This document shows positions 1 through 64,000 of a DNA stretch of 64,000 bases, piece by piece. The stretch comes from Staphylococcus phage vB_SauM-UFV_DC4. Within the stretch, counting starts at the first letter, position 1. The number at the start of each line of letters is the position of its first letter. Position numbers and translations under genes: made by a program. The notes under the pieces were generated by a model. The model did not search any database. It saw only the letters and a list, made by a program, of their open reading frames with translations, and was not told where the DNA came from. Location of the stretch: the sequence record MZ779063.1; one strand, 5' to 3'.

Positions 1-167
1 ATAATATTTATATTAATATTAATTATTAAATTTATAATTACTTACTAATATAAGTAATATATTAATACAAAATTTTAAAAATTTATAAATAAAAATTTTA
101 TAAAATCTGAATAACCAATTTATATTAATTAAAAAATCAATGACGTTTAAAAATATAATAAATTTGA

Positions 168-1394
168 TTGAGGTGTATTAAGATAATGGGTTTAAATAAA
201 AAACAAGAAGAAGGATTAAGATTAGCTAAAGAATGGTATAATAATGATAGTCATAGGCCTTTTGTATTATCAGGTATTGCTGGAAGTGGGAAGTCATTTA
301 CAATGACTAAAATAATTGATTCTTTAGGCTTACATGAAGCTAATGTTTCTTTTATAGCATATACAGGAATGGCTGCAGGCGTGTTAGTCAAAAGAGGTTT
401 GAATGCTACTACAATCCATAGAACTATTTATAATCATTTTATGGATGAAAAAACTGGTAAAGTGAATTTTAAATTAAAAGATGAATTACCGAGAGATATT
501 AAATTAATAATTATAGACGAAGTTTCAATGGTTCCTATGAAGATGATAGAAGAAATTCAAAGTTTTGGAATACCTATACTATGTTTAGGAGATCCAGCAC
601 AGCTTAAAAGTTTATCAGGAAGAAATGAATTATTAGATAAACCTGATATATTCTTAGATGAACCAGTAAGACAATCATTAGATAATCCTATACTTGTTGC
701 AGCTAATTTAGTTCGTAATGGTAAAGATTTAGAATATGGTTCATATGGAGATAATGTACATGTAATTACTTCAGATGAATTGACTTTAGATATGTATCAG
801 AATGCAGATCAAGTTCTAATGAGCTATAATAGAACAGTGGATCAATTTAATAGATTTTATAGAAGTCAAATATTAAATATTGATGTTGAAAATAATCCAT
901 TTCCTAAAGAAGATGAAAAAATTATTTGTCTAAAGAATAATTGGTCTAAAGTAGTTAATGAAGGTAATATAACTCAGTACTTAACTAATGGTTTGATTGG
1001 TAATATAACTAGATCTGGTAAAAAGAAACCTATGACTAAATCAACTCAGTTGGATTTTAAACCTAAAGGTTTTGAATTAGAAAGGTTTAGTAGAATATAT
1101 TACGATGATTTAATTTTTGAAGGTACTATTGGAGATCAACAAGAACTATTTGATTTAAGATTCAAAGATAATGAAATTAATAAAATATTTAAGAAACGAT
1201 ATGTAACTGAAATGTCTGATTTTGGTATGAAAGTAAATCCATTTAATTTTGCATACGGAATTACTATTCATAAATCTCAAGGTTCTGAATTTGATAATGT
1301 AATAGTATTTAGTGAAAATATGAGTAAAGATAGATTCAAGTCATTATATACAGCTATTACTCGTGCTAAAAAGAATTTAATTGTAGTTCAATAA
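168..1394 (+). CDS. SF1 DNA helicase, Dda/RecD-like
   Basis: Walker A GIAGSGKSFT; Walker B-like LIIIDEVSM; C-terminal motif ITIHKSQGSEFDNVIVF typical of the RecD/Dda helicase family. Confidence 0.7.
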   Translation: MRCIKIMGLNKKQEEGLRLAKEWYNNDSHRPFVLSGIAGSGKSFTMTKIIDSLGLHEANVSFIAYTGMAAGVLVKRGLNATTIHRTIYNHFMDEKTGKVNFKLKDELPRDIKLIIIDEVSMVPMKMIEEIQSFGIPILCLGDPAQLKSLSGRNELLDKPDIFLDEPVRQSLDNPILVAANLVRNGKDLEYGSYGDNVHVITSDELTLDMYQNADQVLMSYNRTVDQFNRFYRSQILNIDVENNPFPKEDEKIICLKNNWSKVVNEGNITQYLTNGLIGNITRSGKKKPMTKSTQLDFKPKGFELERFSRIYYDDLIFEGTIGDQQELFDLRFKDNEINKIFKKRYVTEMSDFGMKVNPFNFAYGITIHKSQGSEFDNVIVFSENMSKDRFKSLYTAITRAKKNLIVVQ

Positions 1395-1414
1395 TATGTA
1401 TAAGGATGATATAA

Positions 1415-1666
1415 GTGGATAATAATAATGTAAGTAGTAAAATCAATAAAAATCAATTACAAACAGCAATGAATAATATGACTAAAAATATAAATGGTAT
1501 AAGTAGAAAGATAACAGGACAAGATAAAATTGATGAAATTAATAAACTTAAAAGAGAAAATGAAGAATTACATCGTTTTCTCTTTAAGATCTATCAAGAT
1601 GATGATTTTGATAGAAGAGAATTGAAGAAAATTATATTTAAAGATGTAAATAAAAAATTTAAATAA
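1415..1666 (+). CDS. small coiled-coil protein, C-tail family mini-ORF (ends ...DVNKKFK)
   Basis: 83 aa, K/E-rich helical; ends with a basic xxFK tail resembling the large paralog arrays. Confidence 0.45.
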   Translation: MDNNNVSSKINKNQLQTAMNNMTKNINGISRKITGQDKIDEINKLKRENEELHRFLFKIYQDDDFDRRELKKIIFKDVNKKFK

Positions 1667-1668
1667 GG

Positions 1669-1875
1669 GTGATTAATTTGAATTCAGATATCCGAATAGA
1701 TAGAAGTGGCCTTTATATACAATCTAATGAGAAGCAGATGAAAGGACAAATTAAAATTATAGAAGAAAACAAAAAATTAAAAGATTTTATTATTGGTATT
1801 AAAAATAATGGTGGTTATGATGAAAAGGAATTAAATAAAATAGTAAATGAAATTGTTAAGGAGAATTTAAAATAA
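1669..1875 (+). CDS. small coiled-coil protein, C-tail family mini-ORF (ends ...IVKENLK)
   Basis: GTG start; 68 aa; tail NEIVKENLK. Confidence 0.45.
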   Translation: MINLNSDIRIDRSGLYIQSNEKQMKGQIKIIEENKKLKDFIIGIKNNGGYDEKELNKIVNEIVKENLK

Positions 1876-2330
1876 TGTCAAATGAAAAAGTTATTGCTAA
1901 AGAATTAACTTTAGATCAAAAAATTAAAATGTTAGAACCAAAGATAGATGAAGAGACTTATTTAAGACCATTAAGTCAAGTAGATGAATCTTTTTATAAT
2001 GAGGTTATTAAAGATGAATTAATTGAGAAAATTAATAATGAAGACCATAAATTTGAAAATAATTTCGATTATCATATATTTAAAAATGGACCAATACAAT
2101 TACTAGGTTTCATTTATAAATTTGAATTTAATGAAAATGCAGTAAATGTTAAAAAAGAAAAACCTAATGAAGGTAATATCTATTTTGGAAGCTTTATATT
2201 AAATAATAAAAATAAAAAAGATGATTCAATATATTTACTTAGAGTTGATAGCAGCTTAGTTGATTTCAGTATATTAGAAAATAAAAAATATAAAGAATTT
2301 GGACGTAATTTATTTAAATTAATTAAATAG
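1875..2330 (+). CDS. hypothetical protein
   Basis: 151-aa ORF overlapping the previous stop (ATGA-type coupling); no recognisable motif. Confidence 0.45.
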   Translation: MSNEKVIAKELTLDQKIKMLEPKIDEETYLRPLSQVDESFYNEVIKDELIEKINNEDHKFENNFDYHIFKNGPIQLLGFIYKFEFNENAVNVKKEKPNEGNIYFGSFILNNKNKKDDSIYLLRVDSSLVDFSILENKKYKEFGRNLFKLIK

Positions 2331-2341
2331 GAGTGATATAA

Positions 2342-2620
2342 ATGGATAAAGAAATCGAAGATTTAGCAGGAGGAATAAACAATCTAGAAATTGACCTTAA
2401 AGATATGAATCATAGATTATCTAATGATAGATCAATTATTATTTTTGAGATTGAAAAATTAAATAAAGCTGTAAATGATCTTTATGTATATAATGAAAAT
2501 CTTAAAAAGGAAAATAAACTTCTTAAAGAAGCAATAGTGTCTATTTCTAAGCATACAGAATTTAAGAATGATTATATAAATAAACTGTCTAATGAAATTG
2601 TTAAAGAAAATTTTAAATAA
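2342..2620 (+). CDS. small coiled-coil protein, C-tail family mini-ORF (ends ...NEIVKENFK)
   Basis: 92 aa; tail NEIVKENFK; GGAG RBS upstream. Confidence 0.5.
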   Translation: MDKEIEDLAGGINNLEIDLKDMNHRLSNDRSIIIFEIEKLNKAVNDLYVYNENLKKENKLLKEAIVSISKHTEFKNDYINKLSNEIVKENFK

Positions 2621-2640
2621 TAAAGAGATGTGATTTTATT

Positions 2641-2916
2641 TTGAATAATGAAAAAAGTTTAATTAAGCGTATGGAAGAGTTAGAAGAACGTACTAGAATG
2701 AATGAAATTAAATTAAATACTATGAAAGATAATTATCATTATATAAATGACATTATAGGCACATTAATTAATAGAATAGAAAATTCTAATCAAACTAATG
2801 AAAAGAAATTAGATGAAATAAGATTAGAGTTAGTCCGTCTTTCTAACGAATTAAATTCACATTCTGAATTAACTAAAAAGTATCTAAAGAATTTTATCAG
2901 AGATAATCTTAAATAA
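2641..2916 (+). CDS. small coiled-coil protein (ends ...NFIRDNLK)
   Basis: 91 aa helical; tail KKYLKNFIRDNLK. Confidence 0.45.
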   Translation: MNNEKSLIKRMEELEERTRMNEIKLNTMKDNYHYINDIIGTLINRIENSNQTNEKKLDEIRLELVRLSNELNSHSELTKKYLKNFIRDNLK

Positions 2917-2920
2917 AGGA

Positions 2921-3202
2921 ATGAAGTGCATGAAGACTATTAAAAGAATAATTGGTTCAGAAGAATTTATCAATACGGTAAAGAAAACTATAGCTAGAAC
3001 TAAGAAAGCAGAAGAGAAATTTTATGATTTAAATAATAGAGTTGATAAAGCTTTATCTTTAGCTAGTAAAGTTGTTGAAGATAATAAAGAAAAAGAAAGA
3101 CAAATTAAAGAGCTAAAAGAAGCTTTATCTAAAGAAAAAATTAATAACAGAAGCATAAAATCCCGATATAATAGATTATTGTATAAAAATGGAGGGAAAT
3201 AA
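2921..3202 (+). CDS. small coiled-coil basic protein
   Basis: 93-aa K/E-rich ORF. Confidence 0.4.
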   Translation: MKCMKTIKRIIGSEEFINTVKKTIARTKKAEEKFYDLNNRVDKALSLASKVVEDNKEKERQIKELKEALSKEKINNRSIKSRYNRLLYKNGGK

Positions 3203-3207
3203 TAATT

Positions 3208-3435
3208 ATGAACTCAAATATTAATTTTAATGATAATGGATCATCTATGGATGAACTATATTCAAGAATGCAACTTAGAGCCGCTAAACAAGTAGAAAAA
3301 GATATATTGGGAGATAATGAAAAAGATTCCCTAGAAAAAGAAGTAAAAGAACTTAGAGAACTTGTTCTTGAAGTAGCTAAAAAGTATGATGTTAAAGAAA
3401 TAAAAGAATATCTAGTTAGAAAAAATATGAAATAG
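3208..3435 (+). CDS. small coiled-coil protein (ends KEIKEYLVRKNMK)
   Basis: 75 aa; tail KEIKEYLVRKNMK matches the array consensus. Confidence 0.5.
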   Translation: MNSNINFNDNGSSMDELYSRMQLRAAKQVEKDILGDNEKDSLEKEVKELRELVLEVAKKYDVKEIKEYLVRKNMK

Positions 3436-3460
3436 TGTTTAAGAAAAGAGTTGAATAAAA

Positions 3461-3652
3461 TTGGTTGAAAATGATTTAGATATCTTTAAAGCAATTGAAA
3501 AAGCAACTAATAATATCTTAGATAAAAATGAAAAACTAAAAAGTGAGAATTTAGAACTTAAAGAATTGATATTAGATATTTCTAAAGAATATAATATAAA
3601 AGATAAAAGAATAACTGAAATAAAAGTTGATCTAGCAAAAAATAAGAGGTAA
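3461..3652 (+). CDS. small coiled-coil protein
   Basis: TTG start; 63 aa; last gene before the convergent terminator. Confidence 0.35.
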   Translation: MVENDLDIFKAIEKATNNILDKNEKLKSENLELKELILDISKEYNIKDKRITEIKVDLAKNKR

Positions 3653-3675
3653 TGACAAATTAATGTCATTACCTC
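3646..3675. terminator. bidirectional hairpin terminator between convergent genes
   Basis: perfect inverted repeat GAGGTAATGACA...TGTCATTACCTC. Confidence 0.55.
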
Positions 3676-3688
3676 AATTATACTGCTT

Positions 3689-5917
3689 TTAGTCATCATA
3701 TTTATCTTTATATTCATAATAACTATCAAATTGAACTTCTAAACCTGAGAAAGCTGAAATGAATCCCATTCTACCTTCCATATTGATGTTTTCAATATCT
3801 TTAAAATCAACATCTGGTTTACGATAATTGAAATTCTTATTTTTATCTATAAATATTCTAATTCTATTTTCATTTTTAATAATCTTAATATACTTGTTAT
3901 TAATGTCTAATGGAACATGATTAGTTAAAAATAATTGTTTTTCTGATTCATCTTGGAATATTTCTTTAGGTTTTCCAAATACTTTATCAATTTCATAGAA
4001 ACCAGTTTTCATTATACGGTCAGGATCTTTCATAACATCTTCATCATTCAAATCAAAGTAAGGAACATCCCAATTTTCTTGTTGAGAAGCTATCCAAAGC
4101 ATATAACCTGAATTTAGTTGAGTATTATAATCAAATATAATTCCTGCTCCACCAGTTTTATTTTTATTAATTACTTTAAATGTCATAATATAATTTTTAG
4201 GGAATTTGAAATTTTGACTATACACATAGTTCAATGCGTCATCATCAAATTTAGTTGTTCCATCTATGAAACTAATATAACCATAATTACCTAATGATTG
4301 TTTAGATAAAGTTTTATTATAAAATCCGGTATAAGTTTGAGTTTCTACAGGAAATGTGCCATATGATCTTAATGCAACTATCATAGGATTAAAGTATATT
4401 CCTGATCTACTCTCATCATAGAAATAATCAGAATCATCTGGATTTTTAAGTGAATAATTATACTCCAATTCAACATTATACCAATCTTCTTTAGTTACGA
4501 TAAACGTATTATCGAATTCTTCATGACTAATTCCAGCTATTTCAAATTCATCTAAACTAACTTGAATTATTTCATTTGGATCAACGTCATCAACAAAATT
4601 TGTTAATTTGACTTCTATTTCCATTTTCTTAATATTTTTCATATTGTACATCATATGTTTAAGATATGATTTTTGACCTTGAGTATTATAATTTTTATTA
4701 TTTGAAGGGAATATATTTTCTACTTTTTTAACTTTACCTGTATTTGATGTTAATGTGATATCATAAACTAACTTAGCTGTAGGATGATTATTATCTTTAA
4801 AGTTAGTTGAATATCCCATATTAAAAGCAAAGAAATCATAATTTAATAAACGTTTAATATTCATTCTAGGATTTTCATTTTCATCATCTAAAGTTATTTT
4901 AACAAATGATGCAGAATTTTCATCTTCTTTATCAGATTTACTTAAAATATCTCCTTTAACTTCATATAAACCGGTTTCTTGATTAAAACTTACTGAAGAT
5001 AATCTTGTTGATTCAAGATTAGAATGACTTACATCTTCATCATTAGCTTTTCTTAAATCAAATATAGCTGTGGGTGCTTTAAATTGATAGTTCTCTGTAG
5101 CATTAATTACATTAAAACCTTTTCGGTCTGTTATTTTTAATTTAGATGTACCATTTTGTAAAGGTGCAAATAAATATTTCTCTCCTGGTTTAAAGTACAT
5201 TTTACCTTGAAATTTACGTGAAAAACTTTTTTTGTAAAATAGATGTGGTAAAGTTTTTAAACCATCATTATTAAGTGTAAATGGTTCTACTAAATCTTTA
5301 TTATTTGTATCAGGTCTATAGAATTTATGCTCATGAACTTCATGTCTTTCTCTTAGATATCTATCAGAAGTGATATTTTCTAATTTATCTTCAAAATCAG
5401 TTTCAGGTACAAACGGTATAATTCTAGGATCGTTATAACCCGGAGTAACTCTGCCTGATTTTTCTTCAGTACTTTTCATCATATGTTTAAAAATAGGTTT
5501 AGGATTATTCTCAGTGCCTAATATTTCATTTTCTTCATTAATAATCTTATTTAAATCATTAATGACAGTCTCTGGGAAAATTTTTACAGTATCTGTATTA
5601 AATTGATCTACTGTTTGCATATCATTAACAAAAAGTAAAAGATACCAAAGATCAGTAGTTCCATATAGCTCATTAGATAGATATTCAGGTCGATAGTGAT
5701 ATGATTTTGATAAGTCATAATCTATTAAATCTCTTTTAAGTACATTTTCATATTTTTTTAGTAATGGTAAACTAAAGACAGCTTGTTTTTCAAATAAATA
5801 CCATTCTGATATATTATTAAGTAATATTTTATTCGTCTTGGAGTATTCTATTTCATCAGACATTTCAGGTACATCATTTCTACCCATATTGTTATTTCCT
5901 ACGTCACGAATAAGCAA
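3689..5917 (-). CDS. large hypothetical protein (742 aa), possibly virion-associated
   Basis: long uninterrupted ORF; no catalytic motif recognised. Confidence 0.55.
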   Translation of the reverse strand: MLIRDVGNNNMGRNDVPEMSDEIEYSKTNKILLNNISEWYLFEKQAVFSLPLLKKYENVLKRDLIDYDLSKSYHYRPEYLSNELYGTTDLWYLLLFVNDMQTVDQFNTDTVKIFPETVINDLNKIINEENEILGTENNPKPIFKHMMKSTEEKSGRVTPGYNDPRIIPFVPETDFEDKLENITSDRYLRERHEVHEHKFYRPDTNNKDLVEPFTLNNDGLKTLPHLFYKKSFSRKFQGKMYFKPGEKYLFAPLQNGTSKLKITDRKGFNVINATENYQFKAPTAIFDLRKANDEDVSHSNLESTRLSSVSFNQETGLYEVKGDILSKSDKEDENSASFVKITLDDENENPRMNIKRLLNYDFFAFNMGYSTNFKDNNHPTAKLVYDITLTSNTGKVKKVENIFPSNNKNYNTQGQKSYLKHMMYNMKNIKKMEIEVKLTNFVDDVDPNEIIQVSLDEFEIAGISHEEFDNTFIVTKEDWYNVELEYNYSLKNPDDSDYFYDESRSGIYFNPMIVALRSYGTFPVETQTYTGFYNKTLSKQSLGNYGYISFIDGTTKFDDDALNYVYSQNFKFPKNYIMTFKVINKNKTGGAGIIFDYNTQLNSGYMLWIASQQENWDVPYFDLNDEDVMKDPDRIMKTGFYEIDKVFGKPKEIFQDESEKQLFLTNHVPLDINNKYIKIIKNENRIRIFIDKNKNFNYRKPDVDFKDIENINMEGRMGFISAFSGLEVQFDSYYEYKDKYDD

Positions 5918-6014
5918 AATTATTTCACTTCCATTCTTATTTTGTTATAATAAATGCATGTTAAAGTTCGAATGAGCATATTAATAAAAAACTAAAAATT
6001 TCAACTAATATTTT

Positions 6015-6030
6015 AAATATATATTATTTT
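6015..6030 (+). promoter_or_regulatory. phage promoter-like box AAATATATATTAT
   Basis: one copy of the recurring AAATATATATTATAAAAATG motif, about 65 nt upstream of the MoxR-like gene. Confidence 0.4.
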
Positions 6031-6095
6031 AATGAGATTGAGATGGAATTAATCTTAATACTCAAAAATAAAAATTTTTAATTACAAGGAGAGAT

Positions 6096-7646
6096 TTGGA
6101 TATGGCAAAAGTAAAATACTCACAAACAAAATTATTGGTAAGAGGAGCATTTAGATCAGATGAAATTATCAACGTAGTTGGTGATGGCGGAATTGGTAAA
6201 ACACAAATGATGAGAGATATTGCAGAAGAAGATAATATGAACTTCATTACTATCGCTGCAAATAACCTTAAAGAAGGGGAATTATCTTTACCAATGTTAT
6301 CACAAAAAGATAATGAAGTTATCTATGCTCCAATGGATAAAATTAAGTTAGCTAATAGTCTTTTTGAGAGATATAAAGAGTATCAAAGAGAAGGCGGAAA
6401 ACAATATTCACGTAAAGACCTTTCTTTAAAATCTGTTGATGAATTAAAAGAAATTTATGTGAAATTGACTGGTAAAGATGTTGTTGATTATTATGAGGAT
6501 ACTCATGAAAACTATGTTAATAAAGTATTTAACAAAGCTAGAGTTAAAAATGTTAAATATAGTAAAAATGATTTAATGAAAAAATCATTTGATGAATTAA
6601 ATGAAATCTTTGTAGAATTAACTGGTAAAGAATTAAGAGATAAAATTGGTAAAGGTTTCTATATCAAAGAAATTTTAGAAGCAGTTCCAAGACCTTATAC
6701 TCTATTATTTATTGACGAAATTGGACGTACAGACCAACAAGTACAATCAGAGTTAATGAACTTCTTATTAGAACGTCAAGTAAATGGTTATCATTTACCA
6801 CCTAACGTTAAGATTGCATTAGCACAAAACCCATCTTCAGACATGCCAGGATTTGAAGACTCAGAATACGCAGCAACTTCTATGGATAACGCAGTAAGTT
6901 CTCGTATTACATTTGTACACATGGTTCCTGATATTGAAAGTTGGGTAGACTTTGCTACTAAATATAAAGATGGTTCAGAAAAGCAAAATATTCATCCATC
7001 TATTGTTGAGTTCGTAACTGAAAAAGAAAGTACTGAATATTTATTTAGACCTCATAAAGAAGCTGGTAAAGACTTCAATGATACTAACCCACGTTCTTGG
7101 GAAATGATTTCTAATATGTTATATGTATTAGAAGAAGATGATTTATTTAAATTCTCTAATAGTGAAGAAGAGAAACGTAAGAAGAAAGATACTTTACAAT
7201 TCTTCACTGAAGGTAAAATTAATAGTGATTTAGCAAACTTATTTGTTAAATTCTATATTGAAAAACAAGCTAAATTACCTCGTCCAAGTGATATTTTATT
7301 TGAATATGATAAAGGTAAAATGGTTCCTCGTAAAGAATTAGCTAAACAACACATTGAAGCTATTGAAAGTCAATCAACTATTAGACAATTAACATTGAAA
7401 ACTTCAATGATTAACTATCTTAAAAATAATCCTGATTTAGCTGAAGAACAAGTTATTCAAATTGCTGTAGAAGCTTTATTATTAGGTAAAGTTGAAACTA
7501 ATGCTACACCAATTAGATTAATTTCTAGACTTTCAGAATCTACTGAAGAGTCAGACCAAGAATTATATGAGAAATTCACTGATAATGAATTATACAGTGA
7601 TAAAGCATTTGCATTATACGAACAAATGGTAGGAAGCTTAGGATAA
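6096..7646 (+). CDS. MoxR-type AAA+ ATPase
   Basis: Walker A GDGGIGKT; Walker B / sensor stretch LLFIDEIGRTDQQVQSELMNFLLERQV parallels the MoxR DEINRAxxxxQSALLEAMQERQV; internal tandem roughly 27-aa duplication at aa 103-181. Confidence 0.7.
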   Translation: MDMAKVKYSQTKLLVRGAFRSDEIINVVGDGGIGKTQMMRDIAEEDNMNFITIAANNLKEGELSLPMLSQKDNEVIYAPMDKIKLANSLFERYKEYQREGGKQYSRKDLSLKSVDELKEIYVKLTGKDVVDYYEDTHENYVNKVFNKARVKNVKYSKNDLMKKSFDELNEIFVELTGKELRDKIGKGFYIKEILEAVPRPYTLLFIDEIGRTDQQVQSELMNFLLERQVNGYHLPPNVKIALAQNPSSDMPGFEDSEYAATSMDNAVSSRITFVHMVPDIESWVDFATKYKDGSEKQNIHPSIVEFVTEKESTEYLFRPHKEAGKDFNDTNPRSWEMISNMLYVLEEDDLFKFSNSEEEKRKKKDTLQFFTEGKINSDLANLFVKFYIEKQAKLPRPSDILFEYDKGKMVPRKELAKQHIEAIESQSTIRQLTLKTSMINYLKNNPDLAEEQVIQIAVEALLLGKVETNATPIRLISRLSESTEESDQELYEKFTDNELYSDKAFALYEQMVGSLG

Positions 7647-7657
7647 CAATTATAGAT

Positions 7658-7700
7658 AATGGAGATTATTAGTCTCCATTATCTTCATTTATTTTTTTAT
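7658..7700 (+). terminator. rho-independent terminator
   Basis: hairpin AATGGAGATTATTAGTCTCCATT followed by a T-run. Confidence 0.5.
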
Positions 7701-7710
7701 AATTAGGAGA

Positions 7711-9648
7711 GTGAATTTGATAATGAATGATAATAGAACAATTAAAGTAATTAGAAAAGAAATATTAGACGAAGTACAAGAATCGATTGTAAATGATAGA
7801 CAGTTAGATAAAAAGAAATTAACGAAGCTTGGAGAAGAATTAATTGAAAATAGTATTTTTGTGTTGTATACTTCTGATGTTGATATTTATGGAGTAATGT
7901 TAATGACTGTAGAAAAGATCATTGACATTGAAATTCCAGAACCAACTTTCTCAGTATTTGATGAAGAAAAAGGTTATAAGATTGGTATTAATCCAGTGTT
8001 ATTAGCCACTATGGTTGATAAAGATGAAGAAATAGTTTCTATGTTCCTACATGAAGTTATCCATGTAGCTCATGGACATTTAATTGAATTTAGAATGTTA
8101 AGAAATAAAGAAGATTCTCAATTAAAAATGTTAAGTCACTTAGGAATGGATTTATCAGTATTTGAAATTGAAGAAGACTTCCAATTAGGTAAACGTGAAG
8201 CTAATACAAGTAAAAAAGTTTTACCTGAAATTGCACCTAATGTAGATAAGATTGAAAAGTATATTCAAGATAAATTTAATAAAACAAATTTTAAATTAAA
8301 TCATAATGATGCTTCTCACTATTATATTAAACAATTAGTAGATATCTACAAAGAAAATAATGAAGAAGATATGTTTGATTCTATGGGTGAATCTATGCAA
8401 AATATGATTCAAGAATCTTCAGAAAAACAGAATGAACGTGATGAAGATTCATTGAATGAAGAAAATGAAATGTTGAAAGACATGTTAGAAGATTTAAAAG
8501 ACATTGAAGATAAAAATGATTTATCTAGTAAATTAGAAGATAATAAACTAGAAGAAAACAAAGTTGATGATTTTGAAAATAAAGCTCAAGATTATATGAA
8601 TAAATTAGATGAAATGAATCAAAATGATGAAGAGAATAGTAATGATACTCAAAATCAGAAAAATATAGAAGAGAAAATGAATGATTTACTAGATTCAATG
8701 AGAAATAATACTTCAGATAATAAATTTAATAGTAAAGATAATAATGATTTATCTGATAAAATACAAGAAATGAAATCAGATATATTAAATCAAATGATTC
8801 AGAATAATATGCAACAGGGTTCTCAAGGTATGCAAGGTGAAGATGGTGGAATGCAAGATGGACAAAATGTTTCTGATATGGGAAGTAACATGACTATGTC
8901 ATCTTCTTTAGATGGAAATTCTAAATATGCAGATAAATTTGATTCCAATCCTCTTGAAGGAGATGCTACAGAGGAAAGAATGAAAGACCAATTGTATGAT
9001 TTATTAGAAAGTGCTAGTAGTAATAGTCGTGGTGATACACCTAATCATATTAAAGAACAAATTGAAATTCTAAAACGTAAACCTAAGATTAAATGGCAAG
9101 ATTATCTTAAAGCTAAAGTAGGTAAAAAACGTTCTTCTAGTACGAAAACTATTTTAAGAAGAAATAGAAGACAACCTTATCGTAGTGATGTACGTGGGAC
9201 TTTACCTGGTAGAAAATTAGGTAAAGTATTTGCGGCTATTGACACTTCAGGTTCAATGGGTAGAAATGAAATTGAAGAAATTATTGCTGAATTGTATTAT
9301 ATTAGTAGTGATATGAAAATTGATTTAGTTTTATTATTCTTTTCAACTGGTGTTGAAGAAGTAGTTGAAGTAAACAGACCAAATCAATTTAATGATTATG
9401 TAATGGGTCGTGGCGGAACTTACTTCAGTTCTGTATTTGATTTCTTAAATGAAACTGATAACAAACGTAAATATTCAGTATCAAAAGATGATACTCTATT
9501 ATTCTTCTCAGATGGTTTTGGAGAACCTGAGGTGGAATACGGTGTATTAACTGATGTTGTTTGGGTTATTACTGAAGATGAAAATAATCTTTCAGTTAGA
9601 GATCCAAAAGGTAAAGTACTAAAATTAGAAATAGATAATAAAAGATAA
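7711..9648 (+). CDS. HExxH metallopeptidase-like / VWA (MIDAS) domain protein, partner of the MoxR ATPase
   Basis: HEVIH at aa 114-118; C-terminal DTSGSM MIDAS motif with VWA-like context; about 220-aa acidic N/D/E/Q-rich disordered linker between them. Confidence 0.65.
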   Translation: MNLIMNDNRTIKVIRKEILDEVQESIVNDRQLDKKKLTKLGEELIENSIFVLYTSDVDIYGVMLMTVEKIIDIEIPEPTFSVFDEEKGYKIGINPVLLATMVDKDEEIVSMFLHEVIHVAHGHLIEFRMLRNKEDSQLKMLSHLGMDLSVFEIEEDFQLGKREANTSKKVLPEIAPNVDKIEKYIQDKFNKTNFKLNHNDASHYYIKQLVDIYKENNEEDMFDSMGESMQNMIQESSEKQNERDEDSLNEENEMLKDMLEDLKDIEDKNDLSSKLEDNKLEENKVDDFENKAQDYMNKLDEMNQNDEENSNDTQNQKNIEEKMNDLLDSMRNNTSDNKFNSKDNNDLSDKIQEMKSDILNQMIQNNMQQGSQGMQGEDGGMQDGQNVSDMGSNMTMSSSLDGNSKYADKFDSNPLEGDATEERMKDQLYDLLESASSNSRGDTPNHIKEQIEILKRKPKIKWQDYLKAKVGKKRSSSTKTILRRNRRQPYRSDVRGTLPGRKLGKVFAAIDTSGSMGRNEIEEIIAELYYISSDMKIDLVLLFFSTGVEEVVEVNRPNQFNDYVMGRGGTYFSSVFDFLNETDNKRKYSVSKDDTLLFFSDGFGEPEVEYGVLTDVVWVITEDENNLSVRDPKGKVLKLEIDNKR

Positions 9649-9656
9649 TTCAAATT

Positions 9657-9688
9657 ACGTCAATGGATATTAATTTATCCATTGACGT
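9657..9688 (+). terminator. hairpin terminator
   Basis: inverted repeat ACGTCAATGGATA...TATCCATTGACGT then T-rich. Confidence 0.5.
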
Positions 9689-9725
9689 TTATATTTAAAA
9701 TTTTTTACTTAAAGGAGATTAAACA

Positions 9726-11789
9726 ATGTTAAAAAAGACTACAGAAAATGAATTAGAAAAGTTATTCAATGTCACTATTTATAATGAAGAATTTTCTAAT
9801 TTAAAACCTATGTATAATAGAAAAGATACTGAAACTAGAACTAAATTAAATGACAATCAAAATTCTAGAGTGTATGAGAATTTAATAAATTTCATTAATT
9901 ATTCTAAAGCAGGAATGACACACATGTTTTTAACTCGTTCTAATAAATATAGAGATAAATATATTGATTTTCTAAGAAATAGACTTGGTAAGGAAGATTT
10001 ATTAGATGAGGTTGAATTTGAATATACAGATAGATATTTCAGATCTTTCATATATAATATAGATATAATTAGAAGAAGTGAATATCAAACACATCAATCT
10101 ATAGAAAATGACTCTAAATTAGAAGATTCATTCTTATTAAGAAATGGAAATACAAATATAGATAGCTTTAAAACGGATAATGGTTTATCTATAGAATTTT
10201 TAGATAAAGATGTAAAGAAAGATTTTTTAGATAAGAACAAACAAATTAGTTTAGAATCTTTGCTAGATATCGATACGATGGTGTCTAATTCATTAAGAAA
10301 GAAATGGTTAAAATCAATTGAAAAAGAAGAATTACCTGATATGAATATTATATTTAAAGAAGTTCCAGAAGTAGTAATTATACTAGCAAACAGTATATAT
10401 GAAAGATCAAATTTCAAATTATCATATGTAGATAGAAGTGTTATTAATATACACGCAGACGTTTCAGATGTTTTGGAATCAATACTAACTTTAATTTCTA
10501 ATTTTAATTATAAATTAATATTAGATTTAATAGATGAAGATTACTTAAGTAAAAATTTAAATCATTTCAAAGCTTCTGAATTTTCTTTATCTGACAATAA
10601 TGACATTGATAATATATTTAGTATAATCGGAATTATTAAAAAACAAACGGACGTTATTAATAAATTTATAGAAAAAAGCAAATCAGATAATCTAGAAGAC
10701 AATATTAATTTAATAATTAAAGAAAATGAAATAGATGATGACTTTGGAGAAATATTAAAAGTTTATATTGATAGTGTATTATCTAAATTTAGAGAATATA
10801 TTGAAGATGATACCAATATATTAAAAGATTCATCTAAGGTTTTAATAGGTGAAAATCTATTTGATTTCTTTATGAAATTAGATGATCTCGAAATTTTAAT
10901 GATTAGAAATATATACAGAGTTTTAGATAGTAATGTATATAATCCTGTAATCAGAGATGTTAAAGAATCACAAGAAAAAGTTATGAATGGAATAGTAGAT
11001 TATTTTAAAAATAATACTAAAAAATTATCTTTAGATTTATCTAATATCGATATAAGTAGATTGAAAGATAGTTCTTTCACATTATTAAACGATTTCATAA
11101 CAAATGGAGAAGTAAGTAATCTTCGTATGAAACCTAATGAAGCTAATATGGAGTATTTCTATAAATTAAGTGTGGATAAAGAATTAAACCGTGACATATT
11201 AAATAGTAATATACAATATATGAAACAGGAATTATTAAAAGGTTTTAATGATAATTCTAAAATGACTTCAAATGCTATTATTGAATTTGATAATTTTAAT
11301 ATTAATTTTGCTGTAATAGAAAATAATTCATATAATAATGAAATAGAAATAATGATGCAAGGAGTTACTTTTAAGAAAAAATTAACTGATGAGGATATTG
11401 CTACTATCTTTTTATATTCACATAAAGAAGTTAGTATATATCAAGACAAAAAATTAGTTATCATGGATAGAAATTATTTCTCTAGAAGAGGTATAAATAA
11501 ATTTATAAATAATATGAATAATGTCTTCACTGATTTAGATGGAGAAAGTTTATCTAAATATATGTCTTTAATTTATAATTTATTATCTTTATCAGATAAT
11601 TCTTTTGAGGAAGATAAAGCAATTTATAATACTCTATATTACAATAAATTTGAATATATTAATAAAGAAAATGAGTTAAAAGTTGATAGTTATATTAATA
11701 TGATTAATAATAAAGATGTAACAGATGATTTTAAAAAGAAATTTAAAAAGGTAAGATCTAAGTATTTAGTTTCTAGAATATTTATTTAA
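9726..11789 (+). CDS. hypothetical protein (687 aa)
   Basis: long ORF with AGGAG RBS; no motif recognised. Confidence 0.5.
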   Translation: MLKKTTENELEKLFNVTIYNEEFSNLKPMYNRKDTETRTKLNDNQNSRVYENLINFINYSKAGMTHMFLTRSNKYRDKYIDFLRNRLGKEDLLDEVEFEYTDRYFRSFIYNIDIIRRSEYQTHQSIENDSKLEDSFLLRNGNTNIDSFKTDNGLSIEFLDKDVKKDFLDKNKQISLESLLDIDTMVSNSLRKKWLKSIEKEELPDMNIIFKEVPEVVIILANSIYERSNFKLSYVDRSVINIHADVSDVLESILTLISNFNYKLILDLIDEDYLSKNLNHFKASEFSLSDNNDIDNIFSIIGIIKKQTDVINKFIEKSKSDNLEDNINLIIKENEIDDDFGEILKVYIDSVLSKFREYIEDDTNILKDSSKVLIGENLFDFFMKLDDLEILMIRNIYRVLDSNVYNPVIRDVKESQEKVMNGIVDYFKNNTKKLSLDLSNIDISRLKDSSFTLLNDFITNGEVSNLRMKPNEANMEYFYKLSVDKELNRDILNSNIQYMKQELLKGFNDNSKMTSNAIIEFDNFNINFAVIENNSYNNEIEIMMQGVTFKKKLTDEDIATIFLYSHKEVSIYQDKKLVIMDRNYFSRRGINKFINNMNNVFTDLDGESLSKYMSLIYNLLSLSDNSFEEDKAIYNTLYYNKFEYINKENELKVDSYINMINNKDVTDDFKKKFKKVRSKYLVSRIFI

Positions 11790-11836
11790 ATATATATTAT
11801 ATAATTGAGTTGGTAATTGAACTTATCAACTCAATT
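11788..11836 (+). promoter_or_regulatory. promoter-like box AAATATATATTATATAA followed by hairpin AATTGAGTTG...CAACTCAATT
   Basis: motif plus immediately following perfect inverted repeat; may double as terminator of the upstream gene. Confidence 0.45.
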
Positions 11837-11861
11837 TAATTTTTAATTAATAGGAGATGAA

Positions 11862-13049
11862 ATGGATATGAGTAAAGCAATAAAAGATTTATTTATCAAT
11901 TACAATATATCTTATATTGAAGTTAATGAAGATCATGAACTTAATGAAATTGATAAAGAAGAATTATTAAAAATATTAGATTTTGATATTAAATTTGAAA
12001 AGGAAGAAATTTTAATAAGTGATAATATTAAAATAAATAATTTTAACGGTAATAAGTTAATAAATTTTGTATTTAATTATTACTATACAGATAATGAATC
12101 ACTAAAAGTATTTTTAAAAGATGTTATTAAAGATATTATTTTATATGGGTATAAAGAAGATAGAAAAATAAGTTTAAATATTTCTCAATTACCTTTAGTA
12201 TTTTATATAAATAAATTCTGTAAAGATAATGGTATTAAAAATATTAAATTCCACTATACTTTTAAAAATTCATATGGAAATTTTTCATTTGGTTTATTAA
12301 AAGAAGAACATCTAGATGAATTTATTGATGATATAGAAGAAATAAGAAATAATAAGTTCTTCAATTTAAATAGTGGATTATTAGATAATGACTTAATAAT
12401 TAATGGAAATGAAAAGAAATTTATGAAGCTAATATCAAGTTTAATAGATTTAGATATGTCACATAAGGGTAATATATTTAAATTAAAAATGATAAATTAT
12501 TTTTATAAATTATTTAATAGTTATATTAATAGTGAAGAAGATTTAGAATATGCAGATGAATTAATGAAGTTTAAAATAGATAGTCTTAAATATGGTGAAT
12601 TTAATAAATATTATCTATATGAAAGATTTATAATCGGTATAGATAATTTATATGAACAAGAATTCTTAGGATATAATACAAGAATGAATTATAATTATTT
12701 TATTGATAAAATACAAAAAATTGAAGATGAAGATGAAGTTAAATATATTTCAAAAATTGTTTTCTTTACATTAATAGATGATATTTATAAGGAAGCATCA
12801 TTCTTTTTATCTTTTAGAACAGTCAATAAATATACTGATATTGCAGTTAAAGAAATATTGAAATTGATTGAAGACAATCTTACAGAAAATCAGAAGAAAC
12901 AATTTGTCAGAGAATATATGAGTATGAAAGATAGTTCATTTTATGCTTCAAATGAAAAATATAATCAAACATCTACACTTGTTAAAATGTCTAAAGGGAA
13001 ATTGAAAAAATTAATTATGAATGAAACAGTTAAAAAGACATTTATTTAA
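11862..13049 (+). CDS. hypothetical protein (395 aa)
   Basis: ORF with AGGAG RBS. Confidence 0.5.
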   Translation: MDMSKAIKDLFINYNISYIEVNEDHELNEIDKEELLKILDFDIKFEKEEILISDNIKINNFNGNKLINFVFNYYYTDNESLKVFLKDVIKDIILYGYKEDRKISLNISQLPLVFYINKFCKDNGIKNIKFHYTFKNSYGNFSFGLLKEEHLDEFIDDIEEIRNNKFFNLNSGLLDNDLIINGNEKKFMKLISSLIDLDMSHKGNIFKLKMINYFYKLFNSYINSEEDLEYADELMKFKIDSLKYGEFNKYYLYERFIIGIDNLYEQEFLGYNTRMNYNYFIDKIQKIEDEDEVKYISKIVFFTLIDDIYKEASFFLSFRTVNKYTDIAVKEILKLIEDNLTENQKKQFVREYMSMKDSSFYASNEKYNQTSTLVKMSKGKLKKLIMNETVKKTFI

Positions 13050-13063
13050 AGGAGAATCAGCTT

Positions 13064-13777
13064 ATGTTAGTTAAAAAAGAAAAATTAAAGAATAGAAATG
13101 ATATCAGAATAGATCATATTATAAGTATTAATTTAGATGATCCTTCTGCACTTAATATGGTTTCATTCCAATTATTAATAGAAAGTAATATTCTGAGTTG
13201 TTATATTAATAACAACTTAGATACTACTTTATTTACTAAAAAAGAATTAGATAAATATAATAGATTTATAGATTTTGCTATTGATAATTTTGAATCAAAT
13301 GGTTTATTTATAAATAAAAAACCAGATGAATTTCTAACTGGTTTAATAAGAAAAGCTTCTATTTCTAGATTATTTAAAATGATCGATCCAATTGATAAAA
13401 CTATCAGCAATGAAAATTTATTTATTACCAGATTAAAAAATATTAGACATAATATAAATGAAACTGATAGTAAAGATTTAGCTTACTTCTTATATACTAA
13501 CTTTAGAGAAGATGTTCCGTTAGATAGATTAAAAGGTTTAATGTCTAACCCACATTTAACATCATTATCTGAGTATTTAATGAATGGTAATTTAATAATG
13601 GAGATTGATGAGCAATTGTTAAATAAATGGATTATGTTTATTGATTATGAAATAGATGGCCTTAAAGGATCTATTTATCATAGATTAAGACATAGTTTAG
13701 TTAATGTAATCAATAAGTATAATAATATACAAGAAGCTAAAGGTTATTTAGGGTATGAAAGATTAGAATTAGAATAA
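13064..13777 (+). CDS. hypothetical protein (237 aa)
   Basis: ORF with AGGAG RBS. Confidence 0.5.
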   Translation: MLVKKEKLKNRNDIRIDHIISINLDDPSALNMVSFQLLIESNILSCYINNNLDTTLFTKKELDKYNRFIDFAIDNFESNGLFINKKPDEFLTGLIRKASISRLFKMIDPIDKTISNENLFITRLKNIRHNINETDSKDLAYFLYTNFREDVPLDRLKGLMSNPHLTSLSEYLMNGNLIMEIDEQLLNKWIMFIDYEIDGLKGSIYHRLRHSLVNVINKYNNIQEAKGYLGYERLELE

Positions 13778-13810
13778 ACTTAAAAAGTTTAGTGAGAAGG
13801 GAAATTTTGA

Positions 13811-14470
13811 ATGAAAAAATTTAGAGATGAATTAATAAATCACTATACAAATTTATTGAGATTCAATGATGATTCTTTTTATTATAGATTAAAAATTAAT
13901 TATTTGAATTTCGATTTCTCTAAAGATGTAAATTTAAGAAAAAATAATGTGTTTAAATTAAATTATAAAATCAGCTTTTTCCTATATTTTAAAATTTTAA
14001 TAAAAGATTTTATTTCAAATAATTTAGATGAAAATGGTGTATCATTATTATTTTCAGATAGTGTTAATAATAATAATTTTATTTCTACATTATTTGTTAA
14101 AAATAATTCTGATATTGAATTGAAACTAGATTTGGGTGTTTATTATGAACTAGATGAAACTAAAATAGTTCTAATAGATTTAAATGAAGAGTTTAATATA
14201 GAATATTCAGATGATAGTATTATAATTCATACAGATGAAGATAATTTTGAAAATGTAGTTTATTCTATTCTAAACAAAATCAAATTCATCTTAGAAGGAA
14301 ATATATATGCATTTAGCATATCTTTATTTGGCAATGGAAAAATAGGAGATAGTAATATATTTTATTTAGAAGAGATTGAAAATATATTTAACTCTAGAAA
14401 AAATAGTATAATTGAAGAACTTTCTGAAAGTGAAGTTAAAAAATATAAAATCAAAGAAGGGTTTAAATAG
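13811..14470 (+). CDS. C-tail family protein (tail SEVKKYKIKEGFK)
   Basis: ends with the conserved tail; GGGAAAT RBS. Confidence 0.55.
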   Translation: MKKFRDELINHYTNLLRFNDDSFYYRLKINYLNFDFSKDVNLRKNNVFKLNYKISFFLYFKILIKDFISNNLDENGVSLLFSDSVNNNNFISTLFVKNNSDIELKLDLGVYYELDETKIVLIDLNEEFNIEYSDDSIIIHTDEDNFENVVYSILNKIKFILEGNIYAFSISLFGNGKIGDSNIFYLEEIENIFNSRKNSIIEELSESEVKKYKIKEGFK

Positions 14471-14472
14471 TA

Positions 14473-15084
14473 ATGGGTGATATTAAATTTAATGAAGAAT
14501 ATATGTCAGTTAAAATTTATAAGTTAATTAATTTGTTTGAGTTTCAACAAACAACTCGTAAAAGAGCATTTTCAAACCATAATTCTGAAAGTGATGAAAA
14601 TGAGCTTAATATGTATATAGGTAAAAATGACAATAAAAATATGATTGACATTTTTACTAATTCTTTCTTTTTATACAATCAATTTAAAGATGTTTGCAGT
14701 TTAGTATTTAACAATGGTAATACTATTATTGCAGAAATTGAGATATTAAATAAAAATAAATTGTCAATTGAAATTAATTCAGAAATCTTAATTGTTGATA
14801 GTGAAATTAAAAATTTCATTATCAAAAATGATTTTAGTGTAGGAGATGGCTTCTTAGGCTTAATTATTGAAAATGATAAAGAAAAAATTCTTAAATTATT
14901 TTTAGAATCATTGTCTGATAGTTATTTTTGGATAAACAAGAAAAGAAGTTTAAATATATCTGATTCTAAAAAAATTAAATTTAAAAAATATTTAGAAGAT
15001 TTATATAAAATGAAAGATTTTTATAGTAAAGAAATCACTGAAAAAGAATATAAAGAAAATATAGTAAAAGATAATTTCAAATAA
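14473..15084 (+). CDS. C-tail family protein (tail KEYKENIVKDNFK)
   Basis: tandem paralog of 15176-15817. Confidence 0.55.
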   Translation: MGDIKFNEEYMSVKIYKLINLFEFQQTTRKRAFSNHNSESDENELNMYIGKNDNKNMIDIFTNSFFLYNQFKDVCSLVFNNGNTIIAEIEILNKNKLSIEINSEILIVDSEIKNFIIKNDFSVGDGFLGLIIENDKEKILKLFLESLSDSYFWINKKRSLNISDSKKIKFKKYLEDLYKMKDFYSKEITEKEYKENIVKDNFK

Positions 15085-15175
15085 TATAATCCCAATACTT
15101 ATTAATGTAATTAACAAATTTAAAAGATTAAAGATTATTTAGTTTACGAAAGATTAGAACTGGAGTGATATTTTA

Positions 15176-15817
15176 ATGGAAGAGATTTATCTTGATAAAA
15201 GATTTGATAGTGAATATTTTAAAATAAAAACTAGAGATATGATAAACTCTGTAAGATTTACTAAAGAACCAAACTTTGATTTAATTATAAATAACCGTAA
15301 AGAAGAAAAAATTTTATATACTAAAAATGACAGTATTAGAAATTTATTTATTGAATCTTTTATCTTGTATTTAAATAATATTACAGACGTTTATACATTT
15401 AGTATATCAATCAGTAATATTAAGTTAATTTTTAGTTTAAGATACAATCATACGAATAAAGATACCAAATTTTTAATTTATATAATAGAAAATGATAAAT
15501 TTAATTATGAAAAAGATGTATCTGAATTAGAAAAAATATTAAATGACATATCTTCTTTAGTAAATAAAGAATACTATATATCTAAAGGTAGTTTTATAAT
15601 AGACTATTTAGATATAGAAAAAATTGATAAGATATTGTATTACATTAATAAATTAGATGATCTTCGTATAATGTTAGATGATTCAGAAAAAGAAGGAAAA
15701 TCGTATTTAAGTTACAACTCTTTTCTTAAAGAACTTTATTTAAAAAGAAACCTATATTCTAAAAGTATTACTAAAAAGGAATATACTGATAATTTAGTTA
15801 AAGAAAATTTTAAATAA
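15176..15817 (+). CDS. C-tail family protein (tail KEYTDNLVKENFK)
   Basis: paralog of the previous gene, including the downstream TAATATAATCCCAATAC sequence. Confidence 0.55.
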   Translation: MEEIYLDKRFDSEYFKIKTRDMINSVRFTKEPNFDLIINNRKEEKILYTKNDSIRNLFIESFILYLNNITDVYTFSISISNIKLIFSLRYNHTNKDTKFLIYIIENDKFNYEKDVSELEKILNDISSLVNKEYYISKGSFIIDYLDIEKIDKILYYINKLDDLRIMLDDSEKEGKSYLSYNSFLKELYLKRNLYSKSITKKEYTDNLVKENFK

Positions 15818-15821
15818 TATA

Positions 15822-15855
15822 ATCCCAATACCTATTACATCAATAGGTATTGGGA
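15822..15855. terminator. conserved hairpin ATCCCAATACCTATT-loop-AATAGGTATTGGGAT (copy 1), bidirectional terminator
   Basis: perfect 15-bp stem between convergent genes; same stem recurs at 29008 and 61164. Confidence 0.55.
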
Positions 15856-15872
15856 TAAATTTAAATTATTTT

Positions 15873-16169
15873 TTATTTCATGCTGTCTAATTCAGCTAAT
15901 TTTAATTTAGCTTTAGTTGCATATTTTTGACGAATTATGTCACGCCATTTTTTACGAGCACGAGCAGCTTTTTGATATTTAAAATAGATTGGATCTTGAG
16001 CTTCTTTAGCTGCAACTAATGCTAATTGGTTTAATCTACGTTTACGTTTAGTACGTTCATCTAAACGCATGATATTTTGTTCACGTAAAAGAGCTTCATC
16101 AGTTGCTTGCATAATTTGCTCTTCTAGTGGAGTAATGTTATTTTTCATAATGGAAGATCTTCCTTTCAA
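15873..16169 (-). CDS. small basic (K/R-rich) protein, lone minus-strand gene
   Basis: 98 aa; GGAAG RBS; basic stretch KRKRRLNQ...ARARKKWRDIIRQKYATKAK. Confidence 0.5.
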   Translation of the reverse strand: MKGRSSIMKNNITPLEEQIMQATDEALLREQNIMRLDERTKRKRRLNQLALVAAKEAQDPIYFKYQKAARARKKWRDIIRQKYATKAKLKLAELDSMK

Positions 16170-16295
16170 TTATTTTTATTATTCATTATAATGATTATAA
16201 GAAATATGTTTTATTTAAGAAATATGAAAAAATTATTGAACCATAATAACTTATCTTATATAAGTATGAATCTATAAGGAGATGAGAATTTATTT

Positions 16296-18230
16296 ATGTC
16301 TAATCAAGATAATAAATATGAACGTAAAAGAGCTATAACAGGATATTTAGAAAATTTAATCAAATTAATTAAAATAAGAAAACCTGATATTGATAATGAA
16401 AAGTTAATTAATACTTGTAGAGAGTATATTAAAAAACATGTAGATCCAGCTTTAATAGAAATATCTGGACAAAAAATGAATGTGGATACAACTTTAAGAC
16501 AAATTATAGATAATAATTTAATTGTAACTGGTTCTGGTTCTATTTATCAGCCTCAATCACAAAGAAAAAATTTAAATGCAGACATGTTAAAAGACTTTAT
16601 AGATTCTCGTAAAGTAGCTAAACATAATATGTTTATATATAAAGGTAAAGATGATGTTTTACATGATAAATATATGAACGAACAAAAAACAATTAAGATC
16701 TTGGCTAACAGTTATTACGGTGCTATGATTCAAAAGAATAGTACATTCTATGATGCTAATTCAGGTCCAGCAACTACATATAGTGGTGTTGATATTGTAA
16801 CTACTTCAGCAATAGCTTTAGAAAGATTTATAGGTGGAAAAATATTCTTTATGAAAATTGATGAAATATATCATTATATATTAAGAATAATCAATGAAGA
16901 ATATAAAGATCATGATATTAAAATAAAAACAATTCCAACTGATATGGAAATTTTAGAAGGTTTAGTTTCTAATGTTGAAGAATCTTTTAGCGAAGAAGAA
17001 TATCTTAAATTAGAAGAAGTATTTAGTAAATTAAGTCAAGAAGATAAAAATAAGGTATATTTCAAAAATAACTTATTTGGTTTAATTGATCATACTGATA
17101 TATTTGAGAATAAAATTAGTAAAATGACTGGTAGAGAAGATTTCTTAGATCCGAACGAACCACCTGAAGATATGATTCCATTATTAGATGAATTATTTGA
17201 AATATTAAAAGATTGGGTTATATACAACTATCAAGATTATAATAGAATGTATAGAATGAATTACAAGAAACGTAGAAGTGTTCTCACAATTGACACAGAT
17301 TCAAATTTCGTTCACTTAGATCCATTATACGAAAAAATGAAATCATTAAAACCTGAAGATTTTCCTTTAGCAGAAAATGGTTTAGAAGATAAATTAGAAG
17401 AACGTGTAGGTAATATATCTATTATTAACTATCAAATAACTAAATTATTAGAATTATCTTACTATGGATTCTGTAAAGATGTAGGATTAGAAGAAGAACA
17501 TTTAGGTTTAATATCAATGAAAAATGAATTTTTACTTGATAAACAATTAACAACAGATAAAAAGAAAACTTATGCATCATCAGTAATTCAACAAGAAGGT
17601 AATTTAATTCAACCTCCAGATTTAGATGTTAAAGGTATGGCTATTAGAAAAGTTAACACTAATAAACGTATTAGAGAATTATTTACTGAAATATTACAAA
17701 AAGATATTTTAGAAAATAAAACTGGTGTAGATCGTATTAAGATAATACGTAAATTTAAAGATATTGAAGAAATGATTAAGAAATCATTAGATAATGGAGA
17801 AATTGAATTCTTAAAACCGTTTAAAGCTAATAATGCTGAAGTTTATAAAGATCCTTATTCTCAAATGGCTTATAGAGCTGCTTTAGCATGGAATATAATG
17901 TTCCCAGAAAAGGAAATAGCACTACCTGCTAAGATATTAGCAGTTAAATTAAATATTAGTACATTTGGAGATATTAAGAATAAGATAACTGATGAAAATA
18001 CTTTAAATAGATTTAGAGAAGTATTTAAGAATGAAAGTTTAGTTAAAAATGGTTTAAATGTAATTGCAGTTGAAGGTAATACAATTCCTGAAGAGTTTAG
18101 ACCTTTTATTGACTATGATAGTATGATTGAAGATCATATTAAACCAGGTAAAGATATTATTGAATCTATAGGAGTTAGAGTATTGGAATCTTCAAATAGC
18201 TCATTTGTATCTAATATGATTAAATTCTAA
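16296..18230 (+). CDS. family-B DNA polymerase, C-terminal part (palm/thumb)
   Basis: motif B KILANSYYG (nt 16695-16721); motif C TIDTDSNF (nt 17288-17302); lacks the exonuclease motifs and motif A. Confidence 0.7.
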   Translation: MSNQDNKYERKRAITGYLENLIKLIKIRKPDIDNEKLINTCREYIKKHVDPALIEISGQKMNVDTTLRQIIDNNLIVTGSGSIYQPQSQRKNLNADMLKDFIDSRKVAKHNMFIYKGKDDVLHDKYMNEQKTIKILANSYYGAMIQKNSTFYDANSGPATTYSGVDIVTTSAIALERFIGGKIFFMKIDEIYHYILRIINEEYKDHDIKIKTIPTDMEILEGLVSNVEESFSEEEYLKLEEVFSKLSQEDKNKVYFKNNLFGLIDHTDIFENKISKMTGREDFLDPNEPPEDMIPLLDELFEILKDWVIYNYQDYNRMYRMNYKKRRSVLTIDTDSNFVHLDPLYEKMKSLKPEDFPLAENGLEDKLEERVGNISIINYQITKLLELSYYGFCKDVGLEEEHLGLISMKNEFLLDKQLTTDKKKTYASSVIQQEGNLIQPPDLDVKGMAIRKVNTNKRIRELFTEILQKDILENKTGVDRIKIIRKFKDIEEMIKKSLDNGEIEFLKPFKANNAEVYKDPYSQMAYRAALAWNIMFPEKEIALPAKILAVKLNISTFGDIKNKITDENTLNRFREVFKNESLVKNGLNVIAVEGNTIPEEFRPFIDYDSMIEDHIKPGKDIIESIGVRVLESSNSSFVSNMIKF

Positions 18231-18234
18231 ATAA

Positions 18235-18831
18235 TTGAATGAGGTATTTATTATGGAAAAATACTATAAATTTAATTTATTTGAGTGCATACTAAAAAAT
18301 ATTGGTATGCACTCAGATGAATATGAAAATTTGATAAGTAATATAAATAAAAATTTTACATCTTTATATTTTTATGACTATGAGATTAATAATAGTGATA
18401 TAGATAAATTGATATATGATAACATTCAAAAACAATTAATTGATGATAGTTATTTTTTATTTGAAATCAATAATAAAGAAGAAAGACTATTAGTTGATTT
18501 TGAAAATAACCTTTTATATGATAAATATAATGAGAAAATAGGAATGGTTTCTTTAAATAGAATTACTTCTTCTAGAGTAAATTTATTTTCAGATTTTGAG
18601 AATAAATATAGAGATTTAATATTTATGGAAAAAGAAGATATAAAATATGAAAATTTAATTGATATGGGATTTAATATTGTTACTACTTTTGAAATTTCTA
18701 CTGTATGTAAAAATAAAATAAATAATTTTAGTTACTTTGGTTTTGATATTAAAGATAATAAAAATAAGCTATTAATTGAATGTGATGAAAAAGAATTCAA
18801 AATTAATAAAGTTAAGAATAATTTTATATAA
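18235..18831 (+). CDS. hypothetical protein (weak C-tail ...KVKNNFI)
   Basis: 198-aa ORF. Confidence 0.45.
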   Translation: MNEVFIMEKYYKFNLFECILKNIGMHSDEYENLISNINKNFTSLYFYDYEINNSDIDKLIYDNIQKQLIDDSYFLFEINNKEERLLVDFENNLLYDKYNEKIGMVSLNRITSSRVNLFSDFENKYRDLIFMEKEDIKYENLIDMGFNIVTTFEISTVCKNKINNFSYFGFDIKDNKNKLLIECDEKEFKINKVKNNFI

Positions 18832-18889
18832 TTAGAAAAGTTAAAAGATAAATTTATTAATGATTATGAATAAGGAGACTTTGAATTTT

Positions 18890-19609
18890 ATGTATAAAGA
18901 AAATGAAATGAATACAGGTCATATAGTTGCTGATTGTGATGAAGTTTTAGTAAATATTTCCCCTAAGATAGTTCAATTAATGCATGAAGATTTTGATTAT
19001 TACAGTCAATTCTTTAGACTATCTCCAGAGTATAATTACGGTACTCATTACAATACAGTTCTTAATCGTCCTGAATATTATATTGACCAATGGTTAGTAA
19101 GAAAAGATGTTTATGAAAGATTCTCTGAAGATGAAGTTAATGAAGCTAGAAATAGATTACAAGATGAAATTATATTTAAAAAAGATTTATACGATACGTT
19201 AGAACCAACAAATTTAGCTAGAAGTTTATCGTATACAATTAATACACCTTTAATGAATAAATTATCAATTGTAACTAAAACTTCTGATAATAACTTAAAA
19301 TCTAAAGAGAAATTTTTGAAAACTTTATTTAGAGGAAGTATGGAAAAGGTTGATATCTATTATCTTGAATCAGATGAGAAGAAATCAGATGTAATTAATA
19401 CATTAGGTTATGTTACTAGAATATATGAGGATGAAGTTAGTAATATTAAAGACATTATTATGAATTGTGATAATGTTATGCAAACTGGCATCGATATTCC
19501 TTCATTAGGATATAACCAAAAATTAGATGAAGCAACTATTATGAAAGCTAAAGAAAAAGAAATAGACTTAAATTATTTTAGTTATATGAGTAATAGTTTA
19601 GTTAATTAA
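18890..19609 (+). CDS. HAD-superfamily 5'(3')-deoxyribonucleotidase-like protein
   Basis: N-terminal HIVADCDEVLVN matches the HAD motif I DxDx(V/T) as in the NT5C-type nucleotidases; AAGGAG RBS 12 nt upstream of this ATG (the track ORF starts at 18860). Confidence 0.4.
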   Translation: MYKENEMNTGHIVADCDEVLVNISPKIVQLMHEDFDYYSQFFRLSPEYNYGTHYNTVLNRPEYYIDQWLVRKDVYERFSEDEVNEARNRLQDEIIFKKDLYDTLEPTNLARSLSYTINTPLMNKLSIVTKTSDNNLKSKEKFLKTLFRGSMEKVDIYYLESDEKKSDVINTLGYVTRIYEDEVSNIKDIIMNCDNVMQTGIDIPSLGYNQKLDEATIMKAKEKEIDLNYFSYMSNSLVN

Positions 19610-19617
19610 TAATTATC

Positions 19618-19670
19618 GCCATGTTAAGTTTATAGCTTAACATGGCTTTTATATATTTATTTTTTTTTTA
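19618..19670 (+). terminator. rho-independent terminator
   Basis: hairpin GCCATGTTAAG...CTTAACATGGC followed by a long T-run. Confidence 0.6.
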
Positions 19671-19698
19671 TAAAATAAGATTGGAAGTGAAATGTTAG

Positions 19699-21210
19699 AT
19701 GAAAATAGATATGATCAACGTTGATCAAATTATTACAGCCTATGAAGCTAAAGAAGTTACCAATCCTATTTTCTTTGATTCAGGAACTTTACCTAAAGAA
19801 GACGGTTTATTCTCATATGAAATATTTGGTTTAATAGGTACTGATGAAAGAAAGAATAATGTGGGTTGGATTAATTTAGGTGGTAAATACTTAAATCCTG
19901 TAGCTTATAAAGCTATGAAAGAATTAGATAAGAATATCGATTTATGTATTCAAGGATCTGATTACTTTAAAATTGAAAAAGGACAATTAGTTCCAGATGA
20001 AAATGGTGAAACTGGATTAAATTTCCTATACGATAATTATGAAAATCTTAAATTTAGAAAAAATGATTCTCGTATCCGAAATGAAAAAATTGATATGCTT
20101 AAAAACACTCCTAAAGATAGAATATTCACAGATAAATGGTTAGTTATTCCTGCTTTCTATCGTGACTTTAACCCTAATGAAACTTCAGGAGAAATTCAAG
20201 ATACTGAAGAAATAAATGATATGTATGCGAGTATTTTAAGATCTGTAGATTCAATTAGTTTTAACTCATTTGATTTTGTAGCTAATACGACTAAATATAA
20301 TATTCAAAATAAATTATTTGAAATATACGTTAAATTAACTTCAGGTGAACTATCAGGTAAAACTGGTATGATGCAAAGAAATATTTTAGGTAAGACAGTA
20401 GATAATAGTACTCGTTCAGTTATTTCATCACCTAAAATCAATTCAAATAAATGGAATGAAATGCAAATTGAATTCGGTCAATTAGGTGTTCCATTAACTC
20501 AATTAGTAACATTGTTCTTACCTTTCTTTAGTAAATATATTATAGACTTTATTGAAATTCATAAAGATGCTTTCCAAACTGCTACTGGAACTGATGAAAA
20601 GGAATTAACATTAGAAGAAGTATATGAACAATTTGATGATAAATCTATTAAGAATATGTTAGAATACTTTATTAAAGACCCTAATGAAAGATTTAGTCCT
20701 ATATATGTAAATGATAGACAAGGTAAACGTCATAAAGTTAAATTATTTGAAAATACTTTAGGTAGAACTTTTACTGTAATTGATTTACTTTATATAGCTG
20801 CTACAGAAATATGTGAAGATAAGTATGTAGTTTATTCAAGATATCCTATTGAAAATTTCTTGAATGTGGCTCCTGCTAAAATTAAAATACTAACTACAGT
20901 TGATACAATTCCAGAAATTACTTTAGATGATATTGTACTTAAAGATTATCCTAAAGTTGTTCATGAATATCCTGTTGATGAAGATGTATTTATAGATACT
21001 GCTATTATACACAACAGTTATGCCGGAGCACTTGGTGCAGATTTTGACGGTGATATGATCTCTATTAGATCTTTATGGACAGTTGAAGCTAATAAAGAAG
21101 CTAATAAACTTCTTAATAAGAAAACTAACTATCTAAACTACACTGGTAATTCAGTACGTAATTTGGGTAACGAATCGGTACAAGCTTTATATTCATTAAC
21201 TAAAGAATAA
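19699..21210 (+). CDS. RNA polymerase beta-prime subunit, N-terminal-half homolog
   Basis: EDGLFSYEIFG matches the beta-prime DGLFCxxIFGP region; GADFDGDM catalytic Mg motif (nt 21040-21054); no Zn-finger cysteines. Confidence 0.7.
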   Translation: MKIDMINVDQIITAYEAKEVTNPIFFDSGTLPKEDGLFSYEIFGLIGTDERKNNVGWINLGGKYLNPVAYKAMKELDKNIDLCIQGSDYFKIEKGQLVPDENGETGLNFLYDNYENLKFRKNDSRIRNEKIDMLKNTPKDRIFTDKWLVIPAFYRDFNPNETSGEIQDTEEINDMYASILRSVDSISFNSFDFVANTTKYNIQNKLFEIYVKLTSGELSGKTGMMQRNILGKTVDNSTRSVISSPKINSNKWNEMQIEFGQLGVPLTQLVTLFLPFFSKYIIDFIEIHKDAFQTATGTDEKELTLEEVYEQFDDKSIKNMLEYFIKDPNERFSPIYVNDRQGKRHKVKLFENTLGRTFTVIDLLYIAATEICEDKYVVYSRYPIENFLNVAPAKIKILTTVDTIPEITLDDIVLKDYPKVVHEYPVDEDVFIDTAIIHNSYAGALGADFDGDMISIRSLWTVEANKEANKLLNKKTNYLNYTGNSVRNLGNESVQALYSLTKE

Positions 21211-21223
21211 ATTTAAAAAAATG

Positions 21224-21262
21224 AGGTAACGGACAATTATAGTTCGTTACCTCTATTATATT
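21224..21262 (+). terminator. rho-independent terminator
   Basis: hairpin GAGGTAACGG...CGTTACCTC followed by a T-rich tract. Confidence 0.55.
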
Positions 21263-21287
21263 GCAAAAATGTATCTAATGATATTTT

Positions 21288-21330
21288 AAATATATATTAT
21301 AATTATGAAGTTGATAATTATTAATCAACT
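21288..21330 (+). promoter_or_regulatory. promoter-like box AAATATATATTATAA plus 5'-leader hairpin AGTTGAT...ATCAACT
   Basis: motif copy followed by an inverted repeat, then an RBS and ATG at 21356. Confidence 0.45.
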
Positions 21331-21355
21331 AATTTAAATAAAAGGATGATTTAAT

Positions 21356-21655
21356 ATGAATGAAATTAAAATAATGGATACTGAACTACTACAGGAAGCT
21401 GTAGAAGGAAAAGAGAATAACGGTGGAGGTTACGAACATACTCGTACCGTTTTCGAATTCCAAGGAAAACAAGGAGTTTTCGAAGACACTTCTTGTGGTG
21501 ATTTCGGTAGCAGATTCTTCATGGAATGGGATGGAAAAATGGCTATGTGGGGAAGTATGATTGATGAAGAACTCGAATACAGTGAATTCGATGAACAAGA
21601 ACAATCAGAACTTCTAAAGTATTTTAGAGTTCCTGTTTTTGAAGAAACAATCTAG
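21356..21655 (+). CDS. small acidic protein (99 aa); GC and codon usage atypical for this genome
   Basis: E/D-rich; C-ending codons (TTC, AAC, GGT) unlike its neighbours; own promoter box and own terminator. Confidence 0.5.
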   Translation: MNEIKIMDTELLQEAVEGKENNGGGYEHTRTVFEFQGKQGVFEDTSCGDFGSRFFMEWDGKMAMWGSMIDEELEYSEFDEQEQSELLKYFRVPVFEETI

Positions 21656-21690
21656 GACATTAATGTCCTAGATTTCTTTTATTTTTTTTT
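21652..21690 (+). terminator. rho-independent terminator
   Basis: CTAGGACATTAATGTCCTAG hairpin followed by a T-run of about 15 nt. Confidence 0.65.
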
Positions 21691-21715
21691 TCTAAAAATA
21701 TTCTATTTTATGATT

Positions 21716-21736
21716 AAATATATATTATAAAAATAG
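21716..21736 (+). promoter_or_regulatory. promoter-like box AAATATATATTATAAAAATAG
   Basis: motif copy upstream of paralog array B. Confidence 0.45.
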
Positions 21737-21814
21737 ATGTAATTAAATATATTGAAAGATGTTGTTTTATATGTAAAGTTTTAGAAGAATCTAATAAGGG
21801 AGCTGAAATAGATA

Positions 21815-22297
21815 ATGATATATTACAAAAATAAAGTAAATGGTGAAATATACGAAGTTAATGATATTCATAGAAAAGATGATGCTTTTTATTATGTGTT
21901 TGGTAATGAATTTAAAAAAGAAAGAATAGGATTATATGAATCAGTGGGTAAAAAAATTGATTTATTTGATAAAGATAAAGGACATAAAGAATTAAACTTC
22001 CAATTAAATTATGACTCATCTAGATTATTTTTAGTTACACATATGAAATATGATAATAATAATCCTTTTGCACCTAAAGCAGTAGATTTAAAGAATCAAA
22101 ATTTTGTCGCATCCGATTCTTCAGAAGATCTTTACTATATATTATATAAAAGAATGTGTAATGCAATAGATATACCTTTATTAAATTATAATGTATTATT
22201 AAAAGAATTTAATTTTGATAATGAAGATATATTTAAAATAATATCAGAAGATTGTAAAGAAGTAAAAGATTTTAAAATTAGAAATCTTTTTAAATAA
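21815..22297 (+). CDS. C-tail family protein (tail KEVKDFKIRNLFK); paralog of 23025-23516
   Basis: N-terminus MIYYKNKVNGEIYEVNDIHRKDDAFYYVF is shared with 23025-23516. Confidence 0.55.
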   Translation: MIYYKNKVNGEIYEVNDIHRKDDAFYYVFGNEFKKERIGLYESVGKKIDLFDKDKGHKELNFQLNYDSSRLFLVTHMKYDNNNPFAPKAVDLKNQNFVASDSSEDLYYILYKRMCNAIDIPLLNYNVLLKEFNFDNEDIFKIISEDCKEVKDFKIRNLFK

Positions 22298-22312
22298 AAG
22301 GAGAAATTTTAA

Positions 22313-23014
22313 ATGGAAAATATTAAATTGTATAAAAATCTAGAAAATGGTGATAAATTTACTTTATCTAAAGATGAAATTAATAATGGTAGATTTCTTT
22401 ATAAAGTCATGAAACAAATAAAAAGTAGTTTTTACCCATATTATAATTATGAAGACCAACCCATTACAACCAATGGAAACTCTTATTTAATTAATAAACA
22501 ACTGAATTTTCATTTTTATACACATTCTGATATTATTATAAATTTTAAAAATTTAATTGGAATAGATGAAGATATAATAATTAAGAGTAATGAAAATAAA
22601 GAAAGAAATATTTCATCTTCAATTGTTTGTTTCTCTGATTCCAATACAGATAATGATGGAATTTATGAAAATATATTTCAAATTGTTTTAAATACAAAAA
22701 AGACTAAGAAAATAATTCGTATGCTAGATAAATATAAAAGTGATAAATATAAAATATCTTCCTGTACAATGGATAAAAATGAAGTACATTTTAAAGTTAG
22801 TTTCAAACAAGATTATTTGTCTGATAAGAATAATGACGTTTATGATTCTCTAGATGAATTAATATATTATATATTAAAAGATCTTAGAATTAAGATCGAC
22901 AATTCGTATATGTATTTTATGGATTATCTAAGATGGAATTTGGAATTTATTGCTGAAGAAATTACTGATGAGGAAGAAATTAAAAATTACTTAATTAAAG
23001 AAAAATTTAAATAA
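22313..23014 (+). CDS. C-tail family protein (tail ITDEEEIKNYLIKEKFK)
   Basis: conserved tail. Confidence 0.55.
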   Translation: MENIKLYKNLENGDKFTLSKDEINNGRFLYKVMKQIKSSFYPYYNYEDQPITTNGNSYLINKQLNFHFYTHSDIIINFKNLIGIDEDIIIKSNENKERNISSSIVCFSDSNTDNDGIYENIFQIVLNTKKTKKIIRMLDKYKSDKYKISSCTMDKNEVHFKVSFKQDYLSDKNNDVYDSLDELIYYILKDLRIKIDNSYMYFMDYLRWNLEFIAEEITDEEEIKNYLIKEKFK

Positions 23015-23024
23015 GGAAGTGTAA

Positions 23025-23516
23025 ATGGATATGATATATTATAAAAATAAAGTAAATGGTGAAATATATGAAGTTAATAATATTCATAGAAAAGATGATG
23101 CATTTTATTATGTATTCAATAATGAATTTAAAAAAGAGAATTCGTCTTTTTATAAATCTTATGGTAAAAATATTGATTTATATGATGAAGACGTAGGAAG
23201 TATAAAATTGGAGTTTTTCTTAATTTATGATTCTATTAATCTTAATTTAACTACACACTTTTCTTGGGATTTTAATAATATTCCTTTTATACCTAAAATT
23301 ATAGAATTAACAAACCAAAATCTTGTCATATCAGACTCTTCAATTGATCTTTATTATTTATTCTATAAAAGAATATGTGATGTGATAGATATAAATATGG
23401 CATATTATAATATTCCATTAGAAAAATTTAATTTTGATAATGGAGATATATTTGAAATAATTTCAGAAGATTGTAAAGAAGTAAAAGATCTTAAAGTTAG
23501 AAATCATTTTAGATAA
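23025..23516 (+). CDS. C-tail family protein (tail KEVKDLKVRNHFR)
   Basis: paralog of 21815-22297. Confidence 0.55.
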   Translation: MDMIYYKNKVNGEIYEVNNIHRKDDAFYYVFNNEFKKENSSFYKSYGKNIDLYDEDVGSIKLEFFLIYDSINLNLTTHFSWDFNNIPFIPKIIELTNQNLVISDSSIDLYYLFYKRICDVIDINMAYYNIPLEKFNFDNGDIFEIISEDCKEVKDLKVRNHFR

Positions 23517-23521
23517 GGAGA

Positions 23522-23707
23522 TTGATAAATATGAGAAAAGAAATTAGAAAAAATGAAAGTAAACAATTGACTTTACAAGAAAAATGGGAAATTGATGCAG
23601 AATTATACAGAGAGAAAAATAAAGACAAGAAAAAAATAAAAGGGCCAATTATAGGAAAGAAAGTTTCTAAAGAAGAAATGGAAAGAATCTTAAAAGGAGA
23701 AGAATAA
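23522..23707 (+). CDS. small basic protein
   Basis: 61-aa K/E-rich ORF, no tail motif. Confidence 0.35.
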   Translation: MINMRKEIRKNESKQLTLQEKWEIDAELYREKNKDKKKIKGPIIGKKVSKEEMERILKGEE

Positions 23708-23708
23708 A

Positions 23709-24362
23709 ATGTTTAATCACAATATCTTACTATATAAACCTATTAGCATTGATTATAATGATTTTATTGAGTTAAACAAAGAAAAATATAAAAATGATAG
23801 AGAATATATTAAAATGATAAATGTATTTAACTTAATGGAACTGTTAAAAATAGACTCTTTTAAAGATAAAACTTTCTTTGAAACTGAATGTAAATTAAAA
23901 TTAAGAGGTTATGATGAATATAAAAATATAAAAGTGGTTTACAATCAATCATTAGACAGTGATCCAATATTCTCTAATTTAAAAAACTTTAATGCAGAAT
24001 TAGATATTATAAGTAAAGAAAGAGATAATACTTATATGACTGAAGAATTATTATATGAATACAATATGATGAAAATGAGCACACATATAAATGATAAAGC
24101 TAACACTATTACAATTAAAATAAAAAATTTCATTAATTCAAATAAAGAAAATTTTAATAACGATTTTGAATTCCTTATTAAAGAATTTGAAAATAATTTA
24201 TTAAAGAATTTAACAGACCTCCATAAATATGAAGACTTACAACTTCTAATTAATAGTGAATATCACAGTTTAAAAGATATTAGTGTATATAATGAAAAAA
24301 TATTTAGACCTGCTACTGATAAAGAGTTTAAGAATTATTTAGTTAAAAAAGGATTTAGATGA
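23709..24362 (+). CDS. C-tail family protein (tail KEFKNYLVKKGFR)
   Basis: conserved tail. Confidence 0.55.
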   Translation: MFNHNILLYKPISIDYNDFIELNKEKYKNDREYIKMINVFNLMELLKIDSFKDKTFFETECKLKLRGYDEYKNIKVVYNQSLDSDPIFSNLKNFNAELDIISKERDNTYMTEELLYEYNMMKMSTHINDKANTITIKIKNFINSNKENFNNDFEFLIKEFENNLLKNLTDLHKYEDLQLLINSEYHSLKDISVYNEKIFRPATDKEFKNYLVKKGFR

Positions 24363-24373
24363 AAATATGTATT

Positions 24374-24423
24374 AAATATATATTATAAAAATGAGATAAT
24401 GAATTAATATAATTCATTATCTC
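24374..24423 (+). promoter_or_regulatory. promoter-like box AAATATATATTATAAAAATG plus 5'-leader hairpin GAGATAATGAATT...AATTCATTATCTC
   Basis: perfect 13-bp inverted repeat begins at the G that ends the box. Confidence 0.5.
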
Positions 24424-24455
24424 TATATTAATTTAATTAGGAGAGTGAAAAAGAT

Positions 24456-25064
24456 ATGGATTTAAAAGAGAATAAATTTTATTATAATAAAGATATTAAT
24501 GAGCTTTTTATAATTGGTAAGGATGAAAGTGATATTAACGATAAGATAAATAAATTCTATTATAAAAAATTATTAGAAAAAAATTTAGATTATCATGGTT
24601 TAATTAATAATCTTTATTATAATAGAAATATAAATTTTGATTTAATGGATGATGACGATATATATTTTAGTAATATGTATAATGGAATTAGAGAATATAT
24701 TAAGGTGAGTTATGTAGAATTTTCATGTACAAATTTTGAAGATAATGAAGTAATATTACAGTTAGATACTTTTATTGATAAAAGCAATGATAAAAATCTT
24801 TTAGAAGTTCATAAAGATTCGCATGGTGTTACCATAACAATGGTAAAAGGTTTTTATGAAAAAGATCTTATAAATTATAATGAATACAAAAATATTTTAG
24901 ACAAATTATCTGATCTGTTTGACACAATGCTTAAAGAAGAAAATGATGGAAATATTAAAATCTTTATAAATGATATTGATATATTTGAACCTTATGCATA
25001 TTTTAGAGAGTTAGAAGACGAAAGAGGAATTAAAAATATTTTGGTTAAGAAAAATTTTATATAA
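24456..25064 (+). CDS. C-tail family protein (tail ERGIKNILVKKNFI)
   Basis: conserved tail. Confidence 0.55.
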   Translation: MDLKENKFYYNKDINELFIIGKDESDINDKINKFYYKKLLEKNLDYHGLINNLYYNRNINFDLMDDDDIYFSNMYNGIREYIKVSYVEFSCTNFEDNEVILQLDTFIDKSNDKNLLEVHKDSHGVTITMVKGFYEKDLINYNEYKNILDKLSDLFDTMLKEENDGNIKIFINDIDIFEPYAYFRELEDERGIKNILVKKNFI

Positions 25065-25078
25065 AGGAGATAGATATA

Positions 25079-25705
25079 ATGGATGTAAATGAATATATAA
25101 ATAATCATGATTTTTATAGAGTTGGGAATGACGGTCAAGTATTTGTATTTAATAAAGATATATCAAAAGATGAATTAAATTCTAAAATATTTTCTAAATT
25201 ATTTGCATGCGAAAATATAGGAATTTTATTGTCTGAATATGGTTATTATGTAATAGATGAATATAATGTATTCTTAAGAAATAATGATAAAATATTATTA
25301 GTTGAAAATATGACTATTGATCTAAGTTTAATTAAAGATGATCTAATTGAATTAAATTTTGCATTAATTATTAAATCTAGTCTTCCTTCAAAAATTGGTC
25401 CTTTTGAAAAAGATAAAGGTAATCATGATGATTTTTATTATTATGATACTATTATTCAAATAGAAAATAAAGATAACTTTCAACATGAATTAATTTCCCA
25501 TATAACAAATCATTTTAATAAAATGAGTGATGTTGATTTAATGCTTTTAACTGCTAAAAATGAAATTAAATTTAATAAAGATTATAGTATTAATAAAAAA
25601 TGTATTGATTTTAAATGTAATTTTAATGAAATTTATAAAATACTTAATAAATTAGAAGATGAAAAAGAAATTAAGAAATATCTAACTAAAGAAAATTTTA
25701 AATAA
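25079..25705 (+). CDS. C-tail family protein (tail EDEKEIKKYLTKENFK)
   Basis: conserved tail. Confidence 0.55.
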   Translation: MDVNEYINNHDFYRVGNDGQVFVFNKDISKDELNSKIFSKLFACENIGILLSEYGYYVIDEYNVFLRNNDKILLVENMTIDLSLIKDDLIELNFALIIKSSLPSKIGPFEKDKGNHDDFYYYDTIIQIENKDNFQHELISHITNHFNKMSDVDLMLLTAKNEIKFNKDYSINKKCIDFKCNFNEIYKILNKLEDEKEIKKYLTKENFK

Positions 25706-25718
25706 GGATAGAATAAAT

Positions 25719-26282
25719 ATGAATTTAGATAATATTGTAATATTAAAAAAGAAAAATGATGGTAAATTTGACAATAACAAATTTATAGAATTTAATCATA
25801 ATAATATTGATAATGATGAAATATTAAGTCTTTCTTTAATTACTCTATATACAAGCGTATATGCATTTTATATAAAAAGTGATATAAAATATGACAATTT
25901 TGTTAGTTATTTAGCTAATTTTTATTTAGAAATAGATGGGTATTTAAAAGGACCTTTAAATATAACACATGATGAAAATAATAGAATGCTTATAATTTAT
26001 AAAGGAAGACTACCACAAGATATTTTCAAAGTTAGAGAATTTAACGTAAATACTAAATTATATGCGTATTTAATTAAAGATGATGAATACAATACGGTAG
26101 AAGATGATCTAATCGAATCAGTAATCAATGGATCAGAATATATAATGAATAGTGAAAGAATTAAGCCAAAAATTATTATTAATGGAGCATATAAGGATAT
26201 TACGAATGTATTAAATTATTTTGAAAAACTTACTGATGAAAAAGAAATTAAAAAATATCTAATTAAAAAAAATTTTAAGTAG
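25719..26282 (+). CDS. C-tail family protein (tail TDEKEIKKYLIKKNFK)
   Basis: conserved tail. Confidence 0.55.
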   Translation: MNLDNIVILKKKNDGKFDNNKFIEFNHNNIDNDEILSLSLITLYTSVYAFYIKSDIKYDNFVSYLANFYLEIDGYLKGPLNITHDENNRMLIIYKGRLPQDIFKVREFNVNTKLYAYLIKDDEYNTVEDDLIESVINGSEYIMNSERIKPKIIINGAYKDITNVLNYFEKLTDEKEIKKYLIKKNFK

Positions 26283-26299
26283 AATAAGGAGGATTAAAT

Positions 26300-26923
26300 T
26301 TGGATAAGTCATTATATGTATCGGATATATTCGATGAGAAAGTTATAGGAAGAAAGGATCTTAATAAAGATGAACTTTTTGATTTGTCATTTAATACAAT
26401 TTTAAATAATTCTGCTGACACTAGATTTAATAAAGAAGGAATTAGGTTAATGTTATCATTTTCAAAGGGATTAATTTTAAAATTTGATTATGCAGACAAA
26501 TATTTTTATGTGAAAGATTTTATATTTTTAATAGAAAAAGTTGATGGTAACTATGAATTTAATTTTACATTAAGTATTCCAGAATTTGCAGACAGTGAAA
26601 TTGAAATTGAATTAGGAATTTTTGAATCGGATAAAGGTCATAGAGAATTTTATTTTAATGATTTTTCTTATTATAAAGAAGGAAAAACTTTATTAGAAAG
26701 AGCTAAAGAATATTTAATATACGATATTTTTAATAATTATGGTGTTATTTTTAGTATTTTTTCATTAAAAGACAAAAATAGAATTTTAACAGACGATAAT
26801 TTTATCATAGATAATAATGATATAGATGAAATTTATAGTCTAAAAAATATAGATAACGTATTTAGAGAAGTAACAAACGAAAAAGAAATTAAAGAATACT
26901 TAGTTCAGAAAGGATTTAGATAA
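26300..26923 (+). CDS. C-tail family protein (tail TNEKEIKEYLVQKGFR)
   Basis: conserved tail. Confidence 0.55.
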   Translation: MDKSLYVSDIFDEKVIGRKDLNKDELFDLSFNTILNNSADTRFNKEGIRLMLSFSKGLILKFDYADKYFYVKDFIFLIEKVDGNYEFNFTLSIPEFADSEIEIELGIFESDKGHREFYFNDFSYYKEGKTLLERAKEYLIYDIFNNYGVIFSIFSLKDKNRILTDDNFIIDNNDIDEIYSLKNIDNVFREVTNEKEIKEYLVQKGFR

Positions 26924-26924
26924 A

Positions 26925-27536
26925 ATGAAAATAGACTTAGAATCTTATGAATACTATTACCATGATGAAGAAAAAATATTAGTTCCAGTATCATTAGATA
27001 TGAAGAAAGAAAATGCAAATGAGTTAATGACGTTTGAATATTATAAGAAAGTTTTTAAAAGTTTTAATCATAATATATTTCATAAAAGAATTCACGATGA
27101 TAATATACTATTTAGTACTCGATTAAATAAAGTGATTAACAAAAGTACTGGTATATCAATACCTGCTTATGATTTATATATACATTTTGAAATAGATAAC
27201 TCATTAAATATTATTTCCTTAGAATTAAGTTTTTCAATGGATACAAATCACTTTGATTTATTTAGAACATTCTATAAAGATAAAATAGAAGTTATAAATT
27301 TTTCAAAGACAGATTTTTTAAACTATAATCAAAATGTAGATAATTTAGAAGATAAAATGGCATGTCTATTAGCTAAATTATTCTTTGATATGCACAATGA
27401 TGAAAATGAAGATATTGAAATATATGTAGATAATTTTTACCATGAATCACTAGACATAGCTAAGCCATATAAATATTTTAGATTGATGGGAGAAAAAGAA
27501 ATAAAAAATCTAGCAACTAAAAAAACTTTTAAATAA
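26925..27536 (+). CDS. C-tail family protein (tail GEKEIKNLATKKTFK)
   Basis: conserved tail. Confidence 0.55.
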   Translation: MKIDLESYEYYYHDEEKILVPVSLDMKKENANELMTFEYYKKVFKSFNHNIFHKRIHDDNILFSTRLNKVINKSTGISIPAYDLYIHFEIDNSLNIISLELSFSMDTNHFDLFRTFYKDKIEVINFSKTDFLNYNQNVDNLEDKMACLLAKLFFDMHNDENEDIEIYVDNFYHESLDIAKPYKYFRLMGEKEIKNLATKKTFK

Positions 27537-27593
27537 TTTAATTAACTTTCTTTTATATTAATAAATACAATGAAAGAGAGTTGAATATAATAA

Positions 27594-28373
27594 ATGTCTG
27601 AAACTAATGAAATTGATTTAATATCACAAATCAATGATATGATGGATGAATATAAGATGTTAGTAAAATTTAAAGATAAAATGGAAAATAAAGAAATTCA
27701 ATTAGAAAATCGTATACAGGATTTAACTAAGAATTTGAAATATCCTAAACATACATTCGTATCTAATATGGAAGCTAACATTATTAGTGTAGAAAAAGAA
27801 ATTAAAGACACTATTATGCAAATGAAAAATGTTAAAAAAGATATTATTGACTTAACTATGAAAGCTCAGAAAATGGCTGAAGATGATGAATCTGAAGATA
27901 ATTATAAAACTCTTGCTAAAAATGTACTTAATGAGCTTAATAATATGTCTAATAAAGATATTTTAAACAGTATGATGGAACCTGAAGAAGTAAATGATGA
28001 AGATACTGATTTTAGTGAAGAATTAGATGCAAAATTATCGCAATTAGATGAAGAAGAGAAATCTATCAATAAAGAAGTAGATCAAAAAGAAGAATTGAGT
28101 CAAGAAATTAATGAGTTAGATCAACAAGATTTATCTTCTATATTAAAAGTCTATAAAGGTACATTACAATTCTTTGTTATAGGAGATTCTCCTGAAGAAT
28201 ATGAATTAGTAGTTGCCGATATGGATATGAATATTATTGAAGAAGATGAAATGGAAGATGAATATCCAGAATTATTTACTATGACTAGAGATCTTATCTT
28301 TGAAGATATTGAAGGTAATGATGAAATAGTTAAAGATGAATTTGGTAATATTTATCAAAAAGCAGAATTTTAA
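27594..28373 (+). CDS. acidic coiled-coil protein (259 aa)
   Basis: E/D-rich with heptad-like segments. Confidence 0.5.
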   Translation: MSETNEIDLISQINDMMDEYKMLVKFKDKMENKEIQLENRIQDLTKNLKYPKHTFVSNMEANIISVEKEIKDTIMQMKNVKKDIIDLTMKAQKMAEDDESEDNYKTLAKNVLNELNNMSNKDILNSMMEPEEVNDEDTDFSEELDAKLSQLDEEEKSINKEVDQKEELSQEINELDQQDLSSILKVYKGTLQFFVIGDSPEEYELVVADMDMNIIEEDEMEDEYPELFTMTRDLIFEDIEGNDEIVKDEFGNIYQKAEF

Positions 28374-28382
28374 ATTATTTTA

Positions 28383-28414
28383 CCCCATAATATATTAATG
28401 CAATGTATTATGGG
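28383..28414 (+). terminator. hairpin terminator
   Basis: CCCCATAATA...TATTATGGG inverted repeat. Confidence 0.45.
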
Positions 28415-28442
28415 TATCTATTATATAGGAGATGAATTAGGT

Positions 28443-28568
28443 ATGCTAAAAAGATTATATGAATTATTAACTAGAAAAAGATTTGAAAAGAAACTATATG
28501 AATTTAAATTTAGTTATCAAGACCATGAGCATCTTAATGAAGTTCATGAATTTAGTAAAAACAATTAA
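28443..28568 (+). CDS. possible 41-aa small ORF
   Basis: GGAGATG RBS 8 nt upstream of the ATG; short, so uncertain. Confidence 0.3.
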   Translation: MLKRLYELLTRKRFEKKLYEFKFSYQDHEHLNEVHEFSKNN

Positions 28569-28571
28569 GGA

Positions 28572-28982
28572 GTGATATTATTGCTATCAGAATACAGATT
28601 AAATAGTAATAAAGAAAATATTAAACAACTATTAAGAGATTATGGTTTTAAAAAAGATTCTTATACTAAAGCTTTAATATATAGAAAACGTGTAACTGAT
28701 CCGAATGATATTTTATTCATAGTGGCTGAAGTGGTTATTGAAACTAATTCAGATCTAGTTAAATTAAATTACTATGATAGTAAACATAATAGATTTAATC
28801 CTTCTAATGAGTCGCCAGAAGTTCAAAAAGGTTTAAGTATATTAGAAGATATGAAAGAAAAAGAATTATTAATTGAACCAGAATTAACTCAAAATAAAGA
28901 AGAAAAAGAAGTTCTCGATAGACTTAAAGAACAACGTGAAGAAATGGAAAATGGTCAAGTATCACCCAATTCTGAAAATTAG
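28572..28982 (+). CDS. hypothetical protein (136 aa)
   Basis: GTG start preceded by AAGGAG. Confidence 0.45.
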   Translation: MILLLSEYRLNSNKENIKQLLRDYGFKKDSYTKALIYRKRVTDPNDILFIVAEVVIETNSDLVKLNYYDSKHNRFNPSNESPEVQKGLSILEDMKEKELLIEPELTQNKEEKEVLDRLKEQREEMENGQVSPNSEN

Positions 28983-28985
28983 AAT

Positions 28986-29037
28986 AAATATATATTATAA
29001 AAATGTTATCCCAATACTATTAAATTAGTATTGGGAT
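28986..29037 (+). promoter_or_regulatory. promoter-like box AAATATATATTATAAAAATG plus conserved hairpin ATCCCAATACTATT...AGTATTGGGAT (copy 2)
   Basis: box followed 3 nt later by the CCCAATAC hairpin; upstream of array C. Confidence 0.5.
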
Positions 29038-29062
29038 TATTATAATAAAAGGAGTTAAATAA

Positions 29063-29839
29063 ATGGAGAAAATTAACAAATACTACATTAGTAAATCGAA
29101 AGATGAATTTATAGAATTAACTTTCAATGAAAATGAAACACTCTATTTTGACTTTAAGTGGAAAGTTTTAAGTGAGCTATTCACTACAATGCAAATAAAT
29201 TATAATAAGAGATTTCTTATATCTCATGAAGAACATGATGACAATGGTTTAGTTGGTCTTAGAATAAATTTCAATGCTTTTCCCACAGTTAAATACAAAT
29301 ATAAAGGTAAGAAAAATAAAATGGAACTTCTTATATACGCTATAATACGCTTTAGTCTAAATGAAGAAGACGATAATTATATTAAGTTTAAAGCTGTTCC
29401 TTTATATAATAATAGTGAAATAGGGAAAAGATTATTTAGTAAAAGATCTGGTATATTTGATGATAATGGTGAACTAGATTTACCGCATGACTTTAATGAA
29501 GAAGTTATGATTCGCTTTTTAAAATATTTTAAAAGCCATATACAAAAAGGAAAAAGACCTTTAGAACTCAAGGACGATTTACACAAGATGTTTACTACTA
29601 CAAATAAATTAATTTTTGAATTACTAGATCAGATACAAGATCATTCAGATATTGAATTTCTTATTGCACCCGATTGGGATTTTAGTGGTAAAGAAATGGA
29701 AAAAGAAAAAGGTTTTAGTTTTGAAAAAGAATATGATAAGTATATCAGTTTAAATGATTTCGATGTTGATGCATATTTTAGAGAAATAACTGATGAGAAA
29801 GAGATTAAAAAATTTAAAGTTAAGAAAGGATTTTCCTAA
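29063..29839 (+). CDS. C-tail family protein (tail ITDEKEIKKFKVKKGFS); RDHxDIEF subfamily
   Basis: tail plus the shared internal motif LLDQIQDHSDIEFLIAPD. Confidence 0.55.
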   Translation: MEKINKYYISKSKDEFIELTFNENETLYFDFKWKVLSELFTTMQINYNKRFLISHEEHDDNGLVGLRINFNAFPTVKYKYKGKKNKMELLIYAIIRFSLNEEDDNYIKFKAVPLYNNSEIGKRLFSKRSGIFDDNGELDLPHDFNEEVMIRFLKYFKSHIQKGKRPLELKDDLHKMFTTTNKLIFELLDQIQDHSDIEFLIAPDWDFSGKEMEKEKGFSFEKEYDKYISLNDFDVDAYFREITDEKEIKKFKVKKGFS

Positions 29840-29840
29840 T

Positions 29841-30659
29841 ATGAAAAATAATACAAAATATTTTATAGATAAAAAAAGAGATGAATTAATTGAAATTGAT
29901 AAAGAATATCTTAATCGATATGAGTATATTGCACACGTATTAACTGTCATTGATATGAATAAGCTTTTATATATTGAAGATCATGCTAGATCCTTTATAA
30001 ATGGTATTAATATTGAAGAAAATGATGTGGGAAATGGATTGACTTTTAATAATATAGAAATTCATAATAATATCCATTTCAAAAATATAAATAGTAAAAA
30101 TAATGCGTATAAAAATTTTAATACCGATTTTTATATAAACTTCTTTATTGATAGAATGGATAAAGTTAAAACTCAGAATTTTAAGTTAAAATTTAATTTT
30201 TATAATTCAATATATAAAGAATATTTTAATAAAATTACCAATAATTTATTAAATGAAGATAATTTAGTCAATGAAGGAGTAAATAAAGAAATAAGATCTC
30301 TTATGAATTTTGAATTATTTAAAAAAGAGTTATATAATACTAAATACAATAATAGTGAATATTTAAATCTTTTTGAAAATTCATCATATATGAAGGACAA
30401 TGTTATTGGATTTATAAATAAATTTGAAGGATTATTTTCTAGTGTAATATACCAAAATAACCTTAGTGTATTAATGACTCTTTATGAAATAAAATACATG
30501 TATGAAGATGACATAGATTTTTATATTAATTTTTATAATGAAAATTATGGTTTAGTTAATATATTAGAATTAATCGAAAGTGATGAAAATGATTTATTTA
30601 AAGAAATTAAAACAGAAAAAGAAATGAAAGCGTTTAAAGTTAGAAAAGGATTCAAATAA
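29841..30659 (+). CDS. C-tail family protein (tail KTEKEMKAFKVRKGFK)
   Basis: ATG at 29841 sits right after the upstream stop, so it is preferred over the overlapping track start at 29793. Confidence 0.5.
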   Translation: MKNNTKYFIDKKRDELIEIDKEYLNRYEYIAHVLTVIDMNKLLYIEDHARSFINGINIEENDVGNGLTFNNIEIHNNIHFKNINSKNNAYKNFNTDFYINFFIDRMDKVKTQNFKLKFNFYNSIYKEYFNKITNNLLNEDNLVNEGVNKEIRSLMNFELFKKELYNTKYNNSEYLNLFENSSYMKDNVIGFINKFEGLFSSVIYQNNLSVLMTLYEIKYMYEDDIDFYINFYNENYGLVNILELIESDENDLFKEIKTEKEMKAFKVRKGFK

Positions 30660-30680
30660 TATAAAGAAAGGATTTTTGTA

Positions 30681-31421
30681 ATGGAATATAATAATTACTA
30701 TAGATATAAATTAGATGGAAAAATACTTCACTTTGATATGGATAGAACTGATTTACGTAGAGATAAATTGGCTGAAATATTTACTAAAGTTAAGATGGAA
30801 TATATTTATAAAGATAAAAAAATGATTAAAAAAGCAAGAAACTTTATTTACCGATCTAATCTTTCTTTAGAGTATTCTCATTTTAAAGATAAAGTATTTG
30901 TAATCAAACAAATTTCTAAAATGCTAAGTAAAAACAATGTAAGGGATTTATTAATTTACGATACGGATCTTAGTTTAGAATTTAATTCTATTTTAGACGG
31001 TGGTATATTTAAAAAAGATTTTCCAGAAGGATCCTTTTATGAAAAAATAGAAAGTAATATGAATAGAAAATATTTAATTTTAAGTGATAATATAAGACAC
31101 ACTAGTGAAAGTTTTGTTGATTTATATGATAAAGATTATATTTTAAATTTTGAAGAAGTAGAATTGCTAGTCAAAGAATTTAATAAAACTCTTTTAAATT
31201 ATCTTATGGATTTAATGAGTTATGGAAATCTAGAATTAAAAGTTAGAAAATCGGAGTTAGCATATTTTATGACAGGAATATATACAAAAATGGAAGAAAA
31301 CGAAGATAAGTTATTCCCTATATTTGATTATAAATTTTTACTTAATGAATCTGGATTATTTGAAGAGATTACAGATGAGAAAGTTATTAAAGAATATTTA
31401 GTGAAAAATAATTTTAAATAA
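30681..31421 (+). CDS. C-tail family protein (tail ITDEKVIKEYLVKNNFK)
   Basis: conserved tail. Confidence 0.55.
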   Translation: MEYNNYYRYKLDGKILHFDMDRTDLRRDKLAEIFTKVKMEYIYKDKKMIKKARNFIYRSNLSLEYSHFKDKVFVIKQISKMLSKNNVRDLLIYDTDLSLEFNSILDGGIFKKDFPEGSFYEKIESNMNRKYLILSDNIRHTSESFVDLYDKDYILNFEEVELLVKEFNKTLLNYLMDLMSYGNLELKVRKSELAYFMTGIYTKMEENEDKLFPIFDYKFLLNESGLFEEITDEKVIKEYLVKNNFK

Positions 31422-31437
31422 AAAGGAGATCAATGTA

Positions 31438-32220
31438 ATGAGTATAAATAAAAGTCATAAAAAATATTTTTTGAGTAAAATGACAGATGATTTATTTGAA
31501 GTTACTAACTTATACAGATATAATATAAATGAAGATTATTTATATCTACCTCAATTACTTTCTAATTTACAAGTAAAAAGTAATGAAGAAATAAATATAC
31601 TTTCTGAAGAGATTGTTGGTAAAGATGATAATGGAGAGAATTTATGGTCAGGAACTATATCAGCTGGATATATTTTTCCAGTTATCAAATATAATGTTAA
31701 TAATAAAAAGACAACGAATATACTTATTATTGATTTTGATATTATTTTCAACGAATCAATAGAAAATGAAAACTATTTAAAAGTTAGAATTGAAAATCCA
31801 TACTCTTCAGGTATAAATTCAATAATTTTTAATAGCGTTATTGGCAATATATTAGATGAATCCAATTCTTTAAAAGTGCCTTTTAGATTTCATATAAATA
31901 GCATGGAAGATTTAATATCAGATTTTAATAATGGTACAGAAAATAATTTTAGAAATAATAAAGATTTATACCAAATATTAGTTGAAGTAAATAGTTCTAT
32001 ATTGGAACTTTTATCACAAATTAGAGATCATTTTGATATAGAATTCTTTGTATCAGATTCTTGTTTCTCGCATATACCGGAGAATGATAAAAGAGATAAT
32101 GATGATATAGATGATAGATACTATAATTTATTTGACGAATATAAAATATCTGGAGTATTTGAAGAGATTATGGATGAAAAGATTATTAAAAAATATTTAG
32201 TGAAAAATAATTTTAAATAG
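31438..32220 (+). CDS. C-tail family protein (tail IMDEKIIKKYLVKNNFK); RDHFDIEFF subfamily
   Basis: tail plus LLSQIRDHFDIEFFVSDS. Confidence 0.55.
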   Translation: MSINKSHKKYFLSKMTDDLFEVTNLYRYNINEDYLYLPQLLSNLQVKSNEEINILSEEIVGKDDNGENLWSGTISAGYIFPVIKYNVNNKKTTNILIIDFDIIFNESIENENYLKVRIENPYSSGINSIIFNSVIGNILDESNSLKVPFRFHINSMEDLISDFNNGTENNFRNNKDLYQILVEVNSSILELLSQIRDHFDIEFFVSDSCFSHIPENDKRDNDDIDDRYYNLFDEYKISGVFEEIMDEKIIKKYLVKNNFK

Positions 32221-32235
32221 AAGGAGATCAATATA

Positions 32236-33030
32236 ATGGGTGTAATTAAAAGTGATAAAAAATATTTCTTATGTAAAATAAATGATGAATTATTTGAAGT
32301 TGATAAAAATCATAGAGATTCATTTTTATATGACTATTTACCTTTAATAATAGCTGAAAAAATAATTAATTCGACTGAAAAAGATTCATATGAAACTAGA
32401 GCAATGGATGTTTATTATAAAAAAGAAGATAATGTAATTGAAGGTAATTTAAAATTTTTAGCAAGATGTTTACTTCCTGTCCTGTATAATTTCAATAATA
32501 AAAATTCATTTAAAACCGTTATGACTCTCGCAAATTTTAAATTTAAAAGGGATGCTAATAAATCTACTTTTAGTATAGATAAAAATAGTGTTAATGATAA
32601 AATACTATTTCAAATGAGACCTTTAGGAAATGAAATTGATGATATTTTATTTAATAGTATTATAAGTGACCTTTTGAACGAAGATGACGAAATAGAAATG
32701 AAACAAATGTTATTAGTTGGTAATTTTGAAAAATTATTAAACGAAATTGATAGTCAAAATATAAAACATCATGATGATTTTAAAATTTTAATCAAAGATA
32801 TATTCAATATTTATCTTAATTTATTAAAATCCTTAAGACATCATCTTAATATTGAATTTTTCTTTTCTGAATCTTCTTTTCTAGACACGTTAAATGTTTA
32901 TAATTTTGATATTATTAATAAAGATAGTTATAAAATAAATATTTTTGAAGATGATTTAGATGGAATATTTGAAGAAATTACCGATGAAAAATTTGTTAGA
33001 GAATATTTAGTGAAAAATAATTTTAAATAA
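32236..33030 (+). CDS. C-tail family protein (tail ITDEKFVREYLVKNNFK); same subfamily
   Basis: tail plus LKSLRHHLNIEFFFSES; 3' end and downstream RBS nearly identical in DNA to 31421 and 32220. Confidence 0.55.
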   Translation: MGVIKSDKKYFLCKINDELFEVDKNHRDSFLYDYLPLIIAEKIINSTEKDSYETRAMDVYYKKEDNVIEGNLKFLARCLLPVLYNFNNKNSFKTVMTLANFKFKRDANKSTFSIDKNSVNDKILFQMRPLGNEIDDILFNSIISDLLNEDDEIEMKQMLLVGNFEKLLNEIDSQNIKHHDDFKILIKDIFNIYLNLLKSLRHHLNIEFFFSESSFLDTLNVYNFDIINKDSYKINIFEDDLDGIFEEITDEKFVREYLVKNNFK

Positions 33031-33043
33031 AGGAGTTAATATA

Positions 33044-33880
33044 ATGAGTGATGTATATTATGAATATAAATTGAGAAATAAAATATTTAAGTTTAATGAT
33101 GAAATTGAAGATTTAAGCGATACCGGTATTAAGAACTTTATAACATATGAAAATAATATTTTAAGCAATTTATTGACAAATATATTAATTGATCATACTG
33201 TCTATGGTTTTATACCGAATATATCCTATGAAGAAAATAAAAATGATGGTGTTGATAAAGAATATGTAAAAAAGGTAAATTTAAGTATTTTAAAACATTT
33301 ACCCTTAGTATCATACAGTGTAGGTAATTCAAATATATTAAATGATTTTTCTTTAAATGTCAATTCTGTTGTTGATATTTATAAAAAAGGAAATTTCGAA
33401 GATGAAGAAGGCAATAAAATGATTATACCTAAAGAAAATTTTAAATTGGAGACAAATATAAATATTGATAATTTAGGTGGAAAAATCGATCATGAATTAT
33501 TTAATAAAATATGTGGAGATATTTTTGATCAAGACGAGAATTTTTTATTTTATAAAATGTATGATCATATATTAGAGGAAAATTCTATGTCACTATATGA
33601 GAATATAGGAAATATAAATAATAAATTGGTTTATGAAATTATACTCCGTTTAAATAATAATATTTTATCATTATTTGAAAAAATCAGAAGTCATTTAGAC
33701 GTGAGATTTTATTTAAGAGATAAAGACTTTTATCTTTTCAGTAATGGAGAAATAGACAAAGATTCATTAAGTGACGAATATATTGAAATATCTGAATTTT
33801 TAGGAAAATCATCTTTATTTAAAAAGATTACAGATGAGAAGATTATTAAAAATTATGAAATAAAAGAAAACTTCAAATAA
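33044..33880 (+). CDS. C-tail family protein (tail ITDEKIIKNYEIKENFK); same subfamily
   Basis: tail plus LFEKIRSHLDVRFYLRDKDF. Confidence 0.55.
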   Translation: MSDVYYEYKLRNKIFKFNDEIEDLSDTGIKNFITYENNILSNLLTNILIDHTVYGFIPNISYEENKNDGVDKEYVKKVNLSILKHLPLVSYSVGNSNILNDFSLNVNSVVDIYKKGNFEDEEGNKMIIPKENFKLETNINIDNLGGKIDHELFNKICGDIFDQDENFLFYKMYDHILEENSMSLYENIGNINNKLVYEIILRLNNNILSLFEKIRSHLDVRFYLRDKDFYLFSNGEIDKDSLSDEYIEISEFLGKSSLFKKITDEKIIKNYEIKENFK

Positions 33881-33936
33881 AATTAAAAATTTATAGTAAC
33901 GGAAATATATTTATCAATAGGAGTTGAAACTGGATA

Positions 33937-36672
33937 ATGAAGATTAAAAGATTAAAGTTAAAGAATTTTATCGGTATTTATGCTGGTATGGGATTAAAAG
34001 AAGTTGAAATTGATTTTAGTAAAAGTAAAAATAATATGATTATGCTTCTTGGAGATAACGCTTCAGGTAAGACGACAGTTATGTCTAATCTTAATCCATA
34101 TAGAGAAACTAATGATCAACGTAAAACTATAGTATTAGAAGATGAAAAAGGTATAAAAGAGATTGATTATATTAAGGGTAATGATGTTTATGAAATTAAA
34201 CATCATTATGGTAAAAACAGTTCTCAAAATAAATCATTCATTAAGAAAAATGGTGAAGAACTTAATGAAAATGGTGGTATTAAATTATTCAATGAAATAG
34301 TAGATAAAGAATTAGGTGTATCTAAAGAATACTTTACTGTAGGTCGTTTAGGTGATAACGTATCAAACTTCATTGACTATACTACAGGTGATCGTAAATC
34401 ATATATCAATAAATTTGTACCTAATATTGATAGATACTTAGAAGCTTATAAAGTAGCTAATGAGAAATTAAAAATTATTACTAAAGATTTAAAATCACTT
34501 AGATTTGATTTAGACAAATATAAAGAATTTGATGAAATCAAAAAAGAAAAAGAGAATTTAGAAACTTTAATTGATCAATTACAAAATGAACTTGATGAAG
34601 CTAATAAAGATAAAACAACTCATGAAACTAAAATGAATTCTATCATGGAAGATAAGTACAAAGAGATTCATCCAACTGAATATAAAAATCAATTAATTAA
34701 TGAAATTAATGAACTTAATCAAGAATTAGAAAAAGAAAGAAAGTTAAAAGAAGATAATGAGAATTTAAATAAATATACTATTGAATCCGCTAATGAGAAA
34801 AAAGATAAAATAGATACTATATTAAATAATACTAATAATGAGTTGACTTCTGTTGAGAAAGATAAAGAGAATAATCAAGATAAATTAGATGATTTAATCA
34901 GTAGAAAATCTAAAATAGAATCTCGTATGAATGCTATCAAATTTAATGAAGATTATGATGCTTCTGATGAAATTGATTCAATTCTTGAAGGATATAAAGA
35001 AGATTTAGAAGGTATTAAAGATGATGTAGATATTTCTAGAGGGTCTTTTGTAAGTGAATTCGGTTTACAAATTAAAGATAATATTAAAGAGGATTCATTA
35101 AGATTATATGTAAATGATTTAATTTCTAAGGTAGATAATTTTAAAGAATTTATTAATGATAATGAATTTAAATATGGTTCTATTCGTGGAGATTTTGAAA
35201 GTGAAATTAAAGATAATAATGAAAAAATTTCTATGAACCAGAATGAATTTAATGAAATTAATACTAAGCTTAATCAAATTAAAGGTAAATCAGACTTATT
35301 AAAAATATTAGATCAAAAAGATCATGAACACTATAATGAATGTGTATTTGTTCCTTTAGTAGCTGACTTTAAAGATAATGAATTTGATTCAATTTCTGAA
35401 TTAGAAAATAAAGGTAATCAACTTTATAAAGATAATCAAGAATTAGAAAAAGATAATAGATTATTATCTAATCATATTGATTTATTACGTAAATTTAATG
35501 ACATACTTAATAGCAGAAATGGTTTAATTGAATATATTGGTTTTGAAATGATTGATATTGATAGTATTGAAGAAATATTTACTAATGGTAATACATTCTC
35601 TAGTGAACTAAATAGACTTAATTCATTAATTGAAAAGACAAATGAAATTCGTACTAATGAAACTAATAGAGATAAATTGACTATTGAATTAGAGAGAAAA
35701 GAAAATGCTCTTAAAGAAGATTATTCTAATAAGAAAATATTAGATCAATATAAAGAAGATAAAGAAGATTTAGTTAAACAAATTGAAGAAATTAAAAATA
35801 AAAATAATGAAATTTCTGAGAATCTTAATTATCTTAATGGTCGTAAAGAAAAAGCAATTACTAACTTAAATATTATTAATGAATTTATTAATCTAACAGA
35901 GAGATCTGAAGAAATTAAATTAAAAATGAAAGATAAAAATGATATAGTTGATGACATTGATAAGGATCTTTCAAAATTAAGTAATTTATATGAACTTAAT
36001 CAAAAAGCAGACAATAAGATTCAATCTATTAAAGATAATTTAACTATGAAGAAAAATGATTTAGAATCTACTAAAGAAAAATACTTTGCAGTTAATTCTA
36101 TTATTACTAAGATTGATGAAATTGAATCAGTGTTATGGAAATATAATATGGTGGTAGACTCATTAAATCCTAAGAAAGACTCTATACCATTAATATTCAT
36201 TACTAATTATCTTAAAGATATTGCAGTAAGTACTAATGAATTACTTTCAGTTGCTTATAATAATTCATTTAAAATTGACTTTGACTTAACAGATAAAGAT
36301 TTCTTTATTAATGTGTATAAAGGTAATGGAACTGAACTTAAGGATATTAAAGAAGCTTCTCAAGGAGAAACAGCTTTAACTAATATTAGTTTATCATTAT
36401 CATTATTAAACAAAGTATCTCAAGATTATAATATTCTATACTTAGATGAAATGGATTCAACATTAGATTCTAATAATAGAAGAAGATTTGTTGATGTGAT
36501 TGACAGACAAATTGAATTAATGGGTCTAGAGCAAGTATTCTTAATTAGTCATAATGATGAATTTTATAGTGCTAATATTGACTTAATTTTACTTAAAGGA
36601 TATGAAAGTAAAATTGACATTAATAATGAAGAAATGATGCAAGGTAAAAATGTATTATTTAAAGTAAACTAA
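33937..36672 (+). CDS. SbcC/Rad50-like SMC-type ATPase
   Basis: N-terminal IKRLKLKNFIGI...LLGDNASGKTT (Walker A); long central coiled coil; C-terminal signature/Walker B region ...ASQGETALTNISLSLSL... LYLDEMDSTLD. Confidence 0.7.
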   Translation: MKIKRLKLKNFIGIYAGMGLKEVEIDFSKSKNNMIMLLGDNASGKTTVMSNLNPYRETNDQRKTIVLEDEKGIKEIDYIKGNDVYEIKHHYGKNSSQNKSFIKKNGEELNENGGIKLFNEIVDKELGVSKEYFTVGRLGDNVSNFIDYTTGDRKSYINKFVPNIDRYLEAYKVANEKLKIITKDLKSLRFDLDKYKEFDEIKKEKENLETLIDQLQNELDEANKDKTTHETKMNSIMEDKYKEIHPTEYKNQLINEINELNQELEKERKLKEDNENLNKYTIESANEKKDKIDTILNNTNNELTSVEKDKENNQDKLDDLISRKSKIESRMNAIKFNEDYDASDEIDSILEGYKEDLEGIKDDVDISRGSFVSEFGLQIKDNIKEDSLRLYVNDLISKVDNFKEFINDNEFKYGSIRGDFESEIKDNNEKISMNQNEFNEINTKLNQIKGKSDLLKILDQKDHEHYNECVFVPLVADFKDNEFDSISELENKGNQLYKDNQELEKDNRLLSNHIDLLRKFNDILNSRNGLIEYIGFEMIDIDSIEEIFTNGNTFSSELNRLNSLIEKTNEIRTNETNRDKLTIELERKENALKEDYSNKKILDQYKEDKEDLVKQIEEIKNKNNEISENLNYLNGRKEKAITNLNIINEFINLTERSEEIKLKMKDKNDIVDDIDKDLSKLSNLYELNQKADNKIQSIKDNLTMKKNDLESTKEKYFAVNSIITKIDEIESVLWKYNMVVDSLNPKKDSIPLIFITNYLKDIAVSTNELLSVAYNNSFKIDFDLTDKDFFINVYKGNGTELKDIKEASQGETALTNISLSLSLLNKVSQDYNILYLDEMDSTLDSNNRRRFVDVIDRQIELMGLEQVFLISHNDEFYSANIDLILLKGYESKIDINNEEMMQGKNVLFKVN

Positions 36673-36708
36673 AATCTGTTATTAAAAATTTGAGAGGAGT
36701 AACTCTAT

Positions 36709-36996
36709 TTGATTCTTAATGTTAATAAGACTTTAGATGCTAAATTGGAAAAAGAAATGTATGATGATATTAGAACTGCATTCATTGATAGTACGTTAAC
36801 ACCAATCCGTTATAAAAAATTAGAAGATTTATGTGAAATCCATAATAAAGATATAAAACTTTATTATAACCATGATATGATAGAATCTAAAGAATTAAGA
36901 AAAAGTTTGATTAGATTTTATAAAGAAAATAATTTAGATGAAGACGAATTCATTATAAAGATTAAAAAAGAAGTTATTAAAGATACATTTAAATAG
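36709..36996 (+). CDS. small protein with a C-tail-like ending (...KKEVIKDTFK)
   Basis: 95 aa; TTG start in the track. Confidence 0.45.
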   Translation: MILNVNKTLDAKLEKEMYDDIRTAFIDSTLTPIRYKKLEDLCEIHNKDIKLYYNHDMIESKELRKSLIRFYKENNLDEDEFIIKIKKEVIKDTFK

Positions 36997-37012
36997 AAAA
37001 GGACGGTTTTAT

Positions 37013-37165
37013 ATGGATAAAAAGAAATTATGGATATTGACAGGTATAACTTTTTTAACATCTCTCACAGTAAATTTCATTATTTTATATTATAAAGATA
37101 AATATAAAATGGATGATATTGATACAGCAGAAGATCCATTTATGAAAGGTCCATTATTTATATAA
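37013..37165 (+). CDS. small single-pass membrane protein (50 aa)
   Basis: GGACGG RBS-like sequence; hydrophobic stretch WILTGITFLTSLTVNFIILYY; not in the ORF track (below its length cutoff). Confidence 0.35.
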   Translation: MDKKKLWILTGITFLTSLTVNFIILYYKDKYKMDDIDTAEDPFMKGPLFI

Positions 37166-37174
37166 TTTAAATAT

Positions 37175-37216
37175 TGCCAAACATTCTTTAAATAGAGTGT
37201 TTGGCATTTTATATTT
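37175..37216 (+). terminator. rho-independent terminator
   Basis: TGCCAAACA...TGTTTGGCA hairpin followed by TTTTATATTTT. Confidence 0.6.
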
Positions 37217-37288
37217 TAATTTTTTATGAAATCTAAGTAACGATTAAATTATCAAAGTAGCAATTGAATTGAGGAGTGTTCAAAGATA

Positions 37289-39010
37289 ATGGGTAGATTT
37301 ATTAAATCAACATATTTAAATAAAAAAGAGACACATTCAGGAAAAGAAAAAGTAGTAATGGTAGTTAAAGAAGAAGACGGTAATAAAAAACATATGGAAA
37401 TAACTGATCCAATGATGCATTATTATGTAACTAAAGATGAACATTGGTTACCACCTAATAAAATTGTAGGTTCTATTGAAAAAGATAAAGTAAGAACTGT
37501 TACTTGTAAGCATAAAGATATTATCAAATCAGTAGTTAAAGAAGCTGGTAATGCTCAAGATAAAGCAGAATATGATAGAATTATGAAATCAGGTAATTGG
37601 CAAGAATATAGAAAATTAAAAGATTTTCATTTATTAAATAATGCTCATGGATCTGATATTAATATAGAAGATTATAATATTAATGAGTATATTAAAAAGA
37701 ATTTAGATAGTAAAGTCGGTATAGATATATGTCTATTCGATATTGAGGTTGATGGTTCTCAAGTAACAGGCTTCCCAGATCCTGAAAAAGCTGAAGCAGA
37801 GATAAATATTATAACTGTAGTGGATTGGAGTAAGAAAAAAGTATTAACATTCGCTCTTAAATATGACACTGATACTTATAGAGAAACTATGAAAGATCAA
37901 GATAAGTTAATTAAAGACTTAAATGAAATCTATAATAATGAAAATAGTGAAATTGGTAAAGATTTAGGTTTAGAATTTGAAATATATGAATTAGATACAG
38001 AAATGCAAGTAATTAAATCTTTCTTATACTATATTAATGAAATTAGTAAACCTGATATATGTACAGCATGGAATCTAGATTATGACTTCCCTGCAATATT
38101 TGAACGTATTAGAGCTAATGGAGAAGATCCTGCAGATTATTTCTGTTCTAAAGAATTTGAAGATAAAAAAGCATATTATAAATTAGATAAAAATGCTACT
38201 GATATGGCTAATAGATCTTCTACATTTGAGACTAATTCTTATACTAACTGGATTGACCAATTAGCTTTATATGCAAATATTAATAAACCTAATGGTGCTT
38301 TGGAATCAGTTAAGTTAAATGATATTGGAGAAAAAGAAGCGAGAGTTACTAAAGATGTTTATGAAGGTTCTATCTCTGATTTACATTTTAGAGATTATTA
38401 CACATTTATACTTTATAATATTAAAGATACTGTATTAGCTGCATTAATTGAACATAACACTAATATGTTTGATTTATTATTCTCTATTGTAGATATGACT
38501 AGAACAAGACCTAGTAAAGCACTTAAGAAAACTATTTGTTTAAGAAATCGTAGTTCAGTATTCTTTGAAAATCAAGGATATGTATTAAGTAATAACCACT
38601 CAAAATTATTATCAGATCCGAATGCAGATAAAATTCGTGGTGGATTTGTAGCAGATATGATGTTAATTGAACGTAATGGTGATACATTAGTTAAAGGTAG
38701 AGATATTAGATCTAATAGATTATTTAGTAATGTTTGTGACTTTGACTTGAGTGCTCTATACCCATCTATTATTAGAGCATATAATATAACACCTGAAGGA
38801 CATGTGGGTAAAATGAATATTCTTGATAAAGATAGAATAACAGTGCCTAAGTATGAGGAAGATAAAGATAACTATGATTTTAATACTGAATTCGTAAGTA
38901 AGTTTAACAGTCAAGATAGTGTTGCTTTTGCTCAAGAATTTCATGGTTTACCTCCTCTTATTAAAGCATCTGATGACATTATTAAAGAATTAGAGGAGGA
39001 AATTGGTTAA
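37289..39010 (+). CDS. family-B DNA polymerase, N-terminal part (3'-5' exonuclease plus motif A)
   Basis: Exo I LFDIEVDG; Exo II WNLDYDFPAIFER; Exo III YNIKDTVL; pol motif A DFDLSALYPSII (nt 38738-38773); ORF ends about 80 aa later, before motif B. Confidence 0.75.
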   Translation: MGRFIKSTYLNKKETHSGKEKVVMVVKEEDGNKKHMEITDPMMHYYVTKDEHWLPPNKIVGSIEKDKVRTVTCKHKDIIKSVVKEAGNAQDKAEYDRIMKSGNWQEYRKLKDFHLLNNAHGSDINIEDYNINEYIKKNLDSKVGIDICLFDIEVDGSQVTGFPDPEKAEAEINIITVVDWSKKKVLTFALKYDTDTYRETMKDQDKLIKDLNEIYNNENSEIGKDLGLEFEIYELDTEMQVIKSFLYYINEISKPDICTAWNLDYDFPAIFERIRANGEDPADYFCSKEFEDKKAYYKLDKNATDMANRSSTFETNSYTNWIDQLALYANINKPNGALESVKLNDIGEKEARVTKDVYEGSISDLHFRDYYTFILYNIKDTVLAALIEHNTNMFDLLFSIVDMTRTRPSKALKKTICLRNRSSVFFENQGYVLSNNHSKLLSDPNADKIRGGFVADMMLIERNGDTLVKGRDIRSNRLFSNVCDFDLSALYPSIIRAYNITPEGHVGKMNILDKDRITVPKYEEDKDNYDFNTEFVSKFNSQDSVAFAQEFHGLPPLIKASDDIIKELEEEIG

Positions 39011-39792
39011 TGTCTATTATTATTGAAGAATCAAAAATAGTAAATAAATTAGTAATGACTTTTGAAGAAATATCTAAGCTATTCAATAATATTGTTGATG
39101 GAAGTAAGTATATTAGTTTAAATAAAAATATTATAACAAATCATTCTAAGTCAGATGATAATCCTAATTCAGTTGAAGTGGAAATTATAGAAGATAATCC
39201 AATTTACGATTATCTTCTACCTATTGAAAATTGTGTTTTTAGTGTAGAAGACTTTATTGAAGTAAGAAAGAATAAGGGAGATAAAATTGTTAAAGTTGAA
39301 TTTTTCAATGAAATCGATAATAGTGGTATTAAAATAACTAGAGAATCTGATTTAGAAACTACTATTAATGGTGATGAGTTTGATGAAGATTTATTAGATG
39401 AAGAATTAAATTATTCATTGGATGCTATTAATTATTTTAGTTCTTTTGAACCAAGTCTAAATTTCAAATTAGATAATGATAGTTTATTGGAAATTAAGGA
39501 AAGAAAACCTTCTGAGTTCTTTAAGTTTATATTTACTGAAGATGATGTTATTGTTAAAGATCCTTATTATATTTATAATGAAGAAGACTACCTTATTGAT
39601 TTTAGAACTTCTAAAAAGTATTTATTAGGATTAAAATATAAAAAGACTAAAGGAGAAACAGTTTGTCCATTAGTTAAAATAGATGTATACGCCCCAGAAA
39701 CAACTGTATATAGTGAATTGATTATGATAAAATTTTCAATTTACCAAGACAAATTTGTTGCAAAATTGAAGAATTTAGTTTATAATATATAA
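39010..39792 (+). CDS. hypothetical protein (260 aa), translationally coupled to the DNAP N-terminal gene
   Basis: ATGA-type overlap with the upstream stop; no motif. Confidence 0.5.
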   Translation: MSIIIEESKIVNKLVMTFEEISKLFNNIVDGSKYISLNKNIITNHSKSDDNPNSVEVEIIEDNPIYDYLLPIENCVFSVEDFIEVRKNKGDKIVKVEFFNEIDNSGIKITRESDLETTINGDEFDEDLLDEELNYSLDAINYFSSFEPSLNFKLDNDSLLEIKERKPSEFFKFIFTEDDVIVKDPYYIYNEEDYLIDFRTSKKYLLGLKYKKTKGETVCPLVKIDVYAPETTVYSELIMIKFSIYQDKFVAKLKNLVYNI

Positions 39793-39835
39793 TGTGAAAA
39801 AATACTTATAAATTAAGAGAAAATTCTAAAAAGTA

Positions 39836-42298
39836 TTGAAAAGGAGTGTTTTGAATTTGGCTGATGAGAATAAAACTCAGAGAAGTATAAATAATCTCAA
39901 CAGAGATATGGTCAGAGGATTAGGCGATGAAGAAAATCCTAAGAACTTATCTGACAATATAAATGATTTTGATGATAGACTAAAAAAGATAAGACGTAAA
40001 AGTAATCATGGTAATAGTAATGGTGATATTCTATCTTTAGCATCTAAAGTAAACGGTAAAAGTAGAAATGTTAGAAAATCTAATACCGGTGATGATAAAA
40101 AAGATTTCATTAAAGATTTTATAGAAGAGAATATTGAAAATCAAGATTTTTCATCTGAAATTGCTAGAGTATCTAGATACGATGACTATAGAATTATAGA
40201 TAAATTTATACCTGAAATATCAACAAGTATTGATGTATTCGCTACTTCTATTATTGCACCTGATGATACTTCTAAATTATCATTGATGTATCGTTATGGT
40301 GATACAAATAATAAAGATGAATCAGAAAATAAAGAAGTTTTAAATGAATTAGATAGAATTGTAAAGAAATATAATTTGGACAATTTGACATATACTTCTA
40401 TTCGTGATGGTTTATTATTAGGTGATGTATTCTATATTATTAAAGATACTAAGTCTGATTTTGAAGAAATACTTAATGAAAATGATGACGTATTAGGAAG
40501 AGAAACACGAGATGAACAAAAAGTAATTAATGAATCATTTATTGACCAGAATCTTAAAGAATCTGATTTAGACACTATAATTAATGAATTTAATAATCAA
40601 TTTGAAAAGCCTATTAAAGATGAAGATCAATTAAATGAACAGAGAACTAATTTTAAAAATGAAATATTAAAGAGTATTAATGAGAATGTAGCTTTCTTTG
40701 AAAATTCTTCTGAATTACTCTCTGATATAGGTAAATACAAAGGTTCTAATGACTTACAATCATTTTTAAATAAAGCAGATAACAAAAATAAATCTAGTAA
40801 ATTAAAATCTGGTTCAGTTTATTTTAGATCCGTAGAACCCGAAGACATGATTAAATTAGAAATTGATGGTATGTGTATTGGTTATCTTTATATTGAACCT
40901 GATTCTGGAACTGATTTAAGAGGAGGAGCTAATCCTTTATTATCTGCTATGAATAATTTAATGGGAGATGGATACCAGAAGCAAGGTCAAACAGGATCAC
41001 CTTCAGGTGGTATGGGAATTACTAACTTAGATCCTGTTACTGGTGGCGTTGCAGGAAATAATATGTCTAGTAATTCTAAAAATCCTAATTCAGGAATGAA
41101 TGCTACATCTGGATCATATTATGAAAATGGAAATACTGTTATGGCATATCAAGGTTTAGTTGATGTTATAGTTAAAGGTATATCTCAAAAGATTAATATG
41201 GACTTCATTAATAAAAATGATTCATTTAAAGATATCATATATAGATTAATCCGTAAGAATTATATTATTGAAAATGGTATTAAAATGACTTTCTTAGAAG
41301 CTGATGAAGTGTTTCATCATAAATTAGACAGTCAAAAAACTTATGGAGTTTCTAAACTTAATAAATCATTATTCTTTGCTAAATTATATTTAAGTACTTT
41401 AATAACTACAATGATGGTTAAATTAAATCAATCAAGAGATAGACGTGTATTTAGAGTTAATGCAGGTTTAGATGATGATTATGAAGGAACTGTAGAAGAA
41501 ATAATTCGTAATGTGAGACAAAACGAAATGTCTACAGGATTATTTGGTGACGGAACTTCAGTTCAAACATTATTCAATCAAGTAGGTAACTTAGAAAACA
41601 TGTACATTCCTCAAAATAAAGAAGGTACTTCACCTTTAGAAATAGATACAATCTCTGGTATTCAAGTTGATATTAATGATGAGTTCTTAGAATGGCTTAA
41701 GAAATCAGTTATATCAGGTACAGGAGTTCCTTTAAACTATATTGATGCTGAAACTGAAACTGATTACGCACGTTCATTATCAATGCAGAATAATAACTTT
41801 GTCAGACGTGTAGTTAATTATCAAAAATCTTTCGGTGAATTTTATACTGAAGTATTAAGAAAACTTTATTATTTAGAAAATGTAAGTAAAAATAAAAAAG
41901 AAAATGAAGAATTAAGTAATAGAATACAAGAAATTGAAGCATACTTCCCAGCACCAGTATTCTTAAACTTAGGAAACCTTAATGAAGAAGTTGGAGCCGT
42001 TACGCAAATGATAGACTTCTTAGTTCCTTTATATACTTCAGAAGCTTCTGGTGACGAAGAAGAAGATGATAACGAAAAACTAAAACGTCTATTCCGTAAA
42101 GAATTAGTTCAACAAGAATTCATGTCTAATTTAGATTACGATAGATATGAAGATATTATTAACAATATTAAAGATGAAATAAATAAAGATAAAAGAAAAA
42201 ATGACATGGTAAATAATAATAATACTGATGAAGACGATTTATCTTCTTCAGATGACTCTGAAAATAATTCAAGCGATAATTTTGAGGATGATTTCTAA
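39836..42298 (+). CDS. candidate highly divergent RNAP beta-subunit C-terminal-like protein
   Basis: weak but co-linear resemblance to the beta C-terminal motifs: ...ENMYIPQNKEGTSPLEIDTISG vs ...MPYDENGTPVDIVLNP, and YARSLS...(16)...QKSFGEFYTEVL vs HARSTG...(14)...GQRFGEMEVWAL; lies next to the beta-prime C-terminal gene. Confidence 0.35.
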   Translation: MKRSVLNLADENKTQRSINNLNRDMVRGLGDEENPKNLSDNINDFDDRLKKIRRKSNHGNSNGDILSLASKVNGKSRNVRKSNTGDDKKDFIKDFIEENIENQDFSSEIARVSRYDDYRIIDKFIPEISTSIDVFATSIIAPDDTSKLSLMYRYGDTNNKDESENKEVLNELDRIVKKYNLDNLTYTSIRDGLLLGDVFYIIKDTKSDFEEILNENDDVLGRETRDEQKVINESFIDQNLKESDLDTIINEFNNQFEKPIKDEDQLNEQRTNFKNEILKSINENVAFFENSSELLSDIGKYKGSNDLQSFLNKADNKNKSSKLKSGSVYFRSVEPEDMIKLEIDGMCIGYLYIEPDSGTDLRGGANPLLSAMNNLMGDGYQKQGQTGSPSGGMGITNLDPVTGGVAGNNMSSNSKNPNSGMNATSGSYYENGNTVMAYQGLVDVIVKGISQKINMDFINKNDSFKDIIYRLIRKNYIIENGIKMTFLEADEVFHHKLDSQKTYGVSKLNKSLFFAKLYLSTLITTMMVKLNQSRDRRVFRVNAGLDDDYEGTVEEIIRNVRQNEMSTGLFGDGTSVQTLFNQVGNLENMYIPQNKEGTSPLEIDTISGIQVDINDEFLEWLKKSVISGTGVPLNYIDAETETDYARSLSMQNNNFVRRVVNYQKSFGEFYTEVLRKLYYLENVSKNKKENEELSNRIQEIEAYFPAPVFLNLGNLNEEVGAVTQMIDFLVPLYTSEASGDEEEDDNEKLKRLFRKELVQQEFMSNLDYDRYEDIINNIKDEINKDKRKNDMVNNNNTDEDDLSSSDDSENNSSDNFEDDF

Positions 42299-42309
42299 TA
42301 TTGACATTT

Positions 42310-42359
42310 GAATAACGGATTAAATACAATTCGTTATTCAAATTTATATTATATAAGTG
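42310..42359 (+). promoter_or_regulatory. terminator hairpin GAATAACGGATT...AATTCGTTATTC followed by the variant box AAATTTATATTATATAAGTG
   Basis: perfect inverted repeat, then a TATATTAT-containing box upstream of the beta-prime C-terminal gene. Confidence 0.45.
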
Positions 42360-42398
42360 TAGTACAGAATATTTATTTATAAGGAGAATGAATTAGAT

Positions 42399-44312
42399 AT
42401 GACAAATGAAGAAATTGTTTTAGATTTAAAATTAGGTAAGTATAATGATTATTTACACTCAGATAATTATTTTGAAATTTTAGAAGATTTAAAGAAAGAT
42501 ATTATTAGTAATCCTCAAAAAAGAATGGAAGACTATTTTGAAGACAATATATCTAAAAGTAATTATTTCACTTTATTAGTATTAGGTAAACCTTTTAGAG
42601 ATATGAATAAAGAGTTTACGGAAGAATACTTAGTTAATCCAACTGATATTGAAGATTATTATGATTATTTTGACAAAGTTGTTGTTAATTTTATTCATGA
42701 AGGACATGACCCAATAAAAGTTAGTCAATCTATTGCATTTATTATTGATGAATTAACTATATTTTCAAATGAATATATTTTACCTTTAGATGGACCATCT
42801 ATTTCATTATACGATATTATGAGATTGGCTAATGAAGATAAAGAAGTAGAAAAATTAATTAACTTTGATAAAGAAGATATTGACCCTAGCTTAAACTATC
42901 AGCAAATTATCAATGAAGTTCAAAAACCTAATATGCATAAATTAATTGATCGTATTAAATCTGATAAAGAAAATGATTATAAAACTTTCTTACATTCAGG
43001 AACAGGTATTAATAAGATACAATTGAATGAGGTTTTAAGTTTCGTAGGATACAAACCAGATATTCGTGGCGATGTTGTAACTGATATTATTGATACCTCA
43101 TTCATGCGTGGTTTAAAAGATACAACACAATTTGCTATTGATGCAGAATCTTCATTAAACGCATTAATGAACTCTAAGAATAAAGTACGTGAATCAGGAT
43201 ACTTAAACCGTAAAATTACTTTATTAACTTCAGATTTAAAATTATCAGAAAATGAAGATTGTGAAAGTAAACATTTTGTTTACGTTAATATGAATAGTCA
43301 AGATAAATTAGATAGATTTAATGATAGATTCTATTATGATGATACAGATCAAGAATTAAAATTAATTAATTCTAAAGAAGATAGTCATTTAATAGGACAG
43401 ATTGTTCCATTACGTTCTCCTATCACATGTGCTGAATCTAAAGGAAAAATATGCCAAACTTGTTACGGTAAACGTTTATATAACATTAATAGAAACTTAT
43501 CTGTAGGTATATTGGCTACATTAAGATTAACAGAACCTATGACTCAAAAATTATTATCAACAAAACACTTACAAGCAGTACAATTATCTGAATTCTCTTG
43601 GCCAGATATCTTTAAAGAACACTTTGAATTCTCTGGAGATAATATTGTTCCACGTAATGAAAAGACTAAAGTTATTATTGATGAAATGATTATTAATGAA
43701 GATTATGAATATGGAAGATATAAAGCTAACAGTTTTAAATTTAAAGTAGGTACTAAAACTCATACTGTTAAATCACCTGTAACTCTTAAAATACCAGATC
43801 AAAATATTGAGACTATGGATAAGTTTTATGATGAAGAAGAAAATGCATTTATATTCAGTATGAAAGACTTAAAAGAGAATTTCTTATTTAATATTAAAAT
43901 TAAAAATGAAGGTGTTGCTGACCCACTTCTTAAAATACGTTCTATATTAGAAAGTACTAAATACATTAGAAATGATTATGAAGAAAATAACTATCAAGCA
44001 ATGTTTAATGATGTAACAGATTTATTACTTAAATCAGGTACAGACGTTATGAGTGTTCATTTAGAAACTATTATTAGAAACATGGTATTCTTAAATGAAG
44101 ATTATAAAGAAAGAACTAAATATAGAGATCCTGAATTTGAACCTGATATTGAATTGAAAAATGTAGGTAGTGCTATTTTAAGTTCACCTTCGCCAGTACA
44201 ATCATTAATCTTTGAGAAGATTAAAGCACAATTAAGTACTGATGAAACTAATAACTTCTTCAGTAAAGATGGAGACTCAATGTTCGATCCGTTATTTGAT
44301 TTTGATATTTAA
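42399..44312 (+). CDS. RNA polymerase beta-prime subunit, C-terminal-half homolog
   Basis: CQTCYGKRLY...GILATLRLTEPMTQ matches the beta-prime C-terminal Zn-site / region G CxxCYGxDL...GxIAAQSIGEPGTQ (nt 43452-43475). Confidence 0.65.
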   Translation: MTNEEIVLDLKLGKYNDYLHSDNYFEILEDLKKDIISNPQKRMEDYFEDNISKSNYFTLLVLGKPFRDMNKEFTEEYLVNPTDIEDYYDYFDKVVVNFIHEGHDPIKVSQSIAFIIDELTIFSNEYILPLDGPSISLYDIMRLANEDKEVEKLINFDKEDIDPSLNYQQIINEVQKPNMHKLIDRIKSDKENDYKTFLHSGTGINKIQLNEVLSFVGYKPDIRGDVVTDIIDTSFMRGLKDTTQFAIDAESSLNALMNSKNKVRESGYLNRKITLLTSDLKLSENEDCESKHFVYVNMNSQDKLDRFNDRFYYDDTDQELKLINSKEDSHLIGQIVPLRSPITCAESKGKICQTCYGKRLYNINRNLSVGILATLRLTEPMTQKLLSTKHLQAVQLSEFSWPDIFKEHFEFSGDNIVPRNEKTKVIIDEMIINEDYEYGRYKANSFKFKVGTKTHTVKSPVTLKIPDQNIETMDKFYDEEENAFIFSMKDLKENFLFNIKIKNEGVADPLLKIRSILESTKYIRNDYEENNYQAMFNDVTDLLLKSGTDVMSVHLETIIRNMVFLNEDYKERTKYRDPEFEPDIELKNVGSAILSSPSPVQSLIFEKIKAQLSTDETNNFFSKDGDSMFDPLFDFDI

Positions 44313-44386
44313 AACAATATAATTCAACCAAACTTCTATTAACTTAGGAGTTTGGTTATATATAATAACTCTAGGAGGAATTTAAT

Positions 44387-44677
44387 ATGGAAAATGTACC
44401 AGAATATAGTTTATTAGGGATATATAATTTTAATTATGATAAAGAGAAATTAATAATGTCTATAATAAAAAATTGTCATATTGTCTTTAACACTATTAAT
44501 GAGGATGGAGAAAGAGATATTTATTTATTATCTGATTTAGAAATTAGTGAGGATGGTATATTTTCTTTTGTATTAACTAAAGATGATTTACCGGTATCAG
44601 TTCATAATTTTTCAATTAAAGAGGTATATGATTTTGATGAACTTAATAAATTGATAATGAAAGAAATTAATTCTTAA
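44387..44677 (+). CDS. hypothetical protein (96 aa)
   Basis: AGGAGG RBS. Confidence 0.45.
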   Translation: MENVPEYSLLGIYNFNYDKEKLIMSIIKNCHIVFNTINEDGERDIYLLSDLEISEDGIFSFVLTKDDLPVSVHNFSIKEVYDFDELNKLIMKEINS

Positions 44678-44744
44678 AAAATTAATTTTTTATAATAACT
44701 GATAGATATAAAATTTTAAAGCAAAAAGGAGAATTTAATTTAAC

Positions 44745-45191
44745 ATGGAAATTTTCAAATTAAAAGAATTAGAAGGTAAACAAGAACAAACAATCGAATT
44801 AACTGGTGATGATAAAAACCTTAAAGAAATTAGAGAAGCATTCTTTAATAGTCAATCAGGTACTTATATGGTAAATAAAACTATCAATGATAATATTGAA
44901 GAATTCTTCAAACATGCTGAAGATGATGTAACTGTAGATGATGTTTATAAACTTAATGTAATTGTTGAAGATGATAAACAAATTACTTTAGTTAAAGCTG
45001 AAAAAGATGATCAATTTAAGAAAGGTTGTTTCTACATGGTATTTGACTTAATGGGTTCTGTACCTGTTTATACTGATTTAGAAAATCCTGAAGCTACATT
45101 TGATTTATCCGGTATGTTTAAAGAAAATGGTTTTGATTTCTTTAAAACTATTGCAGAAGTATTCCCTACTACTATTGAGCTTAAACAATAA
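44745..45191 (+). CDS. hypothetical acidic protein (148 aa)
   Basis: AAGGAG RBS. Confidence 0.45.
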   Translation: MEIFKLKELEGKQEQTIELTGDDKNLKEIREAFFNSQSGTYMVNKTINDNIEEFFKHAEDDVTVDDVYKLNVIVEDDKQITLVKAEKDDQFKKGCFYMVFDLMGSVPVYTDLENPEATFDLSGMFKENGFDFFKTIAEVFPTTIELKQ

Positions 45192-45208
45192 AGAAAGAAG
45201 CTGATACT

Positions 45209-46756
45209 ATGGTAGTATTAAATGAAACAAGAAAAATAAAAGTATCTGTATATCCTACTCGTATATTAGTTGAAAATTACGAGTTAGGATTTTGTTCTGC
45301 AATAGAAAGTTATCTATCAGTATGGGATAAAATATATCATAAACATACTTATAAAGCTTTCAAATATGATGAAGAAAATAAAACTATATCTTTTCCAGCA
45401 GGTATTAATACTAAATTATTATTACAGTCATTAAAAAATCATGGAGAAATTGATTATCAAGATTTCAGAGCAGTTGAAAATTTATTCTTTAAACCTAAAC
45501 CAAATTATGATGTTAAAATGAATTTTAAACCTAGAGATCTTCTACAAAGAAAAGCTATAGAATTCTTAAATTCATTTAGTATATATGATCCATCAACACA
45601 AAAATTCCTTTCATTACAAACTGGTGAAGGTAAAACTTTCTGTGCTTTAAAATCAGTCATTGACAGAGAATTAGTACCTATGATTTTTGTTAATAACAAT
45701 AAACTTAAAGAGCAATGGGAAGAAAAAATAAAAGAGTACACTAATGTTGATAATGAAAAAATATATGTGATTCAAGGGAGATCAAGTATTAATAAACTAT
45801 TTAAAATGAAATCTAAAGAAAGAAATAAAATAGATTTCTATATAGTAATGTATAAAACGTTAAATTCTTTTATTCAAGAAGATGAAGAAAGATTACAAGA
45901 ATTACTATTAAAAACTAAAGTAGGTATTAAGATATTTGATGAAGCACATTTAGATTTTCGAAGCTTAACTAATATTGATATACAAACAGATTTACCGTCA
46001 ATATACTTATCAGCTACACCTAGAAGATCTGATAAATCAGAAAATATGGTATTTAGTAATATATTCTTAAAAACACCTATATTTAGTTCTGATAATTACG
46101 ACAGACAGATAGCTAATAATAGAAAAATACCATCTAAATATCATGATGTATTTATTATCAGATGGAATAGTAATCCTAAAGAAGTTGAATTAGCTGATTT
46201 CATGAAAGCTTCTAAACGTAATGGTCTTAATGTAAATCATTATAGTAAATACTTAATTGAAGAAGATAAAAGAAGAAAAGAATACTTTGATATTGTATTT
46301 AATATTATTAATAATGTCATTATGAAAGAAGAAGTTAAAAAGACTGTAGTTATGTTTAAATTAAAGAATATGATAGATGATTTTTATTCATATTTAGAAG
46401 ATAAACTTGGACCTGAAGGATTAGAATTTTTAAATTGTATTAGATACTATGATGGTATTGATAAAGAAGAAAAAGATAAAGTATTAGAATCTAACTTAAT
46501 TATTACAACTGATTTATCTCTAGGTACTGGAATAGATATACCTGATTTAAAAGCTGTAATTAATACAGTTCCTTTATCAAGTGAAAGTAAAGTAACTCAA
46601 ATTATGGGTAGATTAAGATATATTGAAAATGAAAAATTAATGTTCTTTGATCTAATTGATCATGGATTTAAGAAATTAGTTTCTCAAGGAAGTAATAGAT
46701 TAAGAAATGTATATAAGAAGAAAGCTTTAAATATAACTGATTTTAAAATTAAATAA
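45209..46756 (+). CDS. SF2 helicase (DEAH-box)
   Basis: Walker A-like TGEGKTF; DEAH box IFDEAHLDF; motif VI-like MGRLRYIEN. Confidence 0.6.
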   Translation: MVVLNETRKIKVSVYPTRILVENYELGFCSAIESYLSVWDKIYHKHTYKAFKYDEENKTISFPAGINTKLLLQSLKNHGEIDYQDFRAVENLFFKPKPNYDVKMNFKPRDLLQRKAIEFLNSFSIYDPSTQKFLSLQTGEGKTFCALKSVIDRELVPMIFVNNNKLKEQWEEKIKEYTNVDNEKIYVIQGRSSINKLFKMKSKERNKIDFYIVMYKTLNSFIQEDEERLQELLLKTKVGIKIFDEAHLDFRSLTNIDIQTDLPSIYLSATPRRSDKSENMVFSNIFLKTPIFSSDNYDRQIANNRKIPSKYHDVFIIRWNSNPKEVELADFMKASKRNGLNVNHYSKYLIEEDKRRKEYFDIVFNIINNVIMKEEVKKTVVMFKLKNMIDDFYSYLEDKLGPEGLEFLNCIRYYDGIDKEEKDKVLESNLIITTDLSLGTGIDIPDLKAVINTVPLSSESKVTQIMGRLRYIENEKLMFFDLIDHGFKKLVSQGSNRLRNVYKKKALNITDFKIK

Positions 46757-46776
46757 TGAAAGGTTGTTGAGGTATT

Positions 46777-47487
46777 GTGTCCATTATATCTCGTGGAGAG
46801 GCTATTGATAATTATCAATACCTCAATGAATTATTTATAAGTTTTAGAAAAGAAATTAATGAATTTTTATTTAGTGAGATATTTAAAATTAATCATACTG
46901 ATTTTAAAAACTCTATTATAGGTAGTGTTAATTCAGAATTTAAAGTTAAGGAAGAAAAAGATTCAATATGCTTATTATTAGAAGATAAATTTATTGAATT
47001 CGACCTTTATGAAGGATTTATTATCCTTTACAACTTTAAAGAGAATATTAGTTTAATGAAAGAAAAAATTGATATCCAAAAATCTATAATAGAAAATAAA
47101 TTAGATACTAGATATAATTCTAATAATAAACTTAAAAATAAGAATAAAAAGCTTAATAATGAAATAACTGAAAAGAATAATGAACTTAATGAAAGAATTA
47201 AATTAGGTGTTTTAACTAATGCATTACTAAATATGTTAAGAATGCCCAATTCATTTAAATTAAAAGAAGAAATAGATGAACTTAATAAAAGTATTGAGAA
47301 AAATAATCTAATTATAGAGAATAATGATAGTAATATAAAATTATTAGAAGAAGATAAGAAAGATATTAGTAAATATGATTTTAGGTTTGCTAATGATAAA
47401 TATCTATTCAATAAGATTAGTGAGTTTGTACAGTACTTTAAAAATGAATATGGTTTTGAATTTTATATTAAAAATGATACTATATAA
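46777..47487 (+). CDS. coiled-coil protein (236 aa)
   Basis: N/K/E-rich helical. Confidence 0.45.
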   Translation: MSIISRGEAIDNYQYLNELFISFRKEINEFLFSEIFKINHTDFKNSIIGSVNSEFKVKEEKDSICLLLEDKFIEFDLYEGFIILYNFKENISLMKEKIDIQKSIIENKLDTRYNSNNKLKNKNKKLNNEITEKNNELNERIKLGVLTNALLNMLRMPNSFKLKEEIDELNKSIEKNNLIIENNDSNIKLLEEDKKDISKYDFRFANDKYLFNKISEFVQYFKNEYGFEFYIKNDTI

Positions 47488-47498
47488 GGAGTAAATAT

Positions 47499-48131
47499 AT
47501 GAATACAGAACTAAGCAAATTAAGTTTAGAAGAGTTGAGTGATTTAAAAGAAGAAGTCAATAGATTTTTTAATAACGATTTATTTAAATTTCCTAATGCA
47601 GGAATCACATCTAATTTATCTTTACCTGCAAAGTATTATAATCTTTTATTAGTTAATATTATAGAAGACAGTAAACTAAAATTTACTTTATACGGTATCG
47701 ATATGATTATTTTTGATTTAGATACATTAGAAGTATCAATGAGCGATAAATATGAACACAATATGGGTTTAGCTGAAGAAACTCTAATTTCTAATTATGA
47801 AGGATTTACTGAAAAAGACAAATTTTTAGATTCTATAGAAGATGAGAAAAATATACTAAAAGATAAATTTATATTTGAAAATAATATTAGTTCTATTAAT
47901 AAAGAAATAGAAAATATTGAATCATTATTTGGTATCAAGTTTAAATTTATCGAAGATTTTGATGGTTATAAATTAGAAAGAAATCAAGATAATGAAGATA
48001 CAGAAGAAACTGAAAAAGAAAATATAATTGAAGATAATAAAATTGCTAAAGAAAGTAATGAACATGAAATTACACATAGTAAAAAAGATTCTTTAATTAA
48101 AAGAATAATTAAGAGAGTGGTGAAATTTTAA
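47499..48131 (+). CDS. hypothetical protein (210 aa)
   Basis: ORF with RBS. Confidence 0.45.
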   Translation: MNTELSKLSLEELSDLKEEVNRFFNNDLFKFPNAGITSNLSLPAKYYNLLLVNIIEDSKLKFTLYGIDMIIFDLDTLEVSMSDKYEHNMGLAEETLISNYEGFTEKDKFLDSIEDEKNILKDKFIFENNISSINKEIENIESLFGIKFKFIEDFDGYKLERNQDNEDTEETEKENIIEDNKIAKESNEHEITHSKKDSLIKRIIKRVVKF

Positions 48132-48731
48132 ATGACTGAAGAAAAATTACCTGCATTAAATATTATTGCTTCTGCAGTAACTACTACACCTAAGACTAAT
48201 ACAGAATTTATTAATATGACATTTATGGTAGATAACCCTAAATTTAAAGATATGTATTTAGAATTTTCTGATATTGATTTATCAGAAGTATTTAAAAACG
48301 AAATGCTTAAAGAAGCTTATGAAAACGGTCAATTAGCAGAATATACTAAAATTGATCAGACTTTAGATAATTATAATATTAGAATGATTAAAGATGATAC
48401 AGTTATACAAATACAACGTATTAGAGATTACTTTGAAGAATTATCTGAATATGCTGATAAATTAATATTCTGGGTTGATGAGATTACTTTATGGTCTCAG
48501 TTAATAGAATTAGTTTATGGAGGTTCATCAGATAACACATATGAATTACCTTCATATATTGACTTCCAACCTATTGACATAAAATCAGTAGTTAGAATGT
48601 CAGCTATAAGAGATAATGATTATTCATATGCAGAAGAATTAATGGGAACAAGTGAATCACTAACAGATTCATCTTTATCAATTTCATCATTCTTATTAAC
48701 ATTCATTAAAAATGCTGGAATATTAAAATAA
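48132..48731 (+). CDS. hypothetical protein (199 aa)
   Basis: start overlaps the upstream stop (TAAATG). Confidence 0.45.
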   Translation: MTEEKLPALNIIASAVTTTPKTNTEFINMTFMVDNPKFKDMYLEFSDIDLSEVFKNEMLKEAYENGQLAEYTKIDQTLDNYNIRMIKDDTVIQIQRIRDYFEELSEYADKLIFWVDEITLWSQLIELVYGGSSDNTYELPSYIDFQPIDIKSVVRMSAIRDNDYSYAEELMGTSESLTDSSLSISSFLLTFIKNAGILK

Positions 48732-48737
48732 ATTTTT

Positions 48738-48757
48738 AAATATATATTATAAAGATG
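48738..48757 (+). promoter_or_regulatory. promoter-like box AAATATATATTATAAAGATG
   Basis: motif copy about 45 nt upstream of the SSB-like gene. Confidence 0.45.
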
Positions 48758-48801
48758 TATTAGTAATGGAATATTATTAATATAAATAATTTAAATGGAG
48801 A

Positions 48802-50052
48802 GTGTCAGATATTATGTTAACAAATTTTAAAGATCATTTACACAGAGGCGGAAACCTTTCAGTTTCAATTTATACTTTATTTACTAGAAAGAATAAAAAT
48901 ACTGGTAATGCTATTAATGGTGAGTATATTAACACGTATCAATCAAGTCAATATAACGGTGTTCCTTTCTTAAGTGAAATTGAAAATAATGGTAATCATT
49001 ATATTTCTTTCTCTTATAACAAATTTCAACAAGGTCAAGCACCTATTCGTGAAGATGTATTAATTAGTTATCCACATTTACAAGAATTTAATAATTTCTT
49101 AAAAGCAACTTATACAAGTATTAGTGAGAATTTTAATAATATTTTCTCTAATAATCAAGTTAATCCAGATTATCAACAACATATTTGGCAATCACCAAAA
49201 TTAGTATCTGGTAAAGAAATTGCTATTGCTCCTGCAGTAATTCAAAATAATAGAACTAATAATTTTGAAATTGGTTTTAATATTATGGTAAATGATACTA
49301 ATAAATATGATTTTGTATCAGCTAATACATTTATCAGTTTAGTTAATTTATTAGTTAGAATTACTAATGATCCATTAACATTCAGAAATCAATGTGTGCA
49401 AGCAGAAATGCAAGCTAAAGAAATTGAAAATAATCAACTATTAAAAGGATTATTAAGAGCTCAAGGTTTACCTACAGACATGAGTAATCATCATATGGAT
49501 GAAAAATCAGCTCAAGGCAATGCTCCACGTAATAATAACTTTAATAACAACAATGGTGGAGGTTTCAATAATAATAATAATCAATTCGGTAATTTCGGTG
49601 GTAATAAAGGAAATTTTAACCAAGCTCCACAACAACAAAATAACTTTAATCAACAGCAACAGAGTCAACCTCAAGGAAATCCTTTTGGAAATTTTAATCA
49701 ACCTCAACCACAACAGAATCAACAACCAGCACAACAAAATGATAACCCTTTTAATGTAAGTCAACAACCAGTACAACAAAGTAGTAGTAATCCATTTGAT
49801 GCTGGTCAAACGGATCAAATTAGTGATGATGATTTACCATTTGAAACTAAAGAAACACCACAACAAGATGATAGACAAATTGATAAATCTAACATGTTTA
49901 AAGATGCTGAAGTTAACAAAGAATCAGGTTCTTTAGAAGACTTATCAAATACAGTAAATAATGAAAGTGAAGGTAAAGCTAGTTCTTTACTAGATGATTT
50001 CATTAAAAAAGGTAAAGAATCAGAACAAGAAGATGATGATTTAGGAATTTAA
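48802..50052 (+). CDS. SSB-like protein candidate: folded N-terminal part, Q/N/G/P-rich linker, acidic DDDLPF-type tips
   Basis: about 100-aa N/Q/G/F low-complexity linker (FGNFGGNKGNFNQAPQQQ...), then DDDLPF (nt 49825-49842) and a terminal EDDDLGI, reminiscent of the bacterial SSB disordered linker plus DDDIPF tip. Confidence 0.35.
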   Translation: MSDIMLTNFKDHLHRGGNLSVSIYTLFTRKNKNTGNAINGEYINTYQSSQYNGVPFLSEIENNGNHYISFSYNKFQQGQAPIREDVLISYPHLQEFNNFLKATYTSISENFNNIFSNNQVNPDYQQHIWQSPKLVSGKEIAIAPAVIQNNRTNNFEIGFNIMVNDTNKYDFVSANTFISLVNLLVRITNDPLTFRNQCVQAEMQAKEIENNQLLKGLLRAQGLPTDMSNHHMDEKSAQGNAPRNNNFNNNNGGGFNNNNNQFGNFGGNKGNFNQAPQQQNNFNQQQQSQPQGNPFGNFNQPQPQQNQQPAQQNDNPFNVSQQPVQQSSSNPFDAGQTDQISDDDLPFETKETPQQDDRQIDKSNMFKDAEVNKESGSLEDLSNTVNNESEGKASSLLDDFIKKGKESEQEDDDLGI

Positions 50053-50136
50053 GAATTAAATAATATATGGTCTAATATGGATAAATATCTGTATTAGATC
50101 ATATATACCTTTTATTTTTTATAAAAAATAAATAAA

Positions 50137-50988
50137 GTGAGTGAATATTATATGGCAAATAAAAAGGATCTAAGTGAGTTAGAAAGAATTATAAGTAGTA
50201 TGGACACTATTGACGTTAGAGAAGTTTTTAAAGATGTAAGAAGTTCAGATAATGTTAATGAAGAAGATGATCTAAATTCATCTAAATACAAAGGCGATAT
50301 TAAAGGTTTAGTAACTAAAGAAGAGTATGAAAATCTTCCTTATTTAGGTAAACGTGCTATTCAGTTTATGGAAAATATTGCAGCTGATAAAGAAAATTTA
50401 GATTTTGAATCTTATTTTGAAAGATATGCAAAAGCATATGGTAAAGATGAAATTGATTCATTTAAAAACACTATGTATAGACTTAAAAGTAGTAAGGTTT
50501 TTACAATACAATCATTAATGACGATTACCGAAGCTATTGACTATAAAGTTCATATAATAACTGAAGAATTTAAAGGTATGGATGAATTAAGATTATATGA
50601 ACCTAAAAGAAAAGTTAAATCTTCTAGATTTATGGGTAAATTAAATTTTGATTTAATGCCAGATGTTATATATGAAGACTTTATATTGGAGTTTGTAGAG
50701 TTTTTAGAAGAATTAGGAAAAGAAGGATATACATTTGAAATGTTATTTGGAGAACTTGAAAATAATTCTGATGAGAAAAATCCTATAAGCAAAATTAAAT
50801 CATCTATGGATAAAATGATTAAACAAGGTAAACTAACTTGGAAAACTATGGAAACTATAACAGAGTCTCTAGGTATGAGTATCAAAGTTGATTTTATAAA
50901 AGAAGTTATTGACACTGATGAAGTTAATAAAATTGATGCATCTAATCAAATACATCTAGAAGATGATAATATAATTCATAAAAAATAA
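50137..50988 (+). CDS. hypothetical protein (283 aa)
   Basis: ORF; ATG at 50152 after a GTGAGTG RBS is the likely true start. Confidence 0.45.
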   Translation: MSEYYMANKKDLSELERIISSMDTIDVREVFKDVRSSDNVNEEDDLNSSKYKGDIKGLVTKEEYENLPYLGKRAIQFMENIAADKENLDFESYFERYAKAYGKDEIDSFKNTMYRLKSSKVFTIQSLMTITEAIDYKVHIITEEFKGMDELRLYEPKRKVKSSRFMGKLNFDLMPDVIYEDFILEFVEFLEELGKEGYTFEMLFGELENNSDEKNPISKIKSSMDKMIKQGKLTWKTMETITESLGMSIKVDFIKEVIDTDEVNKIDASNQIHLEDDNIIHKK

Positions 50989-50996
50989 AATATATC

Positions 50997-51036
50997 CCCT
51001 AACCTTATTAATTTAAGGTTAGGGGAATTTATATCA
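50997..51036. terminator. bidirectional rho-independent terminator
   Basis: CCCCTAACCTTA...TAAGGTTAGGGG hairpin plus a T8 run, between convergent genes. Confidence 0.65.
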
Positions 51037-51042
51037 TTTTTT

Positions 51043-52713
51043 TTATTCTGTAGCTTCTTCTTCTGGAGATTCTTCTACTTGTGAAGTAGAAATATTAATA
51101 TTAATATCTTTACTTATACTGTCAGAAATAACATTAACTTTAGCAGTTCCTGCAGCTTTAGCAGTCACGAGTCCATCGTTATTAACTGAAGCAAATTCAG
51201 AACCTTCAGTAATAGAATAACTTACAGGGTTTCCTTTAGGATCTGTAGTTACATTTAATTGTTGAGTTTCATTGTCTTTCATATCAATACTATCAGGAGT
51301 AACTGTTAGACTTTTAGTCTTTACTCTAGTTACATTAACATTAACTGTCTTACTAATAGAATCAGAACTTACTTTAACTTTAGCAGTTCCTACAGTTTTA
51401 GCAGTTACAAGACCACTATCATTAACTGAAGCAAATTCAGATCCTTCAGTAATAGAATAACTTACATTGTTTGTAGATGGTTGAATTTTAACGTCTAACT
51501 GTTGAGTTGATTCTGCATCTATGTTAACTTCTTCTGGAGTAACAGTTAGACTTTTAGTCTTTAAACGACTTACATTAACTTCTACATTTTTAGAAACATT
51601 GTCTGATTTAACTGTCACATTTGCAGTTCCTTCAGAAATACCAGTAATATTTCCTTTATTATCTAATGAAGCAAATTCAGAACCGTCTTTTAATTCAAAG
51701 CTTACTTTTCTTCCTTCAGGTTCAGTAGTAACTTCTAATTTTTGAGTTTCTTCTGCTTCAATATTAACTGTCTCTGGAGTAACAGTTAAGCTTTTAGTTT
51801 GATTGATACTTTCAAATTTTCCGTTTTTAGGATTATAAACGGAATATTCAATTTTTTTATCAATTTCGTTTTGTACTGTTTCTTCACTTAATATGCGAAT
51901 ATTGAAATTAACAATATTATCTTGAATACTTCTCTCATGTACTTTAACTAAGACTTCACCAGTTTTACTAAAGAATAATAAACGATTTTTATCTGATTGG
52001 TATCTAGCATAACTTTCATCACTAATATTTACAGATAATAATTGTAAAAGGTTTTCTTTAGCTACAGGAGTAACTTCTTTAGTATCGAAATCTTTATAAC
52101 CTAAGATTTTATCTAAAGGTAAAACAGATTCTTTAAGAACGTTAATATCTTGTTGTAATTGAACAAGACGTCCTGTAAATTTACCGTATTCTTTAACTTT
52201 AATAAAGATTGAATCTTTAACACGTTCAAAGATATTTTTATGTCCTTCAGAAATAGCAATATCATACTTTTCTGAAGCATCTTTAGGGAAGTATAATTTA
52301 AGTTCATATTCTTCATTAACTTCTAAATCAGAAGTAGGTAAACTTAAAATTTCAGATTTAACATCTTTAGCAGTATAAGTTTTAACTACAGACTTATCTG
52401 AAAGTTTGATTAAGTCAAATTTTAATAATCCCAATACATCACGAGCATCTACAGGATTAATATAGAAAGGTACATTAATAAACTTACCAGTTTCTCCTTC
52501 AGATTTGAAGTAAACTGTTCTTCTATCATATTTAATTTTACCAGTTTCAGGAAGAGGTTGAACATCAGTAACAGTCCAACCAGCTTGTTTTAAGCTAGCT
52601 AGATCATTACTAGAAAGAATAACGTTTTCACGAGGTCCACGTTCACCTAAACCTAAAAATGGAATTAATTTTTCATCTAATAATTTTACTTTAAAGTAGT
52701 TAGTAGTAGCCAT
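51043..52713 (-). CDS. virion structural protein with three C-terminal Big_2 (bacterial Ig-like) repeats
   Basis: three roughly 79-aa repeats TKSLTVTPE...GSEFAS...GTAKV(N/K)V.SD (nt 51085-51798). Confidence 0.6.
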   Translation of the reverse strand: MATTNYFKVKLLDEKLIPFLGLGERGPRENVILSSNDLASLKQAGWTVTDVQPLPETGKIKYDRRTVYFKSEGETGKFINVPFYINPVDARDVLGLLKFDLIKLSDKSVVKTYTAKDVKSEILSLPTSDLEVNEEYELKLYFPKDASEKYDIAISEGHKNIFERVKDSIFIKVKEYGKFTGRLVQLQQDINVLKESVLPLDKILGYKDFDTKEVTPVAKENLLQLLSVNISDESYARYQSDKNRLLFFSKTGEVLVKVHERSIQDNIVNFNIRILSEETVQNEIDKKIEYSVYNPKNGKFESINQTKSLTVTPETVNIEAEETQKLEVTTEPEGRKVSFELKDGSEFASLDNKGNITGISEGTANVTVKSDNVSKNVEVNVSRLKTKSLTVTPEEVNIDAESTQQLDVKIQPSTNNVSYSITEGSEFASVNDSGLVTAKTVGTAKVKVSSDSISKTVNVNVTRVKTKSLTVTPDSIDMKDNETQQLNVTTDPKGNPVSYSITEGSEFASVNNDGLVTAKAAGTAKVNVISDSISKDININISTSQVEESPEEEATE

Positions 52714-52736
52714 TCTTAGAATTCACTTTCCTTTCT

Positions 52737-53288
52737 TTATTTTTCTAATAGTAAATCAATTAAATCTTGTTTACGAGCATTTTTATTATACTCAATTCCT
52801 TTAGAATCTAATTCTTCTTTAAGCTCAGCTACAGTGAATTCATTTAAATCTTCTTCTGTAACCTCAACTTCTTCAGAATCTTTTTCTTCTACTTTCTTAT
52901 CTTCTTTTTCATCGATAGTAGAAGCTTCTTCTTCAGAACTTTGTTCTTCTTTAGTTTCTTCTTTTACTTCGTCTGATACTTCGCTATCTGTTCCTTCATC
53001 CACTTGCTTCTCTTTGCTGCTGCTTTGTTTTTCTTGTGATTGCGTATCATTTGATTCAGAAACTGTTTCATTTTTATCTTCACTTTTATCTTCTTTTTTA
53101 TTTGATTTATCGCTTGGATATACATAGTCTTCATCAACAATTGTTACTTGTAAACCTAAACGTCTAAATAAACGAATTTGTGAACCTGAAGCACGGAAAG
53201 GTTTAACAAAAGGACCTTTACCTTTACCAGGTACAAATGCTTTTTCATTAATAATAATGAAATTATTATCTTCATTGAAATTTAACAT
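52737..53288 (-). CDS. acidic protein with C-terminal SAP/Rho-N-like helix-extension-helix motif
   Basis: C-terminal FTVAELKEELDSKGIEYNKNARKQDLIDLLL; central S/E/K-rich acidic region; N-terminal VPGKGKGPFVKP motif shared with the tail fibre. Confidence 0.45.
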   Translation of the reverse strand: MLNFNEDNNFIIINEKAFVPGKGKGPFVKPFRASGSQIRLFRRLGLQVTIVDEDYVYPSDKSNKKEDKSEDKNETVSESNDTQSQEKQSSSKEKQVDEGTDSEVSDEVKEETKEEQSSEEEASTIDEKEDKKVEEKDSEEVEVTEEDLNEFTVAELKEELDSKGIEYNKNARKQDLIDLLLEK

Positions 53289-53331
53289 AAATTAGTAATC
53301 TCCTTTACCATATTTTATTTTATAAATAAAA

Positions 53332-53365
53332 GTTAAGGAAGGATCTTATAAAAATCCTTCTTAAC
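53332..53365 (-). terminator. hairpin terminator overlapping the CHAP lysin stop
   Basis: GTTAAGGAAGGATC...(GA)TCCTTCTTAAC inverted repeat. Confidence 0.45.
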
Positions 53366-54158
53366 TAAATGTTCCCCATGCGTTACCAATACGTTGTCCT
53401 TTACCATTTGATTTACCAATTGGCACGTATACATATTGTCCCTTAAATTTACCTGAAACCCAGATAAGACCATCAAAGTCTTGGATTTCTTCGTATTTAA
53501 TAGAGTCGCCTTTTTTCATGAATGGACCTGTAGGCCATCCAGTCCATGGACCATTTTTACGAGTAATAATTCCTGAAGCAACATTACATTTGAAAGTAGC
53601 TTTTTCAGTTTTCCATAGAATACCTGCTGAATTACGTTTCCATTTAGCAGATGTAACAGCTTTCTTAGGAGCTGCTTTCTTAACTACTTTTTTCTTAGGA
53701 GCTGCTTTCTTAGTAGTTGCTTTTTTAGTAGCTGTACTACTAAAGGCTGGACGAATTACTCCCCAAAATCCTGTATAATCATGGAATACTTTAGCTGCAG
53801 GTGAACCATTGCTACCTGCGTTAAACCAGTTTTGGTCAACTGAATAGAAATTGTTTAAGTTAGCTGAAGTAATAATACCTGTATGACCATAAACATCATA
53901 TGGAGGATTAGCCCAAATAGCTATATCTCCTGGTTGAGGTAAGAATGATGGAGTATTTTTAATAAGTTTCCATCCTGAAGGCATTGTATTATCTTTAAGA
54001 TCTTTAGCATTACCCCAAGGCCAGAATTTTCCATCAGTTAAATAGTGACAATAACCAATAGTCAAATCCATACATTGAGCACCATAAGCTCCATCCATGT
54101 CAAGTCTACGACCAATACGATTATTAACCCAATTCAAAGCTTGAGTTTTAGTTTTCAT
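53361..54158 (-). CDS. endolysin: CHAP peptidase plus SH3b (SH3_5) cell-wall-binding domain
   Basis: CHAP motifs GAYGAQCMDL and YGHTGII; K/T/A-rich linker; C-terminal SH3_5-like WKRNSAGILWKTEKATFKC...GKFKGQYVYVP. Confidence 0.8.
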   Translation of the reverse strand: MKTKTQALNWVNNRIGRRLDMDGAYGAQCMDLTIGYCHYLTDGKFWPWGNAKDLKDNTMPSGWKLIKNTPSFLPQPGDIAIWANPPYDVYGHTGIITSANLNNFYSVDQNWFNAGSNGSPAAKVFHDYTGFWGVIRPAFSSTATKKATTKKAAPKKKVVKKAAPKKAVTSAKWKRNSAGILWKTEKATFKCNVASGIITRKNGPWTGWPTGPFMKKGDSIKYEEIQDFDGLIWVSGKFKGQYVYVPIGKSNGKGQRIGNAWGTFS

Positions 54159-54256
54159 ATTTTATTCAAACCCTTTCGATAATTTTTATTTATTTCTTTA
54201 TATTTAGTTGTTCTTTTATAAAAATAATATGTTTCATAATAGTATAAAAATATATA

Positions 54257-54287
54257 CCCTAACGAATCTTTAATATGATCGTTAGGG
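54257..54287 (-). terminator. hairpin between the two lysin genes
   Basis: CCCTAACGA...TCGTTAGGG inverted repeat. Confidence 0.45.
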
Positions 54288-54323
54288 TATATAAAATTAT
54301 AATTTAAATTATAGAATCATTTA

Positions 54324-55274
54324 TTAGCTAAATGTTCCCCATGCTGGACCAATACGTTTACCGTTACCATTTGATTTACCCACTGGTACGTATACATATT
54401 GTCCCTTAAATTTACCTGAAACCCAAATATATCCGTTAAAATCTTGGATTTCATCATATTTAATAGTGTCACCTTTAGACATACGAGGACCTTGAGGCCA
54501 TCCAGTCCATGGACCATTTTTACGAGTAATAATTCCTACAGATACACCACATTTGAAAGTAGCTTTTTCAGTTTTCCATAGAATACCTGCTGAATTACGT
54601 TTCCAAGTAGTTGAAGTTTCAGTACTTGTTTTCTTAGGTTTAGCAGGTGCTTTAGTTGTAGTAGTAGATTTAGTCGCTGTTGAAGTTTTAGCTGTAGAAG
54701 TAGCACCATTTTTCATATAAGCTAGAACCTTTTTATCTACATTAGAAACACTACGAGACATACCGCATGCAGCTAATAAGTTACCTGGATCTTGTTTGTC
54801 TGCTTGAATATCTTGATGACCTGGCATATTTGTACTTGCATTAACTTTATATTCTTTACATAAGAAAGCAAGAATACGACAATAGTTATCAAATGATTTT
54901 AATGAACGACTTCTATTAGAGAAGTAACATCCTTCAACACCAATAGCACCGTCATTAGCATCAATACCATACCAAGCATTATCAGTTGGTGTATTATACA
55001 TAACATGCCATGCTTTTTCATCTAAAGGAACACAAATAATACATTCTTTATCATCAACAAAAATATGAGCTGATGCTGTATAGTTCCAATCGATATTATA
55101 TGAATTACGATAGTAATCAACATTATTTTGAGCTGTTGTGTTAGGGTTTCCTGTGTCATGAGCAACAATAAATTTAGGTCCGTTAAGCTTATCTCCAGCT
55201 CTACGAGTACCTATTGGTAAAAAATCAGTATAAACAGGAACACCGTTCCATGTACCGATATGTTTTTTAGCCAT
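54324..55274 (-). CDS. endolysin: N-acetylmuramoyl-L-alanine amidase (Amidase_2/PGRP) plus SH3b (SH3_5)
   Basis: Amidase_2-like N-terminus (KFIVAHDTGNPNTTAQNNVDYY...); T/S/K linker; C-terminal SH3_5 module about 80% identical to that of the CHAP lysin. Confidence 0.8.
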   Translation of the reverse strand: MAKKHIGTWNGVPVYTDFLPIGTRRAGDKLNGPKFIVAHDTGNPNTTAQNNVDYYRNSYNIDWNYTASAHIFVDDKECIICVPLDEKAWHVMYNTPTDNAWYGIDANDGAIGVEGCYFSNRSRSLKSFDNYCRILAFLCKEYKVNASTNMPGHQDIQADKQDPGNLLAACGMSRSVSNVDKKVLAYMKNGATSTAKTSTATKSTTTTKAPAKPKKTSTETSTTWKRNSAGILWKTEKATFKCGVSVGIITRKNGPWTGWPQGPRMSKGDTIKYDEIQDFNGYIWVSGKFKGQYVYVPVGKSNGNGKRIGPAWGTFS

Positions 55275-55342
55275 AAAAAATTTCCTCCTTGATATTTATA
55301 TTACTAATTAAAGTAATTTCTATATTTAAGTGTTCTATATTT

Positions 55343-57691
55343 TTAATACTTGATTTCTGTAGATACGATTAATTTATTTTGATATCTTCCACCTCTAGTA
55401 TAAACTTTACTATCAGCGTCACCTACATTAATACTATTTTCAGATCCATAACCTATACATTCATCTAAGAATAAATTACCTCCTGATGAAGCTTGGAAGT
55501 CTTTTCCTTGATAACTTTCAAATGCGATACATCCTAAATTCCACGATTGTGTACCTTCATTTACATCAGCTACATTACCTCCATCATTTCTTCCATATAT
55601 ACCATTTATTCTAATGATTTTTAAACCTTCATGAGTAGTTGATCCGTTATTTGATTTAACGCCATTCAATCCTTTATCAGTTCCATTATCCATTCCTATA
55701 CAATTAATTTCTATTATATTAGGTTTAGAACCATCAGCTCCAATATGGTAATTTAAACCGTCAAAACTATTATAATTACCTTTACAGCTATCAAGAATAA
55801 TATCTTTTCCACCAACAATAGCAAGACCATTGTAATTTGAAGCAGAATGATAAAAATTACATTTCTTAAAGAATGCACTATTATTTGAAGTTAAATTCAA
55901 TTCAACACAGTTTCTTCCACCATATATATTTAAATTTTCAAAATATATATTCGAAGCTAGACTTGTTAACTGTATATTTGAAGAAGATATTAAAGGTATT
56001 ACATTACTATTTGAAGGTTTATTATCATTAATATTTGAATAAACTTTAGTACCATCAGTAAACCATGAATTAGGCGTGCTTTCAACTTCATCAATACTAT
56101 TTACTTTCTTTATATCAATACTATTATCTAGAGTTACAACTTTATCGGTAGAAGATCTACTAAATTCATAAGTTCTATTTTTATCAGAAGTTAGTGTCCA
56201 TGAAGGTTCATCAGCCATAATAATATTCACATTATTACCTGTACCTATTATATTAATACTCTTATTAAATGCTTTTGTAATTAATGTACCGCCTATTCTA
56301 AAATAGTTACCATCAGCAACCATAATTGTATCATTATCATTGACTTTAGGTATTGCTACTTTAAAAGATTTAAATGGTTTTTCATTAGATAAACCGTCAT
56401 TAGAATCATTGCCATTAACAGAATCTAAATAGTAGGTAGTTCCACCTGTAAGTCTATTAACGGTTATATCATATTTTACATCAAAAGTGCCTTTTCCATC
56501 AGTAACAATTCTATTTTTTAATATTTCATTACCATAATTGAAATCATTAGGTTTTCTAACTGTTATTGGAAGTGTAGGTGCATAATTACCATCAAGACCG
56601 GGTAAACCTTGTAGACCTTGACTTCCAATTTGTCCAGTATCCCCTTTTTCACCTTTTAATCCATTTAACTGTTCTTCAGTAAAATCAGAGTACTCGAAAG
56701 GATTTCCTTTTTCACCTTTTAATAGATCTAATTGTTCTTGAGTAAAATCAGAATATTCAAAAGGGTCACCTTTTTCACCTTTTAACTCAGATAACTGTTC
56801 TTGAGTAAAATCAGAGTACTCGAAAGGATCTCCTTTTAATCCATTTAACTGCTCTTCAGTAAAATCAGAGTATTTGAAGGGGTCGCCTTTAGGACCTTGC
56901 ATACCTGGATCACCTTTATACATCTCAGCATTTTCTACCATGTAATTCTTAAGATTTTCTTTATAATCTAATAATTTATTTTCAAAATCTTCTATTTTAC
57001 TGTTAAATGAATCTTGTGCTAATTTTAATTCTTCAGATTTATCTTTTATGAGATTTAATTTTTCTTCAACTTTAACTACATCATTTTCCATATTCTTAAC
57101 ATAGTTTGTAGTCTCACTAAGTTTTTCCATTTCATCATTAAGACTCATTGTATTGTTATAATTACTATTGAATTGTTCTCTTACAGTTTCAAAATCAGAT
57201 AGAGTATTTTTCATATTACTCAATTTGTTATTCATATCTTCTATTGTTGAAATTACTTCTTCTTTTTCAGATTTTAAATCTAATTTTTTATCTTCAATAC
57301 TATATTTAAAACTATCTAGCTCACTCAAATATGAATTAAGATTATCATCATCAATTAAATTTTCTTTGATTAAGTTAAGTTTTTCTCCTGCTTTTTCATT
57401 AATATTATTTATATCAGTAGATATTATTTTTATTTGTTTAAAAGCTTCATTCACTTGAAGATATTTCTGTTTTATAAAATCTTCAATAGAGAAATAATCA
57501 GCTACGTCATATTCTCCATCTGAATTTAAATCAACATATTCATTTTTATTTACCTTTACATATTGAATATTCATTAAATCATAATAATCTAATGTATTTC
57601 TATCAACATAATAAGGTTTATTTATAGGTCCCATACCTTTACCTGGAATATAAGTTTTTTGAGGAACTATAATTAGTATACTATCTTCCAT
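55343..57691 (-). CDS. tail fibre / receptor-binding protein with collagen-like region and beta-helix (pectin-lyase-like) C-terminal domain
   Basis: 4x 21-aa tandem repeat [21 protein letters not shown] plus Gly-X-Y triplets (nt 56588-56920); C-terminal N/G/S/T-rich region typical of parallel beta-helices. Confidence 0.6.
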
Positions 57692-57870
57692 ACTATATTT
57701 CCACTCCTTTAAATTTGATCTGTAAAATCCCCCTAATATATTTTTAAATCGATGATTATTCTATTCTTATAATTATTGGCTCATCGTTTAAAGTTATATA
57801 TTAGGGGAACTAATTTTAGTCGAAAAAACTAACGAAAATTAATTTTTATTATATAATAATGTTATAAATT

Positions 57871-59796
57871 TTAACCATTAATAATTTTAAAAATATTTTC
57901 GTTTAATAAATCTCTTTCTAATCTACTTTCTTCAGAAAGTTTTTCCATTAATTCTTCTTCTGTATATTTATCAAAAGATACAGAATTATATCCATTAATA
58001 GAAATAGAAGATTCATTAACTTGAATTGATTTATTTACATTTAGATCATTAATGCTTTCTTCTAAGAATTTTTTAAGGCGTGTTTCATCTTTATTAGGTA
58101 CATTTTCATAAGCTTCAAACACTATATCTTCATAGTATTCTTCTAATGATTCTTCAAAACCTTCATAAAGTGAATCATCTTTATTTTTTAATTGGAAATT
58201 AATATTTTCTTCTAGTAATTCTAAATTAACTTCTTCAGATAATCTTTCTTTAACATCTTCGTTAACTTCATCTAAAGGATTAAGATAGTTTTCTAATAAA
58301 CCTGATTCTGATTCATTATTAACACGTTGAATTGTATTCATATTGAATTCTTTTTCTAAGTTTTCTAAAGTTATTTCATTATCTGTATAAAATTCTTTAA
58401 GAACTTTATTTACTTTAGGTTCAACTACAATAACTTTCTTAAATCCTAAACCGAAATCAACTTTATCAACTAATAATGAAGAAGGATTATATACTTTAGG
58501 AACTTCATCCATATAAGATTCTTTACTAATAACGATATCAACACGTTTACCTAAAGATTCAGATAAAGCATTTGTATATCTAATTAAGTCTTTAATTGTG
58601 TAAGTTTCATTAACTTCTTCTTCATTAATAACTTTAGTTTTAAATTCAATATCAGTAGATCCACAATTTTCACATACTAATTCTTCTTCATTAACGTTAG
58701 GATCAACTGTTTCTTGAACTCCACATTCGTTACAAATTACTTCTCCAACTTCTTTAGAAGTTTTTAAAGCTTCTTCAAGTTCTCCATTACAATTTTCACA
58801 TACTAATTCATTTGATTCATTCATTGTTAGATTGCTTCCACAATTTTCACAAACAGCTTTTCCATTTTCAATTTTACCAGTTTCACTTAAAATACGTCTA
58901 ACAGTTTCAATTGATTCATTAGTAACAAAAATTTGTTTTTCATTTTCGTTCTCTAATTTAAATGTATTTAATAGAGTTTCATGAATTTTCTCTGCATGAT
59001 TTTTAAATGATTTAACTACAGCAAAATCAGAATCTTCTCTCATATATACGTATGGGAAAGCTTGATTATTTTTATCATCAACATAATTTTCATTAGCAAT
59101 TATATTTTGTTTTTCAGTATTAACTTCTTTAGATTCTGGAGTACCTATAGCATATCCTACTTCAGCAGGAGTGTCTAATATTCCATTTTTTAAATCTACA
59201 AAAGTAAATTCAGGAACTGGATCTTTATCGTATAAATAAGTTTCAGTAACTGCTCCTCCAACACTTGGAGAACCATTTGCAGCAGACAAACCTCCATCAC
59301 TAACAGAACTTGCATTGGTATTTGCATTAGAAGTACTTACTGAATAAGTCGCATGTGGACCAAAAGTAGTAGGAACCATCATTTGAGAATCTAAGAATTT
59401 AGCTCTTAATTCAGAATATCCTGGTTGTTTCTTATCTTCATCATCGTCTTCTTTTTCATCTTCGAATAAATAATCTTCTTCAACAGAAATTTCAGGATCT
59501 GAATTAGCTACATCAGTAATGATAACTTCATCTTTATCAGCCACGATTGGTTGATCGTAATCAGGATGATCCGAATCAATTACTTGAACATCATCTTCAT
59601 CTTCAGCATCTTCAATTTCATCAAGATCATCAGATTCCTCATCATCAATTTCTTCTTCATCTTCATTAATTATTTCGTTAAACATTTCTTCTAATTCTTC
59701 ATCATCTTCAGGAATGTCACGTTTTAATTCTTCATTTTCATCATCATTTAAATCATCTTCAAATAATAACATATCATTTTTATTTTCTTCAGACAT
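57871..59796 (-). CDS. acidic protein with paired zinc-ribbon motifs
   Basis: strongly acidic N-terminus; CENCGSN...VCENCNG and CNECG...VCENCGS CxxC...CxxC pairs. Confidence 0.5.
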   Translation of the reverse strand: MSEENKNDMLLFEDDLNDDENEELKRDIPEDDEELEEMFNEIINEDEEEIDDEESDDLDEIEDAEDEDDVQVIDSDHPDYDQPIVADKDEVIITDVANSDPEISVEEDYLFEDEKEDDDEDKKQPGYSELRAKFLDSQMMVPTTFGPHATYSVSTSNANTNASSVSDGGLSAANGSPSVGGAVTETYLYDKDPVPEFTFVDLKNGILDTPAEVGYAIGTPESKEVNTEKQNIIANENYVDDKNNQAFPYVYMREDSDFAVVKSFKNHAEKIHETLLNTFKLENENEKQIFVTNESIETVRRILSETGKIENGKAVCENCGSNLTMNESNELVCENCNGELEEALKTSKEVGEVICNECGVQETVDPNVNEEELVCENCGSTDIEFKTKVINEEEVNETYTIKDLIRYTNALSESLGKRVDIVISKESYMDEVPKVYNPSSLLVDKVDFGLGFKKVIVVEPKVNKVLKEFYTDNEITLENLEKEFNMNTIQRVNNESESGLLENYLNPLDEVNEDVKERLSEEVNLELLEENINFQLKNKDDSLYEGFEESLEEYYEDIVFEAYENVPNKDETRLKKFLEESINDLNVNKSIQVNESSISINGYNSVSFDKYTEEELMEKLSEESRLERDLLNENIFKIING

Positions 59797-59816
59797 TTTT
59801 AAATATCCTCCTTAAA

Positions 59817-61085
59817 TTATTTTCTAAAAGTTCCTTCAATACTATCTTTAATAATAAATAATATACATGGAAGTAATACATAATCTTCCATATTCATATC
59901 ATATTTATCATCATAGTAATTAAACACTTTACTTAATATTTTTTCTTCTATCTTTTCATCATTCATATACATTGAGACTAATTTATATCTATCATCAAAG
60001 TAAGTTAAACTTTTAGTGCCTTGATAGTCTTCATTAACTTCATTGATCTTAGTTAAATTACTTAACTCTATAAAATCATTTAATCCATCTAATACTTTAG
60101 TATCTTCTATACTTTTATGAACGAAGCTTATTTCTTTATACTTCTCTCTAAACATTTTTAAGAAATTATCCTTAGTGTCGTTAAGAGTAATAACATTAGG
60201 TAAAGTCTTTTTATCCTTTAATTTTTCATATAGAGAGAATTTATAATTCTTTTGATTTATTCTTTCATTCTTAGGATTTTTATCTTTATAAGGTAATATA
60301 TTAGAAAGATAAGTACTAGATTTTACTAATAGATTATTGTCATAAATAAATCTGGATAAATTCAAATCAATATATTTAGTTGATGCGACTGCACTAAATT
60401 CATCTTCATAGTAAATAAAAGTATTTAATGAAGAATTATAGAAATGATCAATAAATATTTGTGAAAATTCATCAGCGTATTTAATGCTATGATTGACTTG
60501 ATAGAAATCTTCTTCTAGTATCAATGATTTATTATCTGTTCCAATATTGGAAAATACTGTTCTATATACGTTTGATACCTGATTTTCAATATCTTCTGTA
60601 TTAACATTAAAATTCTGATATTGTATTTTATAGTAAGCGGAATTCTCTAATGAACTCATTTCTACATTAGTTACACGATATATTCTACTAGTTGCATTTT
60701 CTTTAGACTGATATTGAAATACAATAAAATCATCTGGTAAAGGTTCAATAGTACCTGGCAATATAACTGCTTCAGATTCTAAATCTTTTTCAGTTCCCCA
60801 TTCCTCATCCCATTCAATTGTAGGATTCATTTCAGCTACATTATATAAAGGGAAGTCTTTTAATTTATTATATTTCAAAGGAGAATTATCTCCAATAATT
60901 TCTTCAACATTATCTAGTGAACGATCAGAAGTAGATTTCTCATGATCTTTACTATAGTATGTAACAAAACTAGGAGCTCCTGCTTGAAACTTACTATATT
61001 TTTCTGTACCGGATAAATATGAGGATACGTAACTATTTACAATATCTTTTGGTTGTAATTCATCATTTGATATAAATGTACCCAT
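59817..61085 (-). CDS. hypothetical protein (422 aa), possibly structural
   Basis: ORF with AGGAG-like RBS. Confidence 0.5.
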   Translation of the reverse strand: MGTFISNDELQPKDIVNSYVSSYLSGTEKYSKFQAGAPSFVTYYSKDHEKSTSDRSLDNVEEIIGDNSPLKYNKLKDFPLYNVAEMNPTIEWDEEWGTEKDLESEAVILPGTIEPLPDDFIVFQYQSKENATSRIYRVTNVEMSSLENSAYYKIQYQNFNVNTEDIENQVSNVYRTVFSNIGTDNKSLILEEDFYQVNHSIKYADEFSQIFIDHFYNSSLNTFIYYEDEFSAVASTKYIDLNLSRFIYDNNLLVKSSTYLSNILPYKDKNPKNERINQKNYKFSLYEKLKDKKTLPNVITLNDTKDNFLKMFREKYKEISFVHKSIEDTKVLDGLNDFIELSNLTKINEVNEDYQGTKSLTYFDDRYKLVSMYMNDEKIEEKILSKVFNYYDDKYDMNMEDYVLLPCILFIIKDSIEGTFRK

Positions 61086-61163
61086 ATATTCTCATTATCC
61101 TCACTTTCTTTATTAAATTTCGTATATGGTATTGTTATCTTTGAATTTTGTTTTAATATAATA

Positions 61164-61202
61164 ATCCCAATACCTTAATATTATATTAATAGGTATTGGG
61201 AT
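61164..61202. terminator. conserved hairpin ATCCCAATACCTTAAT...ATTAATAGGTATTGGGAT (copy 3)
   Basis: same stem sequence as copies at 15822 and 29008. Confidence 0.5.
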
Positions 61203-61220
61203 AAAATATTTTATAAAAAA

Positions 61221-61730
61221 TTAAAGACCAAATTCTTTATCTAAAGATTCTTCTAAAGAACTAATATCTTCATTAGTTTGTTCTTCTTCTTTAACAGCTT
61301 CAAATAAGCTAAATAAAGCTTCTTCAACAGGACTTACAACTGAATCAATTTTATTTTCCATAGCTTCATTTAATTTAGTAGGTAATTTTTTGAATAGAGC
61401 GATGTATTTCTTTTCATTATTTCTAGCCCAGGCTTCTGCTTTTTTAGGACTTTGGAAAGCACATACTCGAATAAAACGATTTAAAATAGATGTTTTACCT
61501 TTAGCATCAATTACTCTGTAAGTAAATATAACTGTTCCATCTTCATGAGCATCTAAAGCAAATTCATTTTCATCAAATTTTTTACCTTTAGCGATAACTT
61601 TAGCTTTCTTTTTAGTAGCACGTGCTATGAATTTTTCCTCTGTATCTTTATCAGAAGGGTTTACCATTTTTCTTAATGTATCCTTCACATTAGCTTCATT
61701 TAATAATGTTTCTTGTAAAAAATCTTCCAT
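61221..61730 (-). CDS. hypothetical protein, paralog of 61772-62332 (C-terminal ...LEESLDKEFGL)
   Basis: shares AEAWARNNEKKYIALFKKLP / KEAQKWVQSNGNKFVSIFKKAP and the LEESLDKEFGL motif. Confidence 0.5.
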   Translation of the reverse strand: MEDFLQETLLNEANVKDTLRKMVNPSDKDTEEKFIARATKKKAKVIAKGKKFDENEFALDAHEDGTVIFTYRVIDAKGKTSILNRFIRVCAFQSPKKAEAWARNNEKKYIALFKKLPTKLNEAMENKIDSVVSPVEEALFSLFEAVKEEEQTNEDISSLEESLDKEFGL

Positions 61731-61771
61731 AATTATAATTCCTACTTTCGTAATTTATTTTTCTATATAAT

Positions 61772-62332
61772 TTAGTTTAATTTAAATTCCTCATCTAATA
61801 TTTTTTCTAAATTTTCAATAACTTTATCATCTTCATCAATTTCAGGTTTCTTATCAGGAGCTTTCTTGAAGATAGATACAAATTTATTTCCATTACTTTG
61901 AACCCATTTTTGTGCTTCTTTGAAACGATCTGCAACTATTCCAATAGGTATTCTTCGAATTTTATCTTTACCTTTATATTTAACAGGTACTTCTAAAGCA
62001 GCGTTTTTACCACCAGTACGTTTGGCCACTACTACAATATTGCTTGAATCAATTCTAATACCATTACTTTTAGCTTTTATTTTAAAATTCATACAAGCTT
62101 TAGCAAAATCCGCTTCAAGCGTATCAGGTTCAACAATTCCTTCTTGAACTGCAATATCCGAAGTATTACCGCAATCTTCACATACTAATTGACCTGATTC
62201 ATTTGGAGACATTTTAGAACCACATTCTTCACAAATAGGCTCTTCTTTATCAGTATCAATATCACGATTTAATTCTTCATTAACTAAACCAAATTCTTTA
62301 TCTAAAGATTCTTCTAAAGATTTAAAATCCAT
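61772..62332 (-). CDS. zinc-ribbon protein, paralog of 61221-61730 and related to 57871-59796
   Basis: N-terminal MDFKSLEESLDKEFGL; CEECGSKMSPNESGQLVCEDCG zinc ribbon. Confidence 0.5.
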   Translation of the reverse strand: MDFKSLEESLDKEFGLVNEELNRDIDTDKEEPICEECGSKMSPNESGQLVCEDCGNTSDIAVQEGIVEPDTLEADFAKACMNFKIKAKSNGIRIDSSNIVVVAKRTGGKNAALEVPVKYKGKDKIRRIPIGIVADRFKEAQKWVQSNGNKFVSIFKKAPDKKPEIDEDDKVIENLEKILDEEFKLN

Positions 62333-62428
62333 TATATTTTCCTCATTTCTATTTATATTTATTAATATTAATGTGTTATCTTAAATAAATTGCCCTAATG
62401 ACAATTTTTATCATTAGGACAATTAAAA

Positions 62429-63943
62429 TTATAGCATATCTTTTACTTTACGTTTTAATTCTATTAAAGCTTTATTAGTTGCCAACATTAAATAAATATC
62501 AGTAGTCATACGAGATACGATACTTAATGGAGAGAATATAGCTTCGATTTCTTCGTCAGGTCTATATTCTGCATAAGGAGATTCATTAGGAGGAGTAACA
62601 TCAGCAATAACTGTTTTACATGCTCCATAGAAACTAATCTTATCACCGATACTCATATCATCTTCATATTCTGTGAAAATTTCAATAAGTACTCCATCCA
62701 CTTTTTCACCTTTAATTTTCTCACTATTAATTTTCTCTACAGCTGGAATATCTACATCTAAACCAGGTAATGTAGATTTATTATCTTTAACTGCATTTTT
62801 GTATTCTCTATATTTACTCTTAGATTTATTAATATAACCATTAACTAATTTAGCTAATGTAGGAGACATATTTTCAATATCATCATTATAATAGATATTT
62901 ACTTTTTTAATTTCTCCAGTATATTTAGATCTAACAGCTCTATTAGAAATATCTTGTATTTCTTGTTCAAATTCAGAACCGATTTTATCTAATAAAGAAC
63001 CAATACCTTCATCATCAAATGAATTCTCAAATATCATTAATGGATCTCCTGTACGTACATTTTGACCTTCCTTAACAATATATTGAATATTTGTATTAGA
63101 AGCTAAATTAACTGTTTTCTTCATAGTAACTTTAGTTGACATTGCTTCAGACATACTGTTAGAAATAATAGAACTATCTTCGTACGTGCCATAGCTTGAA
63201 GCAACTGCAACTTTAGATAATTTACCAGCAGCAAATTGAATATCATTATTACTGCCAGATCCTGCAAAGTAACTATCATTTTTAGCCAATACTTGTCCTT
63301 TATTAAATTTCTTACCTACTTCAAATTGTGGGGTAAGTTTATTATTTTGATAGAAACCGCCATTAGAGTTTTTAGCAAGTTTTTCAGATATATCAATTAC
63401 ATCTTTATCCCCATTAATGTATTCAACAAGCATTAATCCTGTTTTCTCATTGATAGAAGTTACTTTCCCATCTTCTTTAGCTTTAAATGCAAAAGTATCT
63501 GAAATTTGATACGCTAAAGATTTATCTACACCAGATCCAACTAATGGACGATCATTTGTTTTAGTAGCGATTAAATGCTTAGCCTGAGTTCCTGTCATTC
63601 CTATACGAGGTGAATCTGCATGTCTACTAGTATATGGGTTTAATAATTCTAATGGAGTGTATAAAGCTGTATCACTTACATCTTTCTTACTACCATCAGT
63701 ATATCCACGAGTAGATTTAATCTGTGTATCATATGAAAGTTGTCTAACTATACCTACCTTATTACTGTCAGGTGTGCTTATTCCTAATATACCTTGCATA
63801 CTTTCGTCATAAGAACGAATATCAGGTTCATATGATTGTTCAGAGTTACGTCCAGCAGGACCTTTAAACGTAACAGAAGTCATCTTATCTATTTCTAAGT
63901 TAGGGTTTAAATCAGATACTTCATCTACTGTAGGTTGTTCCAT
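62429..63943 (-). CDS. RNA polymerase beta-subunit homolog, middle fragment
   Basis: GISTPDSNKVGIVRQLS vs the beta CPIETPEGPNIGLINSLS; RPLVGSGVDKSLAYQISD vs KPLVGTGMERAVAVDSG; lacks the GRHGNKG / GGQRFGEME C-terminal motifs, so beta is split here too. Confidence 0.6.
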   Translation of the reverse strand: MEQPTVDEVSDLNPNLEIDKMTSVTFKGPAGRNSEQSYEPDIRSYDESMQGILGISTPDSNKVGIVRQLSYDTQIKSTRGYTDGSKKDVSDTALYTPLELLNPYTSRHADSPRIGMTGTQAKHLIATKTNDRPLVGSGVDKSLAYQISDTFAFKAKEDGKVTSINEKTGLMLVEYINGDKDVIDISEKLAKNSNGGFYQNNKLTPQFEVGKKFNKGQVLAKNDSYFAGSGSNNDIQFAAGKLSKVAVASSYGTYEDSSIISNSMSEAMSTKVTMKKTVNLASNTNIQYIVKEGQNVRTGDPLMIFENSFDDEGIGSLLDKIGSEFEQEIQDISNRAVRSKYTGEIKKVNIYYNDDIENMSPTLAKLVNGYINKSKSKYREYKNAVKDNKSTLPGLDVDIPAVEKINSEKIKGEKVDGVLIEIFTEYEDDMSIGDKISFYGACKTVIADVTPPNESPYAEYRPDEEIEAIFSPLSIVSRMTTDIYLMLATNKALIELKRKVKDML

Positions 63944-64000
63944 AATAGTTTTAATTAATTGATCTTGTTTAACTGAAATATTCTTAGGATTTTTATTATT

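Follow-up and report, generated by a model that had tools for sequence, protein, structure and literature searches.

Probable subunits of a virion and a non-virion split RNA polymerase encoded in a 64,000-nt segment of the Staphylococcus phage vB_SauM-UFV_DC4 genome

Results

RNA polymerase gene pieces

The window (the whole 64,000-nt stretch of record MZ779063.1 analyzed here) is ~96% identical in DNA sequence to phages PALS_2 and S6, 95% to Madawaska, 93% to MarsHill and 83% to SA1, and its gene order is common to all of them. These comparisons assign it to a Staphylococcus jumbo phage genome of the S6/PALS_2/MarsHill-like type, related to AR9 and PBS1; its nearest relatives outside the Staphylococcus phages include the Bacillus phages AR9, PBS1 and BpSp and the Listeria phage LPJP1. 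Three open reading frames, 19699–21210 and 42399–44312 on the plus strand and 62429–64000 on the minus strand, encode RpoB/RpoC-family fragments. Pfam scores all exceeded the gathering cutoffs (RNA_pol_Rpb1_2 in the first, 26.5 bits against 25.3; RNA_pol_Rpb1_5 in the second, 38.9 against 28.5; RNA_pol_Rpb2_6 in the third, 34.5 against 23.4), and each frame matched a PHROG "RNA polymerase beta subunit" family (phrog_2986, E = 2.6e-110; phrog_3015, E = 9.9e-68; phrog_14872, E = 1.4e-141), a placement far beyond chance. These profile searches, which a first-pass annotation of the DNA had proposed as a check, bear out its reading of a split, phage-encoded multisubunit RNA polymerase (RNAP) of the PBS1/AR9 type, as does the kinship with AR9, PBS1, BpSp and LPJP1. 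The motifs that it had read by eye were also recovered (GADFDGD; CQTCYG and LTEPMTQKLLSTKH; STPDSNKVG and PLVGSG), and its three frames were present at the positions given, except that the minus-strand start had been set at 63943 in a frame that is open to 64000. The labels virion (vRNAP) and non-virion (nvRNAP) used below are carried over from AR9 by orthology, at 33 to 51% identity.

The intron-free gene at 19699–21210 (+) encodes a 503-aa product whose coverage of bacterial β′ starts at the N-terminal region (DGLF..IFG), takes in GKxGxxRxNxLGKxVDxSxRSVI (aa 220–242) and reaches the catalytic double-psi β-barrel (DPBB) motif GADFDGD at aa 446–452 (nt 21034–21054); the product stops 51 aa later. 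In tblastn, this product was 100% identical to its counterparts in PALS_2 and S6 and 98% identical to the Madawaska "viral RNA polymerase beta-prime subunit" (gp113). AR9 g145 ("virion RNAP subunit, beta' N-terminus") matched at 44% identity (E = 9e-101), whereas the AR9 nvRNAP β′-N subunit gp270 (PDB 7S00 chain d) gave a weak, partial match (E = 1e-11). By orthology the gene is that of AR9 gp145, the vRNAP β′ N terminus. The absence of zinc-finger cysteines had been correctly reported (Cys83 and Cys372 are the only cysteines in 503 aa), but this loss is not specific to the piece, because AR9 gp270 likewise lacks the finger. A terminator scan of 19000–22000 returned five hairpins against 0.6 expected. 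Terminator-like hairpins at 19618–19646 (+), closing the upstream gene, and at 21223–21253 (+), 13 nt 3′ of the stop codon, bracket the gene as its own transcription unit, and in Madawaska a terminator is annotated at the equivalent site 5′ of gp113.

The plus-strand gene at 42399–44312 encodes 637 aa, with a bridge-helix-like SGYLNRKITLL at aa 266–276, four cysteines (C288/C344/C352/C355) that include those of CQTCYG (aa 352–357), and a trigger-loop-like LTEPMTQKLLSTKH at aa 377–390. Its product aligned with AR9 nvRNAP gp154 (PDB 7S00 chain D) at ~33% identity (E = 4.6e-82; residues 45–632 against 60–630) and with phiKZ gp74 (7OGP_D; E = 1.8e-16) over the bridge-helix to trigger-loop core. 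The Madawaska counterpart, gp141, shares 97.8% identity and is annotated as "non-viral RNA polymerase beta-prime subunit, C-terminal." Judged by these alignments, the gene is that of nvRNAP β′-C, orthologous to AR9 gp154.

The minus-strand frame at 62429 stays open up to base 64000 (523 codons), and the gene runs past the window end. The 19 residues 5′ of ATG 63943 align with S6, with 99.4% identity across all 523 aa; the S6 orthologue (S6_1000) has 4254 nt and 1417 aa. In phrog_14872, the fragment occupies profile positions 895–1391 of 1393. No Shine-Dalgarno-like sequence precedes ATG 63943. Given the open frame to 64000, the upstream alignment with S6 and the PHROG register, the start at 63943 is therefore a window-edge artefact. 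The first-pass annotation had taken each piece as a separate gene, but the third is cut by the window end. Orthology with S6 and with AR9 g189 ("beta subunit, N-terminus; virion RNAP subunit"; 51% identity) identifies it as the C-terminal third of a ~1417-aa vRNAP N-β, the counterpart of AR9 gp189, and no match to the AR9 nvRNAP β chains was found at E ≤ 0.01. The earlier suggestion that this fragment belongs to a virion-packaged set agrees with that orthology.

The N-β piece contains STPDSNKVG (ETPEG-like), SPRIGMTGTQAKH, PLVGSG, a flap-like hybrid motif and the β DPBB. A diverged GRHGNKG equivalent, GDKISFYGACKT, lies at nt 62612–62647 and is followed by SPLSIVSRM; HMMER aligned GDKISFYGACKTVIADV...SPLSIVSRM to chloroplast β GDKVAGRHGNKGIISKI...NPLGVPSRM. 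Both DPBB lysines are kept at bacterial spacing (GDK-x7-K). The protein stops ~25 aa past SRM, ahead of the GGQRFGEME region, as had been described, but the GRHGNKG region, which had been placed beyond its end, is present. Its neighbors on the minus strand are virion, tail-fiber and endolysin genes.

Early promoters

The window was searched for the AR9-type early promoter AAATATATATTAT-N6-G with at most one mismatch, using the consensus from AR9 (PMC5312081) and MarsHill (bioRxiv 10.1101/2020.12.14.422802). There were nine matches against 1.03 expected, a number reached in 0 of 100 shuffles, and eight of the nine are intergenic and on the coding strand. Exact matches lie on the plus strand at 6015–6034, 11788–11807, 21288–21307, 24374–24393, 28986–29005 and 48738–48757, and a copy with one mismatch lies at 21716–21735 (+); in all of these, the TATATTAT core begins 59 to 94 nt 5′ of an ORF start. 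A promoter-like site with one mismatch, AAATTTATATTAT-ATAAGT-G at 42340–42359 (+), ends 39 nt ahead of the nvRNAP β′-C ATG. The ninth copy, also with one mismatch, is inside the N-β gene (62881–62900, minus strand); therefore, single sites can arise by chance. The intergenic plus-strand sites are presumed targets of the virion RNAP. The same pattern search of the window gave no early-promoter consensus site for the gene at 19699–21210, and no late-promoter signal was identified for that gene or the N-β gene.

Discussion

The window very probably holds pieces of two split RNAPs, with β′-N (19699–21210) and N-β (62429–64000) belonging to the vRNAP and β′-C (42399–44312) to the nvRNAP. The first-pass annotation had implied instead that the two plus-strand β′ pieces work in one host-independent enzyme and that only the minus-strand β belongs to a second, virion set. 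The two pieces do lie on the same strand and would together span a complete β′, because the division comes after the DPBB, just where cyanobacterial γ and β′ are separated (PMC7598289). That pairing is nevertheless very improbable and, as an assignment, wrong: the 19699–21210 product is orthologous to AR9 virion g145 and only a distant paralogue of nvRNAP gp270, its Madawaska homologue is annotated as viral β′-N, and its supposed partner is the orthologue of nvRNAP gp154. Moreover, the nvRNAP β′-N gene of this clade maps to the start of the genome map and not to this region (Korn et al., bioRxiv 10.1101/2020.12.14.422802).

It is highly improbable that a self-contained 504-aa gene begins at ATG 63943 on the minus strand, which would leave β in more pieces than in AR9. 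An ORF listing does give 62429–63943 with an ATG start, and PALS_2 annotates the gene as three CDSs (PALS2_246, 247 and 248), but the PALS_2 break falls at about window position 63596 and not at 63943. No in-frame stop separates 63943 from the window edge, the ATG lacks a Shine-Dalgarno-like sequence, the 19 conserved upstream residues belong in S6 to a single 1417-aa ORF, and the fragment fits the C-terminal register of ~1400-position PHROG profiles end to end. Hardly credible is the idea that all three pieces are decaying pseudogene remnants of an acquired bacterial RNAP and that the enzymes are inactive. Motif divergence is strong (GRHGNKG to SFYGACKT, NADFDGD to GADFDGD, zinc finger gone), and the Pfam scores are barely over threshold; against this, the ORFs are intact and long (503, 637 and 523+ codons), neither the three catalytic aspartates nor the two DPBB lysines have been lost, and the equally diverged nvRNAPs of AR9 and phiKZ are active, with solved structures (7S00, 7OGP). 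The three proteins are also 95 to 100% identical in most of PALS_2, S6, Madawaska, MarsHill and LY01 (the Madawaska N-β fragment, at 87%, is an exception) and 86 to 96% identical in SA1 (β′-C being lowest, at 86%), and some 300 phage records, reaching as far as phiKZ-like phages, hold conserved homologues.

Phage RNAPs of this kind consist of split β/β′ polypeptides without α, ω or σ, which cellular enzymes keep; five polypeptides make up the vRNAP, and four together with a specificity subunit make up the nvRNAP (PMC7598289). In AR9, the vRNAP genes gp078, gp125, gp145, gp189 and gp264 are late, and expression of the nvRNAP genes is either early or continuous (PMC5312081). Under the two-polymerase reading, and by analogy with AR9 and phiKZ, we infer that the vRNAP is synthesized late, packaged into the virion and brought into the cell with the phage DNA, which probably contains uracil. 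There it would initiate at the AAATATATATTAT-N6-G early promoters, one of which may drive the nvRNAP β′-C gene. The β′-C subunit would then join four others, encoded outside the window, and the resulting nvRNAP would transcribe late genes, putatively including those for the vRNAP subunits and the virion and lysis genes adjoining N-β. As judged from conserved motifs, the 19699–21210 product would contribute the catalytic DFDGD loop and N-β the β DPBB with its two conserved lysines, and the 42399–44312 product would provide the nvRNAP with its bridge helix, trigger loop and second zinc site.

Similarity to the AR9/PBS1 vRNAP extends beyond the orthology with gp145 (44%) and gp189 (51%) to the same split point after the β′ DPBB and an identical early-promoter consensus. 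Unlike here, several group I introns break the AR9 genes (g145 is joined from three pieces and g189 from six); the present copies have none, and an Rfam search of the window found nothing. Even in AR9, vRNAP composition is inferred, because up to the 2017 and 2020 papers (PMC5312081, PMC7598289) a vRNAP had yet to be purified. The 42399–44312 product aligns over its full length with AR9 gp154 (PDB 7S00/7S01/7UM0/7UM1 chain D); it differs from gp154 and phiKZ gp74 (7OGP chain D) in host genus and sequence, with no functional difference on present evidence. The split β′ of cyanobacteria and chloroplasts (γ/RpoC1 and β′/RpoC2) is divided at the same place, just past the DPBB: the 19699–21210 product aligns to the end of cyanobacterial γ (8syi_D), and that of 42399–44312 aligns to the start of cyanobacterial β′ (8syi_Z, 8gzg_Z). 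This coincidence has been remarked on in a review, but those enzymes keep the zinc finger and α, ω and σ, which the phage enzymes lack (PMC7598289).

Neither polymerase is new, as both split RNAPs of the clade have already been described. Ten RNAP genes, five virion and five non-virion, were catalogued by Korn et al. (2020), who also reported the TATATTAT early promoter for MarsHill-like phages (bioRxiv 10.1101/2020.12.14.422802). This phage differs from the Staphylococcus jumbo phages S6, PALS_2, MarsHill, Madawaska and vB_StaM_SA1 in mobile-element content only. No intron breaks the vRNAP β′-N gene here or in PALS_2, S6 and SA1, but the gene is interrupted in MarsHill and in Madawaska (where the homing endonuclease gp114 accompanies it); as far as the window shows it, the N-β gene is continuous, whereas that of PALS_2 is interrupted. 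The naming of the N-β gene is also in conflict between records, which call it "beta subunit, C-terminal" in the Madawaska GenBank entry and "N-terminus" in AR9.

Phage affiliation and window layout

The window has a G+C content of ~24% and is tightly packed with ORFs, plus-strand ones as far as ~51 kb and minus-strand ones beyond. A megablast search of positions 40000-64000 against phage records returned no matches outside the Staphylococcus jumbo phages, with identities of 96.0% to PALS_2 (over 98% of the query), 96.0% to S6 (over 93%), 95.0% to Madawaska, 92.9% to MarsHill and 83.2% to vB_StaM_SA1. The source phage thus belongs to a clade whose members have already been sequenced and published. 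Staphylococcus phages of the S6/PALS_2/MarsHill type have been called AR9-like (Korn et al., bioRxiv 10.1101/2020.12.14.422802), after the Bacillus jumbo phage whose virion-packaged RNA polymerase (vRNAP) comprises gp078, gp125, gp145, gp189 and gp264, products of late genes (PMC5312081). The genes for the non-virion RNA polymerase (nvRNAP) of AR9, made after infection, are early or continuously expressed (PMC5312081), and this enzyme has been purified and its structure solved (PDB 7S00). Rifampicin reduces the yield of AR9 by acting on the host (PMC5312081).

RNA polymerase subunits from two enzymes

Three ORFs, at 19699-21210 (+, 503 aa), 42399-44312 (+, 637 aa) and 62429-63943 (-), had been read by eye in a first-pass annotation as scattered fragments of a split multisubunit RNA polymerase (RNAP). 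The ORFs are present at these coordinates, their translations do carry the motifs in question, and profile searches, named in that annotation as the test that could refute it, assign each of them to the RpoB/RpoC families. The observation is thus real and its kind was correctly assigned; the errors lay in how the pieces were grouped, in the limits given to the third gene and in one statement about a motif. Of the 52 window ORFs of >=150 aa, 40 were scanned against PHROG and yielded no further RNAP families, and the syntenic Madawaska annotation likewise contains no RNAP genes beyond the counterparts of these three.

The product of 19699-21210 matches Pfam Rpb1 domain 2 (Rpb1_2; 26.5 bits against a cut-off of 25.3) and a PHROG "RNA polymerase beta subunit" family (E 2.6e-110), and it aligns with residues 412-514 of E. 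coli beta'. A DGLFSYEIFG segment is followed by GKTGMMQRNILGKTVDNSTRSVI and then by the catalytic Mg-binding motif of the double-psi beta-barrel (DPBB; NADFDGD, DxDGD), here GADFDGD at residues 446-452, with the C-terminus 51 residues after it. Similarity is strong to the first exon of AR9 g145 (E 9e-101), annotated as "virion RNAP subunit; beta'-subunit, N-terminus", and extends over the whole protein in Goe21 (45% identity, 100% coverage); the Madawaska homologue, gp113, is labelled "viral RNA polymerase beta-prime subunit, N-terminal". In contrast, the match to the AR9 nvRNAP beta'-N, gp270 (7S00_d), is weak and partial (E 1e-11). As it resembles the virion-set subunit more than the non-virion paralogue, the protein is assigned by homology as vRNAP beta'-N, a subunit whose presence in the virion is known from the literature for the AR9 homologues (PMC7598289, PMC5312081).

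The 42399-44312 product matches Pfam Rpb1 domain 5 (Rpb1_5; 38.9 bits against a cut-off of 28.5), a PHROG "RNA polymerase beta subunit" family (E 9.9e-68) and phiKZ gp74 (7OGP_D; E 1.8e-16). Residues 45-632 align with 60-630 of the 631 residues of the AR9 nvRNAP beta'-C (7S00_D; E 4.6e-82), and the Madawaska homologue is labelled "non-viral RNA polymerase beta-prime subunit, C-terminal". This full-length likeness to a subunit of a purified and solved nvRNAP identifies the protein, at the level of sequence, as nvRNAP beta'-C. It contains a bridge-helix-like stretch (SGYLNRKITLL) and a trigger-loop-like stretch (LTEPMTQKLLSTKH), while Cys288, Cys344, Cys352 and Cys355, which include CQTCYG, are arranged as in the second beta' Zn site and may bind zinc.

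The third ORF had been taken for a separate, complete gene, but its frame is open on the minus strand from base 64000 through 523 codons (62429-64000). S6 conserves the 19 residues that precede the presumed ATG start; identity to S6 across the full 523 residues is 99.4%, and the S6 counterpart is a single uninterrupted CDS of 1417 codons. The ORF 62429-63943 matches Pfam Rpb2 domain 6 (Rpb2_6; 34.5 bits against a cut-off of 23.4), the alignment ending at profile position 279 of 373, and the fragment covers the C-terminus of phrog_14872 (positions 895-1391 of 1393; E 1.4e-141). The suggestion that this minus-strand fragment might belong to the packaged set was right: AR9 g189, annotated as "beta subunit, N-terminus; virion RNAP subunit", shares 51% identity with it, and none of its PDB matches is an nvRNAP beta chain of 7S00 or 7OGP. 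We assign it to the AR9 gp189 family as vRNAP N-beta, an orthologue of the ~1400-aa virion beta polypeptide. Its company on the minus strand comprises a virion structural protein, a tail fibre and two endolysin-like amidases.

Where this beta polypeptide ends had been described only half correctly. The GRHGNKG region, claimed to be missing, has an equivalent: HMMER aligns GDKISFYGACKT...SPLSIVSRM with GDKVAGRHGNKG...NPLGVPSRM of chloroplast beta, another excerpt of this alignment being GDKISFYGACKTVIADV...SPLSIVSRM against GDKVAGRHGNKGIISKI...NPLGVPSRM. Both beta DPBB lysines are kept at the bacterial Lys-x7-Lys spacing, and the Arg, His and Asn of GRHGNKG are substituted. The stop before GGQRFGEME, on the other hand, stands, since the polypeptide ends ~25 aa past SRM and contains neither GGQRFGEME nor the C-terminal clamp/anchor region. 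By analogy, the GGQRFGEME/clamp region would belong to a distinct C-beta polypeptide whose gene lies outside the window. Alignments span residues 667-819 of E. coli beta and 822-882 of 1119 in T. thermophilus beta, with nothing further, so the "N-terminus" label of AR9 fits: this is the N-terminal polypeptide in bacterial coordinates.

Taken together, these assignments give the window two pieces of the virion enzyme and one of the non-virion enzyme. The earlier grouping, in which the beta'-N and beta'-C ORFs form a pair and the beta fragment is the odd one out, is contradicted by the orthology of the three proteins to AR9 subunits, beta'-N going with the vRNAP and beta'-C with the nvRNAP. The E values for beta'-N (9e-101 to AR9 g145, as against 1e-11 to gp270) likewise reject it as a partner of the 42399-44312 product.

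The lack of Zn-finger cysteines in beta'-N was correctly observed. The N-terminal Zn finger (CxC...CxxC; C70/C72/C85/C88 in E. coli) is absent because Cys83 and Cys372 are the only cysteines among the 503 residues, and the DGLFSYEIFG segment passes directly into a VGWINL segment. The alignment of AR9 gp270 (7S00_d) has an equally short cysteine-free linker between its IFG and GWINL segments. Since another jumbo-phage RNAP has lost the Zn finger as well, its absence does not set this protein apart; the word "zinc" occurs in neither the AR9 nor the phiKZ structure paper, both of which were checked for a missing beta' Zn finger. The beta'-N polypeptide ends at the same post-DPBB site as the cyanobacterial gamma/beta' split, aligning to the end of gamma (8syi_D), and the beta'-C protein aligns to the start of cyanobacterial beta' (8syi_Z), a coincidence also remarked on in a review (PMC7598289).

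Zinc-ribbon neighbors of N-beta

Immediately downstream of the N-beta gene and on the same strand lie two zinc-ribbon genes, at 61772-62332 (-; 186 aa) and 57871-59796 (-; 641 aa), whose products share a CxxC...CxxC ribbon (56% identity over 23 aa) and show weak, sub-threshold Pfam likeness to TFIIB and A2L zinc ribbons (E 0.0014 and 0.02). Homologues of these products are restricted to Staphylococcus jumbo phages, so that 61772-62332 is not conserved beside the vRNAP beta gene in other genera. Adjacency and the sub-threshold Pfam likeness could be read as marking these clade-specific proteins as factors that are delivered in the virion and assist the vRNAP or direct its promoter specificity, a role that we consider very improbable. 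Both S6 and Madawaska have 342 aa in place of the 186 aa here, a difference suggestive of a deletion between repeats. A neighboring 169-aa protein (61221-61730, -) terminates in SLEESLDKEFGL, and the next protein starts with MDFKSLEESLDKEFGL.

Uninterrupted alleles and mobile elements

All three RNAP ORFs are continuous, and an Rfam scan of the window at gathering scores returned nothing, hence no recognized group I intron. Their counterparts differ: the Madawaska beta'-N gene is split near residue 451, with the homing endonuclease gp114, whereas here it is continuous; tblastn matches to beta'-N in MarsHill, AR9 and PBS1 break near residue 387; the PALS_2 N-beta gene is interrupted at a point equivalent to ~63596 in the window, inside the conserved SPRIGMTGTQAKH segment; and AR9 g189 is joined from six pieces. 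Intron variability of these RNAP genes has been described (Korn et al., bioRxiv 10.1101/2020.12.14.422802), and the intron-free alleles reported here represent the empty homing sites for the introns in the Madawaska, MarsHill, PALS_2 and AR9 counterparts.

The family B DNA polymerase is also encoded by two genes, 19 kb apart at 16296-18230 (+) and 37289-39010 (+), one for the catalytic part (Pfam divDNApol, E 4.9e-53), the other for the exonuclease/N-terminal part (phrog_3011, E 4.2e-63). Neither gene is interrupted here. In Madawaska each homologue consists of two exons, and in PALS_2 the region of the second gene contains an HNH homing endonuclease gene. Elsewhere, 7711-9648 (+) encodes a 645-aa protein with a C-terminal HNH endonuclease domain (residues 346-640; phrog_1314, E 2.6e-34).

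Transcription signals

The early (vRNAP) promoter consensus of AR9 is AAATATATATTAT-N6-G (PMC5312081). With at most one mismatch it occurs nine times on the two strands of the window against 1.03 expected, and none of 100 shuffles reached nine. Significance is seen only with the full consensus including N6-G: the 10-mer TATATATTAT alone is weakly enriched (9 against 4.8 expected; 7 of 100 shuffles reach 9). Eight sites, at 6015-6034, 11788-11807, 21288-21307, 21716-21735, 24374-24393, 28986-29005, 42340-42359 and 48738-48757, are on the plus strand and intergenic, with the TATATTAT core beginning 54-94 nt upstream of an ORF start; they would mark early operons, mostly of small ORFs without assigned function. 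The site at 42340-42359 (AAATTTATATTAT-ATAAGT-G, one mismatch) lies directly upstream of the beta'-C gene. This placement is the one expected from the AR9/phiKZ cascade, in which injected vRNAP would transcribe the nvRNAP genes, and makes the site a candidate early promoter for nvRNAP beta'-C. The remaining one-mismatch site, at 62881-62900 (-), falls on the sense strand within the N-beta coding sequence; it is probably due to chance, although it could be an internal start site.

No early-promoter site with at most one mismatch was found for beta'-N, whose gene is flanked by terminator-like hairpins at 19618-19646 and 21223-21253. Both this bracketing and the virion-gene company of N-beta would be compatible with expression late in infection, the timing of the vRNAP genes in AR9. 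Host-type promoters are uninformative around beta'-N, since a sigma-70 scan gave no enrichment (23 against 22.9 expected). A match to the AR9 late motif AACA-N6-TW upstream of the gene (AACATGGCTTTT, ~19638-19649) was not counted because the motif is too short to tell from chance at 24% G+C.

Public annotation and other features of the window

As a discovery these assignments carry small weight, and their value is practical, in annotation. The two split, sigma-less multisubunit RNAPs of AR9/phiKZ-type jumbo phages have been under study since ~2015, and deposited proteins match the RNAP proteins of this phage at 95-100% identity. The split RNAP is already known from the literature for this same clade, the RNAPs of Staphylococcus jumbo phages having been catalogued in 2020-2021 (Korn et al., bioRxiv 10.1101/2020.12.14.422802). 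In GenBank, however, the RNAP genes are "hypothetical protein" in S6, as are two of three in PALS_2, where nvRNAP beta'-C is named "delta subunit". Labels for the virion N-beta gene are inconsistent: three "hypothetical protein" CDSs in PALS_2 (28457-34010), one "hypothetical protein" in S6, "viral RNA polymerase beta subunit, C-terminal" in Madawaska (36777-40926) and "beta subunit, N-terminus" in AR9 (344-6962), so that the same gene is "C-terminal" in one phage and "N-terminus" in another.

Paralogous ORFs of 160-290 aa form tandem arrays at 29063-33880 (+), 21815-22297/23025-23516 and 24456-27536, several of them after early promoter sites. The first comprises five linked paralogues (blastp E 1e-5 to 1e-24), and the pair beginning at 21815 and 23025 is 66% identical; the ORFs scanned against PHROG, those at 21815-23516 and 27594-28373, had no match. 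A single ARAGORN call of a 94-nt tRNA-Phe (anticodon AAA) at 52143-52236 (-) lies inside a 556-aa Ig-domain structural ORF and was rejected as in all likelihood a spurious call in AT-rich coding sequence. The endolysin/amidase genes at 53361-54158 (-) and 54324-55274 (-) are adjacent; their products share a 93-aa C-terminal segment that is 85% identical, presumably a cell-wall-binding domain, and have different catalytic N-terminal domains.

Follow-up and report, generated by a model that had tools for sequence, protein, structure and literature searches.

The lysis locus of Staphylococcus phage vB_SauM-UFV_DC4 (MZ779063.1) very probably encodes the bipartite endolysin already described for AR9-like Staphylococcus jumbo phages of the S6/PALS2/DC4 group. 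In the 64,000-nt stretch analyzed (hereafter, the window), which is the start of this genome, the locus would consist of a pair of neighboring late genes that are expressed independently of one another and encode one two-module enzyme each. An earlier interpretation of the letters and open reading frames (hereafter, the sequence-only reading) had described two genes, one for CHAP plus SH3_5 and one for Amidase_2 plus SH3_5, and both were recovered on the minus strand, at 53361–54158 and 54324–55274, respectively, with Pfam scores above the cut-offs. This two-gene arrangement is already published for the DC4 genome and its relatives (PMC10638138, PMC7982418, PMC9096886, PMC11498662, PMC6507118). 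New relative to published work are the concerted evolution of the two SH3_5 (SH3b) modules by gene conversion, as proposed below, and the observation of a putative late-promoter motif and terminator hairpin for each gene separately. The published papers are silent on the similarity of the SH3b copies, gene conversion, the codon-position basis of GC content, and the promoter/terminator layout.

The two genes, their modules, and the associated promoter and terminator candidates lie on the minus strand. The amidase gene (UFVDC4_00061; ORF call and Pfam) encodes a 316-aa protein with matches to Amidase_2 (PF01510; 68.6 bits, cut-off 26; residues 33–165, profile positions 5–131 of 131) and SH3_5 (54.3 bits, cut-off 22), and it is preceded by the ribosome-binding site AAGGAGG (55284–55290, read from the sequence; an RBS is also annotated in the Madawaska record). 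Its catalytic domain (aa 1–188, 54711–55274), which includes the Pfam stretch, is 66–73% identical to the amidase domains of lysins from phages or prophages of Staphylococcus and Macrococcus. Six residues (H39, Y54, E114, H153, K160, and D162) are invariant among 18 diverse homologues and, by the T7-lysozyme pattern, are candidates for the zinc ligands (His, His, Cys or Asp) and the catalytic Tyr/Lys/Glu. A Thr/Ser/Ala-rich linker (aa 189–223, 54606–54710, from the translation) leads to the Pfam-defined SH3_5 cell-wall-binding module, copy A (aa 224–316, 54327–54605), for which the PDB sequence matches are 7aqh (E 2.5e-22), ALE-1, and the lysostaphin SH3b. The protein matches positions 3–293 of phrog_833 and is 98% identical to the S6 protein; the orthologues are S6_ORF94, PALS2_240, and SA1 lys211. 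Judging by family membership, the enzyme would cleave the MurNAc-L-Ala bond.

The CHAP gene (UFVDC4_00060; ORF call and Pfam) encodes a 265-aa protein with matches to CHAP (PF05257; 48.0 bits, cut-off 26; residues 22–110) and SH3_5 (PF08460; 55.8 bits, cut-off 22), and shows 98.9% identity to the S6 and PALS_2 genes (tblastn); the orthologues are S6_ORF93, PALS2_239, and SA1 lys210. The protein matches the solved two-domain endolysin 8h1i over its full length (E 2.6e-43). In the catalytic domain (aa 1–140, 53739–54158), C29 (QCMDL) and H92 (YGHTG) align with the active-site motifs of 8h1i and 6ist; H92, Q109, and N110 do not vary among 16 homologues, in which C29 is nearly invariant as well. 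The Lys/Ala/Pro-rich linker (aa 141–172, 53643–53738) is partly encoded by imperfect 30-nt tandem repeats (53661–53735), and the linker of S6_ORF93 has been examined by deletion (PMC11498662). The SH3_5 module, copy C (aa 173–265, 53364–53642; Pfam, paralogue of copy A), matches 7aqh and lysostaphin in the PDB. Family membership suggests a D-Ala-Gly endopeptidase or an amidase. Both binding modules are therefore SH3_5 by their Pfam scores, and the CHAP pair C29/H92 and the candidate catalytic set of the amidase are intact; the sequence-only reading had staked its case on a common module family and on catalytic residues being present. Its own SH3b module would bring each enzyme to the staphylococcal wall.

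The region is 98.3% identical to S6, and the DC4 paper lists both genes at identical coordinates with the same domains (UFVDC4_00060/61; PMC10638138). Comparisons covered 12 loci, i.e., nine published phages plus L010, L011, and L012. The amidase gene is followed by the CHAP gene and then the HeH gene in the nine published phages and likewise in L010, a divergent contig; the L011 contig ends after the amidase and CHAP genes, which stand in that order. In L012, CHAP and HeH follow an ORF that is truncated at its 5' end and matches the amidase-gene SH3b at its C-terminus. "Two genes adjacent" is a recognized organization of staphylococcal endolysins (PMC6507118), and the DC4 pair belongs to it, having separate start codons, RBSs, and stop codons and no intron match in Rfam; the pair is conserved in the 12 loci. 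SA1 lys210 and lys211 have been expressed and are bactericidal (PMC9096886), and S6 ORF93 is lytic against nine Staphylococcus strains (PMC11498662); CHAP-type (SA1 lys210, S6 ORF93) and amidase-type (SA1 lys211) enzymes thus each lyse or kill staphylococci alone (PMC9096886, PMC11498662). The annotation value of the locus is small, given that the genes, the domains, and the lytic activity of orthologues are published and that engineering of the enzymes as antimicrobials is already under way.

A hairpin between the genes, noticed in the sequence-only reading, proved to be a strong one. This terminator-like element after the amidase gene (core CCUAACG...CGUUAGG plus a U-rich tract, 54243–54301) contains the perfect palindrome CCTAACG...CGTTAGG (54258–54286), which is unique in the window and was found in 0 of 100 shuffles. 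Its extended arms occupy 54243–54265 and 54279–54301, and the predicted fold of the 99-nt RNA is highly stable (dG -27.3 kcal/mol, z = -6.5; 0 of 200 shuffles as good). The hairpin is kept in seven lineages (dG -17 to -23 kcal/mol), with flanks that have changed in a compensatory way, and three records (Madawaska, MarsHill, and Machias) annotate it as a terminator; a simple terminator scan misses it, because the loop and the interrupted U tract fall outside the scan rules. The same scan did find an intrinsic-terminator-like hairpin and T tract after the CHAP gene (53338–53360; GAAGGATTTTTATAAGATCCTTC then CTTAACTTTT), which shows compensatory changes in relatives and is an annotated terminator in Madawaska and Machias.

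Upstream of each gene, we identified a candidate AR9-type late promoter. For the amidase gene, this is GAACACTTAAATATA (55321–55335), with AACA at 55334–55331, six bases, and TA (predicted start near 55323), and it is one of only two exact GAACANNTAAATATA matches in 64 kb. The CHAP-gene candidate is the exact match GAACAACTAAATATA (54199–54213; AACA at 54212–54209, predicted start near 54201). The AR9 late-promoter consensus, 5'-AACA-N6-T(A/G)-3', is read by a non-virion RNA polymerase (PMC5449584, PMC5312081), and Staphylococcus jumbo phages of this group encode AR9-like RNA polymerase subunits. As with AR9 late promoters, the same motif and spacing precede both lysin genes at 12 of 12 loci, i.e., AACA-N6-TA was present in 24 of 24 cases (12 loci x two genes), lying 37–60 nt upstream of the amidase gene throughout. 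In the intergenic alignment, G114–A118 and T125/A126 are invariant columns and the sequence is otherwise variable. AACA-N6-TW is a short motif with a chance density of about 0.94 per kb per strand, and upstream of window genes in general it is weakly enriched (13 matches in about 7.2 kb versus about 6.8 expected). Korn et al. could not recover a late-promoter motif in MarsHill with MEME. The conserved AACA-N6-TA motifs are candidates for the first late promoters to be defined in this phage group. Host-type sigma-70 promoters numbered 10 in the search versus 14.2 expected from shuffles, a count that is uninformative. Each gene would have its own AACA-N6-TA promoter, used by the phage's non-virion RNA polymerase, and transcription of the amidase gene would end at the intergenic hairpin.

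The two SH3b modules are closely similar to each other, somewhat more so than the approximately 80% protein identity first estimated: copies A and C share 79 of 93 residues (85%, E 3e-55), and their DNA forms a 300-nt direct repeat of 85% identity (53346–53645 and 54309–54608) that spans the module and about 15 nt of 3' flank and nothing more. There is no third copy within the 64-kb window, and neither module matches SH3b_P2 or SH3b_T at E <= 0.01. Because each copy is closer to the other (85% identity) than to any outside module (at most 61%), the sequences support a duplication inside the DC4 phage lineage.

Three lines of evidence suggest that the copies have since been homogenized. Quartet site patterns favor grouping by genome over the homoplasy control (26 versus 4 for window/L011, 19 versus 3 for window/L010, and 10 versus 1 for window/Machias). 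In neighbor-joining trees, core-clade paralogues group together against the L010/L011 copies with 87% bootstrap support, and the pure-orthology split receives 1.8%. Within the window, the paralogues differ by a dS of 0.265, set against orthologous catalytic-domain dS of 0.87–0.94 versus SA1 and 0.66–1.34 versus L010/L011. The conversion claim leans on these quartet, tree, and dS results, drawn from 93 codons, since a longest-run permutation test of matching polymorphic sites for single conversion tracts was marginal (p = 0.03–0.04 uncorrected, four of nine genomes). Lineage-specific shifts in codon bias could account for some parallel synonymous changes. A small set of paralogue-specific residues occurs at SH3b positions 20, 22–23, 59, 75, 81–83, and 87. 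We lean towards the view that the copies undergo ongoing concerted evolution, in which conversion between 279-nt direct repeats removes synonymous differences again and again while selection retains the paralogue-specific residues, so that each module would be adapted either to the catalytic domain it accompanies or to a wall epitope slightly different from that of the other copy.

The repeats had also been regarded as a recombination substrate that could delete or invert the interval. Deletion and conversion stand, the latter backed by the tests above, and inversion is impossible, as the copies lie on one strand in one orientation and direct repeats can delete or convert but not invert. Deletion variants (amidase plus a hybrid SH3b, CHAP lost) were absent from the 12 loci examined. 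Homologous recombination appears to operate in the lysis locus, yet the CHAP gene stays undeleted, an indication that neither enzyme is dispensable. If concerted evolution is true, the pair would be an exception to a recent proposal by which SH3_5 (SH3b_P1) modules function only in bicatalytic lysins, and the paralogue-specific positions provide a short list of candidates for binding-specificity tests and for the design of chimeric anti-staphylococcal lysins.

How the pair arose is a separate question. A recent import of a three-domain CHAP-Amidase_2-SH3b lysin from an ordinary, higher-GC Staphylococcus phage, followed by duplication and the loss of one catalytic domain per copy, had been put forward, and it agrees with the paralogy of the SH3b copies and with the two genes having the highest GC among large window genes. 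GC is indeed raised here, as first reported: the 1-kb bins at 53–55 kb have values of 0.33 and 0.32 versus 0.245 for the whole window, and the gene values (0.361 and 0.347) rank second and third among 60 called ORFs. However, it is the second codon position, and with it amino-acid composition, that carries the excess (GC2 of 0.466 and 0.464, the highest in the window; window mean 0.230), and GC3 (0.184 and 0.145) is near the window mean (0.130, sd 0.030) and below the 0.22–0.29 of conventional staphylococcal phage lysin genes. GC is therefore no indicator of recent import, and we rejected it as a sign of transfer. Genome scans should allow for this: where a genome has only 24% GC, a local rise can be purely amino-acid composition, and raw GC should not be taken as horizontal transfer when high GC2 accompanies near-background GC3.

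Domain comparisons are likewise unfavorable to an imported three-domain gene, with one exception. The CHAP-SH3b protein corresponds to the two ends of phrog_635, a three-domain family, with the middle missing, which makes domain loss in the CHAP gene plausible. Positions 4–172 of phrog_635 match the CHAP half in two stretches, and its positions 343–463 match the amidase-gene SH3b. However, the three-domain proteins that share this CHAP (42–51%) and SH3b (51–61%) have an Amidase_2 that is at best 22–25% identical to the DC4 amidase, a non-significant similarity, or give no hit, and the proteins that share this amidase (60–73%) carry other SH3b families and, where CHAP is concerned, distant domains of only 27–44% identity. 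None of the three-domain lysins is similar to all three modules, which leaves simple fission unsupported, and a single three-domain ancestor was rejected by these domain-by-domain identities. Moreover, the order amidase to CHAP is the reverse of the fused form, and the two linkers are unrelated, the direct repeat ending at the SH3b boundary apart from its short 3' flank. Import with reciprocal domain loss is thus quite unlikely; from the idea of duplication followed by domain loss, the SH3b duplication within the lineage stands and the fission of one CHAP-Amidase_2-SH3b gene does not. The pair would instead be a mosaic and not the product of fission: its CHAP and SH3b types correspond to three-domain phrog_635 lysins minus the central amidase, and its amidase to bimodular lysins of the phrog_833 or SA11 gp171 kind. 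One SH3b module may have been copied onto the other gene and then homogenized repeatedly by gene conversion, with a few paralogue-specific residues persisting.

The genomic setting raises the thought that one of the proteins is a virion-associated peptidoglycan hydrolase for entry and not an endolysin. The locus lies between a tail-fibre gene (55343–57691) and an Ig-like structural gene (51043–52713), whose products (00062 and 00059) are both present in the DC4 virion table, no holin is adjacent to the pair (the DC4 holin is about 150 kb away; PMC10638138), and a further match of the CHAP protein is phrog_759 (E 4e-34), a family labeled 'tail associated cell-wall hydrolase'. However, virion mass spectrometry of SA1 (52 proteins) gave no peptides for ORF210/211, and 00060/00061 are absent from the DC4 table, a shallow proteome of 15 proteins. 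Both proteins are small with a C-terminal binding domain, the typical endolysin build, their best PHROG and PDB matches are endolysins, and these phages encode separate tail lysins (PMC10638138), making a virion role for either protein less probable still than the import scenario. It is scarcely credible that the two ORFs are exons of one intron-split lysin gene, of the kind known from phage K, Twort, and other lysins with an SH3_5 module, even though the lysin genes of staphylococcal phages are commonly interrupted (20 of 205; PMC6507118) and the data set of a 2025 preprint is without strictly bimodular SH3_5 lysins. Each ORF has its own start, RBS, stop, and complete binding domain, splicing of amidase-CBD then CHAP-CBD could not rebuild CHAP-Amidase-SH3b, the 165-nt spacer contains the terminator-like hairpin and a promoter-like motif, and the separate orthologous proteins are active in vitro. 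An Rfam search of 52500–56000 returned no intron or other structured RNA at E <= 1.

Three-domain CHAP-Amidase_2-SH3_5 lysins (LysK/phi11 type; phrog_635; P0005–P0030 from S. saprophyticus and Mammaliicoccus) share the CHAP and SH3_5 types of the DC4 proteins at the identities given above, as well as the C-terminal motif PIGxSNGxGQR(I/V)GxAWGTFS, whereas they are single polypeptides with one CBD and a central Amidase_2 that is not significantly similar to the DC4 amidase. The podophage CHAP-SH3b endolysins (P68, 44AHJD, SAP-2, GRCS group; structures 8h1i and 8xyf) are bimodular like the DC4 CHAP protein, which is collinear with 8h1i (residues 1–265 against 1–250) and has the QCMDL and YGH motifs in common with it. 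Gene identity is low (about 35%, tblastn), the jumbo-phage linker is about 15 residues longer and lysine-rich, and podophages have a single lysin gene without an amidase partner.

Silviavirus SA11 (Herelleviridae) gp171/gp172, which belongs to the 'two genes adjacent' class (PMC6507118), resembles the DC4 pair in having amidase-CBD then CHAP-CBD in adjacent genes, a duplicated CBD (copies 59% identical), and an amidase domain 68% identical to that of DC4. However, its CBD is SH3b_P2 (PF25606) rather than SH3_5, its CHAP domain is just 30% identical, its lysin genes are 13 nt apart without a hairpin, and its holin gene is directly upstream, whereas the holin is remote in the jumbo phages. Closest are the jumbo-phage orthologues themselves: DC4_00060/00061, S6_ORF93/ORF94, PALS2_239/240, SA1 lys210/lys211, and MarsHill gp152/gp153 are the same genes, DC4 at identical coordinates and the others with 80–99% protein identity, and they have a common tandem order, hairpin, and promoter motif and shared domain calls (PMC7982418, PMC9096886, PMC10638138), showing no material difference from the locus described here.

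Both lysin genes lie on the minus strand. The amidase gene (54324-55274; 316 aa) encodes Amidase_2 and SH3_5 domains (Pfam: 68.6 and 54.3 bits) and the CHAP gene (53361-54158; 265 aa) encodes CHAP and SH3_5 domains (48.0 and 55.8 bits), with all four scores far exceeding the Pfam cut-offs. These ORFs and domain matches bear out the sequence-only reading of two lysin genes, in which each catalytic domain has its own SH3_5. The CHAP-gene protein is collinear over its whole length with the two-domain endolysin 8h1i (E 2.6e-43), and its motifs QC29MDL and YGH92TG have aligned counterparts in the solved endolysins 8h1i and 6ist. Among 16 homologues of the CHAP domain, H92, Q109, and N110 are invariant and C29 is nearly so. 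The Amidase_2 domain has six residues (H39, Y54, E114, H153, K160, D162) that are invariant across 18 diverse homologues, and we take H39, H153, and D162 to be the zinc ligands, as predicted from the T7-lysozyme pattern. Both SH3b copies match the SH3b of 7aqh, ALE-1, and lysostaphin. Given these Pfam and structure matches and the conserved residues, neither SH3b domains of different families nor missing catalytic residues, the findings that had been named as contrary to the reading, were encountered. Three imperfect 30-nt tandem repeats that overlap in part (53661-53735) encode the KKAAPKK-type units of the Lys-rich linker in the CHAP endolysin; the protein ranges from 260 to 278 aa among relatives, and linker length varies.

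The two-gene lysin is already known for this genome, since the pair has been published for DC4 and its relatives, and it has been tested experimentally in the latter. The DC4 gene table lists UFVDC4_00060 ("Endolysin") and UFVDC4_00061 with coordinates, strand, and lengths identical to those of the CHAP and amidase genes, respectively, and describes their domains as CHAP + SH3 and amidase_2 + SH3 (PMC10638138). This exact agreement identifies the window as the beginning of the DC4 genome. The region is 98.3% identical to S6, 98.0% to PALS_2, and 97.5% to Madawaska, which are AR9-like jumbo phages of ~265 kb. The same Pfam architecture was reported in 2021 for PALS2_239/240 (PMC7982418), SA1 lys210 (CHAP-SH3) and lys211 (amidase_2-SH3) each proved bactericidal to staphylococci when expressed (PMC9096886), and S6_ORF93 lysed nine Staphylococcus strains (PMC11498662). 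In a survey of 205 staphylococcal phages, "two genes adjacent" was one of four endolysin organisations (9 phages; PMC6507118). The published DC4 virion proteome includes the tail fibre (00062) and Ig-like protein (00059) but neither 00060 nor 00061, and the 52-protein virion data set of SA1 contains zero peptides from ORF210 and ORF211. This absence, together with the endolysin-type build and published lytic activity, favours endolysins over virion lysins for both proteins. The DC4 paper places the holin far from the lysin genes (PMC10638138).

The tail-fibre protein (55343-57691, minus strand) and the small HeH-domain protein (52737-53288, minus strand) have a common N-terminal motif (VPGKGKGPFVKPF in the HeH-domain protein; 33% identity over the first 67 residues), which may be a module that both use for attachment or assembly; the motif is only faintly present in the Ig-like protein. 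The tail-fibre gene also encodes four tandem ~21-aa repeats that include (E/Q)EQL..LKGEK and, after them, a collagen-like GXY region. Relatives differ in what lies upstream of the amidase gene, with a 3420-nt fibre gene in Madawaska, one of 2349 nt here, and several small ORFs instead of a fibre in LY01, AH12, Machias, PB50, and SA1. The Ig-like gene (Big_2 x3; 51043-52713, minus strand) ranges from 1431 nt (S6) to 1929 nt (LY01) in close relatives, probably through gain or loss of Big_2 repeat units.

Protein comparison of the SH3b copies gave identity at 79 of 93 positions (85%; E 3e-55), so the proposed duplication holds, with a higher identity than the ~80% first suggested. Their DNA forms a 300-nt direct repeat (53346-53645 and 54309-54608; 85% identity) that comprises the SH3b coding part and ~15 nt beyond the stop codon. 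The linkers of the two genes are unrelated, and no third SH3b copy occurs within the 64-kb window. Each copy is the nearest relative of the other (85% vs ≤61% to anything outside the jumbo group), which supports the interpretation that the duplication occurred inside this phage lineage.

The gene order (amidase, CHAP, HeH-domain) is constant in nine published jumbo phages and the divergent contig L010. The contig L011 carries amidase then CHAP, where it ends, and L012 carries CHAP then HeH, with an upstream ORF that is truncated at its 5' end and matches the amidase-gene SH3b at its C-terminus. L010 and L011 served as outgroups, with catalytic domains 72-80% identical to those of the window, compared to ≥89% inside the core clade. 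If the duplication were older than all lineages, SH3b copies would be expected to group by gene, and this was not observed. In a neighbour-joining tree, core-clade paralogues of both genes form one cluster that contains none of the four L010/L011 copies (bootstrap 87% vs 1.8% for the pure-orthology split). Using quartets, we counted sites that are the same within a genome and different between genomes (by-genome) and compared them with a homoplasy control. By-genome sites exceeded the control for window/L011 (26 vs 4; by-gene 3; p < 1e-4), window/L010 (19 vs 3; by-gene 9; p 0.0004), window/Machias (10 vs 1; by-gene 9; p 0.006), and window/SA1 (9 vs 1; by-gene 10; p 0.011), with third codon positions forming the majority. 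The SH3b paralogue dS is 0.265 in the window, and dS between orthologous catalytic domains is 0.87-0.94 vs SA1 and 0.66-1.34 vs L010/L011.

These patterns are best explained if gene conversion has acted repeatedly on the direct repeats and a few differences were preserved by selection or short tracts. Individual conversion-tract tests were only marginal. Paralogue dN is ~0.11, and paralogue-specific residues are fixed at SH3b positions 20, 22-23, 59, 75, 81-83, and 87; a possible reading is that the binding modules are subfunctionalised and kept distinct despite ongoing conversion. The repeat had been proposed as a recombination substrate that could delete or invert the interval. The conversion evidence upholds the substrate itself; however, CHAP-gene loss was found in 0 of 12 loci (the nine published phages and three contigs), making the outcome conversion and not deletion, and the direct orientation of the repeats excludes inversion. 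No prior report of SH3b gene conversion in this pair was found among the papers searched, and the evidence for concerted evolution is added by this analysis.

The pair had also been explained as the split of one fused CHAP-Amidase_2-SH3b lysin. P0005 (S. saprophyticus), the nearest of the three-domain proteins, has 51% identity to the CHAP domain and 53% to the SH3b; the Amidase_2 of its group (P0005-P0030) is only 22-25% identical to the jumbo-phage amidase or unmatched, which argues against a split. The closest outside relatives of the CHAP domain (53-60%) are metagenomic proteins with CHAP only or CHAP + SH3_3 and/or RicinB. In proteins with this amidase type (60-73%), the binding domain is SH3b_P2 or SH3b_T and the CHAP domain is 27-44% identical. 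The CHAP-SH3b protein matches two separate stretches of phrog_635 (463 positions; the best is 4-172), so that the central region is absent from it. The SH3b of the amidase protein matches phrog_635 positions 343-463, and the whole amidase protein is collinear with the bimodular phrog_833. A single three-domain ancestor was rejected because the modules trace to different lysins by domain identities and PHROG matches, and because the order, amidase first, is the reverse of the fused CHAP-Amidase form. We infer a mosaic in which one gene would be phrog_635-related without the central amidase, the other would be an amidase gene with two modules, like that of SA11 gp171, and an SH3b copy would have passed from one of them to the other. 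That the pair is better read as a mosaic than as a fission product is a point added here.

GC content is raised as claimed (0.33 and 0.32 in 1-kb bins at 53-55 kb vs 0.245 overall), but it is not a sign of import when split by codon position across the 60 ORFs of the window. GC2 of the CHAP (0.466) and amidase (0.464) genes ranks highest (mean 0.230), whereas GC3 (0.184 and 0.145) is near the mean (0.130, sd 0.030), showing that the excess reflects protein composition; ~47% of residues in each lysin are G, A, P, T, S, W, R, or C. The composition of synonymous sites is almost entirely that of the phage itself, with at most a weak residual GC3 signal in the CHAP gene and SH3b copies (0.17-0.20); in conventional staphylococcal phages (SA11, IME-SA4, Fi4S2), lysin-gene GC3 is 0.22-0.29. 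This codon-position explanation is new. The window's only clear synonymous-site GC outlier is a 99-aa acidic ORF (21356-21655, plus strand; GC3 0.27 vs mean 0.13, sd 0.03; overall GC 0.367) with no match in Pfam; recent acquisition is more plausible for this ORF than for either lysin gene.

The predicted hairpin between the genes was confirmed as a perfect palindrome (CCTAACG...CGTTAGG, 54258-54286) in the 165-nt spacer, occurring once in the window and in 0 of 100 shuffles; a 99-nt RNA fold around the extended stem has a dG of -27.3 kcal/mol (z = -6.5). A hairpin 3' of the amidase gene is present in seven of seven lineages compared (dG -17 to -23 kcal/mol), with compensatory flank changes (such as UACCC/GGGUA, GUCC/GGAC, AACC/GGUU and, in L010, CA in place of CG with TG as its partner) and a following U-rich tract in most lineages. 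A terminator scan found a second hairpin with a T tract 3' of the CHAP gene (53338-53360), also with compensatory changes in relatives. GenBank records annotate both as terminators in Madawaska and Machias, and the intergenic one in MarsHill. A search of the region against Rfam found no intron or other family.

The only invariant spacer block 3' of the intergenic hairpin, GAACA...TA, fits the AR9 late-promoter consensus A(-11)ACA-N6-T(A/G)(+1), which is read by the non-virion RNA polymerase (PMC5449584). AACA-N6-TA lies 37-60 nt upstream of both lysin genes in all 12 loci (24/24 cases), even where the upstream neighbour of the amidase gene differs, and the extended motif GAACANNTAAATATA has only two occurrences in the 64 kb, each preceding one of the lysin genes. 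Korn et al. were unable to define a late promoter for this phage group. The short AACA-N6-TW motif arises by chance about 0.94 times per kb per strand, so promoter use is a prediction, under which each lysin gene would have its own late promoter. The evidence for these separate, conserved late-promoter and terminator signals is added by this analysis. AACA-N6-T(A/T) also lies 45-75 nt upstream of 3689-5887, 15873-16148, 59817-61085, and 61772-62332 (minus strand) and 19699-21210 (plus strand); with the two lysin candidates, these could be a starting set for modelling late promoters in Staphylococcus jumbo phages. Coding strand switches near 51 kb (plus up to 50988, minus from 51043), where the signs of GC and AT skew also reverse.

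A comparable arrangement exists in the conventional myophage Silviavirus SA11 (L014, 1498-3187), in which gp171 (Amidase_2-SH3b_P2) and gp172 (CHAP-SH3b_P2) are adjacent and carry a duplicated binding domain (copies 59% identical), although it is SH3b_P2 and not the SH3_5 of the jumbo pair. The design has thus originated, or spread, on more than one occasion. Phage Fi4S2 has the same pair (L015, 2501-5159), separated by small ORFs including an AP2-domain gene. The SA11 and Fi4S2 pairs show that neighbouring lysin genes with duplicated binding domains are a recurrent design, and these domains could likewise be tested for gene conversion.
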